Assembly: GCA_963921275.4 (NCBI GenBank)
Contig: OZ001293.3
Location: forward strand, 1-64,000
Source of the DNA: an uncultured Hormoscilla sp.
GTDB lineage: Bacteria; Cyanobacteriota; Cyanobacteriia; Cyanobacteriales; Desertifilaceae
Direction of reading: 5' to 3'
DNA: 64,000 nucleotides
The notes under the pieces: generated by a model
What the model saw: the letters and a program-made list of their open reading frames with translations, nothing else
Told to the model about the DNA's origin: nothing
The model's database searches: none
In this document: positions 1-64,000 of the stretch, in pieces
Layout of the letters: the number at the start of each line of letters is the position of its first letter
Position numbering within the stretch: the first letter of the stretch is position 1
Position numbers and translations under genes: made by a program

Positions 1-369
1 GGGAAAACAACCTACCCAACGAACCTCGAATATACCTGTGGCGTTTCGCTGTGTAAAGTAACATGAATATTTATTTTGGACAAGATCGAACCTTCTGCAT
101 TTCAACCATGGATGAAATTAATTTGTACCTCAAAATTCCTATCCTGGAAGGAAGATCGATGATTTATTACTCTAGCCAATTAGGAAAAAATTACAGCGCT
201 CAAGGTTTTCATCTGCTACAAACAAAATCACAACTAATAGGCGCTTCGACTGTACCGATAACATATCCTCTAAACAAATTGGCATACAAAACATATTTAA
301 GTTTGCTAGAAATACTTCTGGCGTCCCGACTGATAACCCGATCGCGCTTAAGTATGGCAGTGCAGCTTA

Positions 370-2544
370 TTCCTGGACTGAGAAGCTCAGATGGAACTGC
401 GTTTACAATATCAATGACTTTAGCGGCACCACAATGGACGATCGTTTCCAGGCCGCGAGAGATGCAGCGGCGGCGGCGGGTTCGATGCCTTCGGGATGCT
501 TCGCAAAAACCCCTCAGGCATCGCGATGTAGTCTACTTCTCCGCTGGCACTTACCGCTTTACAGACAGCATTTATTTAACAGATGGTGTGGTAATGCGGG
601 GGGAAACGCCATCGGTAACGGATGCTAAATCTAGTTCCTATAATCCTCCCTCTAAGTTAGTGTTTCCCAAGTATGAACCCCGTCTATCCGGTGAGGGAAC
701 GCCGAATGAAACTGCATTCAAAAAAATCTTTATTACTTCACCAGATACGGATAGCAATATTGGGATAGTGAATCTGGATATTAATCGCGCTGGCATCAAT
801 TTACTAGGGGACTTGACTGAAGCCATTCCACTACGGAAATCATTATGGAATTGTGGTAAATCGTTCTGGGAAATACCGTTCCGGAAAAATCTGATATGGG
901 GAAGATCCGACAACACAACCGGGATTATTCCGCAAAGAAATTGTCATCCGGGACAACTGGGTTTATCATACCATGAGGACAGCAATTCAGGCGGCGATAT
1001 CTCCTGTGTGCCGAGTCCCCTGGGACAAGAGCACAACAGGAGATATCGAAGGGTCAGGGTCTGGTGATTAAAGATAACACCATCAGAGACCAAGAAAATA
1101 AACAATGGTGGCTCCATTCGACCGGAACTAAGCAGCCCTTAGGTTCTAATACTTTTGAAAACCGTGCTATTGATTGGTCGGGATGGGATGTGGTAATTGA
1201 AGGCAATAATTATCAAGTCTGTGCGATTCGTTCTAGCCTAACGTGGTCAAACACGGAACGCTAGCCCGGTTTCATTAGCCGGGAACTCTGACCGCATGGG
1301 GGTTAAATTCCCCTCCCCCCAGGTACGGGGGTGACACCGGTCCTCGGTGCTACGAAGCGACATCATCGTGGTGCTAAGCGAGGACTCAAATGTAGGATAA
1401 CTGGCAGCCTAAGCCGGTGACGCCGCTAGGAAAGATATCCAAGGTTAGAGCAGGCAAACATGTGCAAGCCTCGTTATAAGGAACCAGCGAAATAAGGCTA
1501 TATGCGCTGGCCTAAAAAGGAAATGGTAGCTAGTATTAGTTTTAGACTCTGGCTAATATAGTACTCAAATAGCTCCCGGGGTATAGTGTGGACCTAAAGG
1601 TATCGCGAAATGTTGTTAGGGAACGAAGTAACCTCTCGTGTGCTGTCCATCAGGACAAGTTAGATGTTAAGCGCAAGCCACGGGGGGAGGGATGGCCCAA
1701 GAAGCGAATGCCCGGGGTAATTCCTGGGATAACATCTACAGTAATGTAGATGATGCTGGGTAGCCAGCGCTGACGTGGGTCGGTGATACTAGGAAGCTGC
1801 TGGAATGAGTAATCCTAAAAAGCCACGGAACTAATCCGAAACGCAAGTGGAGGATAAGGTATGGATAACTGGTAAAACTGACTTGAAAATGGTGATACTA
1901 ACGGTTATCAGAACAACCACTCGCTAAACCAGGAAAGGGAAGAAAAGACAGGCGGCAAGGGCTAACGGAAGTAATTCCTATTAAGTCTACCTATGAAAAG
2001 GGCCTAGTACCCAGTAGCCGGATGCGGTGAAAATCGCAAGTCCGGTTCCTCAAGGGAGGGTCGGGAAGCGATTCCCGGCTCGACCCCATCCACGGACATC
2101 GCATCATTGATAGCAAGTATTATAGTGTAGATGGAGAAGGGATCCTGATTCAAGAATGCTGTAGAGGAACTAAGGTAAATGGAGCGATAATCAGGAATAA
2201 TCAGGGTAATGGTTATATTGGGTTGTACAAAGTTCCTGTTCCGGAAAAATGTCACCATTACCGGAAATAGGTTGGATAGTCAATGGAAAAAAACACCACT
2301 AATCTATGTTAGTGCTGACCGGAACAGGGGACCGAGTTCGATGTCCAATGTGCGGATATAGAATAATAGAGTCAATGGTAGTATTTTAGCAAAAGCTAGC
2401 GGTACGGGAAACAGGATAGAAAATAATCGCGGCGATAATAGTGGGTCGATTAAATACTCTTGTCAGATAAGAGTATCGGGGAATACAGGTTTTGAATTAG
2501 AACCATGTTTGCGGGGAAAACCTAGGGCGGATCGCCGAGAATGA
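370..2544 (+). pseudogene. Fragmented pectin-lyase-fold/beta-helix-like protein, split by frameshifts, palindromic insertions and a group II intron
   Basis: Segments in different frames (DDRFQAARDAAAAAG; VVYFSAGTYRFTDSIYLTDGVVMRGE; IVIRDNWVYHT; VVIEGNNYQV). Removing intron 1221-2091 gives in-frame NYQV-YGHRIIDSKYYSVDGEGILIQECC. The 63..1067 ORF is a chimera of these frames with an unrelated N-terminus. Confidence 0.6.
1221..2091 (+). mobile_element. ORF-less group II intron, family A, copy 1 (871 nt)
   Basis: Starts GTGCG; domain V AGCCGGATGCGGTGAAAATCGCAAGTCCGGTTC; domain VI hairpin ending ACCCCATCC; no RT ORF; matches copies 2 and 4. Confidence 0.95.
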
Positions 2545-2879
2545 GAATATGCGCTTTAGCACTGCTGTGTGCTAAAGCGCGACAAGGAAGGATTGCTCAT
2601 GGTAGCGCTAAATGCAATAAAATTATAGAGCTTGAGGAATAGGTGTGAGGAACGACATTTGCTAGCCGTGTCTCCTGGGAGCTTGATGTCCCCCGGACGC
2701 ACTTCGATGCCTACCGTTCCGGAAAAATCGGGATGCAACGCAGGCAACCCCTCAGGCATCGTCGAAACCCGGGGGACATCATATTCGCACAAAAGGGGAG
2801 ACACGGCCCGGTCATATGCTGAAGGTGGTTGCGGGAGCAAAACTAGATCGAGCTAGATAATATCAGTAACGCATGAGCT

Positions 2880-5783
2880 ATGATATCAATGCAAGTTTGG
2901 GGCGTTCTCGCTATATTCACCGTCTGTCCTTTGTTGGGAGGACTACCTCTGATTGACTGGATTGCTTTGGCCCTCACTGGCCGCAGTCTGAGACAACTGG
3001 GTACTGGTAATGTATCAGTTTCGGCGGCTTTTTACCACGGCGGACGCTTCGCAGGAACTCTGGCGGTCCTATCTGAGGCGGCCAAAGGGATTGTAGCTGT
3101 CCTACTGGCCCGTTTCTTGTTTCCATCAGCCCATGCTTGGGAGTTGCTGGCCCTGATGGCTCTGGTTGTGGGCCGCTATGGGATGGCTAAAGGTGCCGGG
3201 ACTACTAATGTGGTCTGGGGGGCGATCGCCCATGACCCGGAGGTGGCAGGTTTGGTGTTTCTGATCGGAGTGATTGGCTTTACGATAGTCCGCGAACGCC
3301 AACTGGGACGCTTGGGGGTCTTGGTGCTGTTTCCTCTGATTACCATATTGCTGCGCCCGCAACAAAAGGCAGTCGGTGTGGCGGCGATCGCCCTCAGTTT
3401 GCTGCTAGCCTGGATCTATCAGCAAATTCCAGATGACTTGGACTTGCCAGTGCCACAGGAACAGGGGGAAACTAGAACTATGTTTCGTTTTTTTAGAGGC
3501 GATGGCGGGGCAGTTTCCTTGTCCGATCGACTGGATGCTAGGGTTGTGGGTGAAAAAGCCGCAACTTTATCTGTACTGAAGCGCTGGGGCTATGCTGTAC
3601 CTGCGGGATGGGTGCTGCTACCTGGTGACGATCCGGAACCGCTAATTGAGTTTCTGCAACCGTCGCCAGAAAATCCCCTGGTGGTGCGATCGACTGCTGT
3701 GGGGGAAGATTCACAGCGGGCCACGGCGGCGGGTCAGTATGCAAGCTTCTTAAATGTTACTAGCAATTCTTCTTTGCAGCAGGCGATCGTCCGCTGCTTG
3801 AATTCATACGATCGCCCGGCGGCGGTAGAGTATCGCCGCCGTCGCAATTTGCCAGAAGCATCGATGGCAGTATTAATTCAAGCCCAAGTGCGAGGGGTGT
3901 TTTCCGGTGTGGCCTTTAGTCGGGATCCGGTGAAACGACATGGGGATGAGGTGGTCATTGAAGCTTTACCAGGAGACGCCACTAGGGTAGTGTCCGGACA
4001 GGAGACGCCAGAACAATATCGAGTTGTGGTTCTGGATGGGGAAACAACCAAGGTGGAGGGAACCTTAGGTCTGCCAGACGTGCCACCAGGACTGATTCAT
4101 GATGTTGCGATCTTGGCGCGTCAGCTGGAAAATCAATATAATGGTATTCCCCAGGATATTGAGTGGAGTTATGACGGCAAGCAGCTATGGGTGTTACAAT
4201 CTCGTCCCATCAGTACTATGCTGCCGATCTGGACCCGCAAGATTGCGGCAGAAGTGATTCCCGGCACGATCCGACCCCTGACTTGGTCGATCAATCGTCC
4301 TTTGACTTGCGGCGTCTGGGGAGAGATTTTTACCCTCGTCTTGGGTTCTGCTGCTGCTGTTTTGGACTTTGAGGAAACTACGACTCTGCAATATTCCCGC
4401 GCTTACTTCAATGCTTCCTTGCTGGGGGAAATATATCTGCGCATGGGTTTGCCCCCAGAGAGTCTGGAATTTCTGACTCGCGGGGCTAAGTTTAGCAAAC
4501 CCCCCCTGATGTCTACAATCAAACAATTGCCGGGCTTGCTGCGCCTGCTGAGGCGGGAATGGAATTTAGAACAGGATTTTGAATGTGATTATTCCCAGGA
4601 GTTTGCTCGGAAGACAGAAAGGTTGCACGATATCTGTCTGGAATCTGTCAGTGACCCCGAGGAACTGCTGGCACGAATAGATGGCATCCTGTTAGCCCTG
4701 AAACGGGCGACTTACTATAGCATTCTCGCTCCTTTAAGTTTCGCTCTCAGGCAAGCTCTGCTGAAGGTGGCAGATGCCGATCTCGATTATAGTCTGATGC
4801 CAGAAGTGGCTGCCGCCCGATCGCTCAATGAAATTGCGATCGCGGCCCGTCATCTGCTACCAGAGTTGGAGACTTTGACGCCGGAAACTATCTTTGGCAC
4901 CCTGTCTGAGATCCCAGACGGTCAGACCGTGTTAGAGCAATTTCAGCAATTTCTCAGTCGCTACGGATATCTCAGCGAAGCAGCAACTGATATTGCTACT
5001 CCCAGATGGCAGGAAGACCCCAAACCCGTTCGTCAACTGTTCGTGCAGCAGATTGGTAATATTCACATGGCACCTATAGAGTCCAGTCAAGCTCAAGGTT
5101 TGAAAGCTCAGGTGGTGCAGGCCCGCCTTAATCTTAAAGCTAGAGTAACGAAGGTTTATAATCAATTGCTAGCACAACTGCGCTGGAGTTTTGTCGCTTT
5201 GGAGCAAGTCTGGCTGCGATCGGGTATGTTGCAGGAGTCTGGAGATATCTTTTTCCTCCAGTTTTCTGAAATCCGCAATTTGATTGCTGGTATGGACAAG
5301 GGTGAGTTGAGTGAGAAATTACCGCAGTTAATTGGGACCAGAAGAAGTCAATTGCAACAGGATAAGAAGCTGACTGCTGTACCCTATGTAGTTTACGGCA
5401 ATGCCCCCCCAGCAGCTATCCTTAATTATAGCTGGAACCGCCCAAGTGCTAGTCAGCAGTTGCTCGGAATTGGTGCTAGTCCCGGACTGGTAGAGGGTGA
5501 GGTGAAAATCCTCCGCAGTTGGCAAGAGATGCCAGATATTAACCGCAATCATATTTTAGTTGTACCTTATACTGATGCTGGTTGGTCGCCGCTTTTGGCC
5601 CGTGCGGGCGGTTTGGTTGCGGAAGAGGGTGGGCGCTTGTCCCATGGCGCGATCGTGGCCCGGGAGTATGGCATTCCCGCAGTGATGGATGTCCATGATG
5701 CTACAATTCTCTTGCAGGATGGTCAGCGTCTGCGCATTGACGGTCAGTTGGGAACTGTGGAAGTGATCATTGCTCATGGTTAA
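2880..5783 (+). CDS. PlsY-type acyltransferase fused to PEP/pyruvate-binding and PEP-utilising phosphohistidine domains
   Basis: N-terminal TM region with GTGNVSVS and EAAKG; central VVRST..GED and QDIEW motifs; C-terminal GGRLSHGAIVAREYGIPAV. Confidence 0.85.
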   Translation: MISMQVWGVLAIFTVCPLLGGLPLIDWIALALTGRSLRQLGTGNVSVSAAFYHGGRFAGTLAVLSEAAKGIVAVLLARFLFPSAHAWELLALMALVVGRYGMAKGAGTTNVVWGAIAHDPEVAGLVFLIGVIGFTIVRERQLGRLGVLVLFPLITILLRPQQKAVGVAAIALSLLLAWIYQQIPDDLDLPVPQEQGETRTMFRFFRGDGGAVSLSDRLDARVVGEKAATLSVLKRWGYAVPAGWVLLPGDDPEPLIEFLQPSPENPLVVRSTAVGEDSQRATAAGQYASFLNVTSNSSLQQAIVRCLNSYDRPAAVEYRRRRNLPEASMAVLIQAQVRGVFSGVAFSRDPVKRHGDEVVIEALPGDATRVVSGQETPEQYRVVVLDGETTKVEGTLGLPDVPPGLIHDVAILARQLENQYNGIPQDIEWSYDGKQLWVLQSRPISTMLPIWTRKIAAEVIPGTIRPLTWSINRPLTCGVWGEIFTLVLGSAAAVLDFEETTTLQYSRAYFNASLLGEIYLRMGLPPESLEFLTRGAKFSKPPLMSTIKQLPGLLRLLRREWNLEQDFECDYSQEFARKTERLHDICLESVSDPEELLARIDGILLALKRATYYSILAPLSFALRQALLKVADADLDYSLMPEVAAARSLNEIAIAARHLLPELETLTPETIFGTLSEIPDGQTVLEQFQQFLSRYGYLSEAATDIATPRWQEDPKPVRQLFVQQIGNIHMAPIESSQAQGLKAQVVQARLNLKARVTKVYNQLLAQLRWSFVALEQVWLRSGMLQESGDIFFLQFSEIRNLIAGMDKGELSEKLPQLIGTRRSQLQQDKKLTAVPYVVYGNAPPAAILNYSWNRPSASQQLLGIGASPGLVEGEVKILRSWQEMPDINRNHILVVPYTDAGWSPLLARAGGLVAEEGGRLSHGAIVAREYGIPAVMDVHDATILLQDGQRLRIDGQLGTVEVIIAHG

Positions 5784-5813
5784 TGTCCAATTGTGAATTG
5801 CTAATTGTCAATT

Positions 5814-6456
5814 GGGGTGCGATGAAAGTCGCACGTCCGGTTCCGAACGGGAGGGTACCGAAGCGATTCCCAGCTCGACCCCTAATACTTATGAGAGCCT
5901 CGTAACTATTAACCGGCGAAATAAGGCTTTATGCGCCGGAGACAAAAGTCACTGTAGTTAGTGTTAGTTGTATTATCTGGCTAACAACGTACTCAAATAA
6001 CTACCGGGGTGTAGTAGGAACCTAAAGGCATCGCGCTCCGGAGACCAGGGAACGAAGTAACCCCTCGTGGGCTGTCCAACTGGACCAGTCAGATGTGAAG
6101 CGTATGCCACGAGAGGGAGCCCAAGCCTGCCCCCAAGAAGCTAATACCTGGGCGGTGTCTTCCGCATGCGGAAGACACCGAGTAATGCCCAGGATACGCC
6201 GACGTGCGGTGAGGGTGGGTGATAGTAGGAAGTCTCAGGTAGAAAGTAACTCTGAAAATGTTATGAACCCTTCACTATAGGTGATGAGGTATAGATGTAA
6301 AGGAGCAAAATCGCATGGGATAAGGCACAATGGGAGTAATCCAAAAGTTACCTACCATTGACTTGGGCCTACTACCCAGTAGCCGGATGCGGTGAAAGTC
6401 GCTTTTTAGGTTCCGAACGGGAGGGTCGGAGGGTGACTTTCGGCTCGACCCCTAAT
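5814..6456 (+). mobile_element. Nested, 5'-truncated group II intron remnant (inner DV-DVI 5814-5886; outer partial intron 5887-6456)
   Basis: Two DV/DVI ends, both finishing CGACCCCTAAT. The sequence between them aligns with domain I blocks of families A/B (CGAAATAAGGCT, GGGAACGAAGTAAC). The outer DV is mutated. Confidence 0.8.
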
Positions 6457-7989
6457 TCCCCGCGATTCTTCCAGGGCCTTTTCTGCCTGTTTGCGATCGC
6501 TTATATTCCGAGACACCGCCACCATTTCTGGAGCTTTATTCCGATAACGATCGCGGATTATCTTGCTCGTCGTTTCAAACCAGATATATTTGCCGTCTTT
6601 CCGTCTGATCCGATATGTAATTGTGCATCTATCTGGCAACTTGATAATTCTATCATAGGTTTTTTTATCGCTGACAAATCTCGCAGGTAGAAAAACTCAT
6701 ATACCGAACGTCCCAGAATTTCCTCCGGTTCATATCCCAGCAAACTGCGGCAAACATACAGACATACCCCATCGATCGTCTGTCGAGAAATCAAGTCTGT
6801 CGAGTTCTCCGCCATTAACCGATAACGTTCTTCACTTTCCCGCAAAGCTGCTTCCGCCCGTTTCCGATCGGTTATGTCTTCGGAAATCCCTAATAGATAT
6901 TTCGGTTTTCCTACTGCGTCCCGGAGGGGAATTTTCTTTGTGTGTAATATGCAATCGCCCTGATGCCGAGTTGCGATCATCTCTGCGGGAATATCTACCA
7001 GTTTTCCCCCATTCAGCGCTTCTCTGTCTTTTTTCGTGAAAAATTATGCTTGCTCTGGCGGAAACAAGTCATAATCATTTTTTCCCAGCAGTTCCGCTTT
7101 CGAACAACCCACCAATTCTTCCCCCGCTTTATTAACTAATATACCGGAGTTCTTGCACCTCCTTAACAAAAATTGTGTGGAAAATATTGTCGATTATAGA
7201 GTTCAGAAACATTTGGAAATTGCGCTACTTGATCGAGGCGCTATCCTCCTTTTTGGGTATGCGCAAAGCCCGCTCGCTCAGATCCATTAGCATCCCATTC
7301 CAGAGAATACTCTCATCTGCAAGCATTTCTGGTCTGGAAATTGTTTGCATCCACTTTATATTCCCCTCCGGAGTGATAATTCGTTCCGACCATTGCCAGG
7401 ACTGTAGGGTTTGAGCTGAAACCGCAATTGTCGAGTAAAAATCTCCCCTGTCTTCCGGATGCACCCGCTCCAACAGCAGATCAGCATCCTGAATAATTTC
7501 TGCTGCTGATATTTCCCAAACTTCCCGACAGCTGGGGCTAATATAGGGAAAGGACATCTCGCCATCTGAGTCTAGCAGCAATTGATAAATTATTCCCGGT
7601 ATTTTGGCAACCAGCTTTTCTAACCTTGCCCTTTTATTTTCTGTCTGCTTCTGGTTAGCCATCACTGTCAAGGTGATTAGCTAATAGCGGTGACTGTCTT
7701 TTGTTACTAGGGGGCTAGCTGTGAAATAAACATCAGACATAGCGCCATTTTTTTGTTCGATCCGCCCAAAACCCTCAATTTTTTCCTGGCCCCTAATCAG
7801 GGTAATCTGCGGATCTATCTGTTTTATTTCTGACCATCCATAAAATTTTTCGTAGGCCCGGTTTACTTTCACCAAACTCCCCCGACTGTCTGCGACACCC
7901 ATGGCGATGTCTGTTATGTCCCAGATTTCGGAGAGCATACCTTCTGACGGATATTTTGCTAAATCAGCTAGTTTTTGTCTTGCCATCAT
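6457..7989 (-). pseudogene. Multi-PAS sensor protein (probable kinase N-terminus), frameshifted and truncated
   Basis: PAS/PAC motifs in successive frames (IPGIIYQ..YISPS, DITDRKRAEAALRESEERYR, YRIRRKDGKYIWFET); ends at the intron remnant. Confidence 0.8.
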
Positions 7990-8415
7990 CTTAATGTATA
8001 TTTTATCCTCAATTATAACATGTAAATCCCATGTTTTACTTCTTGTCAGCGATTCTGTGCATGGTAATGTTCCGGAGACAATTTCTCAGATAGACACATG
8101 CACAGCTAGGGGATAACAATGAGAGACTATCCCTTACTTCCATAGTACGATCTGCTTGGGATCGGCACTATACCTACTTGACTGATACCCATAGTCATTG
8201 CCGAGTCATCTCAATTTTTAATTGACGATATCCTTATACAATAGCAAAACTATCTCTTAGATAAAGTTTCCAGCTTTCTATTTGTAGCATTTTTTTTGAT
8301 AGCCTAAAAGTTATGGGATCGTGACTTACGCAAATTTAACTCTCTTTCGGGGACCAGTAGCGTCTGGTGGGCAGCACTAAATAGGGCCTATGGGTAAGTT
8401 ATGGTATAATCTCGG

Positions 8416-9267
8416 TTGAGGGAAGTCATGGTATTTGGCTCGCATCAGCAATGGTATGGTAGGCTGATCTTGGAGTTTGCTGTTCGCCACGGCAAAACTA
8501 AACTACTGCCCCAGATGGCCACAGCGCCCTTGAAGGTGCAACGCCCATTCTATCCGGAAGGGGCGGATGTTTGTCATGCCGCGATCCTCCATACCGCTGG
8601 GGGCCTTGTCGGGGGCGATCGCCTCAAAGTCGATCTTAACCTCCAACCAGGGGCCCACAGTTTAATCACTACACCAGGGGCAACTAAGATTTATCGTAGC
8701 AATGGCTTCTCAGCCCAACAAACTATCCAGATCCAGGTTAGCACCGGTGCTACCTTAGAGTGGCTGCCCCAGGAAACAATAGTATTTAATGGTGCAGTTT
8801 ACCGCCAAGACCTGCGGGTAGAATTGGCCGGAGACTCTAGTTGGTTGGGTTGGGAGATTACCCGCTTTGGGCGTACTGCCAGGGGAGAAAGATTTACAAT
8901 GGGCGAGTGGCGAAGTCATGTAGAAATCTGGCAGCAGGGACGCCCCCTCTGGATTGACAGACAATTGGTAAAGGGCGGATCGGGTATGCTAGAGAGTATC
9001 AATGGCTTAGCAGGACAACCAGTACTAGGCACTTTCAGCCTCGTCGGACAATCCGTGACACCAGAAGTTGTACGGAAGGCGCGGACAGGTATGGGCGAGC
9101 AGGTCCATCAAGGAGTTGCAGGGGTCACTCGTCTAGTAGATGGGCTATTATGCCGATATCGTGGTGCTTCCACAGCTGAGGCCAGACAGTGGTTTACCCA
9201 GGTTTGGCACCTAGTTCGTCTGCACTACTACCGACGCCCCGCCCAAAAGCCCAGATTCTGGCAATGA
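8416..9267 (+). CDS. ureD: Urease accessory protein UreD
   Basis: PLKVQRPFYPEG, LHTAGGLVGGD, LEWLPQETIVF; directly upstream of ureA. Confidence 0.95.
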   Translation: MREVMVFGSHQQWYGRLILEFAVRHGKTKLLPQMATAPLKVQRPFYPEGADVCHAAILHTAGGLVGGDRLKVDLNLQPGAHSLITTPGATKIYRSNGFSAQQTIQIQVSTGATLEWLPQETIVFNGAVYRQDLRVELAGDSSWLGWEITRFGRTARGERFTMGEWRSHVEIWQQGRPLWIDRQLVKGGSGMLESINGLAGQPVLGTFSLVGQSVTPEVVRKARTGMGEQVHQGVAGVTRLVDGLLCRYRGASTAEARQWFTQVWHLVRLHYYRRPAQKPRFWQ

Positions 9268-9270
9268 ACA

Positions 9271-9381
9271 ATGAACAAAATTATTCCCATTGACATTCCC
9301 CTTGACAAGATAGCAGAATTAAGTCGCTATTTCCGGGACCGAGTTCTGAAGGAGGCAGAAGAGTTGTATGTTCATAGATGA
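9271..9381 (+). pseudogene. Internally deleted minimal nucleotidyltransferase (MNT antitoxin-like) remnant
   Basis: MNKIIPIDIPLDKIAE joined directly to LSRYFRDRVLKEAEELYV; these resemble the two termini of MNT antitoxins with the catalytic core missing. Confidence 0.5.
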
Positions 9382-9433
9382 CCCATATGACTTCCCAAAG
9401 CGAGGAAAACTAACAACTAACAACTAACAATTA

Positions 9434-9736
9434 ATGCAACTATCACCCCAAGAAAAAGACAAGCTCCTGATTTTTACCGCTTCCTTGTTAGCAGAACGAC
9501 GGAAGGCCAAAGGCTTAAAATTAAATTATCCCGAAGCCGTTGCCTATATTTCGGCGGCCATATTGGAAGGTGCTCGCGAAGGACATACTGTAGCTGAGTT
9601 AATGAGCTATGGAACTACCTTGCTAACCCGGGATGAGGTCATGGAAGGTATTCCAGAAATGTTGTCGGAGGTACAGGTAGAAGCGACTTTCCCTGATGGC
9701 ACTAAACTGGTGACCGTTCATAATCCGATTCTTTAG
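9434..9736 (+). CDS. ureA: Urease subunit gamma
   Basis: [12 protein letters not shown]...[20 protein letters not shown]. Confidence 0.98.
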
Positions 9737-9765
9737 CTAGTTTTACTCCTCAAAGAGCACGCGCC

Positions 9766-11749
9766 ATGAACAAGTTGCTGACAATCCTCAAATTACTGGT
9801 GCCAGTAGCCTCGATATTAGCTGGGTTTATAGCAGGCTGGTTCTTGGAGAAACGTGTAATTACCAAGCTGCATGCCATTGCTAATCAAACTGGATGGCAA
9901 GGCTATGAAATAATCATTAAATCCCTACAGGGCGTCACTCTGCTTTGGTCTATCGTTGCTGGCATATTTGGCGCAACTCTTAGCTTTCCCATCGCTCCGG
10001 GACTGCTGGTAACGATCCAAAAAACTCTGCTGGCAACTCTCTTAGGTTCAGCCACCATAGTCGTGGCTCGACTGGCTGTCAAGTTTATCAAACTCTATTA
10101 TAGCAACACGGTAGAAGTAGAAGGTGCTTCACCTTTAACATCTTTATTGGAAAATTTGACAAAAATTGCTATCTATACTATAGTATTTCTGATCATTCTT
10201 CAGTCGATCGGGGTGGGAATTACACCCTTATTGACGGCCTTGGGGGTGGGTGGTGTTTCCATTGGTCTGGCCCTCCAGAATACTCTATCTAATCTATTTT
10301 CGGGTCTGTGCGATTCGTTCTAGCCTAACGTGGTCAAACACGGAACGCTAGCCCGGTTTCATTAGCCGGGAACTCTGACCGCATGGGGGTTAAATTCCCC
10401 TCCCCCCAGGTACGGGGGTGACACCGGTCCTCGGTGCTACGAAGCGACATCATCGTGGTGCTAAGCGAGGACTCAAATGTAGGATAACTGGCAGCCTAAG
10501 CCGGTGACGCCGCTAGGAAAGATATCCAAGGTTAGAGCAGGCAAACATGTGCAAGCCTCGTTATAAGGAACCAGCGAAATAAGGCTATATGCGCTGGCCT
10601 AAAAAGGAAATGGTAGCTAGTATTAGTTTTAGACTCTGGCTAATATAGTACTCAAATAGCTCCCGGGGTATAGTGTGGACCTAAAGGTATCGCGAAATGT
10701 TGTTAGGGAACGAAGTAACCTCTCGTGTGCTGTCCATCAGGACAAGTTAGATGTTAAGCGCAAGCCACGGGGGGAGGGATGGCCCAAGAAGCGAATGCCC
10801 GGGGTAATTCCTGGGATAACATCTACAGTAATGTAGATGATGCTGGGTAGCCAGCGCTGACGTGGGTCGGTGATACTAGGAAGCTGCTGGAATGAGTAAT
10901 CCTAAAAAGCCACGGAACTAATCCGAAACGCAAGTGGAGGATAAGGTATGGATAACTGGTAAAACTGACTTGAAAATGGTGATACTAACGGTTATCAGAA
11001 CAACCACTCGCTAAACCAGGAAAGGGAAGAAAAGACAGGCGGCAAGGGCTAACGGAAGTAATTCCTATTAAGTCTACCTATGAAAAGGGCCTAGTACCCA
11101 GTAGCCGGATGCGGTGAAAATCGCAAGTCCGGTTCCTCAAGGGAGGGTCGGGAAGCGATTCCCGGCTCGACCCCATCCGAATATTATTACTTCCAAAAAA
11201 GTGAGGCCGGGGGACTATATCCAGCTGGAAACTGGTGAGGAAGGTTACGTTATCGATGTAGCATGGCGATATACGATCGTCCGGGAAATCCCAGATAATT
11301 TCATCGTGATTCCCAATGCCAAGATTGTTTCTTCTACTTTCAAGAACTATAGCTTCCCAGATAGAGAAATGCTGGTCTTGGTGACCGTCGGGGTTAGTTA
11401 TGATAGCGATTTGGAAAAAGTTGAAGCAGTAACCCTAGAGGTAGCTAGTGAGATTATGAATAAAATTGCCGGTGGGGTATCGGAATATCAACCATTTATG
11501 CGCTACGAATAATTTGGTTATTTTAGCATTAACTGTAGAGTTTACTTAACGATAAAAGAATATTTAGATCATCTGATAGTTAGACATGAGTTTATCAAAA
11601 GGTTGCACAAGCGCTATCAAAGAGAAGGAATTAAAATTCCCTTCCCCATCAAAACAGTTTATATTCCCGAAACAAGTGATGGAAGTGGCAAAAATAACAG
11701 TTTCAAGCTATCATATAGGAGAAATGGAGAATCAGCAATTGACAATTAG
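9766..11749 (+). pseudogene. MscS-family mechanosensitive channel, split by a sense-strand intron, with premature TAA at 11510-11512
   Basis: LGVGGVSIGLALQNTLSNLFSG. Removing the intron gives SGL-NIITSKKVRPGDYI. The frame continues past the TAA to EGIKIPFP. Confidence 0.85.
10308..11178 (+). mobile_element. ORF-less group II intron, family A, copy 2
   Basis: GTGCG...ACCCCATCC, 871 nt, matches copy 1. Confidence 0.95.
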
Positions 11750-11783
11750 CAATTGACAATTAGCAATTAGCAAGGAGAAAGAT

Positions 11784-12095
11784 ATGATTCCAGGAGAAAT
11801 GATTGTTGAAGCAGGGGAAATTGAACTGAATGCCGGACGGACTACGGTAAGAATGCGGGTGGCATCAACAGGCGATCGGCCCATCCAAGTAGGTTCTCAC
11901 TTTCACTTTTACGAGGTGAATGCAGCATTGGAGTTTGACAGAGAAGGGGCGCGAGGGATGCGGCTGAATATTCCCGCTGGCACGGCGGTCAGATTTGAAC
12001 CGGGGGACGATCGGGAGGTAGAATTAGTTCCGTTTGTGGGAACTCGTGAGGTTTATGGCTTCAATGGTAAAATAAATGGAGCGCTGGAAACATAA
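11784..12095 (+). CDS. ureB: Urease subunit beta
   Basis: MIPGE...[17 protein letters not shown]...[12 protein letters not shown]. Confidence 0.98.
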
Positions 12096-12145
12096 CAGAG
12101 AAGAATTGTTGATGGTTAATGGTTAATTGTTGACAGCGATGCACA

Positions 12146-13495
12146 ATGAACAATCAAGAAATTAAACTAAGGTGGAAAACGATCGCGGCTTTTGTAGCGC
12201 CCGCAGTACCGACTTCGGCACTGGGTCTGCCCTTAGTGGTGTACCTACCACCGTTCTACGCCGAGGAGATGGGACTGGGTTTGGCAATGGTGGGGACAAT
12301 TTTCATGATTACTCGGTTCTGGGATGTTTTCACTGACCCGGTTCTGGGTATTCTCAGTGATAAGATTAAAACGCGATTAGGACGCCGTCGCCATTGGATT
12401 ATTCTCTCAGTTCCCATTCTCATGCTTTCGGTCTACAGGGTATTTATACCCCAGAGTTCGGTCACCGGCACCTATCTGCTGGTGTGGATGGTGCTGCTTT
12501 ATATAGGTTACACCCTGTTGAGCATTTCTCACTTGTCCTGGGGCGCAGAACTTTCCCCCGACTATGACGATCGATCGCGAGTGCATGGTTGGCGGGAGTT
12601 CGCCCTGCTGTTCGGGATGTTAGCTGTTTTGGCTTTGCCAGCGGCGATGGAGCATTTCCTGGGGGCAAAAGTAGAAATTAAAATCGCCTCTATGGGTTGG
12701 TTCGTGATTATCCTGCTGCCCATTACCGTGGCGATCGCCGTTTGGATGGTGCCAGAACGTTCAGTACCGGATCCGCCCGGGATGCCTTGGCAACAAGCAA
12801 CCCAGATCCTATTAAAGAACAAACCTCTACAAAGGCTGCTGTTGGCGGATCTGCTGCTCGGCCTCGCCCCTGGCATTATTGGCTCACTCTACATCTTCTT
12901 TGTCAGCTACGTGATGGATCTGGCCGAAGTAGCCAGTCTGATGCTGTTAGTCTATTTCATAGCTGGTTTACTCAGCATTCCGGGTTGGATCTGGTTCAGC
13001 TGCCGACTGGAGAAACACCACACCTTTGTCATTGCCATGATTTATGGATCTATAACCCTGCCCATGCTACTATTAGTCGAACCTGGCAGGTTTAGGTTGT
13101 ATTTCTTTGCTAATGGCCTTTACGGTTTAGCTTCCGGGGCCGGGTCATTCCTGCTGCGATCGATGATGGCGGACGTTACCGATTGGGATAACCTAGAAAC
13201 GGGGACCCAGCGTACAGGTCTATACTTTTCCTTGTTGACCCTGACCAATAAGATCGGTTACGCTGCGGCAGTAGGCATCACCTACCCGATGCTGGACTGG
13301 ATCGGTTTTATCCCTAGCGGGACTAACACAGCCCAGACCATTGAAGGGCTCAAATATATGTTCATCTTCCTGCCCATACCACTGACGCTGTTAGCAGCGT
13401 TACTGATGTGGAACTTTCCCCTCAATAGTAAGCGACAGCAGGAATTGCGTCGCCTGATTGATGAACGGGACTCTGCCAAAGCCCCTGTCAAATAG
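12146..13495 (+). CDS. MFS transporter, glycoside-pentoside-hexuronide (MelB-like) family
   Basis: About 12 TM segments; RFWDVFTDPVLGILSD..KTRLGRRR; SMMADVTD..GTQRTGLYF. Confidence 0.85.
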   Translation: MNNQEIKLRWKTIAAFVAPAVPTSALGLPLVVYLPPFYAEEMGLGLAMVGTIFMITRFWDVFTDPVLGILSDKIKTRLGRRRHWIILSVPILMLSVYRVFIPQSSVTGTYLLVWMVLLYIGYTLLSISHLSWGAELSPDYDDRSRVHGWREFALLFGMLAVLALPAAMEHFLGAKVEIKIASMGWFVIILLPITVAIAVWMVPERSVPDPPGMPWQQATQILLKNKPLQRLLLADLLLGLAPGIIGSLYIFFVSYVMDLAEVASLMLLVYFIAGLLSIPGWIWFSCRLEKHHTFVIAMIYGSITLPMLLLVEPGRFRLYFFANGLYGLASGAGSFLLRSMMADVTDWDNLETGTQRTGLYFSLLTLTNKIGYAAAVGITYPMLDWIGFIPSGTNTAQTIEGLKYMFIFLPIPLTLLAALLMWNFPLNSKRQQELRRLIDERDSAKAPVK

Positions 13496-14199
13496 TTAGT
13501 GATGGTTCGTGGTTCCTAGCCGATCTTACCATGAACCATCCATACTTCTACCGCAAGGCATAAAGGTTGAAATTCTCGTAACCATTTAAAAAGGGTTCCT
13601 GCTCCACTGTAATCTTGCTGAACCCCTGTTCTTTGAGTAAAGCTGTTATCTTTTCGACTCGACGATCCAAATCGTGGACTTCCATCACGATTTGCTTAAT
13701 TTTTTGCCAATCGCGATCTTCGATACCTAAAAGCACATCTAACTCGCTTCTCTCCACATCCACTTTGAGCAAGTCAATCTGCCAAATATTCTGCTCGCTG
13801 ATAATTTCCGATAGCGTTCTCAACTGGCAGGTTACTTGCTCCATTTGAAAAGCTTTTTCTAGTTTGTTTTCGATAATAAGCGATCGCAGGAAGGGAGGAA
13901 GCCAACGAAGCCAACGAATGGATCTCGGGGCTTCGTTGAGATTATTAAGAGCCACCTTCTTCATCAAGTCTCGCTGCTCTTTTGAATCATCCGGGTAGAT
14001 GGTAGACCAACCAGTACTGTTAGGATAGTAAGCAAAAATCATAGTCTGAGAATGCCGTGAAAGTCCGCAGGGAAATAGCTTTATTTTTCCTGGATTAAAT
14101 CGTTGGACATTGCGCTGGAGGACTTCAAAAGTTGCTGGCATAGGTTCAAATGCATAGATGTTGGCATTGTTCTTACACAACTGACATACGAAAAGTGTA

Positions 14200-15034
<835 letters not shown>

Positions 15035-15181
15035 AACAACCCAATGTTAGCCCCAACATCAAACACTGTGTCCCCTTCCTGTAACTTAATTCCATTTTCA
15101 AAGTACAGGGGCATTTATTCGTAGTTAAAATACACTTTATCTTGATTTTGGTAAAATATTTTTACCCCATTAGGAAGTGTA

Positions 15182-16016
<835 letters not shown>

Positions 16017-16184
16017 ATTTCCGGAATTAAATCTCGCATATATAGATGACCGATACAACAACAAACTGGCTACCAAATTAAGCCGGTACAGCCCAAGATG
16101 CAAAGCTTTCAGCCCATAGGGATAGAGGCCGAACTCTTGGGCAAAGTTGTGCCGCTTTACGCTGATACCCAACAAACTTGACCC

Positions 16185-17456
16185 TTAGCGTAGCACGGGC
16201 TTACCCGTAGATGCCACCTGTTCGATGATATCAGCAGCTCTGTTCACCCCGCCCGATCGCCCGATCGCCTCTTGTAGCCTCAAGGCATTCTGTTTGTATG
16301 ATTCTTCCCTCAGCACCTTCATAATAGCCTTTCGCAGCCTGGCCGCGCTCAATTTCCTCAAGGGGACAACCTCCCCACTCCCCGTCTAAGCTATACGCGC
16401 TGCTACTCCTGGCTGATCGTTGGTAACCGGAATGGCCACCATCGGCACTCCATTCTTCAGGCATTCCATAGTTGTATTCATTCCCGCATGAGTAACCATG
16501 AGAGTCGCTTGTTTGAGAAGTTCCAATTGAGGTGCATACTCAACCACTAGTGGATTTCCCGGCAATTCAGGTAGTAATTCTGGTTTAGCGGAACCCCCCA
16601 GAGAGATTACCAATTGAGCATTTAATCCCTCACAAGCTTCCGCAATTTTCTCAAATACCGCAATCAGGCGATTTTGCAAGGTTCCCATCGAAGCGTAAAT
16701 CAAAGGTTTCCCTGTCAATTGCTCATAGGGGAAAGGGACTGGTTCTCTACTAGCCGCAGAATGGTAAGGTCCAGTGAGATGGAACCACTGGGGCAAATTT
16801 TGCCTGGGGAATTCAAATTCAGCAGGCGCTTGACTCAGTTGAGCCAGTTGAGAGTAATTATCATTGGGATGAGAATGTCGGGGTAAGTTCCACTCCCGAC
16901 GATAGGATGCGATCGTCTCTATAACTGGTTTCGCTAGAAGCTTCAATAGCTCATTCCCCATGCGGTTGCGTAAACCCGCTCACCCAGCCTGGCCATACTG
17001 CCAGAAAGTGTAACAAGGAGGAACTGCGGGATCTAGATTCAGCACCGCTGCACTACACACAGTAATAAAGGGAATATCTAGATAGTCCGCAACAGTTCCT
17101 CCCTCCGTTGCACCTTGGTTGACTAGCAAAGCTTCAACACCCGCACCTGACATCTGTTGTGGACCATCCCTAAGCATAACTGTTGCTTCCAGCTTGAGCA
17201 GCTCAATAGTATATTGTAATGCAGCCAGGCCCCTCAGTTTCCCTAGTTGGGCATATAATTCTGCTGTCGAGCCCGCCGGAAACTCTTTGGCTCCAATTGC
17301 CTGGAATTCTAAGGAAGCTGTCAATGTCTTAGGTTGAGCATCGAGTATACCGAATAGGGTGACGCGATGACCGCGCTGTTGAAGTTCCTGCCCCAAGGGA
17401 AGCATGGTGTTCAGCGGACCTGTATATCCAGGACATATAATACCAAAATGAGTCAT
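16185..17456 (-). pseudogene. UDP-glycosyltransferase (GT1/MGT family) with two nonsense codons
   Basis: Paralog of 18427-19707; stops at 16980 and 16386 where the paralog has Trp; YASMGTLQN and THAGMNTT motifs. Confidence 0.9.
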
Positions 17457-17476
17457 GTGCTTATCTGTTTAAACTA

Positions 17477-18348
17477 GGGCGTGTCATCAATTAAGCCAGA
17501 CGACAGCGGCAGCGAGGTAGATAGCACCTAAGAAATTGCGAGCAGTTTTATCGTAGCGTGTCGCCATGGCCCTGTATTGCTTGAGTTTTTGGAAAAATTT
17601 TTCGATGATATGCCGCCACTTTTACATATCTTCATCATATTTTCTCTGCTCTGTGCGGTTGCTTTTTGGGGGAATGACAGCCAAGCAATCCGCCTCAAAG
17701 AGGCGGTCAAGAACAGGTTCGGCCGCATCATAAGCTTGATCAGCAAGCAGCGCACCGATCTCATGAATGTTATTTAACAGCACGTCAGCTCCTTGTAAAT
17801 CGTGGGCTTGGCCAGGAGTAAGATGAAATCCTGTGGGATTGCCCAAGGCATCGCAAGTGGCATGAATCTTTGTCGATAGTCCTCCTTTGCTACGGCCTAT
17901 TGCTTGGGTTTCGCACGTATCTGAGGGTGTTTTTTTTTGGCACCAGCACGCTCGTTGATGGGCACGCACAATAGTTGCATCAATGGCGGCGTATTCGTTG
18001 TCTGCGTCTTCGGCTAAAACATCGAAAACCTGCTTCCAAACCCCCTTTTGAGACCAACGAGTATGGCGGGTATGAATGACCCGAAAATCGCCAAAACGTT
18101 CTGGTAAATCCCGCCAGGGAATTCCAGTTCGATAGCGATATAACACGGCTTCAACAAATAATCGATTGTCTTTGGCCTCCGTGCCGGGGTCCCCCTCTTT
18201 ACCCGGTAAGAGGTGTTTGATCCTTTCCCACTGATCCTCTCGCAAGCCATAGCGTTTCATCTCATGCCCACCTTGTTATTACTGGATATCTAAATACTCC
18301 ATACCCTATTAATCGACTTCTGTCAAAAAAATGATTAATGACACGCTC
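17477..18348 (-). mobile_element. IS5-family insertion sequence (IS427-like), transposase frameshifted near its C-terminus
   Basis: Terminal inverted repeats GGGCGTGTCATCAAT / ATTAATGACACGCTC flanked by TA; ORF has RTGIPWRDLPERFG, IDATIVRAHQ, GRSKGGLSTKIH. Confidence 0.9.
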
Positions 18349-18426
18349 TAAACTAGGATGTCGGATTGGGATAGCGGATGTGAACGGCATCCAATTCTGC
18401 TAGCAGGTCTGGATCTAGCTTAACAT

Positions 18427-19707
18427 CTAATCTGTTGTCGCCAAGACTGGCTTCCCCGTAGATGCCACCTGTTCGATGATATCAGCAGCTCTGCTTACCC
18501 CGCCCGATCGGGCGATCGCCTCTTGTAGCCTCAAGGCATTCTGTTTGTATGATTCTTCCCTCAGCACCTTGATAATAGCCTCTCGCAGCCTGCTGGAGCT
18601 CAATTTCCTCAAGGGGACAACCTCCCCACTCCCCGTCCAAGCTATACGCGCTGCTACTCCTGGCTGGTCGTTGGTAACCGGAATGGCCACCATCGGCACT
18701 CCATTCTTCAGGCATTCCATAGTTGTATTCATTCCCGAATGAGTAACCATGAGAGTCGCTTGTTTGAGAAGTTCCAATTGAGGTGCATACTCAACCACTA
18801 GTGGATTTCCCGGCAATTCAGGTAGTAATTCTGGTTTAGCGGAACCCCCCAGAGAGATTACCAATTGAGCATTTAATCCCTCACAAGCTGCCGCAATTTT
18901 CTCAAATACCGCAATCAGGCGATTTTGCAAGGTTCCCATCGAAGCGTAAATCAAAGGTTTCCCTGTCAATTTCTCATAGGGGAAAGGCACTGGTTCTCTA
19001 CTAGCCGCAGAATGGTAAGGTCCAGTGAGATGGAACCACTGGGGCAAATTTTGCCTGGGGAATTCAAATTCAGCAGGCGCTTGACTCAGTTGAGCCAGTT
19101 GAGAGTAATGATCATTGGGATGAGAATGTCGGGGTAAGTTCCACTCCCGACGATAGGATGCGATCGCCTCTCGAATAGGTTTCGTTACATAATTCGATAA
19201 CTCATAACCCAGACAGTTGCGTAAACGCGCCCACCCCGCCGGGCTATACTGCCAGAGGGTGTAACAAGGAGGAACCGCGGGATCTAGATTCAGCACCACT
19301 GCACTGCAGACAGTAACGAAGGGAATGTCTAGGAATTCGGCCACAGTCCCGGACTCTCTTGAAACCTGGTCTACTAGGAGTGCTTCTACACCTGCTTGTT
19401 TGATTGCTTCTGGGGCTTCCCGGAGGCGCATCATAGTCTCCCGCCCTAAGGCACCGACGGTATATCGCAATGCAGCCAGTCCCCTCAGTTTCCCCAACTG
19501 GGCATCCCTTTGGGCTGCCCACCCGAGTGGAAACTCTTCCACTCCAATTGCCCAGAATTCCAATCCTGCTGCCACTGTCTTTGGTTCCATATCTAGGACT
19601 CCAAATAGGGTGACGCGATGACCCCGCTGTTGCAGTTCGTATCATAATGGGGTGATTGTGTTCATGTGACCAGTTGAGCCAGGACATATAATACCAAAAT
19701 GAGTCAT
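18427..19707 (-). pseudogene. UDP-glycosyltransferase (GT1/MGT family), frameshift near N-terminus
   Basis: MTHFGIICPGSTGHMNT start at 19707 is out of frame with the 387-aa body; PSPG-like C-terminal motif APQLELL..THSGMNTT..DQPGVA. Confidence 0.85.
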
Positions 19708-19731
19708 ATGCTTGTCAAGAGTAAATTATTA

Positions 19732-20769
19732 CTAGGGTGTCGGGTTGGGATACCGAATGTGAACGGCATCCAGTTCTGCTAGCAAGTCTGGATCTAGCTT
19801 AACATCTATACTGCTGATATTTTCCTGAAGTTGTGCCATTGTCGTGGCACCGATTATCGTGCTGGTCACGAACCAACGCGATCGCACGAATGCCAAAGCC
19901 AACTGAGCTGGACTTATCCCATGTTGGCGGGCAATCGACCCATAGCAATGCACCGCCTCTGTCACATTTTGTTTCTCATAACGCTGACCAAATCCCGGGA
20001 ATAAAGCCAACCGGGAATTTTCCGGTATCCCGTTCAGATATTTTCCAGTCAACAGGCCAAATGCCAAGGGACTATAAGCCAGCAACCCCACATTATTGAA
20101 CCGACAAGCTTCTGCCAAGTGAATCTGGAACTGGCGATTAGTCAAGTTGAAAGCATTCTGAATCGATACTACCTTGGGTAATCCCAGCTGCCCGGCCAGA
20201 TGACAAAACTCGCATACTCCCCAAGGGGTTTCGTTACTCAGCCCTAGATAACGAATTTTACCAGCTTTAATCAAATCGGCAAATACTTCTAGCTGTTCGG
20301 CTATAGGAACAGTATTCCGTTCCTTAGAGGGGTCGTAATCCGGGGTCCCAAATAGAGGCACGTAGCGATCGGGCCAGTGAATTTGGTAAAGGTCGATGTA
20401 GTCGGTGCGCAGGCGTTTGAGACTATCGGACACTGCTTGTTCAACATTAGCGCGATCGACCCGACGTTTATCCCCGCGAATCCAGGGAAACGCTCGACCG
20501 GCCCCTGCCACCTTAGTGGCGATAATCAGTTTATCTCGCTGCTGCTTAACCAACCACTCGCCGATATATTCCTCAGTTTTCCCCTGAGTTTCCCCTCTTC
20601 CAGGCACCGGATACATTTCTGCCGCATCAATGAAATTGATTCCTTGGGCAACGGCATAATCCAGTTGCTCTCTGGCCTCCTCTATGGTATTCTGCTGACC
20701 ATAGGTCATTGTGCCCAGACATATTTCCGATACTAATAGGTCGCTATCCCCCAGTTTTTTGTATTCCAT
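19732..20769 (-). CDS. tas: NADP(H)-dependent aldo/keto reductase (Tas-like)
   Basis: ICLGTMTYGQQN, FIDAAEMYPVP, DLYQIHWPDR, GLSNETPWG. Confidence 0.85.
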   Translation of the reverse strand: MEYKKLGDSDLLVSEICLGTMTYGQQNTIEEAREQLDYAVAQGINFIDAAEMYPVPGRGETQGKTEEYIGEWLVKQQRDKLIIATKVAGAGRAFPWIRGDKRRVDRANVEQAVSDSLKRLRTDYIDLYQIHWPDRYVPLFGTPDYDPSKERNTVPIAEQLEVFADLIKAGKIRYLGLSNETPWGVCEFCHLAGQLGLPKVVSIQNAFNLTNRQFQIHLAEACRFNNVGLLAYSPLAFGLLTGKYLNGIPENSRLALFPGFGQRYEKQNVTEAVHCYGSIARQHGISPAQLALAFVRSRWFVTSTIIGATTMAQLQENISSIDVKLDPDLLAELDAVHIRYPNPTP

Positions 20770-21039
20770 CAGCCTGTTTACCCCTTCATACCACTATATT
20801 TATCTACCTTGCTCATTTTAATACAAGATTATCCTCGCTCGCAAATTTTTCTCCTCGCCGTTATCAACCCTGGGCAGTTTCCACTAGGGGATATACCCGA
20901 TATCCTTGGGTGCATCTCAGTTTTGAGCAATTGTTAATTTAGAATTGTTATAGGTGCTATTTTCCATTCACCATTCACCATTCTCAATTCCCACATTATA
21001 ATGCAAAAATGCATTGAGATGCTCCCATCTCATTTCTGG

Positions 21040-21591
21040 CTACCTGACTGAGTATGCTGCACAACAGTATAACAGTTCGTCCACTTTGTCCAAACTGAGA
21101 TCTTGTCGATCTGCTAAGGCTTTAATATGCTTAGCGATCGTCTGAATTTGGGAATTGTCTAAATCCAGCCCCAATTGCCTAGCCCTGGCAGCAATTGCAT
21201 GTTTGCCTGTCAGCTTGTGATTAATCGACAAGGTGCGCGTCAGATCGAAATCCTGGGAATCGATGATTTCGTAAGTCTTGGAGTGATTGAGCATCGCTTT
21301 GGTATGAATGCCAGCTTTATGATTGAAGGCCGCTTCCCCGACAATATAGTGGTTGTAGGGAATCGTAATTCCCACTTTCTCAGCCACCAATCGATGGACT
21401 GCTGACAGTTTCTTCAGCCGATATTTCCTATGCAATATTTGCGAATCAACCGTATAAAGGCGGGCAATCAGTCCTGCTAGGGGCGTAATCCCATTCCGTT
21501 CGCCAATGCCCAAGACTGTCGTATTGATGTGGGTAGCACCCGCTTCTAGGGCTGCGTAGCTATTAGCGATCGCGCAACCCGTGTCATTATG
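21040..21591 (-). pseudogene. C-terminal half of a homocitrate synthase/LeuA-family enzyme
   Basis: HNDTGCAIAN, GIGERNG, AFNHKAGIH; the N-terminal DRE motif region is absent. Confidence 0.75.
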
Positions 21592-22110
21592 ACCGAGCAT
21601 TCCCAACTATTTGACCAACTGCAATTACATTTGCGCAGTCAAATTCGCGGGTTCCAAAGTTTGACTGTTAAAGCTAGAGGGTGCCCTGGAAAAGTGATGA
21701 CTTTCTGGCGGGAACAAGGGTGCGATCGGGAATTAAGCCTGGCCGACTTATCGGACGGAAGTCTGCGTTTAATCTGTTGGTTCAGTCTTTGCCTGCACCC
21801 CAACCCGCCCTCTCTGATTTGTATCGACGAACCCGAACAGGGCCTTCATCCCCGGACCTTCCCAATTCTAGCGGCCTTCTTGGATAAAGCCTCCTGGGAA
21901 CACACCCAGATTCTTGTAACTTCCCATGTGTCATTTTTTCTCCTCCAGTTTGATTTTGAACAAATTGCCCTCCTCCGAAAAGAAAATGGGGCAGCTAAGT
22001 TCCTGAAGCCAGCTAAATCCAAAATTATAACAGACATGATAAAGGACTTTGGAATCGAGGAAATTGAGTTAATGCATCGTAGCGATGAGTTGGAGGTGCT
22101 GCCATTATGA
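21589..22110 (+). pseudogene. C-terminal half of an ABC-type (AAA_21-like) ATPase
   Basis: LSDGSLR signature, Walker B ICIDEPEQGLHP, H-loop VTSH; no Walker A. Confidence 0.75.
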
Positions 22111-22823
22111 GAGTCGTGATTTATGTGGAAGGTTTCTCTGACGAAAGTGCAATGAAAGCATTGCTAGCACCTTTAATTGCCGAAAAATTACAGCAAGGTA
22201 TCGTAATTCTCTTTGTTTCTGTTAAAGGGAGTGAAAATCAGAGGGGAGGTGATGCTAAAAAGGACTTACTGCTCAAGATTCCTGTCAAGGCAGTCAATAT
22301 GATCCTTAACGAGCCCAATGCAGTTGTTGTGGCCATTCCCGACTTATACCCGAAAAATAAGGGGTTCCCTCACGAAACCTTTGCGAAACTGAAGAAGGGA
22401 ATGATCGATAAGTTTCATGAAACTTTGCAAAGTCGAGGGTTGGGAGACGATCCTCGACTTACAGAGCGTTTTCAGGTATTCTGCTTTAAGTACGAGCTGG
22501 AAACCCTCATCCTTGCTGCTGAGGCGCAATTAAAAACCTTCCTTGGAGTCAATTCCTTGAAGGTGACATGGCAACTGCCAGTTGAGGATCAAAACCATGA
22601 TCTCCCCCCCAAACAGGTTGTCAAGAGACTTTTTGCTAGTTGCGGTAGACCCTATAAAGAAGCTGTAGATGCTGCCAATATCTTGAGGAATGCTTCCTAT
22701 CAAGATATTGCCGTTAGCGCAGCGCGGCGCCAGCCGTTCGCTGTCCTCAATGCTTTGGGCCATTTGTGGAGTTTCTGTCAGGGTTGGCAAATGTTTAGCC
22801 CACCCGAAACCCGGTTTCTCTAA
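22107..22823 (+). CDS. DUF4276-like (TOPRIM-like) protein, C-terminus frameshifted by a 23-nt insertion
   Basis: VIYVEGFSD, DLYP, YELETLILA; overlaps the ATPase stop (ATGA). Removing 22714-22736 restores RCPQCFGPFVEFL. Confidence 0.65.
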   Translation: MRVVIYVEGFSDESAMKALLAPLIAEKLQQGIVILFVSVKGSENQRGGDAKKDLLLKIPVKAVNMILNEPNAVVVAIPDLYPKNKGFPHETFAKLKKGMIDKFHETLQSRGLGDDPRLTERFQVFCFKYELETLILAAEAQLKTFLGVNSLKVTWQLPVEDQNHDLPPKQVVKRLFASCGRPYKEAVDAANILRNASYQDIAVSAARRQPFAVLNALGHLWSFCQGWQMFSPPETRFL

Positions 22824-22926
22824 GTACCCGGGTTTCTTAGGCCACAATGGTTTTAATATAACTTCTAACCCAAATATTCTCTCCATGCTTCTTTCTGCTA
22901 TGCTATATTCATTACCAAATCCTAGA

Positions 22927-23040
22927 TTACAAGGGCAGGTATTGGACGTAGTTTGCACAGTCTTCAGGATTACAGGCTTTAGCAATCAGTTCCAAGTCTC
23001 GTATACAATCACCAATATAGACATGGGATTGACGTAGTGA
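22927..23040 (-). pseudogene. C-terminal remnant of a DUF5615-like PIN toxin
   Basis: Reads IGDCIRDLELIAKACNPEDCANYVQYLPL*, recognised from memory as a typical C-terminus of that family. Confidence 0.45.
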
Positions 23041-23214
23041 TTTGACTGCGGTCCCGTGTCCCCGCTGGGGGCCAGTTGGGGCCACAATCTGGGTTTTCGG
23101 TAATCACTACTTGTGACCCATTACCTTTAACAGAAGCAACGATGTGATAATCTAAATTGAAAAATTATGTGCGCTTTTGTGTGTAAATCTTATTCTGGAA
23201 GAGTCTCTAAGGGA

Positions 23215-23680
23215 GTCCCTGATTCAGTCGGGGAAGTCCCTGACTACTGAGGTGAACTGTCGCACTCATTCGGAGACTTCCTGAATCATTCGGGGAAGTC
23301 CCTGAATCATTCGGGGAAGTCCCTGAATCATTCGGGGAAGTCCCTGACTACTGAGGGGAAGTGCCTGACTACTGAGTGGAAGTGCCTGACTACTAAGGGG
23401 AAGTGCCTGACTACTGAGTGGAAGTGCCTGACTACTGAGTGGAAGTGCCTGACTACTGAGTGGAAGTGTCGCACTCATTCGGTGAAGTGCCTGACTACTG
23501 AGGGGAAGTGCCTGACTACTGAGGGGAAGTGCCTGACTACTGAGGGGAAGTGCCGCATTCAGTCACTGAAGTGTTTACTACTAACCCGCAAGCACTTCAG
23601 TGCTTACTACTAACCCGCAAGCACTGAAGTGCTTACTACTAACCCGCCTACAAACTCGCAAGCACTCAAGTGCTTACTCG
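23215..23680. repeat. Mosaic 21-bp tandem array (17 units, 23215-23570) followed by about three 29-bp hairpin units
   Basis: Units such as GTGCCTG-ACTACTG-AGGGGAA and GTCCCTG-AATCATT-CGGGGAA, then GTGCTTACTACTAACCCGCAAGCACTGAA units. Confidence 0.95.
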
Positions 23681-23707
23681 CAGTTGTATAGAACAAGAGA
23701 CAAGATT

Positions 23708-23788
23708 ATGAATGATTACATTCCCAAAAATGATGCCGAGTATACTTCCTGGCAGGCTAACTTCGTTGAATATGTATCTGTAATCTGA
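23708..23788 (+). pseudogene. Truncated N-terminus of an MxDYIPxND-family protein (paralog of 32384-33049)
   Basis: MNDYIPKNDAEYTSWQANFVEYV versus MTDYIPRNDAEFSNWLANFISYI. Confidence 0.85.
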
Positions 23789-24280
23789 TATCATATCCGG
23801 TGAAATGTAAACCGTCTGTGTCCCTTGACAAGTATGATATTAACTCGTATCTGTCAAGGGACTCAGGAAAATTGTTTATATTTCTCCAGCAAGCGAGCAG
23901 CTTCGGCTACTTCTTCTTGAAACTCTTCCAATGTCATGCTATCGTCAAAGGGTGAAATGTCATACTCGCTCATTAAGTCTAACACCTGTAAGCGGGAAAG
24001 CGAGAGCAGTCTTGCTGCACGTCCGCTACTGATATCCCCTTGTTGCAACAGCGACATTATTAATGCTTCTTTTTTTTTGCGATATGCCTCTAACCAATGG
24101 GCTTCTGGTATGCCACTCACCGGAATGCTGAATTCAACTTGCATCGGTGCTTCTCTGATTTCCATAGTTTTTCCCCTCCTATCTGATATACTAGATTATA
24201 TCCGGTGAAATGTCAACCCTATGAGTCCCTTGACAAGTATGATATGATTATATAGTATCTGTCAAGGTACTCGGGAAAAT
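23783..24280. repeat. Pair of ~90-100-bp direct repeats (23783-23871, 24181-24280), each with an internal inverted repeat
   Basis: ATATCCGGTGAAATGT...GTCCCTTGACAAGTATGATAT...GTATCTGTCAAGG.ACTC.GGAAAAT occurs twice. Confidence 0.85.
23863..24165 (-). CDS. UPF0175-family (HTH, antitoxin-like) protein
   Basis: LLQQGDISSGRAARLLSLSR..LDLMSEYDIS pattern. Confidence 0.75.
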   Translation of the reverse strand: MEIREAPMQVEFSIPVSGIPEAHWLEAYRKKKEALIMSLLQQGDISSGRAARLLSLSRLQVLDLMSEYDISPFDDSMTLEEFQEEVAEAARLLEKYKQFS

Positions 24281-24292
24281 CAAGGAGAAAGC

Positions 24293-26002
24293 ATGACTTA
24301 CAGAATGGATCGCCGCGCCTACGCCCAAACCTACGGCCCCACGGTGGGCGATCGCCTGCGTCTGGCGGACACCGAACTGTTCGTGGAAGTGGAACGTGAT
24401 TATACCACCTATGGGGATGAAGTAAAGTTTGGCGGCGGCAAGGTGATCCGCGATGGCATGGGACAATCTCCCATTGCTAATGCTGATGGTGCGGTTGACA
24501 TGGTTATCACTAATGCGTTAATCTTAGATTGGTGGGGCATCGTTAAAGCTGATGTGGGCATCAAAGATGGTAAGATTGTGAAGATTGGTAAAGCAGGCAA
24601 TCCCTATATTCAAGATAATGTCGATATTATCATTGGTCCGGGCACCGAAGCAGTGGCGGGAGAAGGGATGATTCTGACCGCAGGGGCCATAGATGCCCAT
24701 ATTCATTTTATCTGTCCCCAACAGATTGAAACCGCGATCGCCTCCGGGATTACCACGATGCTGGGGGGCGGGACTGGCCCCGCTACGGGCACCAATGCTA
24801 CTACTTGTACTCCCGGACCTTGGCATATTCACCGCATGTTGCAAGCAGCTGATGATTTTTCTGTTAATCTCGGTTTCTTAGGTAAGGGTAACAGTGCCCA
24901 ACCCCAAGGATTAGTAGAACAGGTGATGGCCGGGGCCATGGGATTGAAGTTACATGAAGATTGGGGCAGTACCCCAGAGGCGATCGATACTTGCCTCTCC
25001 GTTGCTGATGCCTATGACCTGCAAGTTGCTATTCATACTGATACTCTCAATGAAGCGGGATTTGTGGAAACTACTATCAATGCTTTCAAAAATCGTGCCA
25101 TCCATACCTACCACACGGAAGGCGCTGGCGGCGGACATGCCCCCGATATTATTAAGGTTTGCGGCCAAGCAAATGTACTACCTTCTTCCACAAATCCTAC
25201 CCGTCCTTATACCCTTAATACTCTGGAAGAACACCTAGATATGCTGATGGTTTGCCACCATTTAGACCCGGGTATCCCCGAAGATGTCGCCTTCGCTGAG
25301 TCCCGCATTCGCCGGGAAACGATCGCTGCTGAAGATATCTTACATGATCTGGGCGCTTTTAGCATGATTGCTTCTGACTCCCAGGCTATGGGACGAGTCG
25401 GAGAAGTGATTATCAGAACTTGGCAAACGGCCCATAAAATGAAAGTACAGCGTTCTCACCTCCCCCAAGACCCAGATCGCCATGACAATTTCCGCGCTAA
25501 GCGCTATATTGCTAAGTATACTATTAACCCCGCTATTACCCACGGGATTTCCCAATATGTCGGTTCGGTCGAGGTTGACAAATTAGCAGATCTGTGCTTG
25601 TGGAAACCCGCATTCTTTGGCGTTAAACCAGAAATAGTGATCAAAGGTGGCGCGATCGCCTATGCCCAAATGGGAGACAGCAATGCTAGCATTCCTACAC
25701 CCCAACCGGTGCATATGCGCCCCATGTTTGCTGGCTTTGGCGGGGCGATCGCTGCTACTTCGGTCACCTTTGTCTCCCAAGCAGCACTCGAAAAAGAAAT
25801 TCCGGCCCAAATCGGGTTACAAAAACCCGCAGTTGCCGTCGGCAACACCCGGAAATTACGCAAGCAAGACATGAAACTAAACGACGCTTTGCCTGCTATA
25901 GAAGTAGACCCGGAAACCTACCAAGTCAGGGCCGATGGAGAATTACTTACCTGCGAACCCGCAACCCTCCTGCCATTGGCCCAACGCTATTTTCTCTTTT
26001 GA
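24293..26002 (+). CDS. ureC: Urease subunit alpha
   Basis: [51 protein letters not shown]. Confidence 0.99.
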
Positions 26003-26042
26003 CAGGTAAAGACTAAAGTCTTTACTACGAACGTGGGAATTT

Positions 26043-27884
26043 ATGGAAAGAAATTTAAATCTTATAGCTGGATTTCTGGAAACTGCCAGAAGGTCCTGGG
26101 ACAGATATCCCTCTATTGCCAGCTTTCTGCTTGTCAGTCTGCTTGCCTTCACTCTGACAACGGCACCAGCAGCTGTGGGGCAAATTCCCCGTTTGCTAGC
26201 ACAAACACCCAGCAGCACCCTCAACTCTACCGCCGATGTCATCCGCGTGGGAAATCTGATTTCCGCTCCCGTGATCCTAGATGGCTATAAACTATTCAGA
26301 GTGGCCGCAGTCGCCTCGATCGGGACCGAACAACAAGATGGTCAATTACCAATTCAGGCACGAGTGGAAATTATTCAGAATGAACTGAAGGGCATTATCT
26401 CTAACCAACTTGATGTAGGACCTATGGGACGAGGTTTCGACCCCGATACCCTGGAAGTTAACCTGGGCACTCTCAATAATTATACCGTAATTTTAGTCTC
26501 CGATGGCGATCGATTGGCAAGGCGAACAGTCATGACTGTCACTCCCCAAGATGCTCAACTATACGGACTGTCGGTGGAAACCTGGGCAGAAAACTTGACC
26601 GATATTATCCGCTTGGCCCTCATTCGAGCCCAAATCGAGCGATCGCCTCAATATTTGCTGGATCGGGGTTTAATCTCTGGGGGGATAATCCTCGCAGTGA
26701 TTCTCGTCACCAGAATACTAACTTTGTTGCAAAAACGGGCCTTAACTCAATGGGAAACTCTCCAGGAACTCGAACCCCAGGCAATACCAGAGTCGCCGCC
26801 ACCAACAACTGAGGCCGAATGGCCCATCCTCCAGCAGCACTCAGAGATCCTACAAGCCCATCAGGAAAGGTATGCTTGGGAAAGACGGCGAAATATCAAT
26901 ACTCTTCAGCGGTGGTTGCTGCAATGGAGTCGGGTGATAATTTGGGCTAGCGCTTTCACCGGGATCCTCCGACTATTTCCCTGGACTCGCTGGCTGCATT
27001 TTTTGCTGCTCAAACAGCCGATCTGGATTATGCTAATTTTTCTCGGTACTAACTTGGCGATTCGCGGCAGTTCTGTTGCGATCGACCGCTTCTTCAAGAC
27101 ATGGCAGGAAACCGGAACTCTCACCCGCACCGCTTCCCAACGACAGGCTTTGCGCTTTTCTACCTTTACCGTGGTACTCAAAGGGATTGCTACCTTTGTA
27201 TTTACTAGCACGGGCATTATTTTGATGCTCAATCAGCTACAGATTCCCGTTGGTCCGATACTAGCTGGTGCGGGAATTCTCGGCATTGCCATATCCTTTG
27301 CCTCCCAGAGTTTTGTCAAAGATGTTATCAATGGCTGCTTGATATTGTTGGAAGACCAGTATGCTGTGGGAGATGTGATTGATGTCGGCGGTGCATCTGG
27401 TTTAGTGGAGTATATGAACCTGCGGGTTACCCAATTGCGCGGGGCTGGCGGACGTCTCAGTACCATTCCCAATGGCAGTATTTCCATCGTTCATAATCTG
27501 ACTAAGGATTGGTCTCGGGCTGATTTCACGATCGATGTCTCCTATGACACGGATGTAGAACTGGCCCTGGCAGTGCTCAAACAGGTGGCCGAACAAATGC
27601 AAAGCGACTCGGAATGGCAAGAGACGATCCTAGACCCAGTAAACTTATTGGGCGTGAATAGAATCGATCACTCTGGCATCCAGATTGTGATTTGGATCAA
27701 AACTCAACCGATAAAGCAGTGGGCTGTGGAACGGGAGTTCCGCCGCCGCCTGAAACTAGCTTTTGCCGAACATGGAATCTCCATCGGCGTGCCCCAGCGA
27801 TCGCTCTTTTTACCCCATTACCCCGAATTACTCATGTTGGCGAAAAACAACAATTTAGATCGTCCCTTATCAAATAGCAATTAA
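26043..27884 (+). CDS. MscS-family mechanosensitive channel with N-terminal extension
   Basis: AGAGILGIAISFASQSFVKDVING..EDQYAVGDVI; IPNGSI..VHNLTKDWSR. Confidence 0.9.
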   Translation: MERNLNLIAGFLETARRSWDRYPSIASFLLVSLLAFTLTTAPAAVGQIPRLLAQTPSSTLNSTADVIRVGNLISAPVILDGYKLFRVAAVASIGTEQQDGQLPIQARVEIIQNELKGIISNQLDVGPMGRGFDPDTLEVNLGTLNNYTVILVSDGDRLARRTVMTVTPQDAQLYGLSVETWAENLTDIIRLALIRAQIERSPQYLLDRGLISGGIILAVILVTRILTLLQKRALTQWETLQELEPQAIPESPPPTTEAEWPILQQHSEILQAHQERYAWERRRNINTLQRWLLQWSRVIIWASAFTGILRLFPWTRWLHFLLLKQPIWIMLIFLGTNLAIRGSSVAIDRFFKTWQETGTLTRTASQRQALRFSTFTVVLKGIATFVFTSTGIILMLNQLQIPVGPILAGAGILGIAISFASQSFVKDVINGCLILLEDQYAVGDVIDVGGASGLVEYMNLRVTQLRGAGGRLSTIPNGSISIVHNLTKDWSRADFTIDVSYDTDVELALAVLKQVAEQMQSDSEWQETILDPVNLLGVNRIDHSGIQIVIWIKTQPIKQWAVEREFRRRLKLAFAEHGISIGVPQRSLFLPHYPELLMLAKNNNLDRPLSNSN

Positions 27885-27900
27885 CAATGCTCAAATAACA

Positions 27901-28998
27901 ATGTTCTCTAAAATATATAAAAAAGACCATATTATGGTTGTAGATGACTCCCGCAATAATCGCCTTTTAATCGAGTCTATTTTGGCAGGCGAGGGATACA
28001 AAATTACTGTCGCCGACAGCGGTGCGTTGGCCATTGCAGAAATTACTAAGTCTCCTCCCGATCTGGTCTTGCTGGATATCATGATGCCAGAAATGGATGG
28101 CTATGAGGTGACAAGAAGTCTGCGCGAAAATAATGACCTGCCATTTATGCCCATTCTACTGATCACTGCTTTCGATCGCCCTAGCTTGCCCCAGGGATTG
28201 GATATCGGTGCTGATGATTTTATCCGCAAACCTTTCGACTGGGATGAATTATTGGCGAGGGTGCGATCGCTTTTACGACTTAAGCACAGTTTGGACGAAC
28301 GGAACCATATTGCCCGCCAGCGCGAAGATTTTGTTTTTCGTCTGGCCCACGACATGCGCACTCCTTTGGTGGCAGCCGATCTGATGCTACATTTGTTGCA
28401 CCAGGGCGCTTTTGGTGCAGTACCGCCAGGAATAGATGAAGCCTTGGACAGGATAATTTCCAGCAACAAAAACCTCCTGAAAATGGTCAATGAACTGCTG
28501 GATGTCTATCGCTATGAGGCGGGTCGCAAAAACCTGGCCTTTTTCCCCATTAACTTACCAGATATGCTCTCTGAAATTTGCGCCGAACTTGAGCCCTTAG
28601 CAATGGAAAAACAACTGGATCTCAAGCTTAACCTGCCAGATAAGAGAGACGGCGAGGTAAAAGTGCTGGGCGACGTCCTGGAACTGCGCCGCGCGTTCAC
28701 CAACTTGATCGGCAATGGGATCAAATTCACAGATACTGGTTTTGTGGAAATTCGCTTCCATACTACTGCGACTCCCTACCTGACAGTTGAAATTCAAGAC
28801 ACGGGACCTGGCATTTCCACCCAAGATCGAGCTATATTATTTGAAAGGTTTCGTACTGGAAATCATACTCGTGCAGGCAGTGGCTTGGGCCTCTACCTGT
28901 CTCGCCAGATCCTAGAAGCCCACAAAGGCACCTTGGAACTCCAGTCTCAGCTAGGCGCTGGCAGTCTCTTCACTGTTCGCCTTCCTGTCTATTCATAA
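27901..28998 (+). CDS. Hybrid response regulator / histidine kinase
   Basis: Receiver domain (VVDD, LLDIMMP, KPF); HisKA LAHDMRTPL; HATPase NGIKFT, DTGPGI, GSGLGL. Confidence 0.92.
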   Translation: MFSKIYKKDHIMVVDDSRNNRLLIESILAGEGYKITVADSGALAIAEITKSPPDLVLLDIMMPEMDGYEVTRSLRENNDLPFMPILLITAFDRPSLPQGLDIGADDFIRKPFDWDELLARVRSLLRLKHSLDERNHIARQREDFVFRLAHDMRTPLVAADLMLHLLHQGAFGAVPPGIDEALDRIISSNKNLLKMVNELLDVYRYEAGRKNLAFFPINLPDMLSEICAELEPLAMEKQLDLKLNLPDKRDGEVKVLGDVLELRRAFTNLIGNGIKFTDTGFVEIRFHTTATPYLTVEIQDTGPGISTQDRAILFERFRTGNHTRAGSGLGLYLSRQILEAHKGTLELQSQLGAGSLFTVRLPVYS

Positions 28999-29072
28999 TT
29001 GTCAGTTGTCAGCTGTCAATGCAATAATTTTGAATGAGAGAATATTGAATGAGAGAATTACTTAGGGGAAAT

Positions 29073-30461
29073 ATGGTAACTCAACTGCCAGTTAACAAGA
29101 ACGGTGACATTATCGGTAAACAGCGGCAATTTTTCGCTAGCGGCAAAACTAAAGATGTCAGGTTTCGCATCGCACAACTCCAGAAGCTAAAACAGGCGAT
29201 CGCCTCTAATCAATCGGCAATTTTTGCCGCATTGCAGGTAAATTTATGCAAACCGGAACAGGAAAGCTATGCATATGAGATTAGGGTGCCAGTAACCAGA
29301 GAAATAGATGATGCGATCGAGCAAATTAAGTCTTGGACGAAACCTCGGAAAGTATCTACCCCGATCGAACAATTTCCCGCCACTGCCAAAATTTATCCCG
29401 AACCCCTGGGTGTAGTATTAATTATCGCCTGGAATTACCCCTTTTCTCTGATTCTGTCGCCCCTAGTAGGGGCGATCGCCGCTGGGAACTGCGCCATTCT
29501 CAAACCTTCAGAAATCTCGGCTCACAGTTCTGGGATTATCGCATCTATAATAGAGAAAACCTTCGACCCAGAATATATTGCCGTTGTGGAAGGGGGTGTC
29601 CAAACCAGTCAGCAACTACTAGCCGAAAAATTCGACCACATCTTTTTTACAGGCGGAACGGCGGTGTGCAAAATTGTCATGGCAGCAGCAGCAAAACAGC
29701 TGACGCCAGTCACCCTAGAACTGGGTGGCAAAAGTCCCTGCATCGTTGATACCGCTATCAACCTGGAATGCGCGGCCAAACGAATTGTCTGGGGGAAATT
29801 TCTCAATGCAGGTCAAAGCTGCATCGTCCCTGATTACCTGTTGGTAGACAAAAAAATTAAACCCCAGTTATTAGACCGCATTAAAAGCTGCCTTGTGGAA
29901 TTTTATGGAGAAGATCCAGCCAAAAGTCCTGATTATGCTAGAATTATTAATAGCAAACAGTTCAACCGTCTAGTCCAATTACTGCAGGATGGCGAAATAA
30001 TCCTGGGCGGCCAAACAGACCCCGAAGACCTCTACATCGCCCCCACGGTGATGGATAAGGTAGACTGGGATGCACCAGTAATGCAAGAAGAAATCTTTGG
30101 ACCGATTTTGCCCGTGCTGGAATGTACTAGCATAGAAGAGGCGATCAGCCAAATAAATGCTAGACCAAAACCCCTGGCCCTCTATCTGTTCTCCCGGAAT
30201 AAAACCTATCAACAAATGGTTTTGCAGCAGACTTCATCGGGCGGTGTTTGTCTGAACGACACGATGATGCAATATGGCGTCTCGGAACTGCCATTTGGCG
30301 GCGTCGGGAATAGCGGGTTTGGTAGTTATCACGGTAAGGCCAGTTTTAATACTTTTTCCCATTACAAGACAGTCTTGACTAGGTCTTTCCTGCTAGACTT
30401 GGATGTGAGATATCCTCCCTACCAAGGTAAACTGAAATTGCTAAAATGGCTAATTGGTTGA
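29073..30461 (+). CDS. Aldehyde dehydrogenase (family 3-like)
   Basis: WNYP, FFTGG, LELGGKSP, GQSC, EEIFGP. Confidence 0.93.
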   Translation: MVTQLPVNKNGDIIGKQRQFFASGKTKDVRFRIAQLQKLKQAIASNQSAIFAALQVNLCKPEQESYAYEIRVPVTREIDDAIEQIKSWTKPRKVSTPIEQFPATAKIYPEPLGVVLIIAWNYPFSLILSPLVGAIAAGNCAILKPSEISAHSSGIIASIIEKTFDPEYIAVVEGGVQTSQQLLAEKFDHIFFTGGTAVCKIVMAAAAKQLTPVTLELGGKSPCIVDTAINLECAAKRIVWGKFLNAGQSCIVPDYLLVDKKIKPQLLDRIKSCLVEFYGEDPAKSPDYARIINSKQFNRLVQLLQDGEIILGGQTDPEDLYIAPTVMDKVDWDAPVMQEEIFGPILPVLECTSIEEAISQINARPKPLALYLFSRNKTYQQMVLQQTSSGGVCLNDTMMQYGVSELPFGGVGNSGFGSYHGKASFNTFSHYKTVLTRSFLLDLDVRYPPYQGKLKLLKWLIG

Positions 30462-30540
30462 GGTTGAAATCGGTGTCATTGCTCGGGGGGCTGCCAAAGT
30501 AGTAACTGTGGTATGCTTCAACTTTTGACCCCCCGTAGCG

Positions 30541-31160
30541 CTACCTCAGCAATCCCATTAACTTTACCCCAGATGGGGGTTGATTTTCCAGAAATGTAAT
30601 AGCCGCTTTTAATGTTTTTTGCATCGCCGATCGGTACATCCCCAAGGCTTGCAAAGCTTGCGCTTGGTTAATCTGAGTGCCGATAACTCCCTGCATGTCC
30701 CCCGCTTGGCGATAATAGCCAGCTGTTTCTTGCCATGTTTCTACCGCCTTTGCCGATTTTCCCAGTCCTAATTCTAGATTGCCTTTAGCATTGAGGACGG
30801 CGGCGATAATCTGCGGAGATTTTTTTCCCTGTAATAATGATAGACTATTTGCGATCGCCGATTCCGCTTGCTGCCACTGTCCCAATTTTTGATAAGCTAA
30901 GGAGAGATAGCTGAGGGTTAATGCTTGATTCAACCCGTCTCCTTTCCCTTCTAGGCTACTGGCCGCCCGTTCCCAAACCCGTGCAGCTTTCGAAAACCTT
31001 TGTCAAATGATTGCTTGCCTTGCTTTAACAGGGCTATATCTGTAGATTGGACAGTAGCAAGTGATAAAGGTAACCTTTCTGGCCTCGGGGCCTGCTGGGC
31101 TTGAGCCGGAAAAGCATTGCTTATCAGTACAAGACATATAATCTTTAACCACAATAACAT
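30541..31160 (-). pseudogene. TPR-repeat protein N-terminus (CHAT-protein-like), frameshifted and truncated
   Basis: Signal-like N-terminus, then TPR-like helices (LSYLSLAYQKLGQWQQA; INQAQALQALG) in different frames. Confidence 0.6.
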
Positions 31161-31731
31161 TGCTCAAGTCCCCCATCCTAATTTTTCCCTCGTTCCCAGG
31201 GTCTCCCTGGGAACGAACCCTCTGAGGCTCTGCCTCTTCCGCCATCCTAATTTTATATTATTTTGTTTTTCGCGTAGCGTGGGAGGGGCAGACTAGCGAG
31301 TAACTTAGGCGAAATAGAGTTACCCCCCCTCCCGTAGCGCTACGCGCACTTCGTAAAAGCGCAGCGGCCCGACACGCTACGCTGGAGGGCTAGCAATCTC
31401 CGACAGCAGATCACACAAAGGATGAGAACTGCTATAATCCTTGTGCTGGGTCTATTTGGGCTTGAATTTCTACTGTACCATCAATGTTATTTTCCGATGT
31501 GGCCGTTATCTCACTTTCCTTGTCGAGAAACACTCCCGATGCCGTAATGGAGATATTACCACCCCGGCCATCAATTCGTGCGGAAACCCAACCTACAGAT
31601 ACTGTGGGTCGATAATCTCCATGTTATCTCCGATTATTGTGATATTTATCACAATAATATATGATAAATATCACAATATTGCTGCTGCTGGGCAACTGTG
31701 GTCTTGCATGGTAAATCAAAGGTCTTTTTCT

Positions 31732-32035
31732 GGGGAAACTAATTTACAGTCAGATAGCTGTACGACTGCATTTTACCGAAGCACCAGATAGTATCGTTTC
31801 TGCACGGGCCAGCATTGCTAACCTACGGGCCAGCATTACTAACGCACGGACCAGCTTTGCCTCTGCACGGACTAGCATTACTAACGCACGGACTAGCTTT
31901 GCTAACCTACGGGCCAACTTTGCCTCTGCACGGGCCAACCTTGCTAACGCACGGGCCAACCTTGCTAACGCACGACTGCTTCGGGGAAACTAATTTACAA
32001 TCGGATAGCTGTACGGCTGCACCTTACCGAAGCAC
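31732..32035. repeat. Mosaic 21-bp tandem array (8 units, 31802-31969) flanked by 53-bp direct repeats (31732-31784, 31983-32035)
   Basis: Units such as GCACGGG-CCAGCAT-TGCTAAC and CTACGGG-CCAACTT-TGCCTCT; flanks GGGGAAACTAATTTACA.TC.GATAGCTGTACG.CTGCA..TTACCGAAGCAC. Confidence 0.95.
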
Positions 32036-32383
32036 GAACGAGGGCGATGGAAGCACGACTGCATATTTTAGTCGTCACCACACTGTTTAACAAAGCCAAG
32101 AGGAACCTTGCTTGCGCAACCACGAACTTTGCCGCAGCAAAATTGCTTTTGGAGAAAGCAAAAATCAGACGTTAAGTTCCCCGATGGGTTCGGGGAACTA
32201 AAAAAAGATGTCGGATGTCTGCAAAATTAAACCTGTGGGGCTCTCTGGGCATCAGCTCTTCCCCCCATCTGGCGGGCGATACAGCCTTGTCGCCCCAGAA
32301 CCAGGACCTTTAAATTTTCCGCCCCGATGGGACGCGACCCCCACAGAAGTGAAATGGCAGTTACATGGAAATGGAGCAAGACT

Positions 32384-33049
32384 ATGACAGATTACATTCC
32401 CAGAAATGATGCTGAGTTTAGCAATTGGCTTGCCAACTTTATCAGCTACATAGCTGCTCATCTGGACCAATTAAAATTGACCCCAGATGACTTAGCTGCA
32501 TTACAGAGCAAGCAAACTGGCTGGACTACCGCCTATGCTGACCACCAAGCTGCCCAAACTGCGGCGGAAAGTGCTTGTCGCCATAAAGATGATTGTCGCA
32601 AAGAAGCTGAGTCCCTACTCCGCCGCATCACTCAACAGCTACAATCTAATCCTATCCTCACCGATAGCCAACGATCGGCCTTGGGCATTACCATCCGACA
32701 GGGACAAAGGACTAGAGTTGCCGTACCCACCACTCGACCCGTGGGGCGCGTTCAAAAGAGCGATCGCTTCCGCCACGTAATTCATTTCGTGGACGAAGAA
32801 ACCCTCAACCGTCGGGCCAAACCGGAGGGAGTATTCGGTTGTGAAATTTGGGTCAAATTGGGAGACGCCCCGCCCATTGACCCGGACAAGGAGTTAAAGT
32901 TCTTAGGAACTAATACATCCGCACCCTTCGAGGTCAGCTATCGGGGAGAGGATGCAGGCAAAACCGCTCATTACATGTTGCGCTGGGTGAATAAGCGGGG
33001 CAAAACCGGTCCTTGGAGTGCCACTGTCAGTGCCATTATTCAAGGATAA
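32384..33049 (+). CDS. Uncharacterised MxDYIPxND-family protein (helical N-terminus, predicted FN3/Ig-like C-terminus)
   Basis: Intact 221-aa ORF; GGAG upstream of the ATG; C-terminal YMLRWVNKRGKTGPWS resembles FN3 terminal strands; two decayed paralogs in the window. Confidence 0.8.
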   Translation: MTDYIPRNDAEFSNWLANFISYIAAHLDQLKLTPDDLAALQSKQTGWTTAYADHQAAQTAAESACRHKDDCRKEAESLLRRITQQLQSNPILTDSQRSALGITIRQGQRTRVAVPTTRPVGRVQKSDRFRHVIHFVDEETLNRRAKPEGVFGCEIWVKLGDAPPIDPDKELKFLGTNTSAPFEVSYRGEDAGKTAHYMLRWVNKRGKTGPWSATVSAIIQG

Positions 33050-33294
33050 TTGCCTCAAGTAAAGGTTTATAGGGTTTCTAGGCTTTACAAGCAAAAGCAG
33101 CGGCGATCACATCATCAGAGTGCGATCGCCGTTGATGGAGATGAGTTAGGAGTAGAGTTGAGAGGGTTGACTTAGGAGAATAAGGGGAGGGAGCTTTTGA
33201 AAGAATATCCCATTACAAGTTTTACCACTTGTAGTCTATTCAGTGGGGCTTTCCTTTCGCTTTTTTCCCTTGCTCCTTACTTGTTTTTTCCCCT

Positions 33295-33588
33295 CTACTG
33301 CTCATCTGTATAATTCACGGAAGCTCCCTCCCGCCCCGCTAGCGTGCCCGTGCATGTGACATTCTGTCCATTCAGGAAATACTCATACACATTATCGTCA
33401 TTCAATGGAATGACAGTGTTATATGTTTGTGAGCCATTCACTTCTGTACAATTTACTGTCACTACAACATTTGTTCCACTTACTTTCTGGAAGTGGAAAT
33501 GATTATATGCCTGAGCGTCAAAGAGTGTCGGACCCGACTGCTGGCATTTTATCATTCCAGACTCTCCCGCCGCATACGCAGTATTCAT
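33295..33588 (-). CDS. Hypothetical beta-rich protein
   Basis: ORF with ATG at 33588 downstream of AAGGA and of an ECF-type promoter motif. Confidence 0.55.
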   Translation of the reverse strand: MNTAYAAGESGMIKCQQSGPTLFDAQAYNHFHFQKVSGTNVVVTVNCTEVNGSQTYNTVIPLNDDNVYEYFLNGQNVTCTGTLAGREGASVNYTDEQ

Positions 33589-33652
33589 GCCGACAAAAAA
33601 TGTCGATTTCCTTGTTTCTTTTTTACATGGCTTTTGGTTCACCACTGTTTAT

Positions 33653-33681
33653 TTGACGCTCTTCCTTCACTTTTTCTGACT
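33653..33681 (-). promoter_or_regulatory. Putative ECF sigma promoter AGTCAGA-N16-CGTCAA
   Basis: Same motif and exact spacing as at 48580 and 52754. Confidence 0.6.
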
Positions 33682-33786
33682 TCTTTATTTTGGTAATTTT
33701 GTTTCGCTTACCGTCACCGTAGAGACCTTTCGCAGTATAACCGCTGACTACTATCCTCTGACTACTATCCTCTGACAAAATTTACT

Positions 33787-34758
33787 ATGTCATACGATCG
33801 CGAAAAACAAGTTGCCATCTCCGCAGCAATAGTAGCTGCAAAACTCTGCCAGCAAGTGCGCCGGGATATTCCCGATTTTTTCGGAACGGTAGCGATGGAA
33901 AAGAAGGACAAAAGTCCTGTCACTGTAGCTGATTATGGCTCCCAAGCAGTAATCTGTAAAGCCCTAGGAGAGGCGTTTCCCCATGACCCAGTCGTGGGTG
34001 AAGAAGATGCTACGGAACTGCGGCAACCGGAAATGGTATACACCTCGTACTCGGTCGCAAACTACGTGCAGGAATTGATACCCGATGCTACCCCAGAAAA
34101 AATCTCAGCCTGGATCGATCGCGGCAATGGCACGGTTTCCCCCCGCTATTGGACCTTGGACCCGATCGATGGTACAAAAGGTTTTCTGCGTCAAGACCAA
34201 TATGCAGTCGCGATCGCCCTCGTAGAAGATGGCCAGGTGAAGGTGGGAGTCATGGCCTGTCCGGCCCTGCCCGGGTCGGGCCCAGAACCCGGGATGCTAT
34301 TCGCAGCAGTGCGCGGCCAGGGGGCGACGATGATGCCCCTTGCTGGCGGCCAAGAACAAAAAATTCGCGTTGTCCAGGCGGACGATCTGGCAAATTTACG
34401 CTTTGTCGAAAGTGTAGAATCAGCCCATGGAGACCAGTCCCGACAAAATCGGGTCGCCCAGACCGCAGGCATTACCCAGCCTTCTGTGCGGGTTGACTCC
34501 CAGGCTAAGTATGGTATAGTTGCGTCCGGACAAGCTGCCCTCTATCTGCGCCTGCCCTCCCCCAAGCATCCCGACTACCGGGAGAATATTTGGGACCATG
34601 CCGCTGGCGCGATCGTGGTCGAAGAAGCGGGTGGCCGCGTCACAGATATGCTTGGGTTACCCCTAAATTTTGCTGATGGAGTCAAGATGATGCATAACCG
34701 GGGCGTGGTGGTCAGCAATGGCACGATTCACGATCGGGTGTTGGCAGCCTTGCAATAG
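33787..34758 (+). CDS. 3'(2'),5'-bisphosphate nucleotidase (HAL2/CysQ-like)
   Basis: KSPVTVADY, WTLDPIDGTKGF, DSQAKY, ENIWDHAAG. Confidence 0.92.
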   Translation: MSYDREKQVAISAAIVAAKLCQQVRRDIPDFFGTVAMEKKDKSPVTVADYGSQAVICKALGEAFPHDPVVGEEDATELRQPEMVYTSYSVANYVQELIPDATPEKISAWIDRGNGTVSPRYWTLDPIDGTKGFLRQDQYAVAIALVEDGQVKVGVMACPALPGSGPEPGMLFAAVRGQGATMMPLAGGQEQKIRVVQADDLANLRFVESVESAHGDQSRQNRVAQTAGITQPSVRVDSQAKYGIVASGQAALYLRLPSPKHPDYRENIWDHAAGAIVVEEAGGRVTDMLGLPLNFADGVKMMHNRGVVVSNGTIHDRVLAALQ

Positions 34759-35661
34759 TAGCAGATATCCACAAGTCAACCGGTGACCGCATGTTGTCCT
34801 GAGTCTTGCCATGCCTGTTATCTTTGCATGCCCACCTCCGATGTGCTCTGCAGCGGGCGATCGCCCCCCCGGACCATCTCGGACAGAAACTCCCGTAAGC
34901 CCAGCAGAGATCGTCCCTGCCCACGAGGTGGTCACGCTGCCCGATGGCCAGGTACAGTTAGTAGCTTATCTTACTCCAGGTACAACCCCAAGAGATGATT
35001 TTCGGAAAATAACCCGCTGCTATACCAGGAATTAAATTATTTGTCAACCGTAGTGATGGAGGTAGCAAAAAAACTTGTGCTTCGACTAGGGTGTTTGAGA
35101 AAGATTTGAGTCCCGAAAAGACATAAGCGTCCGCGAAAAATCTATCCTTTCAGGCGATGGCAGGGTTTCAAGCATAAATACACAGATTTATGGCAATGAT
35201 ATCACTGTATCCAGTCTATACCAAATCGCTGAAATAACGCAAGTAGGCGTGAGAAAAAGAAAGATTAGCAATAAGATCGGAGAAGAAAAGAGGAAAAGAT
35301 TAGAATATTAAAAGGAGAAGGCAATTGGGTAAAAGTTGTACTTATATGTAAGAGAGGAGATAGGTGAGTAATGGCGCGAAAGGGAAAGGGGGAGAGATGT
35401 TGACAAAAAAGAGATATGCTGTCGCCCATTTAAATTGCATAAAGAGAAAAGCTGAAAGCCAAGTCCAAAATGGGTTTAGCAATTTTGAATAAGAAAGAAA
35501 TAATTTTGAATTGCTTATGATGTGAGAGTAGAAAAAAGATGCTCTGCCATTGCGATCGATATCTAGAACCAGAGGTGCTTCACCATTATTAGCAAGCTTT
35601 AGATCCAAAGGTGCGATCGCCACCGTTCGTAGTAAACACTTTAGTGTTTGCCCGGAATAGA

Positions 35662-36195
35662 TTAGGGCACGGCCATGCCCCGCTGCACCGCCGGACGCTG
35701 CTGAACCGCTTCCATCCAGCGTTTCAAATTTCGATGATTATCCAGAGTTAAACCCACAAACTCATAGACAGCAACCCAAGGATAAATCGCAATATCCGCG
35801 CGATGCCTGATTTTTCCGGAACGGTGGGGTTTTTGCCATGCATCCCTCAGGCATCGATCGAATAATCCCCGCCGCAGACAAACTCATGTCCAGATAACTG
35901 CGTATCCAAGACAGCATAGAGTCGCAGAGTCTCCTTTTCATAGCGGGCGATCGCATAAGGAATCTGTTCAGTTGCAAAGCGCTTAAAATGACTAAGCTGA
36001 CCAAACATTGGGCCCACACCTCCCATCTGCAACATCAACCATTCTATCACATGAAAGCGACTTTTTTGGTCAGTGGTGAGTAATTTTCCCGTTTTTTCCG
36101 CCAGATAGATCCCGATCGCACCCGACTCAAACACAGTTATCCCCGTATCCCGGTCGATTATCGGTAATGATGGCGAATTGAGCGCTATTCTGAAC
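35662..36195 (-). pseudogene. Glutathione S-transferase (YfcG-like), 5'-truncated and interrupted by a palindromic insertion
   Basis: FESGAI, QMGGVGPMFGQ; YSI and ADIAIYPW separated by the insertion at 35801-35856; ends RPAVQRGMAVP*. Confidence 0.85.
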
Positions 36196-36635
36196 CGTCA
36201 GATGCAGTAATAACTGGACAAGGATTCAGCGATCGCCCCCAGCTGGGGGGCGGTTGGAAACTCCCGCCCGTGAGTCAGGAATTTTCTGGCTGCTTTGCTT
36301 AGGGTTATGGCCCTAACGTGATTTGTTGTGAACATGACATTTGTTCTCTCTAATCCCAAGCCTGCCCGTTTCTGCCTTGGGGATTTTTCCAGATATGCAA
36401 AATCCCTCCAGAAAAGGATTAACAGATGCACCCTGATGCTTTCCCTTAGCGCCACCGCCTGCTAGAGGATTTTTTTGCCAAATTGATTTACCCTTGAGAC
36501 AGATTAAACTGCAAGCAGCTTGAAGAACTCTCACTCGTTAAGCTGTTATGCATTATATTTTCATCAAGAGAAAAGCCCAGAGCAATGTTCATAAATTGCT
36601 TTGGCAATTGGGAATGAGAGAATTTTGAATCGCTT

Positions 36636-38640
36636 ATGACCGATTTTTCCGAAACGGTAGAACCGCCCGACCCGAAAAACAACCAGACCCTTGACCAGTT
36701 AATGATGCACCGGTGTATCGAACTCGCTCATCGGGCTTGGGGACGGACAGCTCCCAATCCCTTGGTGGGTTGTGTAATATGTAAAGATGGTCAGATAATC
36801 TCAGAAGGCTTTCATCCCCAGGCAGGGGAACCCCATGCCGAAGTGTTTGCCTTACGGGATGCTGGAGAACATGCCCGGGAGGCAACAGTCTATGTGAACC
36901 TGGAACCTTGCAATCACTACGGACGCACGCCTCCCTGTACGGAAGCTTTGATTGCTGCTGGAGTCAGTAAAGTGGTAGTGGGCATGGTTGACCCCGATCG
37001 CCGAGTATCTGGAACCGGCATAGAAAGGTTACGTGCCGCTGGCATTCAGGTCCTAGTGGGTGTAGAAGAGGATGCTTGCCAGCAGCTGAATGAGGCATTT
37101 ATCCATCGGATTCTTTACCAGCGTCCCTTTGGGATTCTAAAATATGCCATGACCCTGGACGGCAAGATTGCGACAACCCAGGGTCACAGTACCTGGGTGA
37201 CAGGGGCGGAAGCGAGAAAATGGGTGCATCGGTTGCGATCGGCTAGCGATGCGGTTATAGTTGGCGGCAATACGGTGCGTCAGGATAACCCCCAACTGAC
37301 AACCCATGGGGTGAGCGATCGCAATCCTTTGCGGGTAGTAATGTCTCGGCAGCTGGACTTGCCCGCAGCACCGCAGCTGTGGGATACGGCAGTAGCTCCG
37401 ACTGTAGTCTTTACTACATTAGGGGCCAATCGGGATATGCAGCAGAAGCTACAAAAACAGGGAGTCGAAGTTGTAGAACTTTCCGATCTCAGCCCAACTC
37501 AGGTAATGGCCCATCTCTATGAACGGAATTTCCTCTCAGTTTTGTGGGAATGTGGGGGTGCCCTGGCCGCCCAGGCGATCACGGACGGTGCAGTGCAAAA
37601 GATTGCCGCCTTCATCGCCCCGAAAATCATTGGCGGCACAGGGGCCCCCTCGCCAGTAGGAGATTTGGGGTTCACGGCCATGACTCAAGCTTTACCCTTA
37701 AGGAGACTGTGCGATTCGTTCTAGCCTAACGTGCTCAAACACGGAACGCTAGCCCGGTTTCATTAGCCGGGAACTCTGACCGCATGGGGGTTAAATTCCC
37801 CTCCCCCCAGGTACGGGGGTGACACCGGTCCTCGGTGCTACGAAGCGACATCATCGTGGTGCTAAGCGAGGACTCAAATGTAGGATAACTGGCAGCCTAA
37901 GCCGGTGACGCCGCTAGGAAAGATATCCAAGGTTAGAGCAGGCAAACATGTGCAAGCCTCGTTATAAGGAACCAGCGAAATAAGGCTATATGCGCTGGCC
38001 TAAAAAGGAAATGGTAGCTAGTATTAGTTTTAGACTCTGGCTAATATAGTACTCAAATAGCTCCCGGGGTATAGTGTGGACCTAAAGGTATCGCGAAATG
38101 TTGTTAGGGAACGAAGTAACCTCTCGTGTGCTGTCCATCAGGACAAGTTAGATGTTAAGCGCAAGCCACGGGGGGAGGGATGGCCCAAGAAGCGAATGCC
38201 CGGGGTAATTCCTGGGATAACATCTACAGTAATGTAGATGATGCTGGGTAGCCAGCGCTGACGTGGGTCGGTGATACTAGGAAGCTGCTGGAATGGGTAA
38301 TCCTAAAAAGCCACGGAACTAATCCGAAACGCAAGTGGAGGATAAGGTATGGATAACTGGTAAAACTGACTTGAAAATGGTGATACTAACGGTTATCAGA
38401 ACAACCACTCGCTAAACCAGGAAAGGGAAGAAAAGACAGGCGGCAAGGGCTAACGGAAGTAATTCCTATTAAGTCTACCTATGAAAAGGGCCTAGTACCC
38501 AGTAGCCGGATGCGGTGAAAATCGCAAGTCCGGTTCCGAAAGGGAGGGTCGGGAAGCGATTCCCGGCTCGACCCCATCCGCAACTCACCCAGCTAGGGAA
38601 CGATTTTTTGCTTACAGGCTACTTACAATTAAAACAATGA
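36636..38640 (+). CDS. ribD: Riboflavin biosynthesis deaminase/reductase RibD, split by a group II intron (exons 36636-37708 and 38580-38640)
   Basis: HAE, LEPCNHYGRTPPC, KYAMTLDGKIA, ECGG. Removing the intron gives RRL-QLTQLGNDFLLTGYLQLKQ*. Confidence 0.93.
37709..38579 (+). mobile_element. ORF-less group II intron, family A, copy 3
   Basis: 871 nt, about four substitutions relative to the other copies. Confidence 0.95.
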
Positions 38641-38661
38641 AGAAAGACTAACAACAGTTTT

Positions 38662-39363
38662 ATGCTTGAATTCGTGGTATACAGCTTATTTATCGGTAGC
38701 CTGGGTCTAGAAGCTCTGTTAACTAGCAACTGGTTGTACAGGCGGCAACTATTACTTGCCAAGCAAAATCAGGTGGAGGAGGAAGAAGTTTTGAAGGAAT
38801 ATGAATCTAATATGGCCCAACAACCGCAGCCGCAAGTCAACGGCTCCGCCAAGAAGGCCCATTATACTGCTCCCCAAACCGGAGACTGGGAATATAAGAT
38901 TGTCCGCGCCAGCAGCGACCTATTTCGAGACCCCAAGGTTTTTCACAAGTTATGTCTAGAAGAGGCAAGGGCGGGCTGGGTATTGCTAGAAAAACTCGAT
39001 AATCAGCGGGTACGCTTTCAGCGGCCTCGGGCATCCTGTCAGGCGATCGCACCTGGACCTCGACCTATCGATCCTTATCGCTGCCACTACGGCCCGAGTA
39101 TGAAACTGCCCAAATGGGTAGGCCCGATCGCCATAGCGACTTGTATAATTATTCCCGCCTACGTGGGTTACAGTATCATGTTAGGGATCATAGAATCGCG
39201 CAGGCAGCCCAGCATCCCATCTGGCGATACACCCCAGTCTCTTCCGGAAGCACCACCCACGGTTAAAGGCAGTCCCCAGTCGGACAGGAGCTTGGTGACT
39301 GGTGCTGATGGAAGACCAGGCAGGGTTTCACCTAGTCTGTACGATGTCCTCCCGGAGCGCTAA
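38662..39363 (+). CDS. Hypothetical membrane protein
   Basis: 233-aa ORF with hydrophobic segments and a WEYKIVRA..F..LC.EEA.AGW.LLEKLD block. Confidence 0.7.
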   Translation: MLEFVVYSLFIGSLGLEALLTSNWLYRRQLLLAKQNQVEEEEVLKEYESNMAQQPQPQVNGSAKKAHYTAPQTGDWEYKIVRASSDLFRDPKVFHKLCLEEARAGWVLLEKLDNQRVRFQRPRASCQAIAPGPRPIDPYRCHYGPSMKLPKWVGPIAIATCIIIPAYVGYSIMLGIIESRRQPSIPSGDTPQSLPEAPPTVKGSPQSDRSLVTGADGRPGRVSPSLYDVLPER

Positions 39364-39389
39364 TCGCACAAAAGGGAGGACATCGCCGA

Positions 39390-40172
39390 TCAATCAAGAA
39401 TTTGGGACAAGAACTTCTGGGTGCGCTCCTCCTTGGGGTTGTTGAAAAATTCATCTGGCGTCCTATCTTCTACTAACAGACCATCCGCCATCAGCACGAT
39501 CCGATCGGCCACTTCCCGAGCAAACCCTACTTCATGGGTGACGACTACCATTGTCATCCCTGAAGTGGCCAGGGTGCGCATTACGTCCAATACTTCCCGC
39601 ACCATCTCTGGGTCCAGTGCTGAGGTGGGTTCGTCAAATAGCATGATCTTCGGTTCCATTGCTAAGGCCCGGGCGATCGCCACCCGTTGCTGCTGACCCC
39701 CCGACAGTTGACCCGGATACTTCTGCGCCTGCTCCAGGATCCCAACCCTTTCCAACAGCTGCATGGCCTTCTCTTCGGCATTGGCCTGGGGCCAGCGACG
39801 CACCCAGATCGGAGCCAAGGTGACATTTTGCAGGATCGTCAGATGCGGAAACAGGTTAAACTGCTGAAACACCATCCCTACTTCCCGCCTAATCTCTTCT
39901 ATATTCTTCAGGTCGTGGGATAGGTTAATCCCATCTATGACTATAGAACCCTTCTGGAATTCCTCCAAAGCATTAAAGGTGCGGATAAAGGTCGATTTCC
40001 CAGAACCACTCGGTCCCATGATTACTACTACTTCCCCCCGCCGCACCGATAAACTGACACCCCTCAGGGCGTGAAATTTATTACTGTACCATTTGTGAAC
40101 ATCAGTGGCGACGATCGCCTCGAATGAGTCATTCTGTAATTTTGTCTGTAATTGCTTTGTTGGTTGTGTCAT
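39390..40172 (-). CDS. Polar amino-acid ABC transporter ATP-binding protein
   Basis: [35 protein letters not shown]. Confidence 0.95.
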
Positions 40173-40641
40173 TTTCCTGTTATACTACTTAGGGTGAGGG
40201 TTGCTTAGCATCATATTTGAGAATTGAGCAATTGTTAATTGACTACTGACTACGCAACGTTGCACAACGACGGTATGATAAGGGTTGAAAATTGTTAATT
40301 GTAAATAGTAAATTAAAATTTTCATAAATAGCCATATATTATGTATGAACGAACAATTTTCAACCTCTTAATTGCTATCATCCCAAAAATGTGCAACGCC
40401 CGCAACAATAGTTAATCATAGCCATCTAAATTACGCTTTTGTTCTTGAAAACGTTGTATCCGCGCCTGAATGTCCGTGACTGTGTTCCGAATTTCTCTCC
40501 CAGTTTTTTATGTCGAATAAGATGCCATTTTGGATAATTTCACTAATAGCTGCTGTCATGGTCGATTGTTAATTTAGGTTGAATTTTGCTGATCATGGTA
40601 GCATTTAATGGTAGGGTTTCGTACCTCAACCCTACCTACAA

Positions 40642-41856
40642 CTAGCGATCGCCTGTATTGAGTTGTTTTTCTAAGCGGCGACTAGCCAGAGACATAGCAT
40701 AGCAAAAACACCAGTAAAGTATCCCTACGAATAAGTATACCTCGGCATAGCGCCCCAAAAACTTGGGATTGGCTAAAACTGAGTTACTGATGCCCAGCAA
40801 TTCTACCAGTCCTACCAGGGCTAGCAATGTTGTATCTTGAAACAAACCGATGAACTGACCCACGATCGCGGGAATGACCGCTTTGAGGGCCTGGAGTAAG
40901 ACAATCAGTCCTAAGACCAAGGGTGTATTTAATCCTAAAGCTTTCGCCGCTTCTGTTTGACCTCTAGGAACTGATTGTAGTCCCGCCCGGACATTTTCCG
41001 CCAGATAAGCTGAACTGAACATCGTCAGACCAACGATCGCCCTTAGTACCCGATCCGGTCGCATACCCTCTGGCAGGAACAATGGGATCATAATTTGTCC
41101 CATAAACAGAATTGAGATCAGGGGTACTGCCCGGACGAATTCAATATATAGAACGGAAAACCCGCGCACTACTGGCAGGGTACTTTGTCTTCCTAATGCT
41201 AGCAGAACGCCAATGGGAAAGGACAATACTATGCTGGTCACTGCCATGAAAACAGTCAGAATCAGACCCCCCCATTTACTGGTGGATACCTCTTTTAATC
41301 CCAAACCTCCAGCTATCAACCACAGGACAATAAAGAATGCCCCAAACCAGGCCAATGATAGCCAACAACCCGGTATCTTTTTCCCTACTTGCTGACCTCC
41401 CCAAGCAGTTCCGACTAAGACCCCCACCATTAACAGCAGTAACAGGCGATAAATAATTGGGACTGGCACTAGCATTAATGCCCCAGAAGTTACCCCGACA
41501 GCAATTAATATTTTCCCACCGAACAGTTTCCGGCTTTTTCTTGCCAATACTCCCCAAGACAGTCCTGATAACAGGACTGCGATCGCCAAGATCGCCCAGA
41601 TGCGCCAATAGTCATCCTGAGGATATCTACCCACAAAAAATAAGGCCAGGTTGGCTTGCAGTACCCGCCACTGGGCGATCGTCGTAGCCCAAACCAGAAA
41701 TCCTTTGATAGTTTGGAAGAATATGCCGCAGAGTATTACTGTCAGCAGACCGTTGTACCAGGTACTAAATAGGTTTTTCTGTATCCACTTTACCGGATCT
41801 ACCTTGAGTTCTGGTGGCGCTTCTATATTAGTATTTTTGGGATTAATGGTTGTCAT
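40642..41856 (-). CDS. Amino-acid ABC transporter permease (AapM/BztC/NatH-like)
   Basis: LLALGRQS, YIEFVRAVPLI, AYLAENVRAGLQSVPRGQTEAA. Confidence 0.9.
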   Translation of the reverse strand: MTTINPKNTNIEAPPELKVDPVKWIQKNLFSTWYNGLLTVILCGIFFQTIKGFLVWATTIAQWRVLQANLALFFVGRYPQDDYWRIWAILAIAVLLSGLSWGVLARKSRKLFGGKILIAVGVTSGALMLVPVPIIYRLLLLLMVGVLVGTAWGGQQVGKKIPGCWLSLAWFGAFFIVLWLIAGGLGLKEVSTSKWGGLILTVFMAVTSIVLSFPIGVLLALGRQSTLPVVRGFSVLYIEFVRAVPLISILFMGQIMIPLFLPEGMRPDRVLRAIVGLTMFSSAYLAENVRAGLQSVPRGQTEAAKALGLNTPLVLGLIVLLQALKAVIPAIVGQFIGLFQDTTLLALVGLVELLGISNSVLANPKFLGRYAEVYLFVGILYWCFCYAMSLASRRLEKQLNTGDR

Positions 41857-42169
41857 ACTTCATCCGGTGTGGTCAAAACCAGTTGGTTGGTAAAGTAAAA
41901 AGCGTTCGGGGGGTCCTCTCGTGGGGGCCAGAAACCCGGTTTCTTCATCAACTCTCGCTTTTCCTCTCGTTCCCAGGTTCTAACTGGGAACGGTCTTCTG
42001 ATTTTTCTGAGGTTTGTAGTGAGGACTTCCGTCCTCACTACAAACCTCAGTTGCTCAAGAGCACCCCTGCTACCAGAATAAACACTAATACTGCTAGGAC
42101 TTGCAGTGCTATACGCCAGAACCGATCGTCTCGCCATAGAGGGATTTTATCATCTTTGTTCCTGGTCAT
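41853..42169 (-). pseudogene. Internally deleted first permease (AapQ/BztB/NatG-like)
   Basis: MTRNKDDKIPLWRDDRFWRIALQVLAVLVFIL..SN stops at a palindrome; about 150 bp of repeats replace the gene body. Confidence 0.7.
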
Positions 42170-42186
42170 CTTGCTAATTGCTAACT

Positions 42187-44095
42187 TTAGTGGAAAGGAG
42201 GAGAATAAAGCAAACCTCCACGAGTCCGTGCGATTCGTTCTAGCCTAACGTGGTCAAACACGGAACGCTAGCCCGGTTTCATTAGCCGGGAACTCTGACC
42301 GCATGGGGGTTAAATTCCCCTCCCCCCAGGTACGGGGGTGACACCGGTCCTCGGTGCTACGAAGCGACATCATCGTGGTGCTAAGCGAGGACTCAAATGT
42401 AGGATAACTGGCAGCCTAAGCCGGTGACGCCGCTAGGAAAGATATCCAAGGTTAGAGCAGGCAAACATGTGCAAGCCTCGTTATAAGGAACCAGCGAAAT
42501 AAGGCTATATGCGCTGGCCTAAAAAGGAAATGGTAGCTAGTATTAGTTTTAGACTCTGGCTAATATAGTACTCAAATAGCTCCCGGGGTATAGTGTGGAC
42601 CTAAAGGTATCGCGAAATGTTGTTAGGGAACGAAGTAACCTCTCGTGTGCTGTCCATCAGGACAAGTTAGATGTTAAGCGCAAGCCACGGGGGGAGGGAT
42701 GGCCCAAGAAGCGAATGCCCGGGGTAATTCCTGGGATAACATCTACAGTAATGTAGATGATGCTGGGTAGCCAGCGCTGACGTGGGTCGGTGATACTAGG
42801 AAGCTGCTGGAATGAGTAATCCTAAAAAGCCACGGAACTAATCCGAAACGCAAGTGGAGGATAAGGTATGGATAACTGGTAAAACTGACTTGAAAATGGT
42901 GATACTAACGGTTATCAGAACAACCACTCGCTAAACCAGGAAAGGGAAGAAAAGACAGGCGGCAAGGGCTAACGGAAGTAATTCCTATTAAGTCTACCTA
43001 TGAAAAGGGCCTAGTACCCAGTAGCCGGATGCGGTGAAAATCGCAAGTCCGGTTCCTCAAGGGAGGGTCGGGAAGCGATTCCCGGCTCGACCCCATCCAG
43101 AGGTCATTTTGACCCCGAGGTAGTTTTAATTCTGAATTCTTCCCCAGGTTGCGATCGTATACTTGCCCGTAGTTTCCTACATGCTTGACTATTCTAGCAG
43201 TAAAATCATTACTCAAACCCAAACCCTCTCCTAAATTCCCTTCTACTCCCAAGAAACGCCCGATCGTCGGGTTATCCGATCTTTTCATCATCTCCACATT
43301 AGCACTTGTGATACCCAACTCCTCTGCTTCTATCAAACTGTAGGTCACCCATTTCACCACGTCAAACCAGGCCGAGTCATTATTAATTGTCGCTGGTCCC
43401 AGAGGTTCCTTGGACATAGTTACATCCAAAATTATATGATCTTGGGGATTGGGAAAGTTACTGCGGCGGGCTACTAATGCTGATTTATCTGCCGTCACTC
43501 CCTCACAGCGTCCTTCTAAGTATGCTGCAAAGGTAGCATCTGCCTGCTGATATGCGATCGGGGTAAAATTCACTCCTGCTTGGCGCATTTTATCGGTTAA
43601 ATTCAGTTCCGTGGTCGTCCCCGTCCCCACACAGATAGAAGTGCCTTGCATATCTGGCAAAGACCTGATGCCACTATCTTTGCGCACCATCATCCCCTGA
43701 CCGTCGTAGAAAGTCGTGGGGGCAAATTCCATGCCCACCAAACTATCGCGACCGAGAGTCCAGGTAGTATTGCGAGAGAGGACATCCACCTCGCCACCGT
43801 TGAGGGCCGTAAACCGTTCGCTAGCTTCCAGGTTGCGGTACTCTACTGCTTCTGGGTTGTCGAACAAGGCCGCCGCCACTGCCCGACAGACCTCCACATC
43901 TATACCAGAATATTTACCGTTTGAGTCTACAAAGCTAAATCCTGGTAAAGTGCCGCTGACGCCACAGATCAGCTTGCCCCGTTTCTTGACTATATCCAAG
44001 CGACTTTGCTTCTGCTCTCGCAACTCGCTACCACAACCCATTATTGGTGCAATAGCAAGTAGGGTGGCTAGTAGCAGAGGTTTCCATCTAGGCAT
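42187..44095 (-). pseudogene. Amino-acid ABC transporter substrate-binding lipoprotein (AapJ/BztA/NatF-like), antisense intron near 3' end
   Basis: LICGVSG.LPGFS, LSRNTTWT, SKEPLGP. Removing the intron restores NDLWTRGGLLYSPPFH*, matching the paralog. Confidence 0.9.
42228..43098 (+). mobile_element. ORF-less group II intron, family A, copy 4
   Basis: 871 nt; the empty site CACGAGTCC/AGAGGTC is present in the paralog at about 44155-44170. Confidence 0.97.
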
Positions 44096-44122
44096 CGGTT
44101 TTGTCCTTACTCTCTCATAGGA

Positions 44123-45159
44123 TTAGCGGAAAGGAGGAGAATAAAGTAGACCCCCACGAGTCCAGAGGTCATTTTGACCCCGATCGAGCTTGAACTGGGA
44201 TTTTTGCCCTAGGTTCCGCTCGTATATTTCCCCATAGTTTCCCACATGCTTGATTATCCTGACCGTAAAATCATTTGTCAAACCCAAACCCTCTCCCAAA
44301 GCCCCTTCTACCCCCAAAAAACGCCGGATCGTCGGGTTATCCGATTGCTTCATCTGTTCTACATTAGAGCTTGTAATGCCTAACTCTTCCGCTTCAAAGC
44401 GTAGGTTGCCCACTTGACCACGTCAAACCAGGCCGAGTCATTATTCACCGTCACCGGTCCAAGAGGTTCCTTAGACATAGTCACATCCATCAGGATATGC
44501 TCCGAAGGATTGGGCAGGGTACTGCGGCGGGCGATCAATTTAGATTTATCCGATGTCATGCCCTCACAGCGCCCTTCCGCATATGCTGCATAGGCCGGGT
44601 CAGCTTTTTGAAATGTCAGGGTCTCGGCCTTTACCCCTGCTTGGCGCATCTTGTCGGTTAAGTTCAGTTCTGTAGTTGTCCCTGCTTCCACACAAACTGA
44701 TTTCCCTGCAAAATCTTTCAAAGTCCTAATCCGGCTGTTTTTGCCCACCATCATCCCCTGGCCGTCGTAGAAGGTAGTCGGCGCAAACTCCATCCCCACC
44801 GAGGTGTCTCGACTAATGGTCCAGGTAGTATTGCGAGAGAGCATATCTACTTCGCCGCCGTTCAGGGCCGTAAATCTCTCTGTCGCGTCCAGGTTCCGGT
44901 ACTCTACTGCTTCTGGGTCGTCGAACAGGGCGGCTGCCACTGCTTTACAGACATCCACATCTAAACCGGAGTATTTACCGTTCTCATCGACAAAGCTAAA
45001 TCCGGGGATACCACCGTCCACTCCACAGTTTAGCTTGCCACGGCTCTTGACTGCATCTAGGCGACTTTGTTTTTGTTGTGTGTTATCAGTCTCTGCACAG
45101 CCCATTACTGTTCCCACGGCAAGCAGGGTGGCTAGTAGCATATTTTTCCATCTTCCCAT
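44123..45159 (-). pseudogene. Tandem paralog of the amino-acid binding lipoprotein, frameshift at about 44397
   Basis: Two overlapping ORFs together give a full-length protein. Confidence 0.85.
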
Positions 45160-45316
45160 AGGTTTTTTACTCTCCTTTCTGTTACTTTCTGCGCGCGTTC
45201 CCTGGGCACATAAGCTAGAGTTGCTTCTGCGCTCCCTTATCACTCTTGATATTAGCAGGATTTGTACTGCCTATACTTTATCCCTTACCTACTATGGGAC
45301 CCTTCGTTCGCGCTGG

Positions 45317-45547
45317 TTATGTTAGGGAGTCTGCTGATAGACGTTGCTGAGCTATGTCCCGGATCAGGGATGACCTAGACTGGATGTACTTCCCGATCAG
45401 ATCCGCCTCCTCCTCGACCAGCTGATGATCTCTGCTCAGCTGCTTCACCAACCATTGCACTAAGCTAGCATCGTCCAGTTTCAGCAGCAGATGCGCTTGG
45501 CTGTTTTCGATCGCCGACCATAGCTGACGTAGCATTGTGGGAGTCAT
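45317..45547 (-). CDS. Small conserved hypothetical protein
   Basis: MTPTMLRQLWS..LL.LDDASLVQWL; GGAGG-type RBS. Confidence 0.7.
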   Translation of the reverse strand: MTPTMLRQLWSAIENSQAHLLLKLDDASLVQWLVKQLSRDHQLVEEEADLIGKYIQSRSSLIRDIAQQRLSADSLT

Positions 45548-45838
45548 CTTCCCTCCACCTTAATCTTTCTTTTATATTTCCAGCATACATATTTGGCTTT
45601 CTATCACAATATTTTACTAAGCTATGTGACAATAAATACAAATAACTTAAAAAAAGCTATATATTTCTTTACAAAGCTGTGAGCGCCAGTGGTCAAAATT
45701 TCGTGATAATTGAGAATGGTGCCGGGGATAGAACATCAACCACTTCGATGCCTGAGGGATGCTAGCTGCTGCTGCGCCAGCGCGGCTAACGCAAAAAACC
45801 CTCAGGCATCGAACCATCAACCATACCCATATGGGAAA

Positions 45839-45911
45839 TGGAGAATACCGGACTCGAACCGGTTGCCTCTGCGGTGCGATCGCAGCGCTCTACCAACTGA
45901 GCTAATTCCCC
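45839..45911 (-). tRNA. tRNA-Ala (anticodon CGC)
   Basis: Reverse complement GGGGAATTAGCTCAGTTGGTAGAGCGCTGCGATCGCACCGCAGAGGCAACCGGTTCGAGTCCGGTATTCTCCA folds as a cloverleaf with G3:U70. Confidence 0.95.
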
Positions 45912-45946
45912 TTACCAGCGACCAGCACGGTGCTGTTTAATCTATT

Positions 45947-46675
45947 CTAGCACGAGCTCGGGGTTTGTGGGGGTAATTCCCCAGAAAAAATTTGTTGAAC
46001 TCGGTCTAGTTCTAATTCTATCAGACGATCGACGGTCCAGTTGGCTTGGCGCTGGAGCATGTGAAAGGGATAGGTGTTGGCCACCCCGACCACCTGCATG
46101 CCAGCACGATGGGCGGCCTCAATGCCTGCTGGGGTATCTTCGATCGCCAGACAATCTTTTACTTCTAGCCCTAGTTCCGGATGCAGTTGCTTGAGTCGTT
46201 CCACCGCTAGCAGATAACCGTCTGGTTCTGGTTTGCTCAGAGTAATGTCATCTCCAGCTACTATGACCGCAAAGTGGGGCAATAGCTCAGTTCGACTTAA
46301 CACCAGTTCTATCTCCCCATGCAATGCGCCGCTGACCACCCCCATTTTCAGCCTGGCCAGCCGTAACTTATAGATTAAATCCTCTACGCCTGGGTAGATG
46401 GGTAGTTTCTCTTGGGTTTGCAGTTGACGCTGGTATGCGATGGACTTGCGGTCTATTAGCTGCTTCAGGTAGCGGTCATTCACCACTCGGCCCCGACTCT
46501 CTAGCAGGGCCTTCAGACAGGCCCGATCGCTTCTGCCCATACATAGTTGCCGGTACTCGGCTGGATCGGGTCGCAGGTTTTCCCCCAGCAGTATTTCGTC
46601 TATGAGCTGCTGGTGGATCTCCTCGTCATTGACGATCGTGCCGTTGAAGTCAAATAAAACTGCTTTCAGTGTCAT
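45947..46675 (-). CDS. HAD-family phosphatase
   Basis: FDFNGT, KPEPDGY, AIEDTPAG. Confidence 0.9.
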   Translation of the reverse strand: MTLKAVLFDFNGTIVNDEEIHQQLIDEILLGENLRPDPAEYRQLCMGRSDRACLKALLESRGRVVNDRYLKQLIDRKSIAYQRQLQTQEKLPIYPGVEDLIYKLRLARLKMGVVSGALHGEIELVLSRTELLPHFAVIVAGDDITLSKPEPDGYLLAVERLKQLHPELGLEVKDCLAIEDTPAGIEAAHRAGMQVVGVANTYPFHMLQRQANWTVDRLIELELDRVQQIFSGELPPQTPSSC

Positions 46676-46684
46676 ACCAGGATT

Positions 46685-47551
46685 TTAAACTGCTGGTGCG
46701 GGTACACCTTGATAATTGACAGTATAATTCATGGCCGCCTCCGAGTCTACTTTGGGTTTCGCGCCGGATGTCACTTGATGCAGCCACCACACCTCTTGGG
46801 TGTCCAGGGCCTCAAACCCCACTGCTCCCATCCAGGCGTCTAGGTTCCCGGCTACATAGGCTTTGATGTAGGGTTCTTCAAATATCTCTGTAATCCATTC
46901 TGCCTCACGTAGGTTTTTCTGGTTGCCATCGCCAACAAGCATTTGTCCGCCAGTACTCAGTAGCCGGAAGGCTTCCCGTAAGATGGCTTTGGTTACTGCT
47001 GGGGGGGTTTCGTGAAATAATAGGGAAGCGGTGACTAGGTCGAAAGCCCGATCGGGAAAACCCGTCTCTTCTGCTTTACCGTGACGCCAGGAGATTTGCA
47101 ACCCAGCTTTGTTTGCTTTGTGTTCTGCTACCAATAGCATCTGGGGGGACAGGTCTAAACCGATGACTTCCGCTTCGGGAAATGCTTGCTTTAACATGAT
47201 GGTTGTCGAACCGGTGCCGCATCCGAGGTCGAGAATGCGGCGCGGTTGACAGATAATGGCGTCGAGTAAGCTTTCCCTGATCCAAGTTTCGTTGGGTGGT
47301 AGGGCGTACTGGGTGATAGGATCGTAGGTTACGGCGGCCTCGACGGTGAGGTATCCGCCTTCAATGCCGTGGAAGTTTTGACTTGAGTAGTATTCTGGGT
47401 AGGTGAGAGTGGGGTTGGCGAGCCTGATGCACTCTCGTTCCCAATCTATGCTATTGCGAAACTGCTGTATCTGCTCGGCATTGAGCAATAGCCCAGCTAA
47501 GGGCGCGAGATACTTTTCCCATATCGTTTCAGTACCTGTGGCCATAGTCAA
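46685..47551 (-). CDS. Class I SAM-dependent methyltransferase
   Basis: ILDLGCGTGS, GLDLSP, FDLVTASLLFHE. Confidence 0.9.
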   Translation of the reverse strand: MTMATGTETIWEKYLAPLAGLLLNAEQIQQFRNSIDWERECIRLANPTLTYPEYYSSQNFHGIEGGYLTVEAAVTYDPITQYALPPNETWIRESLLDAIICQPRRILDLGCGTGSTTIMLKQAFPEAEVIGLDLSPQMLLVAEHKANKAGLQISWRHGKAEETGFPDRAFDLVTASLLFHETPPAVTKAILREAFRLLSTGGQMLVGDGNQKNLREAEWITEIFEEPYIKAYVAGNLDAWMGAVGFEALDTQEVWWLHQVTSGAKPKVDSEAAMNYTVNYQGVPAPAV

Positions 47552-47855
47552 CTACCTGCTTCCTCTTGATATCATTGGTATTCGATCGCCCCTCGTTATT
47601 CTATTATAGTGCTATCTGCAAGTGTCACCGTGCCCATCTGTGCGCAACTAAAACATCTGTCGGCAATAGCGATAAGTGCATAGACACAATGATTTTTATA
47701 TAAGGGCCTCACTGAGTCAGGCGTGATGAGTGAATTCGATATCAAAATCGCGATCGCTCAACTACTTACTATAACACTTACCATAATGTTTATATCAAGT
47801 CTGGGCAATGACTCACAACATTTGGGCCTCGGACTTGCACCGACAAGGAAGAAAT

Positions 47856-48155
47856 GAAGAGTGGGCGTTTTCGTGCGGAGACCCAACCTACAACTTGGCT
47901 TAGTGGAATGCGAAACGAAGAGTGGGCGTTGGGTTTCGTGCGGAGACCCAACCTACAACTTGGGAGTGACCGGTGCTGATTGTCGGCCTCTACCCAACCT
48001 ACAACTTGGGAGTGGCCGGTGCTGATTGTCGGCTTTTACGGTTATTTACGTATAAGTATGTTCTTGAAGTATCTGGTTTAAAATGGCGCTTCTGACCCCT
48101 TTTAGGGGATATAGGTGGGATATAGGTGGGATATAGGTGGGCTTTAGGTGGGACT
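47856..48155. repeat. REP-like repeat cluster (CCCAACCTACAACTTGG x3) and 11-bp tandem GGGATATAGGT
   Basis: Direct repeats visible at 47856-48035 and 48106-48155. Confidence 0.7.
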
Positions 48156-48579
48156 TAAAGGGATGCTGGGGCGCGGGGAGTTGATGCAGTTTGGGAAATT
48201 TTTAAAGGAGATCCTATCTGGCGGTGTTTGCTTCTAGTACAGCCGGTGATTGATGAGGCTTTGGTTCGGTGCCAGTCTGTTCTGAGTATGCTTAATGACC
48301 GGCGATAGGTCTCAAGTTTGATGACTACTTTGGGACGCTCTTTTTTATTTGTCCGTTCGGGAACGGGAGTAGGGAGTAGGTCTCACTTAGCTCTACCCAA
48401 CCTAGGGGTTACCTTCCTAGGTGGGTGCTGGTGGCATTGGGAGCAAAACTCTCCTGGCGAGATGGAAGTCCCGAGTCAGGAGCGCTAGTGCGGGTGCAGA
48501 TCTATTGCCCGGCCTATGTCATGAGAATTTTTGCTATCTCTGCGGTCTGAAAATTGCTATCTCTGCGGTATGAAAAAAA

Positions 48580-48608
48580 TGTCAGAAAAGCTAGGGGCAT
48601 AACGTCTA
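48580..48608 (+). promoter_or_regulatory. Putative autoregulatory ECF promoter TGTCAGA-N16-CGTCTA
   Basis: About 100 bp upstream of the ECF sigma gene; preceded by the direct repeat TTGCTATCTCTGCGGT x2. Confidence 0.65.
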
Positions 48609-48706
48609 GTATGAGAAGGCATTTGCTGTGGCTCTTTCGAGCAGATTTGGCCGAGCGCATTTTTGGCGTCGGCCCCTACTGGCCATAAGGGAAATACATA
48701 TACATA

Positions 48707-49900
48707 GTGTTTTGGCAAAACTCAGTTGACTACGATGGTTATCAGGTGACTACGATGGTTACAGCTAGTGAAGGTGGTTTGACACAGCAGCGAAAGTCCA
48801 ATATAATCTCTCAGTTTTGGTCTATATGGCTGGACTATGAAGACAAGCTTTATCGCTGCTGTCTCAGGTTGATGAACTGGAACATAACGGAGGCGGAAGA
48901 TGCTCTGAGTCAGGCAAAGATCAAGGGTTGGGAAAATGTGCAAAAGTTTGCTGGCCAGATCTCAAACTTAAAAGCTTGGCTGATGCAGTTGACGAGCAAC
49001 CTCTGCAAAGATATCATCGGCAAACGCTCTCGGGGCCCGGCGGCGGTAGAGGATATTGAATGGGTGGGGGATAATGGAGTTCTGTGTACGGCCTCTGGGG
49101 TGGCGACGCCCATGATGGTGCTGGAGATGTCCGATACGTATGTGGCGATCCGACGGGCAGTAGCATCGTTACCCCAAGGGCAGCGGGATACTTTTGTTTT
49201 ACATTATTATGAAGGGCTTAAGCATAAAGAAATTGCTCAACGGCTAGGGATATCCTACGATAGCGTCTGCAAACGGATATCTTTGGCACGCCAACAGTTG
49301 AAGACGAAGTTGAGGGGCTATTTTTGTGAGGAAGAGGATCTGAAAACGGCCTTGGAGCTTTGGCTCCCAAAATATCCTACCCCACAGGGGAGAGTAGAAA
49401 AGCGGAAGATAGGATCCCCAGTGGAGAAGGGGAAGGAGTTGGCTACTGTTGAGACTGCAAGAGTGTGCGTGGTAGGGGAAGGGTTAACGGACTTTAAGGA
49501 TGGCGCAGTGGAGCATCCTGCTGATGTGGGGAGCGTTCCCAGGCGGGAACGAGGTGGTGTCTGTGAAGAACTTGCCAAGTTATCGACACCGAAGGACTGT
49601 GCCCCTGTGGTAGGGGAGAATATACTCTCAAATGATACTCAGGGGATGGTGAGTGCTTCTGTATCGGCTGCAAGTACCTGTACGGCTGAGGATGTGAAGG
49701 GTGTTGTGCCGGTTATAGTCGAGCAGAAGAGATCGCAAGTATGTACTATGTTGTCCGGGCGATCGCCCTGTGTGACCCCTGTGGGGAGCAGTTCGACTTC
49801 GCTCACCGCTAGTGGGGAACAGATGTTGTGTTCTCCACTCGGTGGGGAAAGGGCAACTGTATCGACAGCTCCGGAGTGGGTGTTGATAACTAAAGTATGA
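48707..49900 (+). CDS. ECF-type sigma-70 factor with long repetitive C-terminal extension, cut by IS607
   Basis: Region 2 (LYRCCLRLM..EAEDALSQ..KAWLMQLTSNLCKD) and region 4 (LPQGQRDTFVLHYYEGLKHKEIAQRLGIS). Confidence 0.8.
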   Translation: MFWQNSVDYDGYQVTTMVTASEGGLTQQRKSNIISQFWSIWLDYEDKLYRCCLRLMNWNITEAEDALSQAKIKGWENVQKFAGQISNLKAWLMQLTSNLCKDIIGKRSRGPAAVEDIEWVGDNGVLCTASGVATPMMVLEMSDTYVAIRRAVASLPQGQRDTFVLHYYEGLKHKEIAQRLGISYDSVCKRISLARQQLKTKLRGYFCEEEDLKTALELWLPKYPTPQGRVEKRKIGSPVEKGKELATVETARVCVVGEGLTDFKDGAVEHPADVGSVPRRERGGVCEELAKLSTPKDCAPVVGENILSNDTQGMVSASVSAASTCTAEDVKGVVPVIVEQKRSQVCTMLSGRSPCVTPVGSSSTSLTASGEQMLCSPLGGERATVSTAPEWVLITKV

Positions 49901-49978
49901 TTTCCAGGAATTTTATATATTTTTCCGGAAATATATTCTCGCGCGTGGTATAATATTGATAGTGCAAACAAAAACATC

Positions 49979-50566
49979 ATGAGATATGCCACACCGAGAG
50001 AAGCGTCACAAGTCCTTCAGGTCTCGGAAAAAACACTCCGAAACTGGGATAGAGACGGAAAAATACAGACAATTAGAACTCCCGCTGGTCATCGACGATA
50101 CGACATCGACTCCGTCATTAATCCAGACGGCTCCCCAAGAATCAGAATCCTCTACGCCAGAGTCAGTTCATATAAGCAAAAGTCAGACCTTGAACGGCAA
50201 GCCGACTATTTGCAATCCTTGTTCACAGACGGAAAACTTGTCAAGGAAATCGGATCAGGACTCAACTACAAACGCAAAGGGTTTTTATCCATTCTGGGAC
50301 AAGTCATGTCAGGAGATGTCAAAGAAGTTGTGGTCTGCCACAAAGACAGACTTGTCAGGTTTGGACTTGACCTTATCGAGTGGCTCTGTCAACAAAAAGA
50401 TTGCCAACTCGTGGTTCTCAACCGAAGTGACCTATCTCCAGAACGAGAAATGGTTGAGGATATCCTTGCCATCGTCCATGTCTTCAGTTGCAGACTCTAT
50501 GGACTCAGGAAGTACAAATCTGCTATCAAAGAAGATTCGAGTTTACCCAGAAACGGCATTAGCTAA
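49979..50566 (+). CDS. tnpA: IS607 TnpA serine recombinase
   Basis: MerR-like HTH, YARVSS, EIGSGLN.KRKGF, HKDRLVRFG. Confidence 0.93.
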   Translation: MRYATPREASQVLQVSEKTLRNWDRDGKIQTIRTPAGHRRYDIDSVINPDGSPRIRILYARVSSYKQKSDLERQADYLQSLFTDGKLVKEIGSGLNYKRKGFLSILGQVMSGDVKEVVVCHKDRLVRFGLDLIEWLCQQKDCQLVVLNRSDLSPEREMVEDILAIVHVFSCRLYGLRKYKSAIKEDSSLPRNGIS

Positions 50567-51677
50567 AACCTGGTTTCAATGGATATCAGCAGCCAGATGG
50601 TGCTTCAATCAAGCCATTGCTATACTCAAAAATCAGAAGATTGGCAAATATGACCTACGCAAAACGGTCATGGATATGGCTCCATCTTGGGTAAGTCAAA
50701 CCCCATATAGCCCACGCCAATTGGCAATATTTCAGGCTTATGAGGCACACAAAGCAGCAAGAAAATCAGGAGGAGATGCTAAATTTCGCTCAGTACGTGA
50801 ATCTGTTAAGTCTATCCGGTTTCAGAAAAATAACTGGAAAAAAGGAAATTTTTATCCAACACAGACCAAAGGATTAAGGTTCAAAGCAAGTGAGCCAATT
50901 ATAGACAAAATGCACCATGAGCCTACATTGGTACTAGACAGAGGACGTTGGTTTATCTGTTATGCCATAGACGTGCCTAAACTGGAACCATTAAACAGTG
51001 AGCTAGCCATCGCCCTTGATCCAGGTGTCAGGACATTTCTAACTGGGTTTGACGGTCAAGAAATTTGGGAGGTTGGCAAGTCTGATATGGGTCGTATCTA
51101 TCGGTTAGCCAGTCATCTCGATCGGCTAATGTCTCGAATCGGCTTATCTAAAGAACGCCAATTTAAGCGGCTACGGCACTGCCTGCGAAAGGCGGCACAA
51201 AAGATTCGGGTTAAGATTCGTAACTTGGTTGATGAACTGCATAAGAAAGCAGCCAACTATCTATGCACCAAGTACAAAGTCATATTTTTGCCTACATTTG
51301 AGGTTAAAAATATGGTCAAACGAGGCAAGCGACGGTTGTCAACTAAGACAGCACGTAAAATGGTTACATGGTCTCATTACCGTTTTAAGCAAACGTTGAA
51401 GCATCAAGCAGCTAAATACGGCTGTGTTGTAGTAGACGTGACGGAAGAGTACACCAGCAAAACTTGCTCAAAATGTGGGCACATTCACATAAAGTTAGGA
51501 GGCAACAAACGATTTATTTGTCCCTCATGTGGTCACACTATTAGTCGTGATATTAATGGCGCTTTCAACATTTTGTTGAAGGCTTTGAGAGATACCTCCG
51601 CATCTGGCCTGATAGCTTCATTCCAGATTGTGCCATACTCAGAAATTTCCGGCAATTACAAGATTTTTTCGGGTTAA
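49986..51677 (+). CDS. tnpB: TnpB RNA-guided nuclease of Fanzor-related type (true start uncertain)
   Basis: IALDPGVRTF, IFLPTF, VTEEYTSKTCSKCG..CPSCG, RDINGAFNI. Confidence 0.88.
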   Translation: MPHREKRHKSFRSRKKHSETGIETEKYRQLELPLVIDDTTSTPSLIQTAPQESESSTPESVHISKSQTLNGKPTICNPCSQTENLSRKSDQDSTTNAKGFYPFWDKSCQEMSKKLWSATKTDLSGLDLTLSSGSVNKKIANSWFSTEVTYLQNEKWLRISLPSSMSSVADSMDSGSTNLLSKKIRVYPETALAKTWFQWISAARWCFNQAIAILKNQKIGKYDLRKTVMDMAPSWVSQTPYSPRQLAIFQAYEAHKAARKSGGDAKFRSVRESVKSIRFQKNNWKKGNFYPTQTKGLRFKASEPIIDKMHHEPTLVLDRGRWFICYAIDVPKLEPLNSELAIALDPGVRTFLTGFDGQEIWEVGKSDMGRIYRLASHLDRLMSRIGLSKERQFKRLRHCLRKAAQKIRVKIRNLVDELHKKAANYLCTKYKVIFLPTFEVKNMVKRGKRRLSTKTARKMVTWSHYRFKQTLKHQAAKYGCVVVDVTEEYTSKTCSKCGHIHIKLGGNKRFICPSCGHTISRDINGAFNILLKALRDTSASGLIASFQIVPYSEISGNYKIFSG

Positions 51678-51695
51678 ATGTATCTGCAAGTATTG

Positions 51696-52720
51696 GATAT
51701 AGTTGGTAAAAATATTTTGGATGTAAGTGAGAAGGGGTCCGCCCGATCGCCTTTTCAAGCCCCACTAGGTATAGTAGAAATGCAGAGGCTCCTGTTGGGT
51801 GAAGAACTCAATGAGGAGACGCTGACTGTAAGGGCTGCAAGGGCGATCGCGCCTGTGGCTGTTCGACTTCGCTCACCGCAAGCTGTGGAGGAAAAACCCG
51901 ACGATGTCAGGACTGTTGTGCGGGTTAATGTGGAGCAGAAGTTATCGGATGTACGTTCTCAGTTAAGAGCCCGATCGCAGGAGCAGACCCCTGTGGCCAG
52001 TGGGGAAAAGCAGTTGTGTTCTCAACTCGGTCGGGAGACAGCAACTGTATCGACAGCGATAGAGTGCGTACCAGTGGTAGTTCGACTTCGCTCACCGCAA
52101 GCAGCGGAAGCAAAACAGGATAAGTGCTGTTGTGCAGTGGAGCCAAAGGATATAATTGGTCAAAATATAATGGAAGTAAGTGAGAATGGGTCCGCCCGAT
52201 CGCCCGGGGGAACGGCTTCGGCAGCAAGTGCGCTCGCGCCTGTGGTTGTGGAGGAAAAACCCGACGATGTCAGGACTGTTGTGCGGAGCAGAAGTTATCG
52301 GATGTACATTCAAGAGGCCGATCTCCCTGCATCCGCCAACGTTCTCGGGGGGGCGTTGCACAATTACGGGATGATGGGCCTAGTTGCAGAAGTCTTAAAC
52401 CTAGACTACAAGCCAGTTTCAGTTATGTACAAAAAATGGAATCATCCCCAAAATGTGCAACGCCCTCGGGGGGCTGTCGGTGTTGATGATATAGAGTGGG
52501 TTGGTGATACCGGGGAAATGGGGGTGGCGTCGGCGGTGGAGTTGCCGGAGATGGTTCTGGAGAGGGATGAGAGGTCGGTGGTTATTCGACGGGCGATCGC
52601 TTCCTTAGCGGAACGGATGCGGGAAACTTTTATTTGACATTTTTATGAGGAGCTTACCCATACGGAAATTGTGGAACGGCAAGGGAAATCATACGAAAGA
52701 TTCGGTTGGCCCATCACCAT
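51696..52720 (+). pseudogene. Continuation of the sigma-factor repeat tail and a second, partial sigma region 4
   Basis: Internal repeats (VVRLRSPQA, EEKPDDVRTVVR); DIEWVGD..IRRAIASL..RETFI* paralogous to the 48707 ORF. Confidence 0.6.
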
Positions 52721-52753
52721 GACACAAAAAGTTAAGGAAAAAAGAGAAAAAGA

Positions 52754-52782
52754 AGTCAGAAAAAAAGAAGAAAAAGCGTCTA
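52754..52782 (+). promoter_or_regulatory. Putative ECF promoter AGTCAGA-N16-CGTCTA
   Basis: Same motif and spacing as 48580 and 33653; about 40 bp upstream of the vWA gene. Confidence 0.6.
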
Positions 52783-52824
52783 ATGTTCAAAGCCAATTCA
52801 AAGAAATAATAGAGTAAGTGAAAA

Positions 52825-53303
52825 ATGGTAGACAGACAGAAGATTGATATTATGTTCCTGACGGATGCGACAGGAAGCATGTCGCAGCGATGAGTAACGT
52901 GAAGGCTGACATGGTCAGTGAATATAAAGTGTTTGTACAAGAACTGGAAGATGTGTGGGATGTGAGGATAGGATTAACATGGTATCGCGATCTAACAGAT
53001 AACGCAGATGTATTCGATCTAGCCCTACCAATTACAGATAATACGACCAAAATCCAAGAAAAAATCGATGAATTGGTGGCGTCGGGAGGAGGTGATAATG
53101 ATGAGGCGCAATTGCTTGCACTACACGAAATCCCAAAAGCAGCAATTTTAGGAGGATGGCGTTCTGGATCGAACCGATATATAGCCTGGTATGGAGATCA
53201 GCCCGGACACGATCCGGTAGGTTATAACGATCATACAGTGACCTTGGCCCAAGTGAAAGAGGAATTGAAAGACAAATGTTCGGCAGGAAGGTGTAGTCCA
53301 TGA
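52825..53303 (+). pseudogene. von Willebrand factor A domain protein, frameshifted and truncated
   Basis: IDIMFLTDATGSM (MIDAS-like), then in another frame GLTWYRD, ASGGGD..EA, GWR.GS.RYI...GD.PGH. Confidence 0.75.
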
Positions 53304-53689
53304 AATGTACGAAAAAATCAGGGAAACAATTTAGTGTTACCTGATGGAGACGGCAGCCCAGGGGTAGTATGGTAACGGCGTGATCGCTCCCTCCCCCAAC
53401 TCAACCCTCAAAACTCCACTTCTAGCCCATATTAACAAAACAAAGGCGATCGCATTGGGGAATGCGATCGCCGAATGCAGAGGAAAAGGGGCGATCCCAG
53501 GAAAGAGAACCAAGCGCCTTGGGGAAGAGAGGGAATGGAGCGATCGCCTCTTCCCCAACCCTTCCTAACTCAACTCTCTGAACTCCACTCCTAACCCATA
53601 TCAACCAACGGCGAGTCGCATTCCCCATGCGACTCGCCGTCGCACATTTAGCAATTGCTCATTGGTGGTTCAAGATCCCAGGGAGGGGC

Positions 53690-53980
53690 GATCGTCGCCG
53701 GTGCCCCTTCCAGACAACGGACGGTCACCTCTGCCAAGGTCTCGATCCAAACCGTCCCGCCGCAACGGCTTGTCGGGCCGATACACGACGCGACAGGGTC
53801 CGTGAATTTCCGCCTCGTGACCGGAAGCCCGATTTTTCTGAGGTTTGTAGTGAGGACGGAAGTCCTCACTACAAACCTCAGTTCGCGATTCCCCCGCTGC
53901 ACCGAGACCACCGGTTTTTCGGTGGTCTGGTGCTATGGTTGTAACCGATGCTGTGGCGGTTGATGTGAACTGTAAGCAAT
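53690..53980 (-). pseudogene. Small hypothetical protein remnant with palindromic insertion
   Basis: Segments TVHINRHSIGYN, GHEAEIHGPCRVVYRPDKPL and CGGTVWIET in shifting frames. Confidence 0.45.
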
Positions 53981-54236
53981 TCAAGCATTCTCTCATTGCT
54001 TTATTCTGGCATTGGGAAAGTCCCCCATGAACTTGGATCGCAGCGGATCTGCTCGTGCAATTTAAGTGCACGACAGCTATGAACTCTCCGGGACGATCGC
54101 AACAGTCGATCGCTCCGGAGGCATGGCGACTGCGCCAATAAAACTATGGTGACAATCGCAATAGTTGATCGCCAGGTGTGAGAAGTTCGCTTCACCGCTG
54201 ACCGCCGCTGGCGATGGCGGGTGCGATCGCGATATA

Positions 54237-55012
54237 TCAGTTAATCGTATCGGGATCTATTCCCAGAGCCTGTAAGTATTGCGCTAATTGTTCGGCACGT
54301 TGAATTGCGGCCTCAGCACGTTGACGTTCTGCATTTATTTGCCGTTCGAGTTCTTCTAGTTCTTGTCGCAGTCTGAGTTCCTCTCGGACCAAATAGTCTA
54401 CATCCGGCTGATCTAGTATTCGAGCTACCGGTAAAATCAATCCCGGAAATTGCGCGCTATTGACTTCATCTCCCGGCAAAAAATCCCGCTCTGCGTAACT
54501 CGATTCTCCGGAAATTTTACTACACAACCGCACCCGGGACCGCTCGGAGTCTACGATCCAATACTCCGGAATATCGAGGCGTGAGTATTCATTTCGTTTG
54601 GTTGAGTAGTCCTCGCGCCAATTTTGACTTGTCACTTCTACTACTAAGAGGGGTTTTTGTCAAAGTTCAGCACTGCTGCGCCTTTGCGATCGCTGCGCGA
54701 AAAATCGCAAACATTTTTTTAAAAACTTTGATGACAAACGACTACATCTGGTATTCTCGATGTATTTTCTTCCGTTCTCACTCCCGTCAAGTCTATCGCT
54801 ACCAAGTTCAAGTTTTCTGATACCAAGTAGCGCAGAAACTCGACGGTTAAAAATTTACTTATTAGGTTATGTAAACCTGTCGTTGTTGGCATTTCGATCA
54901 ATTGACCGCGATAGAGTTCGTACAGCACACCCGGTTCTCCGGAATACTCTAGGTATTCAGCAAAGCTCAGGGTCTTTTGAGAAATATTAACATCAACCGT
55001 CGAACCTACCAT
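54237..55012 (-). pseudogene. Uma2-family endonuclease, disrupted at about 54660-54720
   Basis: YELYRGQLIEMP, RIPDVVV, then VEVTS.NW..DY..K..EY..L.IPEYWIVD in another frame. Confidence 0.85.
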
Positions 55013-55144
55013 ATTTTTTCCCTCACATCAACGCTCCGATATTAGCACGGAATTTGCAGTCTTGCACCAGTGGGTAAAGAGGGCGATCGCGCAGCAGTTG
55101 GCAAGAAACCGGGTTTCTATTATCACTTTTCGGCGATCGCCGGT

Positions 55145-55290
55145 CTGGAAAGGTGCGGATGTATCTGTTCCCTTGAATTTTAAATCTTTGTCGGGGTCCG
55201 TGGGGTCTGGCAATTGGTAAATTTCTCTACCAATACTCCCGTAGGTTGGGCCCGAGGGTTGGGGGTTTCCGAGTCGGTGGAAATAGAGCG
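55145..55290 (-). pseudogene. Decayed internal fragment of the MxDYIPxND-family gene
   Basis: DSETPNPRAQPTGV and DPDKDLKFKGTDTSAPF versus DEETLNRRAKPEGV and DPDKELKFLGTNTSAPF in 32384-33049. Confidence 0.8.
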
Positions 55291-55770
55291 CTCGCATCTG
55301 TCGCGCGCTCTTTATAACAGGCCAGTAAGCAATTCGCTCCCAAATCTCATTCTCTCATTCAAAATTGGGAAAGTCCCGCATGAACAAGGATCGCAGCGGA
55401 TCGGATGGCTGCAATTTAAATGCACGACAGCTTAACTGTGCATTGGTAAACTGAATTATGTAATTTTTGGTAATTTTTTGTAAATTGCTCAATTTGCTCC
55501 CAGAAAGAGGTTCAGCTATGAAGACATCCAACTTACTACGAACTACAAGCCACGGAGAATTACTAGCAGGGGCAGCAAGAAGGAGTTGAGATGATATAAT
55601 GAAATATCTATGGCAACCACATTTGTCCGCTCCGGAGGCGCGGGGGCGGACTCCGGAGCTTATAGACCTTAGTTACCGCACGGTCAAGCAAGTATATGCT
55701 ACCATGTTTATCCTGGATGATTTGGCTGCGCCATCCATAGTAAAATTCAAATATAAAATGGAATGAAGCT

Positions 55771-56098
55771 ATGGCAACGATAACTATTGAAGTACCCGAT
55801 GAACGGAAGGACCGCACTGGAGCAGATGGCTCGCGCCTCCCGGAACTGCTACGCTATCTGGTGCAACAGCCAGCGGTTCCCGCCCATATCTACCGCTACA
55901 TTCTCAATTTTATGGCCAGTCAACCAACAAAAGAACAGTATATCGCTTTTCCGTCCTACGCCAGAAATGACAGAGCGCTTGGCGACGGTTGCTGGCACGC
56001 AGCAAAGCTTTTGAACTGACTCAACCAGAGGAACTGGAACTGGATGAGTACGAACGGATCGAGCATGTGATGATTATGCTCGATGCTGGTTTACCGAT
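55771..56098 (+). pseudogene. Small antitoxin-like hypothetical protein, frameshifted
   Basis: MATITIEVPDE..YRYILNFMASQPT, then FRPTPEM.ERL and ELDEYERIEHV in other frames. Confidence 0.5.
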
Positions 56099-56342
56099 AA
56101 TCTATTGATGCCGTGCCCCTACATAACATCCGATCGCCCATACCATCTGCCGTTTCAAATGCCCTCGGGTGCAAGACCACACCCGAGGGCGAACCGACAA
56201 TTTTTTCAGATATTCCTTGACAGTTGTGGTATAAAATCAGTACAAAGATAACAGTGGTATGGGGGCGAGGGAGTTTATCAGTCTCACGCTGCCCTTATAC
56301 CACAGTGCAGTATAGTTGTGTCAAGCCTAGAGGGAAAAGATT

Positions 56343-58078
56343 ATGCCCTACGAAGAAATGAAACTGTCTGCGCCCAAACCGGTGCTTTCTTGGGCCAATC
56401 ACGATCTCGCTTCCGTTGAAATTCAAATGGCTAAGAATGTGGCATCCCTGCCTTTTGTATTTAAGCATGTGGCTCTGATGCCTGATGTTCACTTGGGTAA
56501 GGGGGCTTTGGTGGGTTCTGTGATTGCTACTAAAGAGGCGATCGTCCCTGCTGCTGTGGGCGTGGATATCGGCTGTTTTACCGGTGATACCCTGGTGCCT
56601 CTAGCCGATGGCAAGTCCTATGCTATCAAAGAACTTGCTAGCATGTCAAGGAAATTTATGGTTTACTCCTGCACGGATAGTCTGAAAATTGTGGCAGCTA
56701 AGGCGACAGCAAAGTTAACGCGCTACAATGCTGAATTGGTGCAGGTAGTTCTGGACAATGGTGCCCCGATCGCGCAGCGTGCGCGCTGCGCAATCGCATG
56801 CACTCCGGATCACGAATTCATGATGAGGGATGGCACTTATCGGCAAGCAAGGGACTTGCAACCCGGTACGTAGCTGATGCCTTTCTATTCTCAACTGGAC
56901 AAAGAGGGTTACACTTTAATTCAACAACCTGCTTCCGGAAGATGGGAAAAGGCAGATGTCGGAAAATTGCCCGATCGCCAGCAGATGGAAGTGGGGGCAG
57001 GCAGTCAGATGCGCTATAATCACAAGGTAGTGGCGGTTACGCCTCTGCGAGAGAAGCAGGATGTCTACTGCTTGACTGTTCCTGAATATGGTAACTTTGC
57101 CTTAACTGCGGGGGTATTTGTCCATAACTGCGGGATGGCCGCAGTCAAAACTCCTTTCGAGGCAGATCGACTGGAAGGTAAACTCAAGCAGATCCGTCTG
57201 GATATTGAAGCTGCCATTCCTGTGGGATTTAATCAAAACAAGGAGGTCGAAACTGCTGTTAGTAACTGGCAGGGATGGGGTGACTTTAAGGAACTGCATC
57301 CGGGGGTGCAACGCTTGGATAGTAAGGCGATGAAACAGTTGGGTTCCCTCGGTGGGGGCAATCATTTTATTGAGGTTTGTCTGGATACCGAAGACCAAGT
57401 CGGGTTGATGTTGCACTCGGGTTCCCGTAATATCGGTAATATGCTTGCGAAAAACCATATTAATACTGCCAAGGAATTGGCAAAGCTGGCAGGAGAAAAG
57501 TTGCCCGATCGGGATTTAGCCTACTTTGTGGCCCAGACCCCTGAGTTTGCTGCTTACTGGCACGATCTGCAATGGGCGCAAGGTTATGCCCGCTTCAACC
57601 GGATGTAATGATGGCGAGACTGAAGCGCATTGTCGAAAAGCATCTGGCGGGCGGGAAGCAGACTAAGCCCTTATTGCAGGTAAATTGCCATCACAATTAC
57701 TCGGAAAAAGAGGTGCATTTCGGCGAGGAAGTCTACGTGACTCGCAAGGGCGCTGTTAGGGCCCGGGAGGATGATTATGGTATTATTCCTGGATCCATGG
57801 GGGCGAAGTCTTTCATTGTCAAGGGTAAGGGAAATGCCGAAAGCTATTGTTCTTGTGCCCACGGGGCGGGGCGATCGATGTCTCGCAGTAAGGCGAAGAA
57901 GCAATTTTCTGTTGAGGATCTGATGCAGCAAACTGCTAGCGTTGAATGTCGCAAGGATGAGGGCGTCTTGGATGAAATTCCCGGCGCTTATAAGCTGATC
58001 GATGAGGTAATGCAAAATCAATCCGATCTAGTGGAAGTTGTGGCCACCCTGAAGCAGGTTGTCTGCGTTAAAGGGTAA
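56343..58078 (+). pseudogene. rtcB: RNA ligase RtcB with intein; in-frame TAG (56871) and frameshift (about 57603)
   Basis: MPDVHLGKG, VGVDIG|CG, LGSLGGGNHFIE, HSGSR, CHHNY, PGSMG, HGAGR, DEIPGAYK. Confidence 0.92.
56574..57128 (+). mobile_element. Mini-intein in RtcB (185 codons, no endonuclease)
   Basis: Block A CFTGDTLV, block B CTPDHEF, block F/G DVYCLTV..NFAL.AGVFVHN followed by Cys. Confidence 0.9.
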
Positions 58079-58532
58079 CATTCGCTAGGTTTTAACCTGG
58101 GGCTACAGAAATCCATCATCACAACCTGTTATTCTGCAACACTTGATTCACCTATTTTTTGACAAAATAATGCGTAATCCCAGCCCGCTTCCTTGTCGGA
58201 TATCCTTCTTGATTTAACCATCCAATAGCAGGAAAATCATAGCTTTCACAAATCCATAAAGAATGCATTCCTAAAATTAAAGATTCTCTAAAGCTTGAGA
58301 CTCTATTATCTATTGACACTGCTGAACTCTTGCGATTTTTGCACGACTGGCATTCCCCTCATATCGAAGGCGATCGCCAATTTAATCCTTGCCTGCCCAT
58401 CTAATATCCAGTTATTAGCCTCCTCGGAACAGCTGCACAACTGGCACCTCAATCAAGTCGAACAAAGTCTTGATAATTTGAGCAGGTCTAGAAAATCGGG
58501 TTTCCTGTACTTATAGTGATAAGTTTTTATTA

Positions 58533-59260
58533 TCAGAAAAGCAATACAGGAAAACGGAAGTTTTCAAAGTTTATAAATCCGTTTGACGCAAAATCCAACT
58601 TAATTATATTGTTAATTCCTTCCATTACGGCCCTGGTTGCATAACTAATAAAATAATTACAAATTCCCGCCAGGTGACTGTCAATCATCTGATCGCGCAG
58701 CGTGGCGCAGCCATGCAGATTTCTGAGGGAACAACGAGCGCATAAATTAACCATTTTTATAATTGACGTTTAGCCGACTTCAACGTCTTACTGGTTTCAT
58801 AGATAGCACGAAGTTCTTCTTTTAGTCGATCGGCAATAGTTAAACAAGGAGATTGTGCTAAAATTACTTCTAGTTTTTCCTGAGCGTCCCCATCAATATC
58901 TGCACCATTGCTTAACAATAAATATTTACTGCCTTTTTCGGTCACCGGTTCTGCGCAATTTGTTTAATTCACGATTGACATGCTGCATAACATGAAATCG
59001 ATCGTAAACTATTTCCGCATTTAGGAATAGTTTTTCGACAACTAAGGGATAACCTCCCCACATATCTATGCTGACAATGTCAACTCCTTCACGGACCTCT
59101 AAGTCAATCCCCGCTCGATATCTCTGGGGTAGTGCGAGTAGCGCGTCCCCTCTGGGGGATATCGAAGAGCGTTTCAACGATTTCCCATAAGTTTGTGAGA
59201 ATTGATTACTTCTAACAATACTCCGGACAGTTTTTTGAGCCCAGAACCTCCACATAGCAA
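58533..59260 (-). mobile_element. ISL3-family transposase remnant
   Basis: VSIDMWGGY, IVYDRFHVMQHVN, LKEELRAIYE, MEGINNIIKL, GF.NFENFR in broken frames. Confidence 0.8.
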
Positions 59261-59883
59261 GGGTTGCGGCCTACTGGCATCATTTTTTTCAATGTCAGCC
59301 CCAGGGCTAACTTGCAAAAAATGGCTCTATCGAATAAAGGCTGACGCTGCAAGGCTTGCAGCTACGTACACCCCAAACGGTCCGGAGTATTGAACTATAT
59401 GTGCTTAAGCAATGGTAACCCGACCGCTCAAGTAGTCCTGTAACTGCCGATTGTGATCATGAGATGGCTTACCCTCTGGCAGTGATGTCAGCTCAAAAGC
59501 CCTCCCCCCAGTCCACCAAGCCTCCGGGTAGTCCCCACAGACCATTGTTGCTACGTCGCACCAGCAGTATCCGACCATCAGCCAATCGCGGGATGATGGT
59601 AGTACCAGTGACCGGGTGACGGAAGAGCACACCCAAGACTGTTTGTACGAACTGCCATGACCGACGCATAAGTGATTTGTTAGTTGTGACAGGCCATCAA
59701 GCCCGGAAAAATCGAAAAATATTTTTAATCTTAGCATGAATCGCCCTCACAGGAGGTCGCAACTTGAGTTATACTCAGAAAATTACCACACATCGTCCAT
59801 GCCGATCGGGCACGGTCCACTGGCAACAGCATGCCCTCACCCGATAACTAGGCATTATTTTTGTTGTTAGTAATGAGGTGAAC

Positions 59884-60051
59884 ATGGCCAAGCGCCGCAA
59901 CCCCAAGAAAGAAAAGGCGCAGCGTAATCTAGCATACGCCCGCAAATTTCGCAAACGGAAAAATCCAGGTCGCTTCTCCAGACGACGGTTTGACAGGCAA
60001 CCGACAGCAGAGGAAGACGATATGGAAAAGGACTCCTCTGTAGCCAAGTAA
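59884..60051 (+). CDS. Small basic conserved cyanobacterial protein (55 aa)
   Basis: GAGGTG RBS; MAKRRNPKKEKAQRNLAYARKFRKR; not listed in the ORF track. Confidence 0.7.
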   Translation: MAKRRNPKKEKAQRNLAYARKFRKRKNPGRFSRRRFDRQPTAEEDDMEKDSSVAK

Positions 60052-60061
60052 AGTACGGGAT

Positions 60062-61480
60062 CTAACCTCCCGATACTGTGGCTAAGCGATCGCGTCCTGC
60101 TTGAATGGCTTTCCTGACCTGCTCGAAGCCAGTACCGCCGTAACTGTTGCGGGCGGCCACCACTTGCCGAGGGGCGATCGCCTGATAAATATCTGACTCA
60201 AAGGCCGGATGCAGGGCTTTCCATTCCTCCAAGCTTAGATCGTGCAGCAGTTTACCGGCGGCAAGGCTAGTTTTCACGGCCTTACCTACGAGATTGTAAG
60301 CTTCCCGGAAGGGAACGCCCCGCGCGGCCAGATAGTCGGCCACATCTGTGGCGTTAGAGAAATCTGACGCCACAGCTTGTTCTAGGCGTGAGGTCCGAAA
60401 TTCTATCCCCTCCTGCAGCAAGATCGTCATCGCTTGCAGACAGGCTTTCAGGGTTTTCACGCTGTCAAATAAGGCTTCCTTATCCTCTTGCAGGTCTTTA
60501 TTGTAGGCCATTGGCAGTCCCTTCATCAACACCAGCATGGCCTGGAGATGACCAAAAACCCGACCTGTTTTACCCCGCACCAGTTCGGGCACGTCGGGGT
60601 TTTTCTTTTGGGGCATAATGCTGGAGCCGGTAGCACAGCTGTCAGAGAGGGTGACAAAGCCAAATTCCTGTGACGCCCAGAGAATGATTTCCTCTGATAG
60701 GCGACTCAGGTGGACCATAATTAAGCTGGCGCTACAGAGAAATTCGATCGCAAAGTCCCGATCGCTCACTCCATCCAAACTATTACCATAGACACTGGCA
60801 AACCCCAGTTCCTCTGCTGTATATTGGCGGTCAATGGGAAAGGTCGTCCCCGCCAGGGCACCACAACCGAGGGGAGAAATATTTACCCGCTTCCAGACAT
60901 AACCCAAGCGTTCCCAATCTCGTTGGGCCATTTCAAAATAAGCCATCAGGTGATGTGCCAAACTTAACGGTTGGGCGCGTTGTAGGTGAGTGTATCCAGG
61001 GATTAATGTTTGGACATGGGCTTCGGCCAGGTCTAGCAATACCTCCTGAAACTGGCGGAGAGAAGAGCGAATTTGCTCTATTTGGTCCCGCAGATAGAGC
61101 CTCGTGTCAGTTCCTACCTGGTCGTTGCGCGATCGAGCCGTGTGCAGCTTTTTGCCCACATCACCTGCTATTTCTGTCAGTCGCCTTTCTACGGCCAAAT
61201 GGACATCCTCGGCCTCAATTCCGGGTTGGAATTTTCCTTGCCTGTATTCCGAGCGAATTTGCTCCAGTCCCGCCAGTAATTGTGACTTTTCTGCTGCTGA
61301 AATTATCCCCGTGCGGGCCAGCATTTTGGCATGCGCTCCCGAACCATTGAGGTCATATTCTATCAGCTCTATGTCAAAACCTATGCTAGCATTAAATTCG
61401 GCGATCATCGGGTGCAGCGCCTTTTCAAACCGCTGACTCCAAGTTTTTGCTTCTGGTTGCTGTGGTAATTTATTATTCAA
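60062..61480 (-). CDS. argH: Argininosuccinate lyase
   Basis: [45 protein letters not shown]. Confidence 0.98.
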
Positions 61481-61488
61481 ATTTACAA

Positions 61489-61704
61489 CTAACCTCCATA
61501 GGTGGTAAACTTCCGCAATAAATACCCGATGATAATGCCGAGGATGAAAGCCCAGACCTGCCCACTTTCAATAAAGTTATTAAAGGCTTCCTTGACATTT
61601 GTTTCTAAGTCATTATCTATTTGCTGAGCTAATACTATCTGTCGCAAGTATAAATGCTGTCCAGAATCCCTGTCATTAATCAATTTGTTAACTTCCATTG
61701 CCAC
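61489..61704 (-). CDS. Small membrane protein
   Basis: [21 protein letters not shown] hydrophobic block; GGAG RBS. Confidence 0.65.
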
Positions 61705-61716
61705 TTCTCCTGTTGA

Positions 61717-63195
61717 TTATTCACTATTATTAATTCGCATTACCACCAGAGTCATATCATCGGCATTGTCATTGCCCGGACCGATAAAATCATAGACCCG
61801 ATCGAACAGATAATCCAAAATCGCTTCTGGGTCGCTATATTGCTGACAAGCCCCCTGGAAAGCCGCGATCAAATTGTCTTCGTCGAAGCGATCGCCCTTT
61901 TGGTTAGGAGCATCAGTAAAACCATCCGTGTAATAAATAATCGTGTCACCCGGTTCCAGACGAGTTTGAGCATCCTCATATTCAGAATTCACATTCAGAC
62001 CGATCAGCATTCCCATTGTATCCAGGCGTTGGATAGTTTGAGTTGCCGCTTGCCACAAAAAAGGGGGATTGTGGGCAGCATTGCTGTAAGACAGGATGCG
62101 AGTTTGGGGGTTATACTCCGAATAAAACAAGGTCACAAATCGATTAGATTTTTCCAAATCGGCGTACATGGCATGGTTCAGGTGTTGGAGAATCTGCGCT
62201 GGTGAGTGGCCATTCATGACTTCTGCTCGCAGCATCCCCCGCAGCATAGTCATAATCAGACCTGCGGGAACCCCCTTACCCATAACATCTGCGATGGTCA
62301 CGCTCCAACAGCCCGATTCATTATCCCCACAACATGCCGGTCGCAGCGGATCGTGGCTGACGGGAATGAAATCATAGTAATCTCCTCCGACGTGGTTAGC
62401 TGTCTGGCAGCGAGCCGCCAGTTGTACTCCTTGAATTTTAGGACATTCGTGAGGCAGCAGTTGCAACTGAATTTCCGCACCTATTTCTAACTCCCGCGAG
62501 AGCCGTTCTTTTTTGCGCAGTTCGGCTGAGAGTTCGTCATTTTCAATCGCCACCGCCGTTTGGTCGGCCACCAACCGGACTAACTTCTGGCGGGTCTCCG
62601 TCCAGCTGTATTCCCGGTTCCGGCTCAAGATGTACAGACGCCCCCTTTCAGTTTTCTTGGCCAGAATTGCCGTGCCAAACAGCCGTGTATCGGGTCCTAA
62701 GTAATGGCTCACTTCCTGATCGAGGACTGCTGATATCTGGCTAGTATCAACCGGTTCGTCTCCATCCCGATTTTTCCGGAACGGTGGAGTGAATTGACGA
62801 TTGACTGTTTCCAGGGCTTTGCGGATATCCTGACATTGAACAGTATCGTGGCAATGTATTTGATCTAGCCTTAGCTGACCATTGGGCTTAAACAGCACCA
62901 AGGCACCACCATCGGCATCTGTCACCCGAGATGCGATCAGAGGAATTAATTCCAGAAACTGATTCAGGTTATTGAAGCTGCGCAGGGCAAACCCTAGAGA
63001 AATCAACAAGTCTTGGGTTTTATTCTGTTCGCGGCGCAACCGGGCCACCAGTTCCTTGAGGGCAACAACTGGGTTTTTTTCTGGTGAGGCAATGTCATTG
63101 ATGCCGCAGTGCAGATCGCTCGCACCAGTGTGAGAGTTCTGTTGGTCCGGCTGATGTGGAATGGGCAGAGTGGTCATCAGACAGCGGTATAGCAT
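61717..63195 (-). CDS. GAF + PP2C (SpoIIE/RsbU-like) phosphatase
   Basis: VGGDYYDF, IADVMGKGVPA, YTDG, DDMT. Confidence 0.92.
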   Translation of the reverse strand: MLYRCLMTTLPIPHQPDQQNSHTGASDLHCGINDIASPEKNPVVALKELVARLRREQNKTQDLLISLGFALRSFNNLNQFLELIPLIASRVTDADGGALVLFKPNGQLRLDQIHCHDTVQCQDIRKALETVNRQFTPPFRKNRDGDEPVDTSQISAVLDQEVSHYLGPDTRLFGTAILAKKTERGRLYILSRNREYSWTETRQKLVRLVADQTAVAIENDELSAELRKKERLSRELEIGAEIQLQLLPHECPKIQGVQLAARCQTANHVGGDYYDFIPVSHDPLRPACCGDNESGCWSVTIADVMGKGVPAGLIMTMLRGMLRAEVMNGHSPAQILQHLNHAMYADLEKSNRFVTLFYSEYNPQTRILSYSNAAHNPPFLWQAATQTIQRLDTMGMLIGLNVNSEYEDAQTRLEPGDTIIYYTDGFTDAPNQKGDRFDEDNLIAAFQGACQQYSDPEAILDYLFDRVYDFIGPGNDNADDMTLVVMRINNSE

Positions 63196-63605
63196 GGTCT
63201 AGAGGTTAAGGTTGATAGTAGTAGCTTCCAGAATCTGGTCTTTGTCTAGGGTAATTTTACGTAATTTACGGCTATACAGCATAGCATTATTTCCTGTAAC
63301 TTGACGGGCAGGAGTTATTTTAACGGTCATGCCTGTCGTGGTGTCTTTTGGGATCTTGATGTCTCTCGGGAACGCCAACGTACAAAAGAGGAAACACTGC
63401 GCCGCCATCGTTGACCTCATGTCAGTGACCAGTGGTGGTTGAAATAGGGTGAAAATTTGGTGCAAGCAGCCTTAATAACTAGGGTCTATCTCGTAAGTTA
63501 GTTGTGTAAAGAATTCTTACAATTAATCCCCATTGAGCATAAACAGAAAGAAAATGAACCATAACAAGCAAAAGCAGGAGGAGATCGATCGGGAAAGGTA
63601 GGAAG

Positions 63606-64000
63606 ATGAAACAGAAATCATTATGGAAACTGTTAACTGGGGCAATGGCGATCGGCTTTGTCATAGTCCTAGTTTGGGCACCAAGGACAGAGTCGAAAAT
63701 ACCACATGCTTTAAGAGAAAACCCAACAGCAAGTCCGCCAGCAGCGGAGGCGGTGGAAATTGCCCAAATCTTTGGCAGAACCCGTTACCAGAAACTCGCG
63801 GAAGCAGACAGATTTATTAAACTGGGAAATCTTGGGGAAGCGGAAAGACTCCAGCGGCAAGTAAAACCGGCATTTGCTGCTGCTAGTCCGCCACCAAAGC
63901 CGGTTTTGGAGATTTCTGATGCCTCTCCAGCGGCTCGGGTATACTGGCGAGAGGCGAATGCGGGTCTACAGCAAGGTCTGGAAAGCAAAACCTTCGTGCC
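63606..64000 (+). CDS. Secreted protein, probably M48-family peptidase N-terminus (runs off the window)
   Basis: Open frame MKQKSLWKLLTGAMAIGFVIVLVWA...YQKLAEADR...RVYWREANAGL; the catalytic motif is not in the window. Confidence 0.55.
   Translation, partial: MKQKSLWKLLTGAMAIGFVIVLVWAPRTESKIPHALRENPTASPPAAEAVEIAQIFGRTRYQKLAEADRFIKLGNLGEAERLQRQVKPAFAAASPPPKPVLEISDASPAARVYWREANAGLQQGLESKTFV

Follow-up and report, generated by a model that had tools for sequence, protein, structure and literature searches.

Where do the repeated group II introns in this stretch of an uncultured Hormoscilla genome end, and how have they multiplied? The window, by which we mean the whole 64,000-nucleotide stretch analysed, contains four copies of an 871 nt element (family A; GTGCG...ACCCCATCC) at 1221–2091, 10308–11178, 37709–38579 and 42228–43098 (copies 1 to 4), as the original prediction had stated, and two copies of an 835 nt element (family B; ...ACCCCGACT) at 14200–15034 (B1) and, 147 nt downstream, at 15182–16016. 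All six lie on the + strand. The genome holds 139 copies of A and 72 of B, at 122 and 62 distinct insertion sites respectively.

Two intron families, their hosts and the supply of reverse transcriptase

Within the window, RF00029 (group II domain V–VI) matched the six elements above its gathering score of 40, with 44.4–47 bits, at 2013–2089, 11100–11176, 38501–38577 and 43020–43096 in family A and at 14956–15033 and 15938–16015 in family B. A repeat finder returned the same six elements together with a 3′ fragment at 6292–6452. Copies 1, 2 and 4 are identical across 871 nt and copy 3 has four differences; identity among the four ends sharply at GTGCG on the 5′ side and at ATCC on the 3′ side. 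The 5′ ends agree with GUGYG, being GTGCG in 138 of 139 A copies (GTGTG in the other) and in 72 of 72 B copies. The recent spread that had been predicted is evident from the 61 of 139 A copies that are identical to the letter.

Copy 1 lies in the sense orientation inside a 140-codon ORF without a Pfam match, copy 2 splits, also in sense, an MscS-type channel gene (MS_channel_1st / MS_channel_2nd), and copy 3 is in sense within ribD, 20 codons ahead of the stop, with the upstream exon covering positions 1–180 of the 197 of the RibD_C profile. Copy 4 has no host gene on the + strand; it runs antisense to a solute-binding protein gene (SBP_bac_3; 43100–44122, minus strand), 13 codons before the stop of that gene. 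B1 is likewise antisense, to an FkbM-type methyltransferase gene (13551–14198 plus about 15035–15115, minus strand), so that splicing of copy 4 and B1 from host mRNAs, as originally envisaged, is impossible. The remnant that had been described at 5814–6456 ends in ACCCCTAAT as claimed, but it consists of two 5′-truncated copies arranged head to tail on the + strand, not of one. The first (5814–5886) comprises domains V–VI only; the second (5887–6456) is from a UAAU-ended family, starts in the middle of domain I, reaches the 3′ end and has a domain V that is degenerate. Each ends in ACCCCTAAT. We considered the first fragment as an internally deleted copy and dropped this in favour of 5′ truncation within domain V.

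The introns encode no protein of their own, in keeping with the prediction that they are ORF-less group II introns. Genome-wide, no reverse transcriptase (RT) match lay inside an intron of the A/B lineage except as a nested intron, and domain IV lacks the RT/maturase ORF of an autonomous intron; a DIVa-like ATG motif occurs 237 times and is followed in 230 cases by 12 or 30 codons, and by 33 at most. RT-encoding relatives, for which a search of the genome had been proposed, are present. There are 93 RVT_1 matches and 57 tblastn matches of at least 350 aa. A sister lineage of introns, whose ends are canonical, contains about 55 RT/maturase/HNH ORFs, and one 609-aa ORF carries RVT_N, RVT_1, GIIM and HNH domains. 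Such RT-encoding introns in the same genome are as expected for an ORF-less intron that is mobilised in trans. Because no copy of A or B encodes an RT and the RT ORFs sit in the sister lineage, A and B are likely to be mobilised in trans by an RT/maturase/HNH protein from these canonical-ended introns. We single out no helper protein, because A and B share only distant similarity with the RT-bearing introns (70% over 132 nt, 76% over 63 nt), whose DIVa is different. An autonomous parent of A or B was not found in the genome, whether sought as an RT inside the lineage, by similarity or as an ORF behind the DIVa-like motif.

Ends and RNA pairings of the elements

Unoccupied target sites bear on the ends. 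In the window, a tandem paralogue of the copy 4 host gene retains the empty site, at 44163|44164 (...CACGAGTCC|AGAGGTC...), and alignment gives an insertion of 871 nt, as had been claimed. Genome-wide, unoccupied paralogous sites for 22 of the 122 A sites fit the ATCC end only, although 5 of these 22 are tandem-array junctions that match themselves, leaving 17 informative; for family B, 7 of 62 sites fit only the GACT end that the original prediction required. In blastn-short searches, A ends shorter by 1–3 nt gave no empty-site match (122 sites), and neither did B ends shorter by 1–2 nt or longer by 1 nt (62 sites). Family A also contains a target for itself on the + strand, AAGTCT|ACCTATG at 1983–1995, cut at 1988|1989, which at several other loci is filled by another A copy to form a twintron. 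This site, from which CC is absent, fixes the A boundary without positional ambiguity.

Reading frames gave the same answer. The ORFs that copies 1 and 2 interrupt can be read through the junction when 868 or 871 nt are removed, and not when 869 (the AT end) or 870 nt are removed; the prediction that frame is restored in all four hosts was in this respect loosely worded, holding for copies 1 and 2 and not for the antisense copy 4. At 48 of 122 sites, taking out A exactly left an ORF with 50 codons or more on either side of the junction, as against 15 sites if 1 nt stayed behind and 14 if 2 nt did; the corresponding numbers for B were 24 of 62 sites, 5 and 4. Pfam profiles run on across the junctions, for example at 188|190 in DUF3352, 86|88 in DUF928 and 123|125 in SpoIIE. 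These data establish the boundaries at the DNA level: the mobile unit ends in ATCC (A) or GACT (B), and not at the AT or AC suggested by Rfam. By unoccupied sites, by frames and by the covariation described below, the 3′ ends are thus CC and CU and do not have the AY form.

We then turned to the pairings that would define these boundaries in the RNA, computing covariation over 50 representatives of related ORF-less families; coordinates below are those of copy 1 (+ strand). EBS1 (AGACTC, 1544–1549), correctly placed in the original prediction, pairs with exon positions −1 to −6 and contains, for each of them, the column that covaries best, with 84–94% paired across the 50 families. Covariation and the target logo place EBS2 (TAAGG) at 1477–1481, pairing with exon −9 to −13; an alternative EBS2, AAGGTT at 1441–1446, was rejected on this basis. 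Both IBS1/EBS1 and IBS2/EBS2 covary, in agreement with the target logo. EBS3 (U1584; position 364 of A) pairs with the 3′ exon's first nucleotide in 46 of 50 families (A:U 27, U:A 10, C:G 8). The last intron nucleotide, C2091, pairs with γ, a G in J2/3 (1690; A position 470): this γ–γ′ pair is U:A in 27 families and C:G in 20, amounting to 47 Watson–Crick pairs and one G:U in 50, and among 14 independent closest pairs of families whose last nucleotides differ, 13 show compensation at this J2/3 purine. The EBS3–IBS3 and γ–γ′ pairs fit subgroup IIB; the best Rfam D1–D4 model, group-II-D1D4-2, scored 22 bits (E 0.042), under its gathering score of 36. Targeting is relaxed, as had been proposed, with IBS1 fully paired at only 40 of 122 A sites.

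Domain V of copy 1 (2016–2047, + strand) was located by RF00029 and folding. Domain VI (2054–2091, + strand) is predicted to form a 3 bp basal helix, a bulged A2083, a 10 bp helix with a GCGA loop and a 5 nt tail, CAUCC, and A2083 is the presumed branch point. The predicted fold, with an A/GA internal loop and the A followed by 8 nt, does not differ between A, B and the UAAU family.

The penultimate nucleotide and related introns

An AY 3′ end, with its penultimate A, is regarded as near-universal in group II introns and has been likened to the AG of nuclear introns. Of 443 domain V–VI matches in this genome, 404 have a complete 3′ end, with a penultimate C in 344 and a penultimate A in 56; 326 of the 404 belong to ORF-less copies, in 50 families, and every family with more than three copies in the genome ends CY. 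CY ends occur at no fewer than 29 loci, with three named Hormoscilla MAGs among the matches listed. In canonical UAAU-ended relatives, here and in two other genera, domain VI is the same and the bulged A is again followed by 8 nt, which does not fit the shifted 3′ splice-site geometry originally proposed. Judged from these relatives, the spacing after the bulged A is an unchanged trait of the lineage, the novelty being the penultimate A-to-C change. Within this genus, the penultimate C is a state that the lineage has derived; the AT within the ATCC of family A is coincidental. The penultimate nucleotide also covaries with A positions 464, 638 and 833; because these track the split between UAAU and CY ends, and so may reflect phylogeny, we make no claim about its partners.

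RmInt1 of Sinorhizobium meliloti belongs to a different intron class and has its own RT, whereas A and B encode none. It is nevertheless described as ending in CC, its penultimate pyrimidine being called unique among group II introns in that report (Chillon et al. 2014, PMC4238363), so that the ends seen here are not without precedent. The RmInt1 protein is described as having no endonuclease domain (PMC4615759). By comparison with RmInt1, the CY state here is found in an ORF-less cyanobacterial lineage, includes CU, and accounts for 344 of 404 ends. It is a second, independent lineage with C for the penultimate A, represented by hundreds of active-looking copies, and with the canonical-ended relatives in the same genome as natural controls, what the penultimate nucleotide does can be tested directly. 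A penultimate C may carry a cost, because changes at this position of RmInt1 are reported to impair the second step in vitro (PMC4238363). It is possible, though in our view improbable, that the A-to-C change is an adaptation, in a parasitic lineage of ORF-less IIB introns, by which the equilibrium of forward and reverse second step would be tipped in favour of mobility, for example by a G1:C contact replacing G1–A, and not neutral drift. Were this true, it would explain both the CY end of every family with more than three copies and a group II intron load larger than any other reported for a bacterium in the literature compared.

The TeI3-type introns of Thermosynechococcus elongatus are likewise cyanobacterial ORF-less IIB introns in families diverged at EBS1, EBS2 and EBS3, and are reported to move with the help of TeI4 proteins that act in trans (Mohr et al. 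2010, PMC2882425). As described there, they resemble A and B in lying beside RT-bearing relatives, forming twintrons and having relaxed targets, but T. elongatus has 28 introns, compared with 404 intron 3′ ends and 326 ORF-less copies in 50 families here, and the Hormoscilla genome differs from the TeI3-type setting in having no recent ORF-bearing parent. Most introns here end CY, in a comparison that covers features of T. elongatus other than its 3′ ends. Arthrospira platensis is also a filamentous cyanobacterium with a group II intron burst, with 101 introns, the maximum among the representative genomes of one survey (PMC8919778), or ‘at least 150’ as cited elsewhere (PMC4649490); the present genome has 443 domain V–VI matches and 404 complete 3′ ends, mostly ORF-less. 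In class B ‘domain VII’ introns such as B.c.I4, as in A and B, consensus alignment points to an AY upstream of the true 3′ splice site, but those introns are described as splicing 50–70 nt downstream by means of an added domain (PMC4424553). No structured extension of ∼50–70 nt was found in A or B, which have only the 5 nt single-stranded tail; relative to the Rfam consensus this is 2 nt more of tail and no added domain. A and B are thus a variant of a known intron type with exceptional copy number.

Spread and splicing

We consider it probable that A and B are ORF-less subgroup IIB introns of one lineage, with C–Y ends, that spread by reverse splicing into DNA with RT supplied in trans. The intron RNA would span GUGCG to the eighth nucleotide beyond the bulged A of domain VI, recognise its target through EBS2 (1477–1481), EBS1 (1544–1549) and EBS3 (U1584), and insert, and by extension be excised, exactly between IBS1 −1 and IBS3 +1; its last nucleotide, C in A and U in B, would pair with γ in J2/3. 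Splicing in vivo presumably proceeds through a lariat. The recent multiplication would then reflect reverse splicing into DNA driven by the RT/maturase/HNH protein of the ORF-bearing sister introns.

A less likely reading, to which we give a minor share of the probability, is that the introns are mobile but splice poorly, the CY end weakening exon ligation and most copies simply disrupting genes in a genome under relaxed selection. In family A, ORF insertions number 27 in sense and 21 in antisense (21 of 48 sites), so that many copies are unable to splice from host mRNA, and antisense insertions (6 of 24 sites in B) include SpoIIE, PRK-family, CheA-like and RT genes. Sense insertion into an essential gene present only once would be proof of splicing, but for both candidates, glutamate synthase and the MetH-like gene, the genome has a further copy that is intact; such intact paralogues of interrupted housekeeping-type genes also agree with the present reading. 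Penultimate substitutions in RmInt1 are also reported to hamper its second step, an intron that in the view of the authors retains low efficiency and fidelity (PMC4238363). Against this, reverse splicing requires a released intron with exactly the 3′ end seen in the DNA, so cleavage after CC or CU must occur; compensatory changes preserve γ–γ′ and EBS3 from family to family, which speaks for selection acting on the contacts of the second step; and family B shows an excess of sense over antisense insertions (18 versus 6).

We regard it as very improbable that the elements moved at the DNA level, through recombination, duplication or a transposase, or that their number is an assembly artefact. 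Some flanks are indeed common to several copies (139 A copies at 122 sites), so a minority stem from larger segments that were duplicated, or from host elements copied with the intron already inside. The 122 A and 62 B distinct flanks, however, show a logo complementary to EBS1, EBS2 and EBS3, and the insertions lack target duplications. An artefact is countered by the contig word depth, which in the runs that contain this stretch is more than 100-fold higher on the intron than on its flanks, and by contigs of two other studies, which break at the same ATCC end; two of the runs, X2 and X4, may derive from the very sample that was assembled. None of the contigs of four DNA runs bridged an empty site.

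There is almost no room for introns ending at the canonical-looking AU (A) or AC (B), with the trailing CC or U belonging to the target or 3′ exon: the RF00029 alignment of copy 1 does halt at AU, position 2089, and an AC end in B would leave 7 nt behind the bulged A, a textbook spacing, but such ends fit none of the 29 unoccupied sites or the A self-target without CC, exact removal restores frames about three times more often, EBS3 covaries with the nucleotide after ATCC or GACT and not with the C or U before it, and the last C or U covaries with γ, so that the DNA-level evidence already contradicts them. The approximately 180 distinct insertion sites of A and B form a large natural data set that bears on target rules, on twintron formation and on the insertion of non-autonomous elements into the genes for the RTs that presumably help them, and is relevant to models of introns overrunning a genome.

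Intron copies in the window and in the genome

Rfam searches gave six matches to group II intron domains V–VI above the gathering score, all on the + strand of the window and each coinciding with a repeat. Four are 871-nt copies of family A (A1–A4, at 1221–2091, 10308–11178, 37709–38579 and 42228–43098) and two are 835-nt copies of family B (B1 and B2, at 14200–15034 and 15182–16016); the two families are about 63% identical. A1, A2 and A4 are identical to each other, A3 has four differing positions, and similarity between the family A copies stops exactly at GTGCG on the 5' side and at ...GACCCCATCC on the 3' side. A1, A2 (MscS-type channel) and A3 (ribD) lie in the sense orientation, while A4, within a solute-binding protein gene, and B1, within an FkbM methyltransferase gene, run antisense to their hosts. 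The tract at 5814–6456, originally predicted to be a single remnant, is indeed intron-derived, but consists of two 5'-truncated copies arranged head to tail (5814–5886, domains V–VI only, and 5887–6456), both of which end ACCCCTAAT.

The window covers the first 64,000 nt of a 6.88-Mb contig (C1:1-6879066) in a 7.03-Mb assembly. Across this genome, blastn at an identity of at least 97% recovered 139 full-length family A copies at 122 distinct sites, 61 of them letter-identical to A1, and blastn also found 72 family B copies, distributed over 62 distinct sites; 20 of these copies are identical to B1. A profile search yielded 443 domain V–VI matches, with a complete 3' end in 404. When domain V–VI 3' ends were paired with 398 intron 5'-end matches, 326 ORF-less elements of 700–1010 nt were obtained, falling into 50 clusters, here called families, at 94% identity. 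ORF-less introns are described as rare in bacteria in the review material drawn on here (PMC4424553). The highest per-genome counts that we found in print, both for Arthrospira platensis, are 101 introns (PMC8919778) and a cited 'at least 150' (PMC4649490), and the numbers here are several times larger. The genome carries an exceptional load of non-autonomous introns. No paper in the literature searched combined 'Hormoscilla' with 'group II intron'.

Position of the 3' boundary

The original prediction held that family A ends at ATCC rather than at AT, and that family B needs a GACT end. We joined 20 nt from each flank of every distinct site under four 3'-end hypotheses and searched the genome for the resulting string. 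An unoccupied paralogous site was found for 22 of the 122 family A sites, in every case solely under the ATCC hypothesis; ends at ATC, AT or A gave no match at any of the 122 sites. Five of the 22 are tandem-array junctions that match themselves, leaving 17 informative cases. For family B, seven of 62 sites had an empty counterpart, all solely with a GACT end, and GAC, GA or GACTA gave none at the 62 sites. Both predicted ends are thus upheld, as is the empty site expected for A4, which lies at 44163/44164 in the tandem paralogue of its host gene. The cleanest case is a site internal to family A itself, AAGTCT/ACCTATG (1983–1995): most copies carry it intact, several loci have another A copy inserted there, and its flanking letters permit no sliding of the element boundaries.

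When the intron was removed exactly, 48 of the 122 family A sites had an ORF extending 50 codons or more into each flank, compared with 15 and 14 when 1 or 2 nt were left behind; the corresponding values for the 62 family B sites were 24, 5 and 4. A Pfam scan of both exon halves covered 70 of the 75 site/strand cases passing this test, three duplicate sites being left out along with two window copies that were scanned separately. In these 70 cases one Pfam family often runs on from the upstream into the downstream half, skipping one or a few profile positions at the joint: DUF3352 (188/190), DUF928 (86/88), DUF4126 (41/45), PhyH (137/141), Aminotran_3 (276/282), SpoIIE (123/125) and PRK (103/109).

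Covariation between exon and intron was examined in an alignment with one representative for each of the 50 families, taking for each exon position the intron column that shares most information with it. Exon positions -1 to -6 pick family A positions 324 to 329, antiparallel and 84–94% paired; these are window positions 1544–1549, the same columns originally proposed as EBS1. Exon positions -9 to -13 pick positions 257–261 (1477–1481), corresponding to EBS2. Exon +1 picks position 364 (1584), with A:U in 27, U:A in 10 and C:G in 8 families and no pair in 4 of 50, and is the EBS3–IBS3 pair of subgroup IIB. For the last intron nucleotide the best column is position 470 (1690), part of J2/3 on the 3' side of the domain II helix (U:A 27, C:G 20, U:G 1, U:C 2). 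Because the families are related to one another, we also examined 14 non-overlapping closest pairs differing at the last nucleotide; its partner had changed in a compensating way in 13. Pairing and compensation together indicate that the nucleotide defined as last by the DNA evidence acts as γ', and the next one as IBS3, whatever the terminal letters.

Domain VI geometry and intron tails

Predicted folding of domain VI is alike in A, B and canonical-ended relatives, the UAAU family: a basal GGG/CCC stem of 3 bp is followed by an A/GA internal loop, which contains the presumed branch A, and by a 10-bp helix capped with a tetraloop; the tail is 5 nt long. All three have 8 nt after the presumed branch A, as against six in the Rfam consensus, so that the Rfam alignment of A1 stops at AU, 2 nt early. 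Since AY-ended relatives share this spacing, the long tail is a lineage trait compatible with a canonical end. The original observation was right and is strongly extended, but its wording of a shifted 3' splice-site geometry has to be replaced: the geometry is the same, and the derived feature is the C at the penultimate position.

After ACCCC, the 404 complete ends read ATCC (147), GACT (109), GACC (67), TAAT (36) or minor types (45); with 13-mer classes summed, the penultimate nucleotide is C in 344, A in 56 and T in 4. An exact pattern matching this type of domain V–VI was run against 151 genomes sampled from the order; such a pattern is blind to diverged relatives, so for other genera its result means 'not found in those searched'. 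CY tails occurred in two genomes (243 matches in the window's genome, 18 in one congener) and AY tails, all CCCCTAAT or TAAC, in four (6 and 31 in the same two, 1 and 14 in two other genera). In a congener, a 92% relative of family A ends AGCC, and named records with the CY pattern include, among the matches listed, three Hormoscilla sp. MAGs.

The rule given in reviews is 5' GUGYG...AY 3', and the known 3' shifts that the review material describes are 50–70-nt 'domain VII' extensions in class B (PMC4424553). RmInt1, by the account in PMC4238363, shares the CC end of family A. Cyanobacterial CY ends may already be catalogued in a curated intron database or in paper figures.

RT-bearing relatives, targeting and neighbouring features

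Within introns of the A/B lineage, an RT match was found only where a whole RT-bearing intron is nested. The genome has 237 occurrences of a DIVa-like motif containing an ATG, which opens 12 codons (146 cases) or 30 (84 cases) and at most 33. In the window it forms a conserved hairpin (1860–1905 in family A, 14805–14850 in family B) that resembles the remnant of an ORF start which the intron has since lost.

The original prediction required an RT acting in trans, and a search for an RT-encoding relative was successful: the genome has 93 RVT_1 matches and, by tblastn with one RT, 57 matches spanning 350 aa or more; in one ORF of 609 aa, RVT_N, RVT_1, GIIM and HNH domains are all present. These ORFs belong to a sister lineage of about 2.4-kb introns that start GTGCGATTCGTTTAGTG and end ...GGCTTAGTTTAAT, with a canonical AU end 7 nt after the A. 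In the RT-bearing intron at C1:4777196-4779591 and about 55 relatives, the reading frame continues through domains V and VI to a stop codon within domain VI, which leaves 6 nt to the end of the intron (TAGTTTAAT). Because similarity to A and B is weak (70% over 132 nt, 76% over 63 nt), we infer by analogy with T. elongatus, as portrayed in PMC2882425, that the RT of the sister introns would mobilise both families in trans. A and B copies also lie inside the RT/maturase/HNH ORFs, mostly antisense and with one recurrent site between the maturase and HNH domains (C1:1059808-1060678, 1148426-1149296, 614359-615229, 2801581-2802451, 687011-687844 and others), so that non-autonomous elements disrupt the very genes presumed to assist them.

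The predicted relaxed targeting is borne out by a degenerate family A target logo: of the 122 sites, 40 are paired along the whole of IBS1, 65 have a single non-pair and 17 have at least two, and the IBS3 pair is Watson–Crick in 88, G:U in 19 and a mismatch in 15. Head-to-tail arrays of two (C1:824934-826675) and three (C1:5447656-5450268) family A copies could have formed by a further insertion into the 5' junction already in use, where the resident intron's G is now at +1. Family A has also inserted into itself between positions 768 and 769 to give twintrons (e.g. C1:1325884-1327625), whose flanks are alike at six loci, five sharing both flanks and one the 3' flank alone. Genome-wide, insertions in ORFs are 27 sense versus 21 antisense for family A and 18 versus 6 for family B. 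A copy lying antisense has no way of being spliced out of its host's mRNA, which leaves many genes simply disrupted. Two housekeeping-type genes carrying an insertion were checked, and each has an intact paralogue.

Other features of the window include a duplication of 16195–17465 at 18446–19716 (2.25-kb spacing, 75–95% identity), and a second local duplication, 43096–43868 versus 44161–44929 (77–81% identity), which is the tandem pair of SBP_bac_3 genes; the second of these genes is broken into two ORFs. A 21-nt unit is repeated in 12 or more copies at 23238–23596 (65–100% identity), and a tRNA gene lies at 45839–45911 (-) (Rfam tRNA, 65.2 bits). The Rfam 5_ureB_sRNA match at 24448–24734 (-) (87.7 bits; gathering score 40) probably reflects conserved urease gene sequence and not an sRNA, since that family was described from another phylum. 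Elsewhere in the assembly, the 31,420-bp contig C3 has a G+C content of 17.6%, against 47% for the chromosome, and may come from another organism or an organelle.

Follow-up and report, generated by a model that had tools for sequence, protein, structure and literature searches.

Tandem arrays with a period of 21 bp and the genes for a free-standing protein with a predicted helical hairpin and FN3 domain occur next to each other in what looks like a widespread, previously undescribed unit. Two copies of this unit lie in the window, which is the 64,000-nucleotide stretch of an uncultured Hormoscilla sp. analyzed here (contig OZ001293.3, positions 1 to 64,000), and the association recurs in at least five named phyla, among them Acidobacteriota, Planctomycetota, and Armatimonadota. 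A class of 20-21-nt repeats has been described in the literature, and a link of that class to this gene was not found there. Such repeats, constant in size and variable in sequence, have been reported from many bacteria and, according to the accessible part of PMC8161180, came with neither a function nor a genetic handle. The present finding ties arrays of this kind to one large superfamily that has no Pfam model, and a descriptive puzzle becomes testable now that gene and array position are defined, naturally occurring variants cover both orientations, and some carriers are in culture.

Arrays and gene copies in the window

Array 1 (23214..23554) consists of about 16 non-coding units of 21 bp in two main variants and was detected as two period-21 TRF rows, 23214-23368 (7.4 copies) and 23292-23554 (12.5 copies, 88% matches). 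Array 2 (31799..31974) contains 8 non-coding units of 21 bp, was detected by TRF at period 21 (31803-31974, 8.2 copies), and has a 63-bp super-period over 31799-31974 with a lag-63 self-match of 0.79. At lag 21, array 1 had a self-match of 0.79 and array 2 one of 0.75, compared with 0.26-0.29 at lags 20 and 22, in agreement with an earlier note on this DNA in which two 21-bp tandem arrays had been reported. The arrays had also been described as unrelated in sequence and as the only long 21-bp arrays of the window; accordingly, no sequence was found in common between array 1 and array 2, and TRF reported period 21 at just one further place in the window, with 2 copies at 54787-54828. The further proposal that each unit is assembled from three interchangeable 7-nt modules was contradicted by the self-match at lags 7 and 14, which was 0.13-0.18 in both arrays and thus at or below background; the unit variants differ blockwise, yet without a heptamer sub-period. 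In run X1, one contig omitted 126 bp (6 units) within array 1, possibly through assembly collapse.

Upstream of array 1 is a conserved block of about 120 bp (23030..23150, forward strand) with a long internal inverted repeat identified by eye. BLASTN returned 9 matches of this block in the genome, 4 of which cover most of it at 88-94% identity, and 3 of these 4 copies precede paralogous cassettes (1210449, 4282330, and 3815671). Array 1 is separated from the gene fragment that follows by a tandem 29-bp hairpin repeat (23564..23647; TRF period 29, 2.9 copies), which belongs to a genome-dispersed family and whose spacer gave 84 BLASTN matches at dozens of other sites. The fragment (23708..23788, forward strand; identified by tblastn and the ORF list) is a truncated family member with 26 conserved N-terminal codons and then a stop, the remainder of the gene being absent, and tblastn with the intact protein, P0001, aligned residues 1-25 at 56% identity. 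It is followed downstream by a UPF0175 gene and then ureC.

Array 2 is enclosed by a left (31725..31798, 53-70 bp) and a right (31975..32045) direct repeat, both identified using BLASTN, with 31732-31784 matching 31983-32035 at 90.6% identity. Its sequence type is represented by one other array in the genome, near 6265000, which is flanked by two further copies of the direct repeat. The intact family gene located downstream (32384..33049, forward strand) encodes P0001, a protein of 221 aa. The fragment and the intact gene were found where a member of the same family had been claimed downstream of each array, and both read CAAGA(T/C)TATG at the start as previously stated.

Association, turnover, and the protein family

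In this genome, an array was present upstream of all family N-termini (11/11), and 17 of 18 superfamily N-termini had an array with a period of 21, 42, 63, or 84 bp within 650 bp upstream, compared with a background of 3.9% of 20,000 random positions. The comparison of homologs with control genes that the earlier note had suggested yielded an enrichment in other phyla, where arrays with periods in multiples of 21 bp were located upstream of 38 of 58 homologs and of 13 of 281 control ORFs. Scoring by the strongest local periodicity gave 45/58 homologs versus 14/281 controls, the top lag over the 58 loci being 21 in 33 and 42 in 13. For a sister family, an array was found upstream in 43 of 67 cases and downstream in 0 of 52. 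Because some loci come from related genomes and do not count as independent cases, the raw association counts overstate the statistics. The array-bearing homologs of different phyla encode proteins that are just 35-55% identical, and the proposed functional partnership of array and gene, with period and position fixed and sequence divergent, is strongly supported by the counts in this genome, in other phyla, and in the sister family.

Arrays common everywhere regardless of the gene had been named as evidence against such a partnership, and the result was mixed. Genome-wide, TRF produced 400 rows of period 21 as against 51 of period 20 and 59 of period 22, and about 17 of the 197 arrays of at least 80 bp adjoin superfamily genes, most being located away from the gene, so that in this genome the objection holds. 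It does not hold in other phyla, where 41 of 61 such arrays fall in the 6.3% of locus sequence immediately 5' of the gene.

The arrays change faster than the gene. Paralogues with unrelated arrays remain about 74% identical in their coding regions, two decayed copies have arrays of 16 and 3 units within flanks that are 95% identical, and the arrays of two related MAGs (L035 and L036) are equal. The cassette is chromosomal, has no fixed neighbors, and occupies variable regions. It has spread across phyla, and both multiplication and decay have taken place in this genome, in which the 7 full copies and many fragments are all on the 6.9-Mb contig. Its distribution in cyanobacteria is patchy, the present genome being the only one of 301 sampled to contain the family. 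A tblastn search of 72,556 plasmid records with P0001 returned 0 matches, phage records likewise gave none, and the family is almost absent from viral contigs (2 loci).

An AlphaFold model of P0001 (pLDDT 93.5) predicts an N-terminal hairpin of helices 9-25 and 34-88 and a C-terminal FN3 domain at residues 112-221. The best match of the latter to an FN3 chain had a Z of 12.7 (4yfe_B, rmsd 2.2, 98 residues aligned), Foldseek likewise matched it to FN3 (E 1.9e-4), and the fold matches of the hairpin were non-specific (Z <= 7.0). P0001 was assigned to no Pfam or NCBIfam family and did not reach the threshold of Pfam fn3 (PF00041); of three sister-family members compared with the same model (cut-off 25 bits), two passed at 31.8 and 25.3 and the third scored 20.2. 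A total of 90 homologs were collected, 7368 cluster representatives match P0001 at E <= 0.001, and 402 or more metagenomic relatives were counted for the sister family. The proteins are mostly acidic, with a median pI of 5.7 and a net charge of -4 among 28 family members and a median pI of 4.77 among 70 sister-family members; conserved basic residues (K68, R72, R80, and R97) are located on the long helix. No known nucleic-acid-binding fold was found among the fold matches to the P0001 model, and binding of the array by the protein, as had been suggested, was left unsupported by this fold and charge.

Possible roles of the array

The two window arrays may be viewed as local copies of a conserved two-part cassette, in which a strictly 21-bp-phased non-coding array would be followed 50-640 bp on by a free-standing gene for a hairpin and FN3 protein of about 220 aa. 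We tentatively favor the reading that the array is a DNA-level element phased at two helical turns, which would act in cis on the transcription of the adjacent gene. With a helix of 10.5 bp per turn, no whole-number period shorter than 21 bp keeps register over many units, and each unit therefore presents the same face. All units could then offer in-phase sites to a multimerising factor or produce coherent curvature, and copy number, which appears to shift quickly, could tune output. Units often seem to contain a short palindrome: the mean best arm was 4.39 versus 3.45 in shuffles (4.68 versus 3.53 in the sister family), with an arm of at least 5 in just 21/54 arrays and many units without a palindrome. 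One half-site pair occurred in 21 of 67 upstream regions of the sister family and in 0 of 60 downstream regions, and per-column conservation gave no two-patch pattern spaced one helical turn. The array is independent of orientation with respect to the gene. One unit type is in the sense direction in L024, L031, L032, L035-L038, L042, and L045 and reversed in L010, L034, and L063 (L010 and L032 have 0 forward and 15 reverse 9-mers in common), and no divergent gene able to own the reversed array is present at these loci. The array would presumably be read by a protein; no candidate reader was identified, and the cassette protein is a poor candidate because it is mostly acidic. As a phased control element, the array would represent a class of bacterial cis-regulatory DNA in which geometry, not sequence, is conserved.

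The gap between array and start codon ranges from about 50 to 640 bp, and at its short end it argues against a DNA element: where no more than 50-60 bp separate the array from the start codon (L035-L037, L063, and two paralogues), little room is left for a promoter, which favors a transcribed array. Action at the RNA level is possible, at a lower probability than action as DNA, with the array transcribed either as the 5' section of the mRNA or as a repeat RNA of its own. Rows of hairpins or one long hairpin might then control mRNA stability, processing, or translation, for which hmw1A with RNase III may be a precedent in the part of PMC12721329 that was available. In line with this, -10-like boxes were seen by eye directly 5' of several cyanobacterial arrays and a promoter-like site (31637-31665) precedes array 2, promoter scans giving no signal above shuffles. 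An RNA role is also compatible with a weak sense-strand excess of G over C in 36/54 arrays, with the higher frequency of GGA on the sense strand (29 versus 16), and with the predicted fold of array 1, which is more stable than shuffles on the sense strand only (z -4.28, antisense +0.18); an inverted copy of at least 10 nt is contained in 21/54 arrays, and mirrored arms are found in L012, L021, L055, and L063. The folds of array 2 were not more stable than shuffles on either strand (z +1.33 and -0.60), hairpins are not universal, no Rfam family matched even at E <= 1, and an RNA leader leaves unexplained why the period is exactly 21 and not 20 or 22. No RNA feature is common to all arrays: a terminator-like hairpin with T-run was found in the array-gene spacer of 3/54 loci on the sense strand and 6/54 on the antisense strand (none at the two window loci), SD-like motifs have no strand bias (17 versus 20), and just one of the two window arrays is predicted to fold better than shuffles. 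The occurrence of one unit type both ways relative to the gene weakens the proposal of a repetitive ncRNA made in the earlier note. It is unlikely that each FN3 paralogue recognizes its own array, as DNA or RNA, and regulates itself and possibly solo arrays of the same type, or forms a type III toxin-antitoxin-like pair with it. In favor of such a pairing, no component other than the protein is conserved across phyla, Planctomycetota and Acidobacteriota loci share unit motifs with the gene as their sole common feature, and the conserved basic residues of the long helix point the same way. Each paralogue subgroup of this genome has its own array type, and most of these types recur elsewhere as solo arrays: the window gene has 1, group 1 has 3, two other paralogues have 3 and 4, and sister-family members have 4-7. 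Set against this are the acidic proteins, the fold matches described above, the lack of PADLOC and PHROGs matches, and the scarcity of array-gene terminators. No gene is consistently found downstream of the solo arrays, which fall into one decay series together with truncated and fragmentary gene copies and may thus be relics rather than targets. A new two-component unit in thousands of genomes, in which the protein or its complex would read the phased array in a paralogue-specific manner, solo arrays included, is likewise improbable; if the protein does read the array, it would contain a new nucleic-acid recognition module, and a true cognate pair would give the enigmatic constant-size 20-21-nt repeats their first function.

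Somewhat less likely again is a selfish or mutational by-product, that is, a cassette mobile now or formerly whose arrays are 5'-end minisatellites or an aid to mobility with no role in expression. The 7 full copies and fragments in the only positive genome of 301 cyanobacteria would fit, as would two copies that form one 1.7-kb unit with sharp common ends, the internal gene fragments, all of which (8/8) abut a 21-bp array, the many arrays away from the gene, and the location of the loci among transposases, defence genes, and polysaccharide genes. A by-product would not be expected to keep exactly 21 bp in front of proteins so divergent, in at least five phyla and at 45/58 loci, and the cassette is not accompanied by a transposase or recombinase, is scarcely represented in viral contigs, and was not found in phage or plasmid records. 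Finally, 21 is divisible by three and several arrays are open (array 2 on both strands), as would be required of a 7-residue peptide repeat in an upstream or overlapping protein. This very improbable coding reading is contradicted by the arrays without an open frame, since stops interrupt every sense frame of 14/54 and all six frames of 9/54, array 1 among the latter; no conserved peptide or start codon was evident, the ORFs across arrays are short, and 159 of the 197 genome arrays lie outside any long open frame.

Comparison with known repeat systems

Plasmid iterons are direct repeats of about two helical turns beside a Rep gene and have family-specific sequences. The present arrays resemble them in unit length, in adjoining a protein gene, and in family-specific sequence, and differ in having no plasmid or origin context, as seen from the plasmid search and the location on the 6.9-Mb contig, and in a protein that is mostly acidic and modelled as hairpin and FN3 rather than as a winged-helix initiator. 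In REP/RAYT systems, each RAYT paralogue, an HUH tyrosine transposase, has flanking repeats from a family of its own, which is also dispersed. Paralogues here likewise each have their own repeat type with dispersed members; unlike REPs, these are tandem arrays rather than dispersed hairpin pairs, and P0001 has no Pfam match and no HUH or enzyme-like fold among the matches listed for its model.

ToxI units are 36 nt long and are followed by a terminator. The present units are 21 bp long, a terminator-like site is rare, and orientation flips. Type III toxin-antitoxin systems (ToxIN and others, in the parts of PMC3401426 and PMC8860590 available) are similar in having a family-specific array directly 5' of a single protein gene in variable regions; P0001 has no Pfam or PADLOC match and its fold lists contain FN3 and generic hairpins, although absence from these lists does not exclude a protein of the ToxN/AbiQ/CptN/TenpN type.

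Constant-size bacterial tandem repeats of 20-21 nt and variable sequence, cyanobacteria included, were described by Subirana and Messeguer (PMC8161180), who, in the accessible part of the paper, equated the repeat length with two turns of DNA and left the function open. The present arrays are alike in period (21), in variable sequence, in having several families per genome (the 197 arrays form 74 k-mer families, 50 of them singletons), and in being non-coding, with no amino-acid repeats encoded. They differ in being tied to one superfamily, whereas the accessible part of that paper contains no link to a gene family or to an upstream position.

In Haemophilus hmw1A, 7-nt repeats are located in the 5'-UTR and RNase III is involved (PMC12721329, available part). 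In both cases, a tandem array precedes the start codon of a gene and its length could set expression, and the present arrays may likewise follow the promoter and vary in copy number; here, the unit is 21 bp without a 7-nt sub-period, the period is conserved across phyla with the sequence free, orientation can flip, and most loci have no long hairpin. Cyanobacterial STRR and TAACTGA-type heptamers are described by MacGregor 2015 (PMC4679880, available part) as common and intergenic, often just 5' of start codons, and thus share with the present arrays the character of short intergenic tandem repeats close upstream of starts. Their period is truly 7, unlike that of the window arrays, which have no lag-7 signal, and the present gene family also occurs outside cyanobacteria. 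As a separate observation, true 7-nt arrays do exist elsewhere in this genome, one of them in front of the paralogue at 2250061.

Two 21-bp arrays and the protein family beside them

Two tandem arrays of period 21 were identified in the window by TRF, in agreement with the earlier note. Array 1 (23214-23554) consists of about 16 units of two main unit variants, and array 2 (31799-31974) consists of 8 units with a 63-bp super-period. Self-match at lag 21 was 0.79 for array 1 and 0.75 for array 2, compared with 0.26-0.29 at lags 20/22 and 0.13-0.18 at lags 7/14 in both arrays. Because self-match is high at lag 21 and low at lags 7, 14, 20 and 22, the 21-bp period is sharp and no "3 x 7 nt" substructure exists, so the description of the units as built from 7-nt modules was abandoned. 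TRF listed 46 rows for the window, of which the only other one at period 21 was a 2-copy repeat at 54787-54828; that the two arrays are the only ones of this period holds for long arrays and not for this minor repeat. Each array is located upstream of a member of one gene family, as had been observed. Array 1 precedes a fragment of 26 N-terminal codons (23708-23788), with a 29-bp hairpin repeat, of a kind scattered across the genome, lying between them. Array 2, which has a direct repeat of 53-70 bp on both sides, precedes an intact gene (32384-33049, plus strand) that starts 409 bp beyond the array and encodes the 221-aa protein P0001.

Several minor features were recorded around these loci. 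A UPF0175 (antitoxin-like) gene (23863-24165, minus strand, inside 23789-24275) has a direct repeat of ~80 bp on either side, each copy with an internal inverted repeat (by eye), and the left copy has 3 BLASTN matches in the genome; this unit is located exactly at the truncation point of the family gene at 23708. A third short family fragment (55133-55240, minus strand, residues ~149-187) is located 305 bp from the 2-copy period-21 repeat. Directly upstream of the array 1 locus, 21589-22823 holds two ORFs that form a defence-type gene pair: first AAA_21, an AbiEii-like ATPase of which only the C-terminal part is present, and then DUF4276. An Rfam 5_ureB_sRNA match (87.7 bits; 24448-24734, minus strand), antisense within the urease alpha-subunit gene (24293-26002), probably reflects coding-sequence conservation rather than a genuine sRNA.

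P0001 matched no family in Pfam or NCBIfam. Among 349 candidates, 90 homologues of ~220 aa were retained, none of which carried a precomputed Pfam domain, and those with names were all "hypothetical". When 1.84 billion cluster representatives were searched with a profile, 7368 matched at E <= 0.001, 4512 of them at E <= 1e-10, and the protein atlas includes look-alike clusters whose commonest taxa are Bacteroidota and Planctomycetota. The AlphaFold model of P0001 (pLDDT 93.5) shows helices 9-25 and 34-88, which form a long hairpin, and a beta domain (112-221). The beta domain was aligned with 4yfe_B over 98 residues (Z 12.7, rmsd 2.2) and gave an FN3 match in Foldseek (E 1.9e-4); as modelled, it has the FN3 fold. 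The N-terminal domain was modelled alone with pLDDT 91.9, and a fold search with this domain retrieved generic helical hairpins only (best Z 7.0). The extreme N-terminus with its DYIP motif ranks with the most strongly conserved parts of the family, and inspection by eye of the family protein revealed no N-terminal hydrophobic stretch suggesting a signal peptide. The family proteins are mostly acidic (median pI 5.7 and net charge -4 for 28 members), and PADLOC, PHROGs and NCBIfam gave nothing meaningful for the protein.

Association of arrays with the gene superfamily

The source genome is a cyanobacterial 7.0-Mb assembly with 47% G+C and is rich in HIP1. Using tblastn, 7 full-length paralogues (one of them with an internal stop), 4 N-terminal, several C-terminal, and ~8 short internal gene fragments were found. 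The N-terminus is retained in 11 copies, and every one of them has an array of 7n period upstream (11/11), with the array end 56-437 bp away, and the array sequences vary from paralogue subgroup to paralogue subgroup. A second family of ~205 aa, termed c2, is likewise located downstream of arrays in this genome; examples on contig C1 are 210790-211398, 1374836-1375444, 3349489-3350118, 3795894-3796499, and 5120262-5120867. The Pfam fn3 threshold was reached by 2/3 c2 members tested, with fn3 at the C-terminus, and alignment of c2 to the N-terminal helical domain of P0001 by hhalign (probability 95%, E 3.1e-8, 106 columns) indicates that the two N-terminal domains are homologous. When both families were combined, an array of period 21/42/63/84 was present within 650 bp upstream of 17/18 N-termini, compared with 3.9% of 20,000 random positions.

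Homologues in other genomes were collected by a pattern scan of one genome per species; it gave 115 relatives, and 80 loci were kept. These belong to Pyrinomonadaceae, Blastocatellia, Phycisphaerae, Pirellulales, Armatimonadota, and Hormoscilla, and to Oscillatoria sp. PCC 10802, an Ignavibacteria MAG, and a Bacteroidales MAG. The 58 loci with a match starting at query residue 1-3 were analysed; 22 that lacked the N-terminus or had it interrupted at a contig end were left out. A period-21/42/63/84 array was located within 600 bp upstream of the gene in 38/58 loci, compared with 13/281 other ORFs of at least 150 aa from the same loci, although such locus counts overstate formal significance because related loci are not independent. 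The upstream 600 bp make up 6.3% of the locus sequence and hold 41 of 61 such arrays. Independently of TRF, the strongest local periodicity (lags 5-45) was 21 or 42 in 45/58 upstream regions and in 14/281 controls; one locus without a periodicity signal, L002, has a transposase gene directly upstream. Many of the array sequences are unrelated from locus to locus. For c2, a metagenome-contig set of 80 loci was assembled, 67 of which had at least 450 bp upstream. A TRF 21n array was detected in 30 of these 67 upstream regions and a top lag of 21 or 42 in 43, whereas the 600 bp downstream of c2 genes gave 0/52 by either measure. The c2 loci are an independent replication of the array-gene pairing.

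The partnership between array and gene proposed in the earlier note is real and far broader than it had described. Two findings had been named there as telling against it, namely homologues without enrichment for flanking arrays and arrays common regardless of the gene. The proposed check on the homologues showed clear enrichment of 21-bp periods; the second finding was made in this genome, where arrays are frequent irrespective of the family gene. Genome-wide TRF yielded 400 rows at period 21, and 197 arrays were at least 80 bp long, 159 of them outside long open frames. As a separate observation, 14 arrays on C1 precede, at a distance of 90-550 bp, genes whose products are very large LRR, cadherin-like, or glycine-rich proteins (for example, 4598717-4599036, 5620505-5620680, 6320142-6320317, and 5740195-5740274). 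One paralogue had seemed tied to the arrays before such giant surface-protein genes, but the tie was an artefact of single-linkage chaining, and not one 9-mer is shared.

Neither Pfam annotation of 15 loci nor BLASTP clustering across 58 loci revealed a conserved neighbour gene. The downstream gene was co-directional in only 33/54 loci and its functions were diverse; the arrays are not part of a conserved operon. A position at the head of polysaccharide operons was considered and rejected, as it fits a minority of loci only (L019, L025, L028, L047, and L040). The loci sit in variable regions, together with polysaccharide clusters and with genes of the transposase, Fic, SIR2-STAND, HEPN/NTase, SLATT, and AbiTii types. 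Viral contigs hold the family at 2 loci only, and none was found in phage and plasmid records. It was present in 1/301 sampled cyanobacterial genomes, namely the source genome only, as was c2. In three Acidobacteriota loci (L021, L014, and L008), a MITE-like insert of ~230 bp with terminal inverted repeats was seen by eye, either between array and gene or in the array's place.

Nature of the arrays

Subirana and Messeguer (PMC8161180) have described, as enigmatic, a class of tandem repeats in bacteria whose size is constant (20-21 nt) and whose sequence varies; according to the available part of that article, they include cyanobacterial examples, have a size equal to two DNA turns, and were not assigned a function. 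The window arrays match all three tested features of this class. The repeat class is already published and is here tied to a gene superfamily; the same part of PMC8161180 mentions no gene link, and searches of full texts found none that joins such a repeat, FN3, and the upstream position. Related literature, as far as its available text goes, concerned heptamer repeats only, including MacGregor 2015 (PMC4679880). The arrays have 1-2 features in common with each of four known systems. Two of these, iterons and type III toxin-antitoxin systems, fail on others that were tested, and the other two, REP/RAYT and SSR contingency loci, probably differ as well.

A coding origin is excluded by stops, which were present in all sense frames of 14/54 arrays and in all six frames of 9/54. 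Rfam gave no match to arrays or leaders at the gathering threshold or at E <= 1. A terminator-like site was located between array and gene on the sense strand in 3/54 cases, and the arrays are not followed by terminators; in the window loci and two paralogue loci, scanning for promoters and terminators produced no signal beyond that of shuffled sequence. A role as SD decoy or CsrA sponge was rejected, since SD-like 4-mers show no strand bias (17 vs 20) and GGA motifs are missing from many arrays. Arrays of the same types that lie away from the gene (solo arrays) were considered as shared control sites of a regulon, and this was dropped because no consistent downstream gene was found. Two-patch conservation within units, one helical turn apart, gave no signal.

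One unit type is present in many Planctomycetota loci, in sense orientation in L024, L031, L032, L035-L038, L042, and L045 and reversed in L010, L034, and L063. L010 and L032 have 0 forward and 15 reverse 9-mers in common, and L045 and L063 have 1 forward and 14 reverse. No divergent gene owns the reversed array in L010 and L034, because the upstream neighbour is co-directional. The mean best palindrome arm per unit was 4.39 compared with 3.45 in shuffles, with an arm of at least 5 in 21/54; short palindromes are enriched in the units and are not universal. For c2 array units the mean was 4.68 vs 3.53, and one half-site pair was present in 21/67 upstream regions vs 0/60 downstream. A DNA-level cis element fits best, because the period is exactly two turns, the sequence is free, the orientation can flip, and the 5' position is fixed; on these sequence features, we tentatively regard the array as a cis-acting phased element. 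Such an array would provide a row of in-phase sites or coherent curvature, and the copy number of its units might be tunable.

The main rival, judged less likely, is a transcribed leader working as RNA, for which the hmw1A 5'-UTR repeats, as presented in the available text of PMC12721329, are a precedent. It would agree with the sense-strand G>C skew of 36/54 arrays, with an array end only 50-60 nt before the start codon in some loci, and with the mirrored arm in a minority of arrays. Predicted folding divides the window arrays: array 1 as sense RNA folds better than all 100 shuffles (z -4.28; antisense +0.18), whereas array 2 gives no signal on either strand (z +1.33 and -0.60). Binding of each array by its own family protein is possible, if unlikely: paralogue-specific array types and solo arrays of the same type elsewhere in this genome could be read as cognate sites, but the proteins are acidic with no known binding fold, and the solo arrays look like relics at the end of a decay series from intact through truncated and fragment to solo. 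A purely selfish or mutational origin is improbable and would leave retention of the arrays across phyla unexplained.

Turnover and possible mobility of the cassettes

The coding DNA of the intact window gene is ~74% identical to that of the group-1 paralogues, a subgroup of the copies in this genome, and the upstream regions have no similarity. Eight decayed cassettes (array plus downstream gene) were located on C1 at 4478757, 6687598, 5527052, 6491120, 6771613, 6425376, 167256, and 4485025. In each, a stop-containing piece from the interior of the gene (residues ~109-161) immediately adjoins a 21-bp array. Their flanks are 88-97% identical, yet array type and copy number vary; two copies with flanks 95% identical have 16 and 3 units. 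Array turnover is much faster than gene turnover. Two cassettes, around C1 3814470-3816170 and 4281940-4283610, have in common a 1.7-kb unit of 93% identity, which extends from ~900 bp upstream to ~100 bp downstream of the gene and has sharp ends and unrelated flanks, hinting at a discrete mobile unit. Short-read contigs from four runs break at the arrays.

An 885-bp repeat near several cassettes is a chance neighbour; it is a group II intron that lacks an ORF and has over 500 BLAST matches. This ~885-bp element is located at 1210-2091 and at five more sites in the window and ends in a match to group II intron domain V/VI, with Rfam Intron_gpII matches ending at 2089, 11176, 15033, 16015, 38577, and 43096. 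It has 518 BLASTN matches in the genome, many at >99% identity, and is thus a non-autonomous group II intron whose burst was unusually large.
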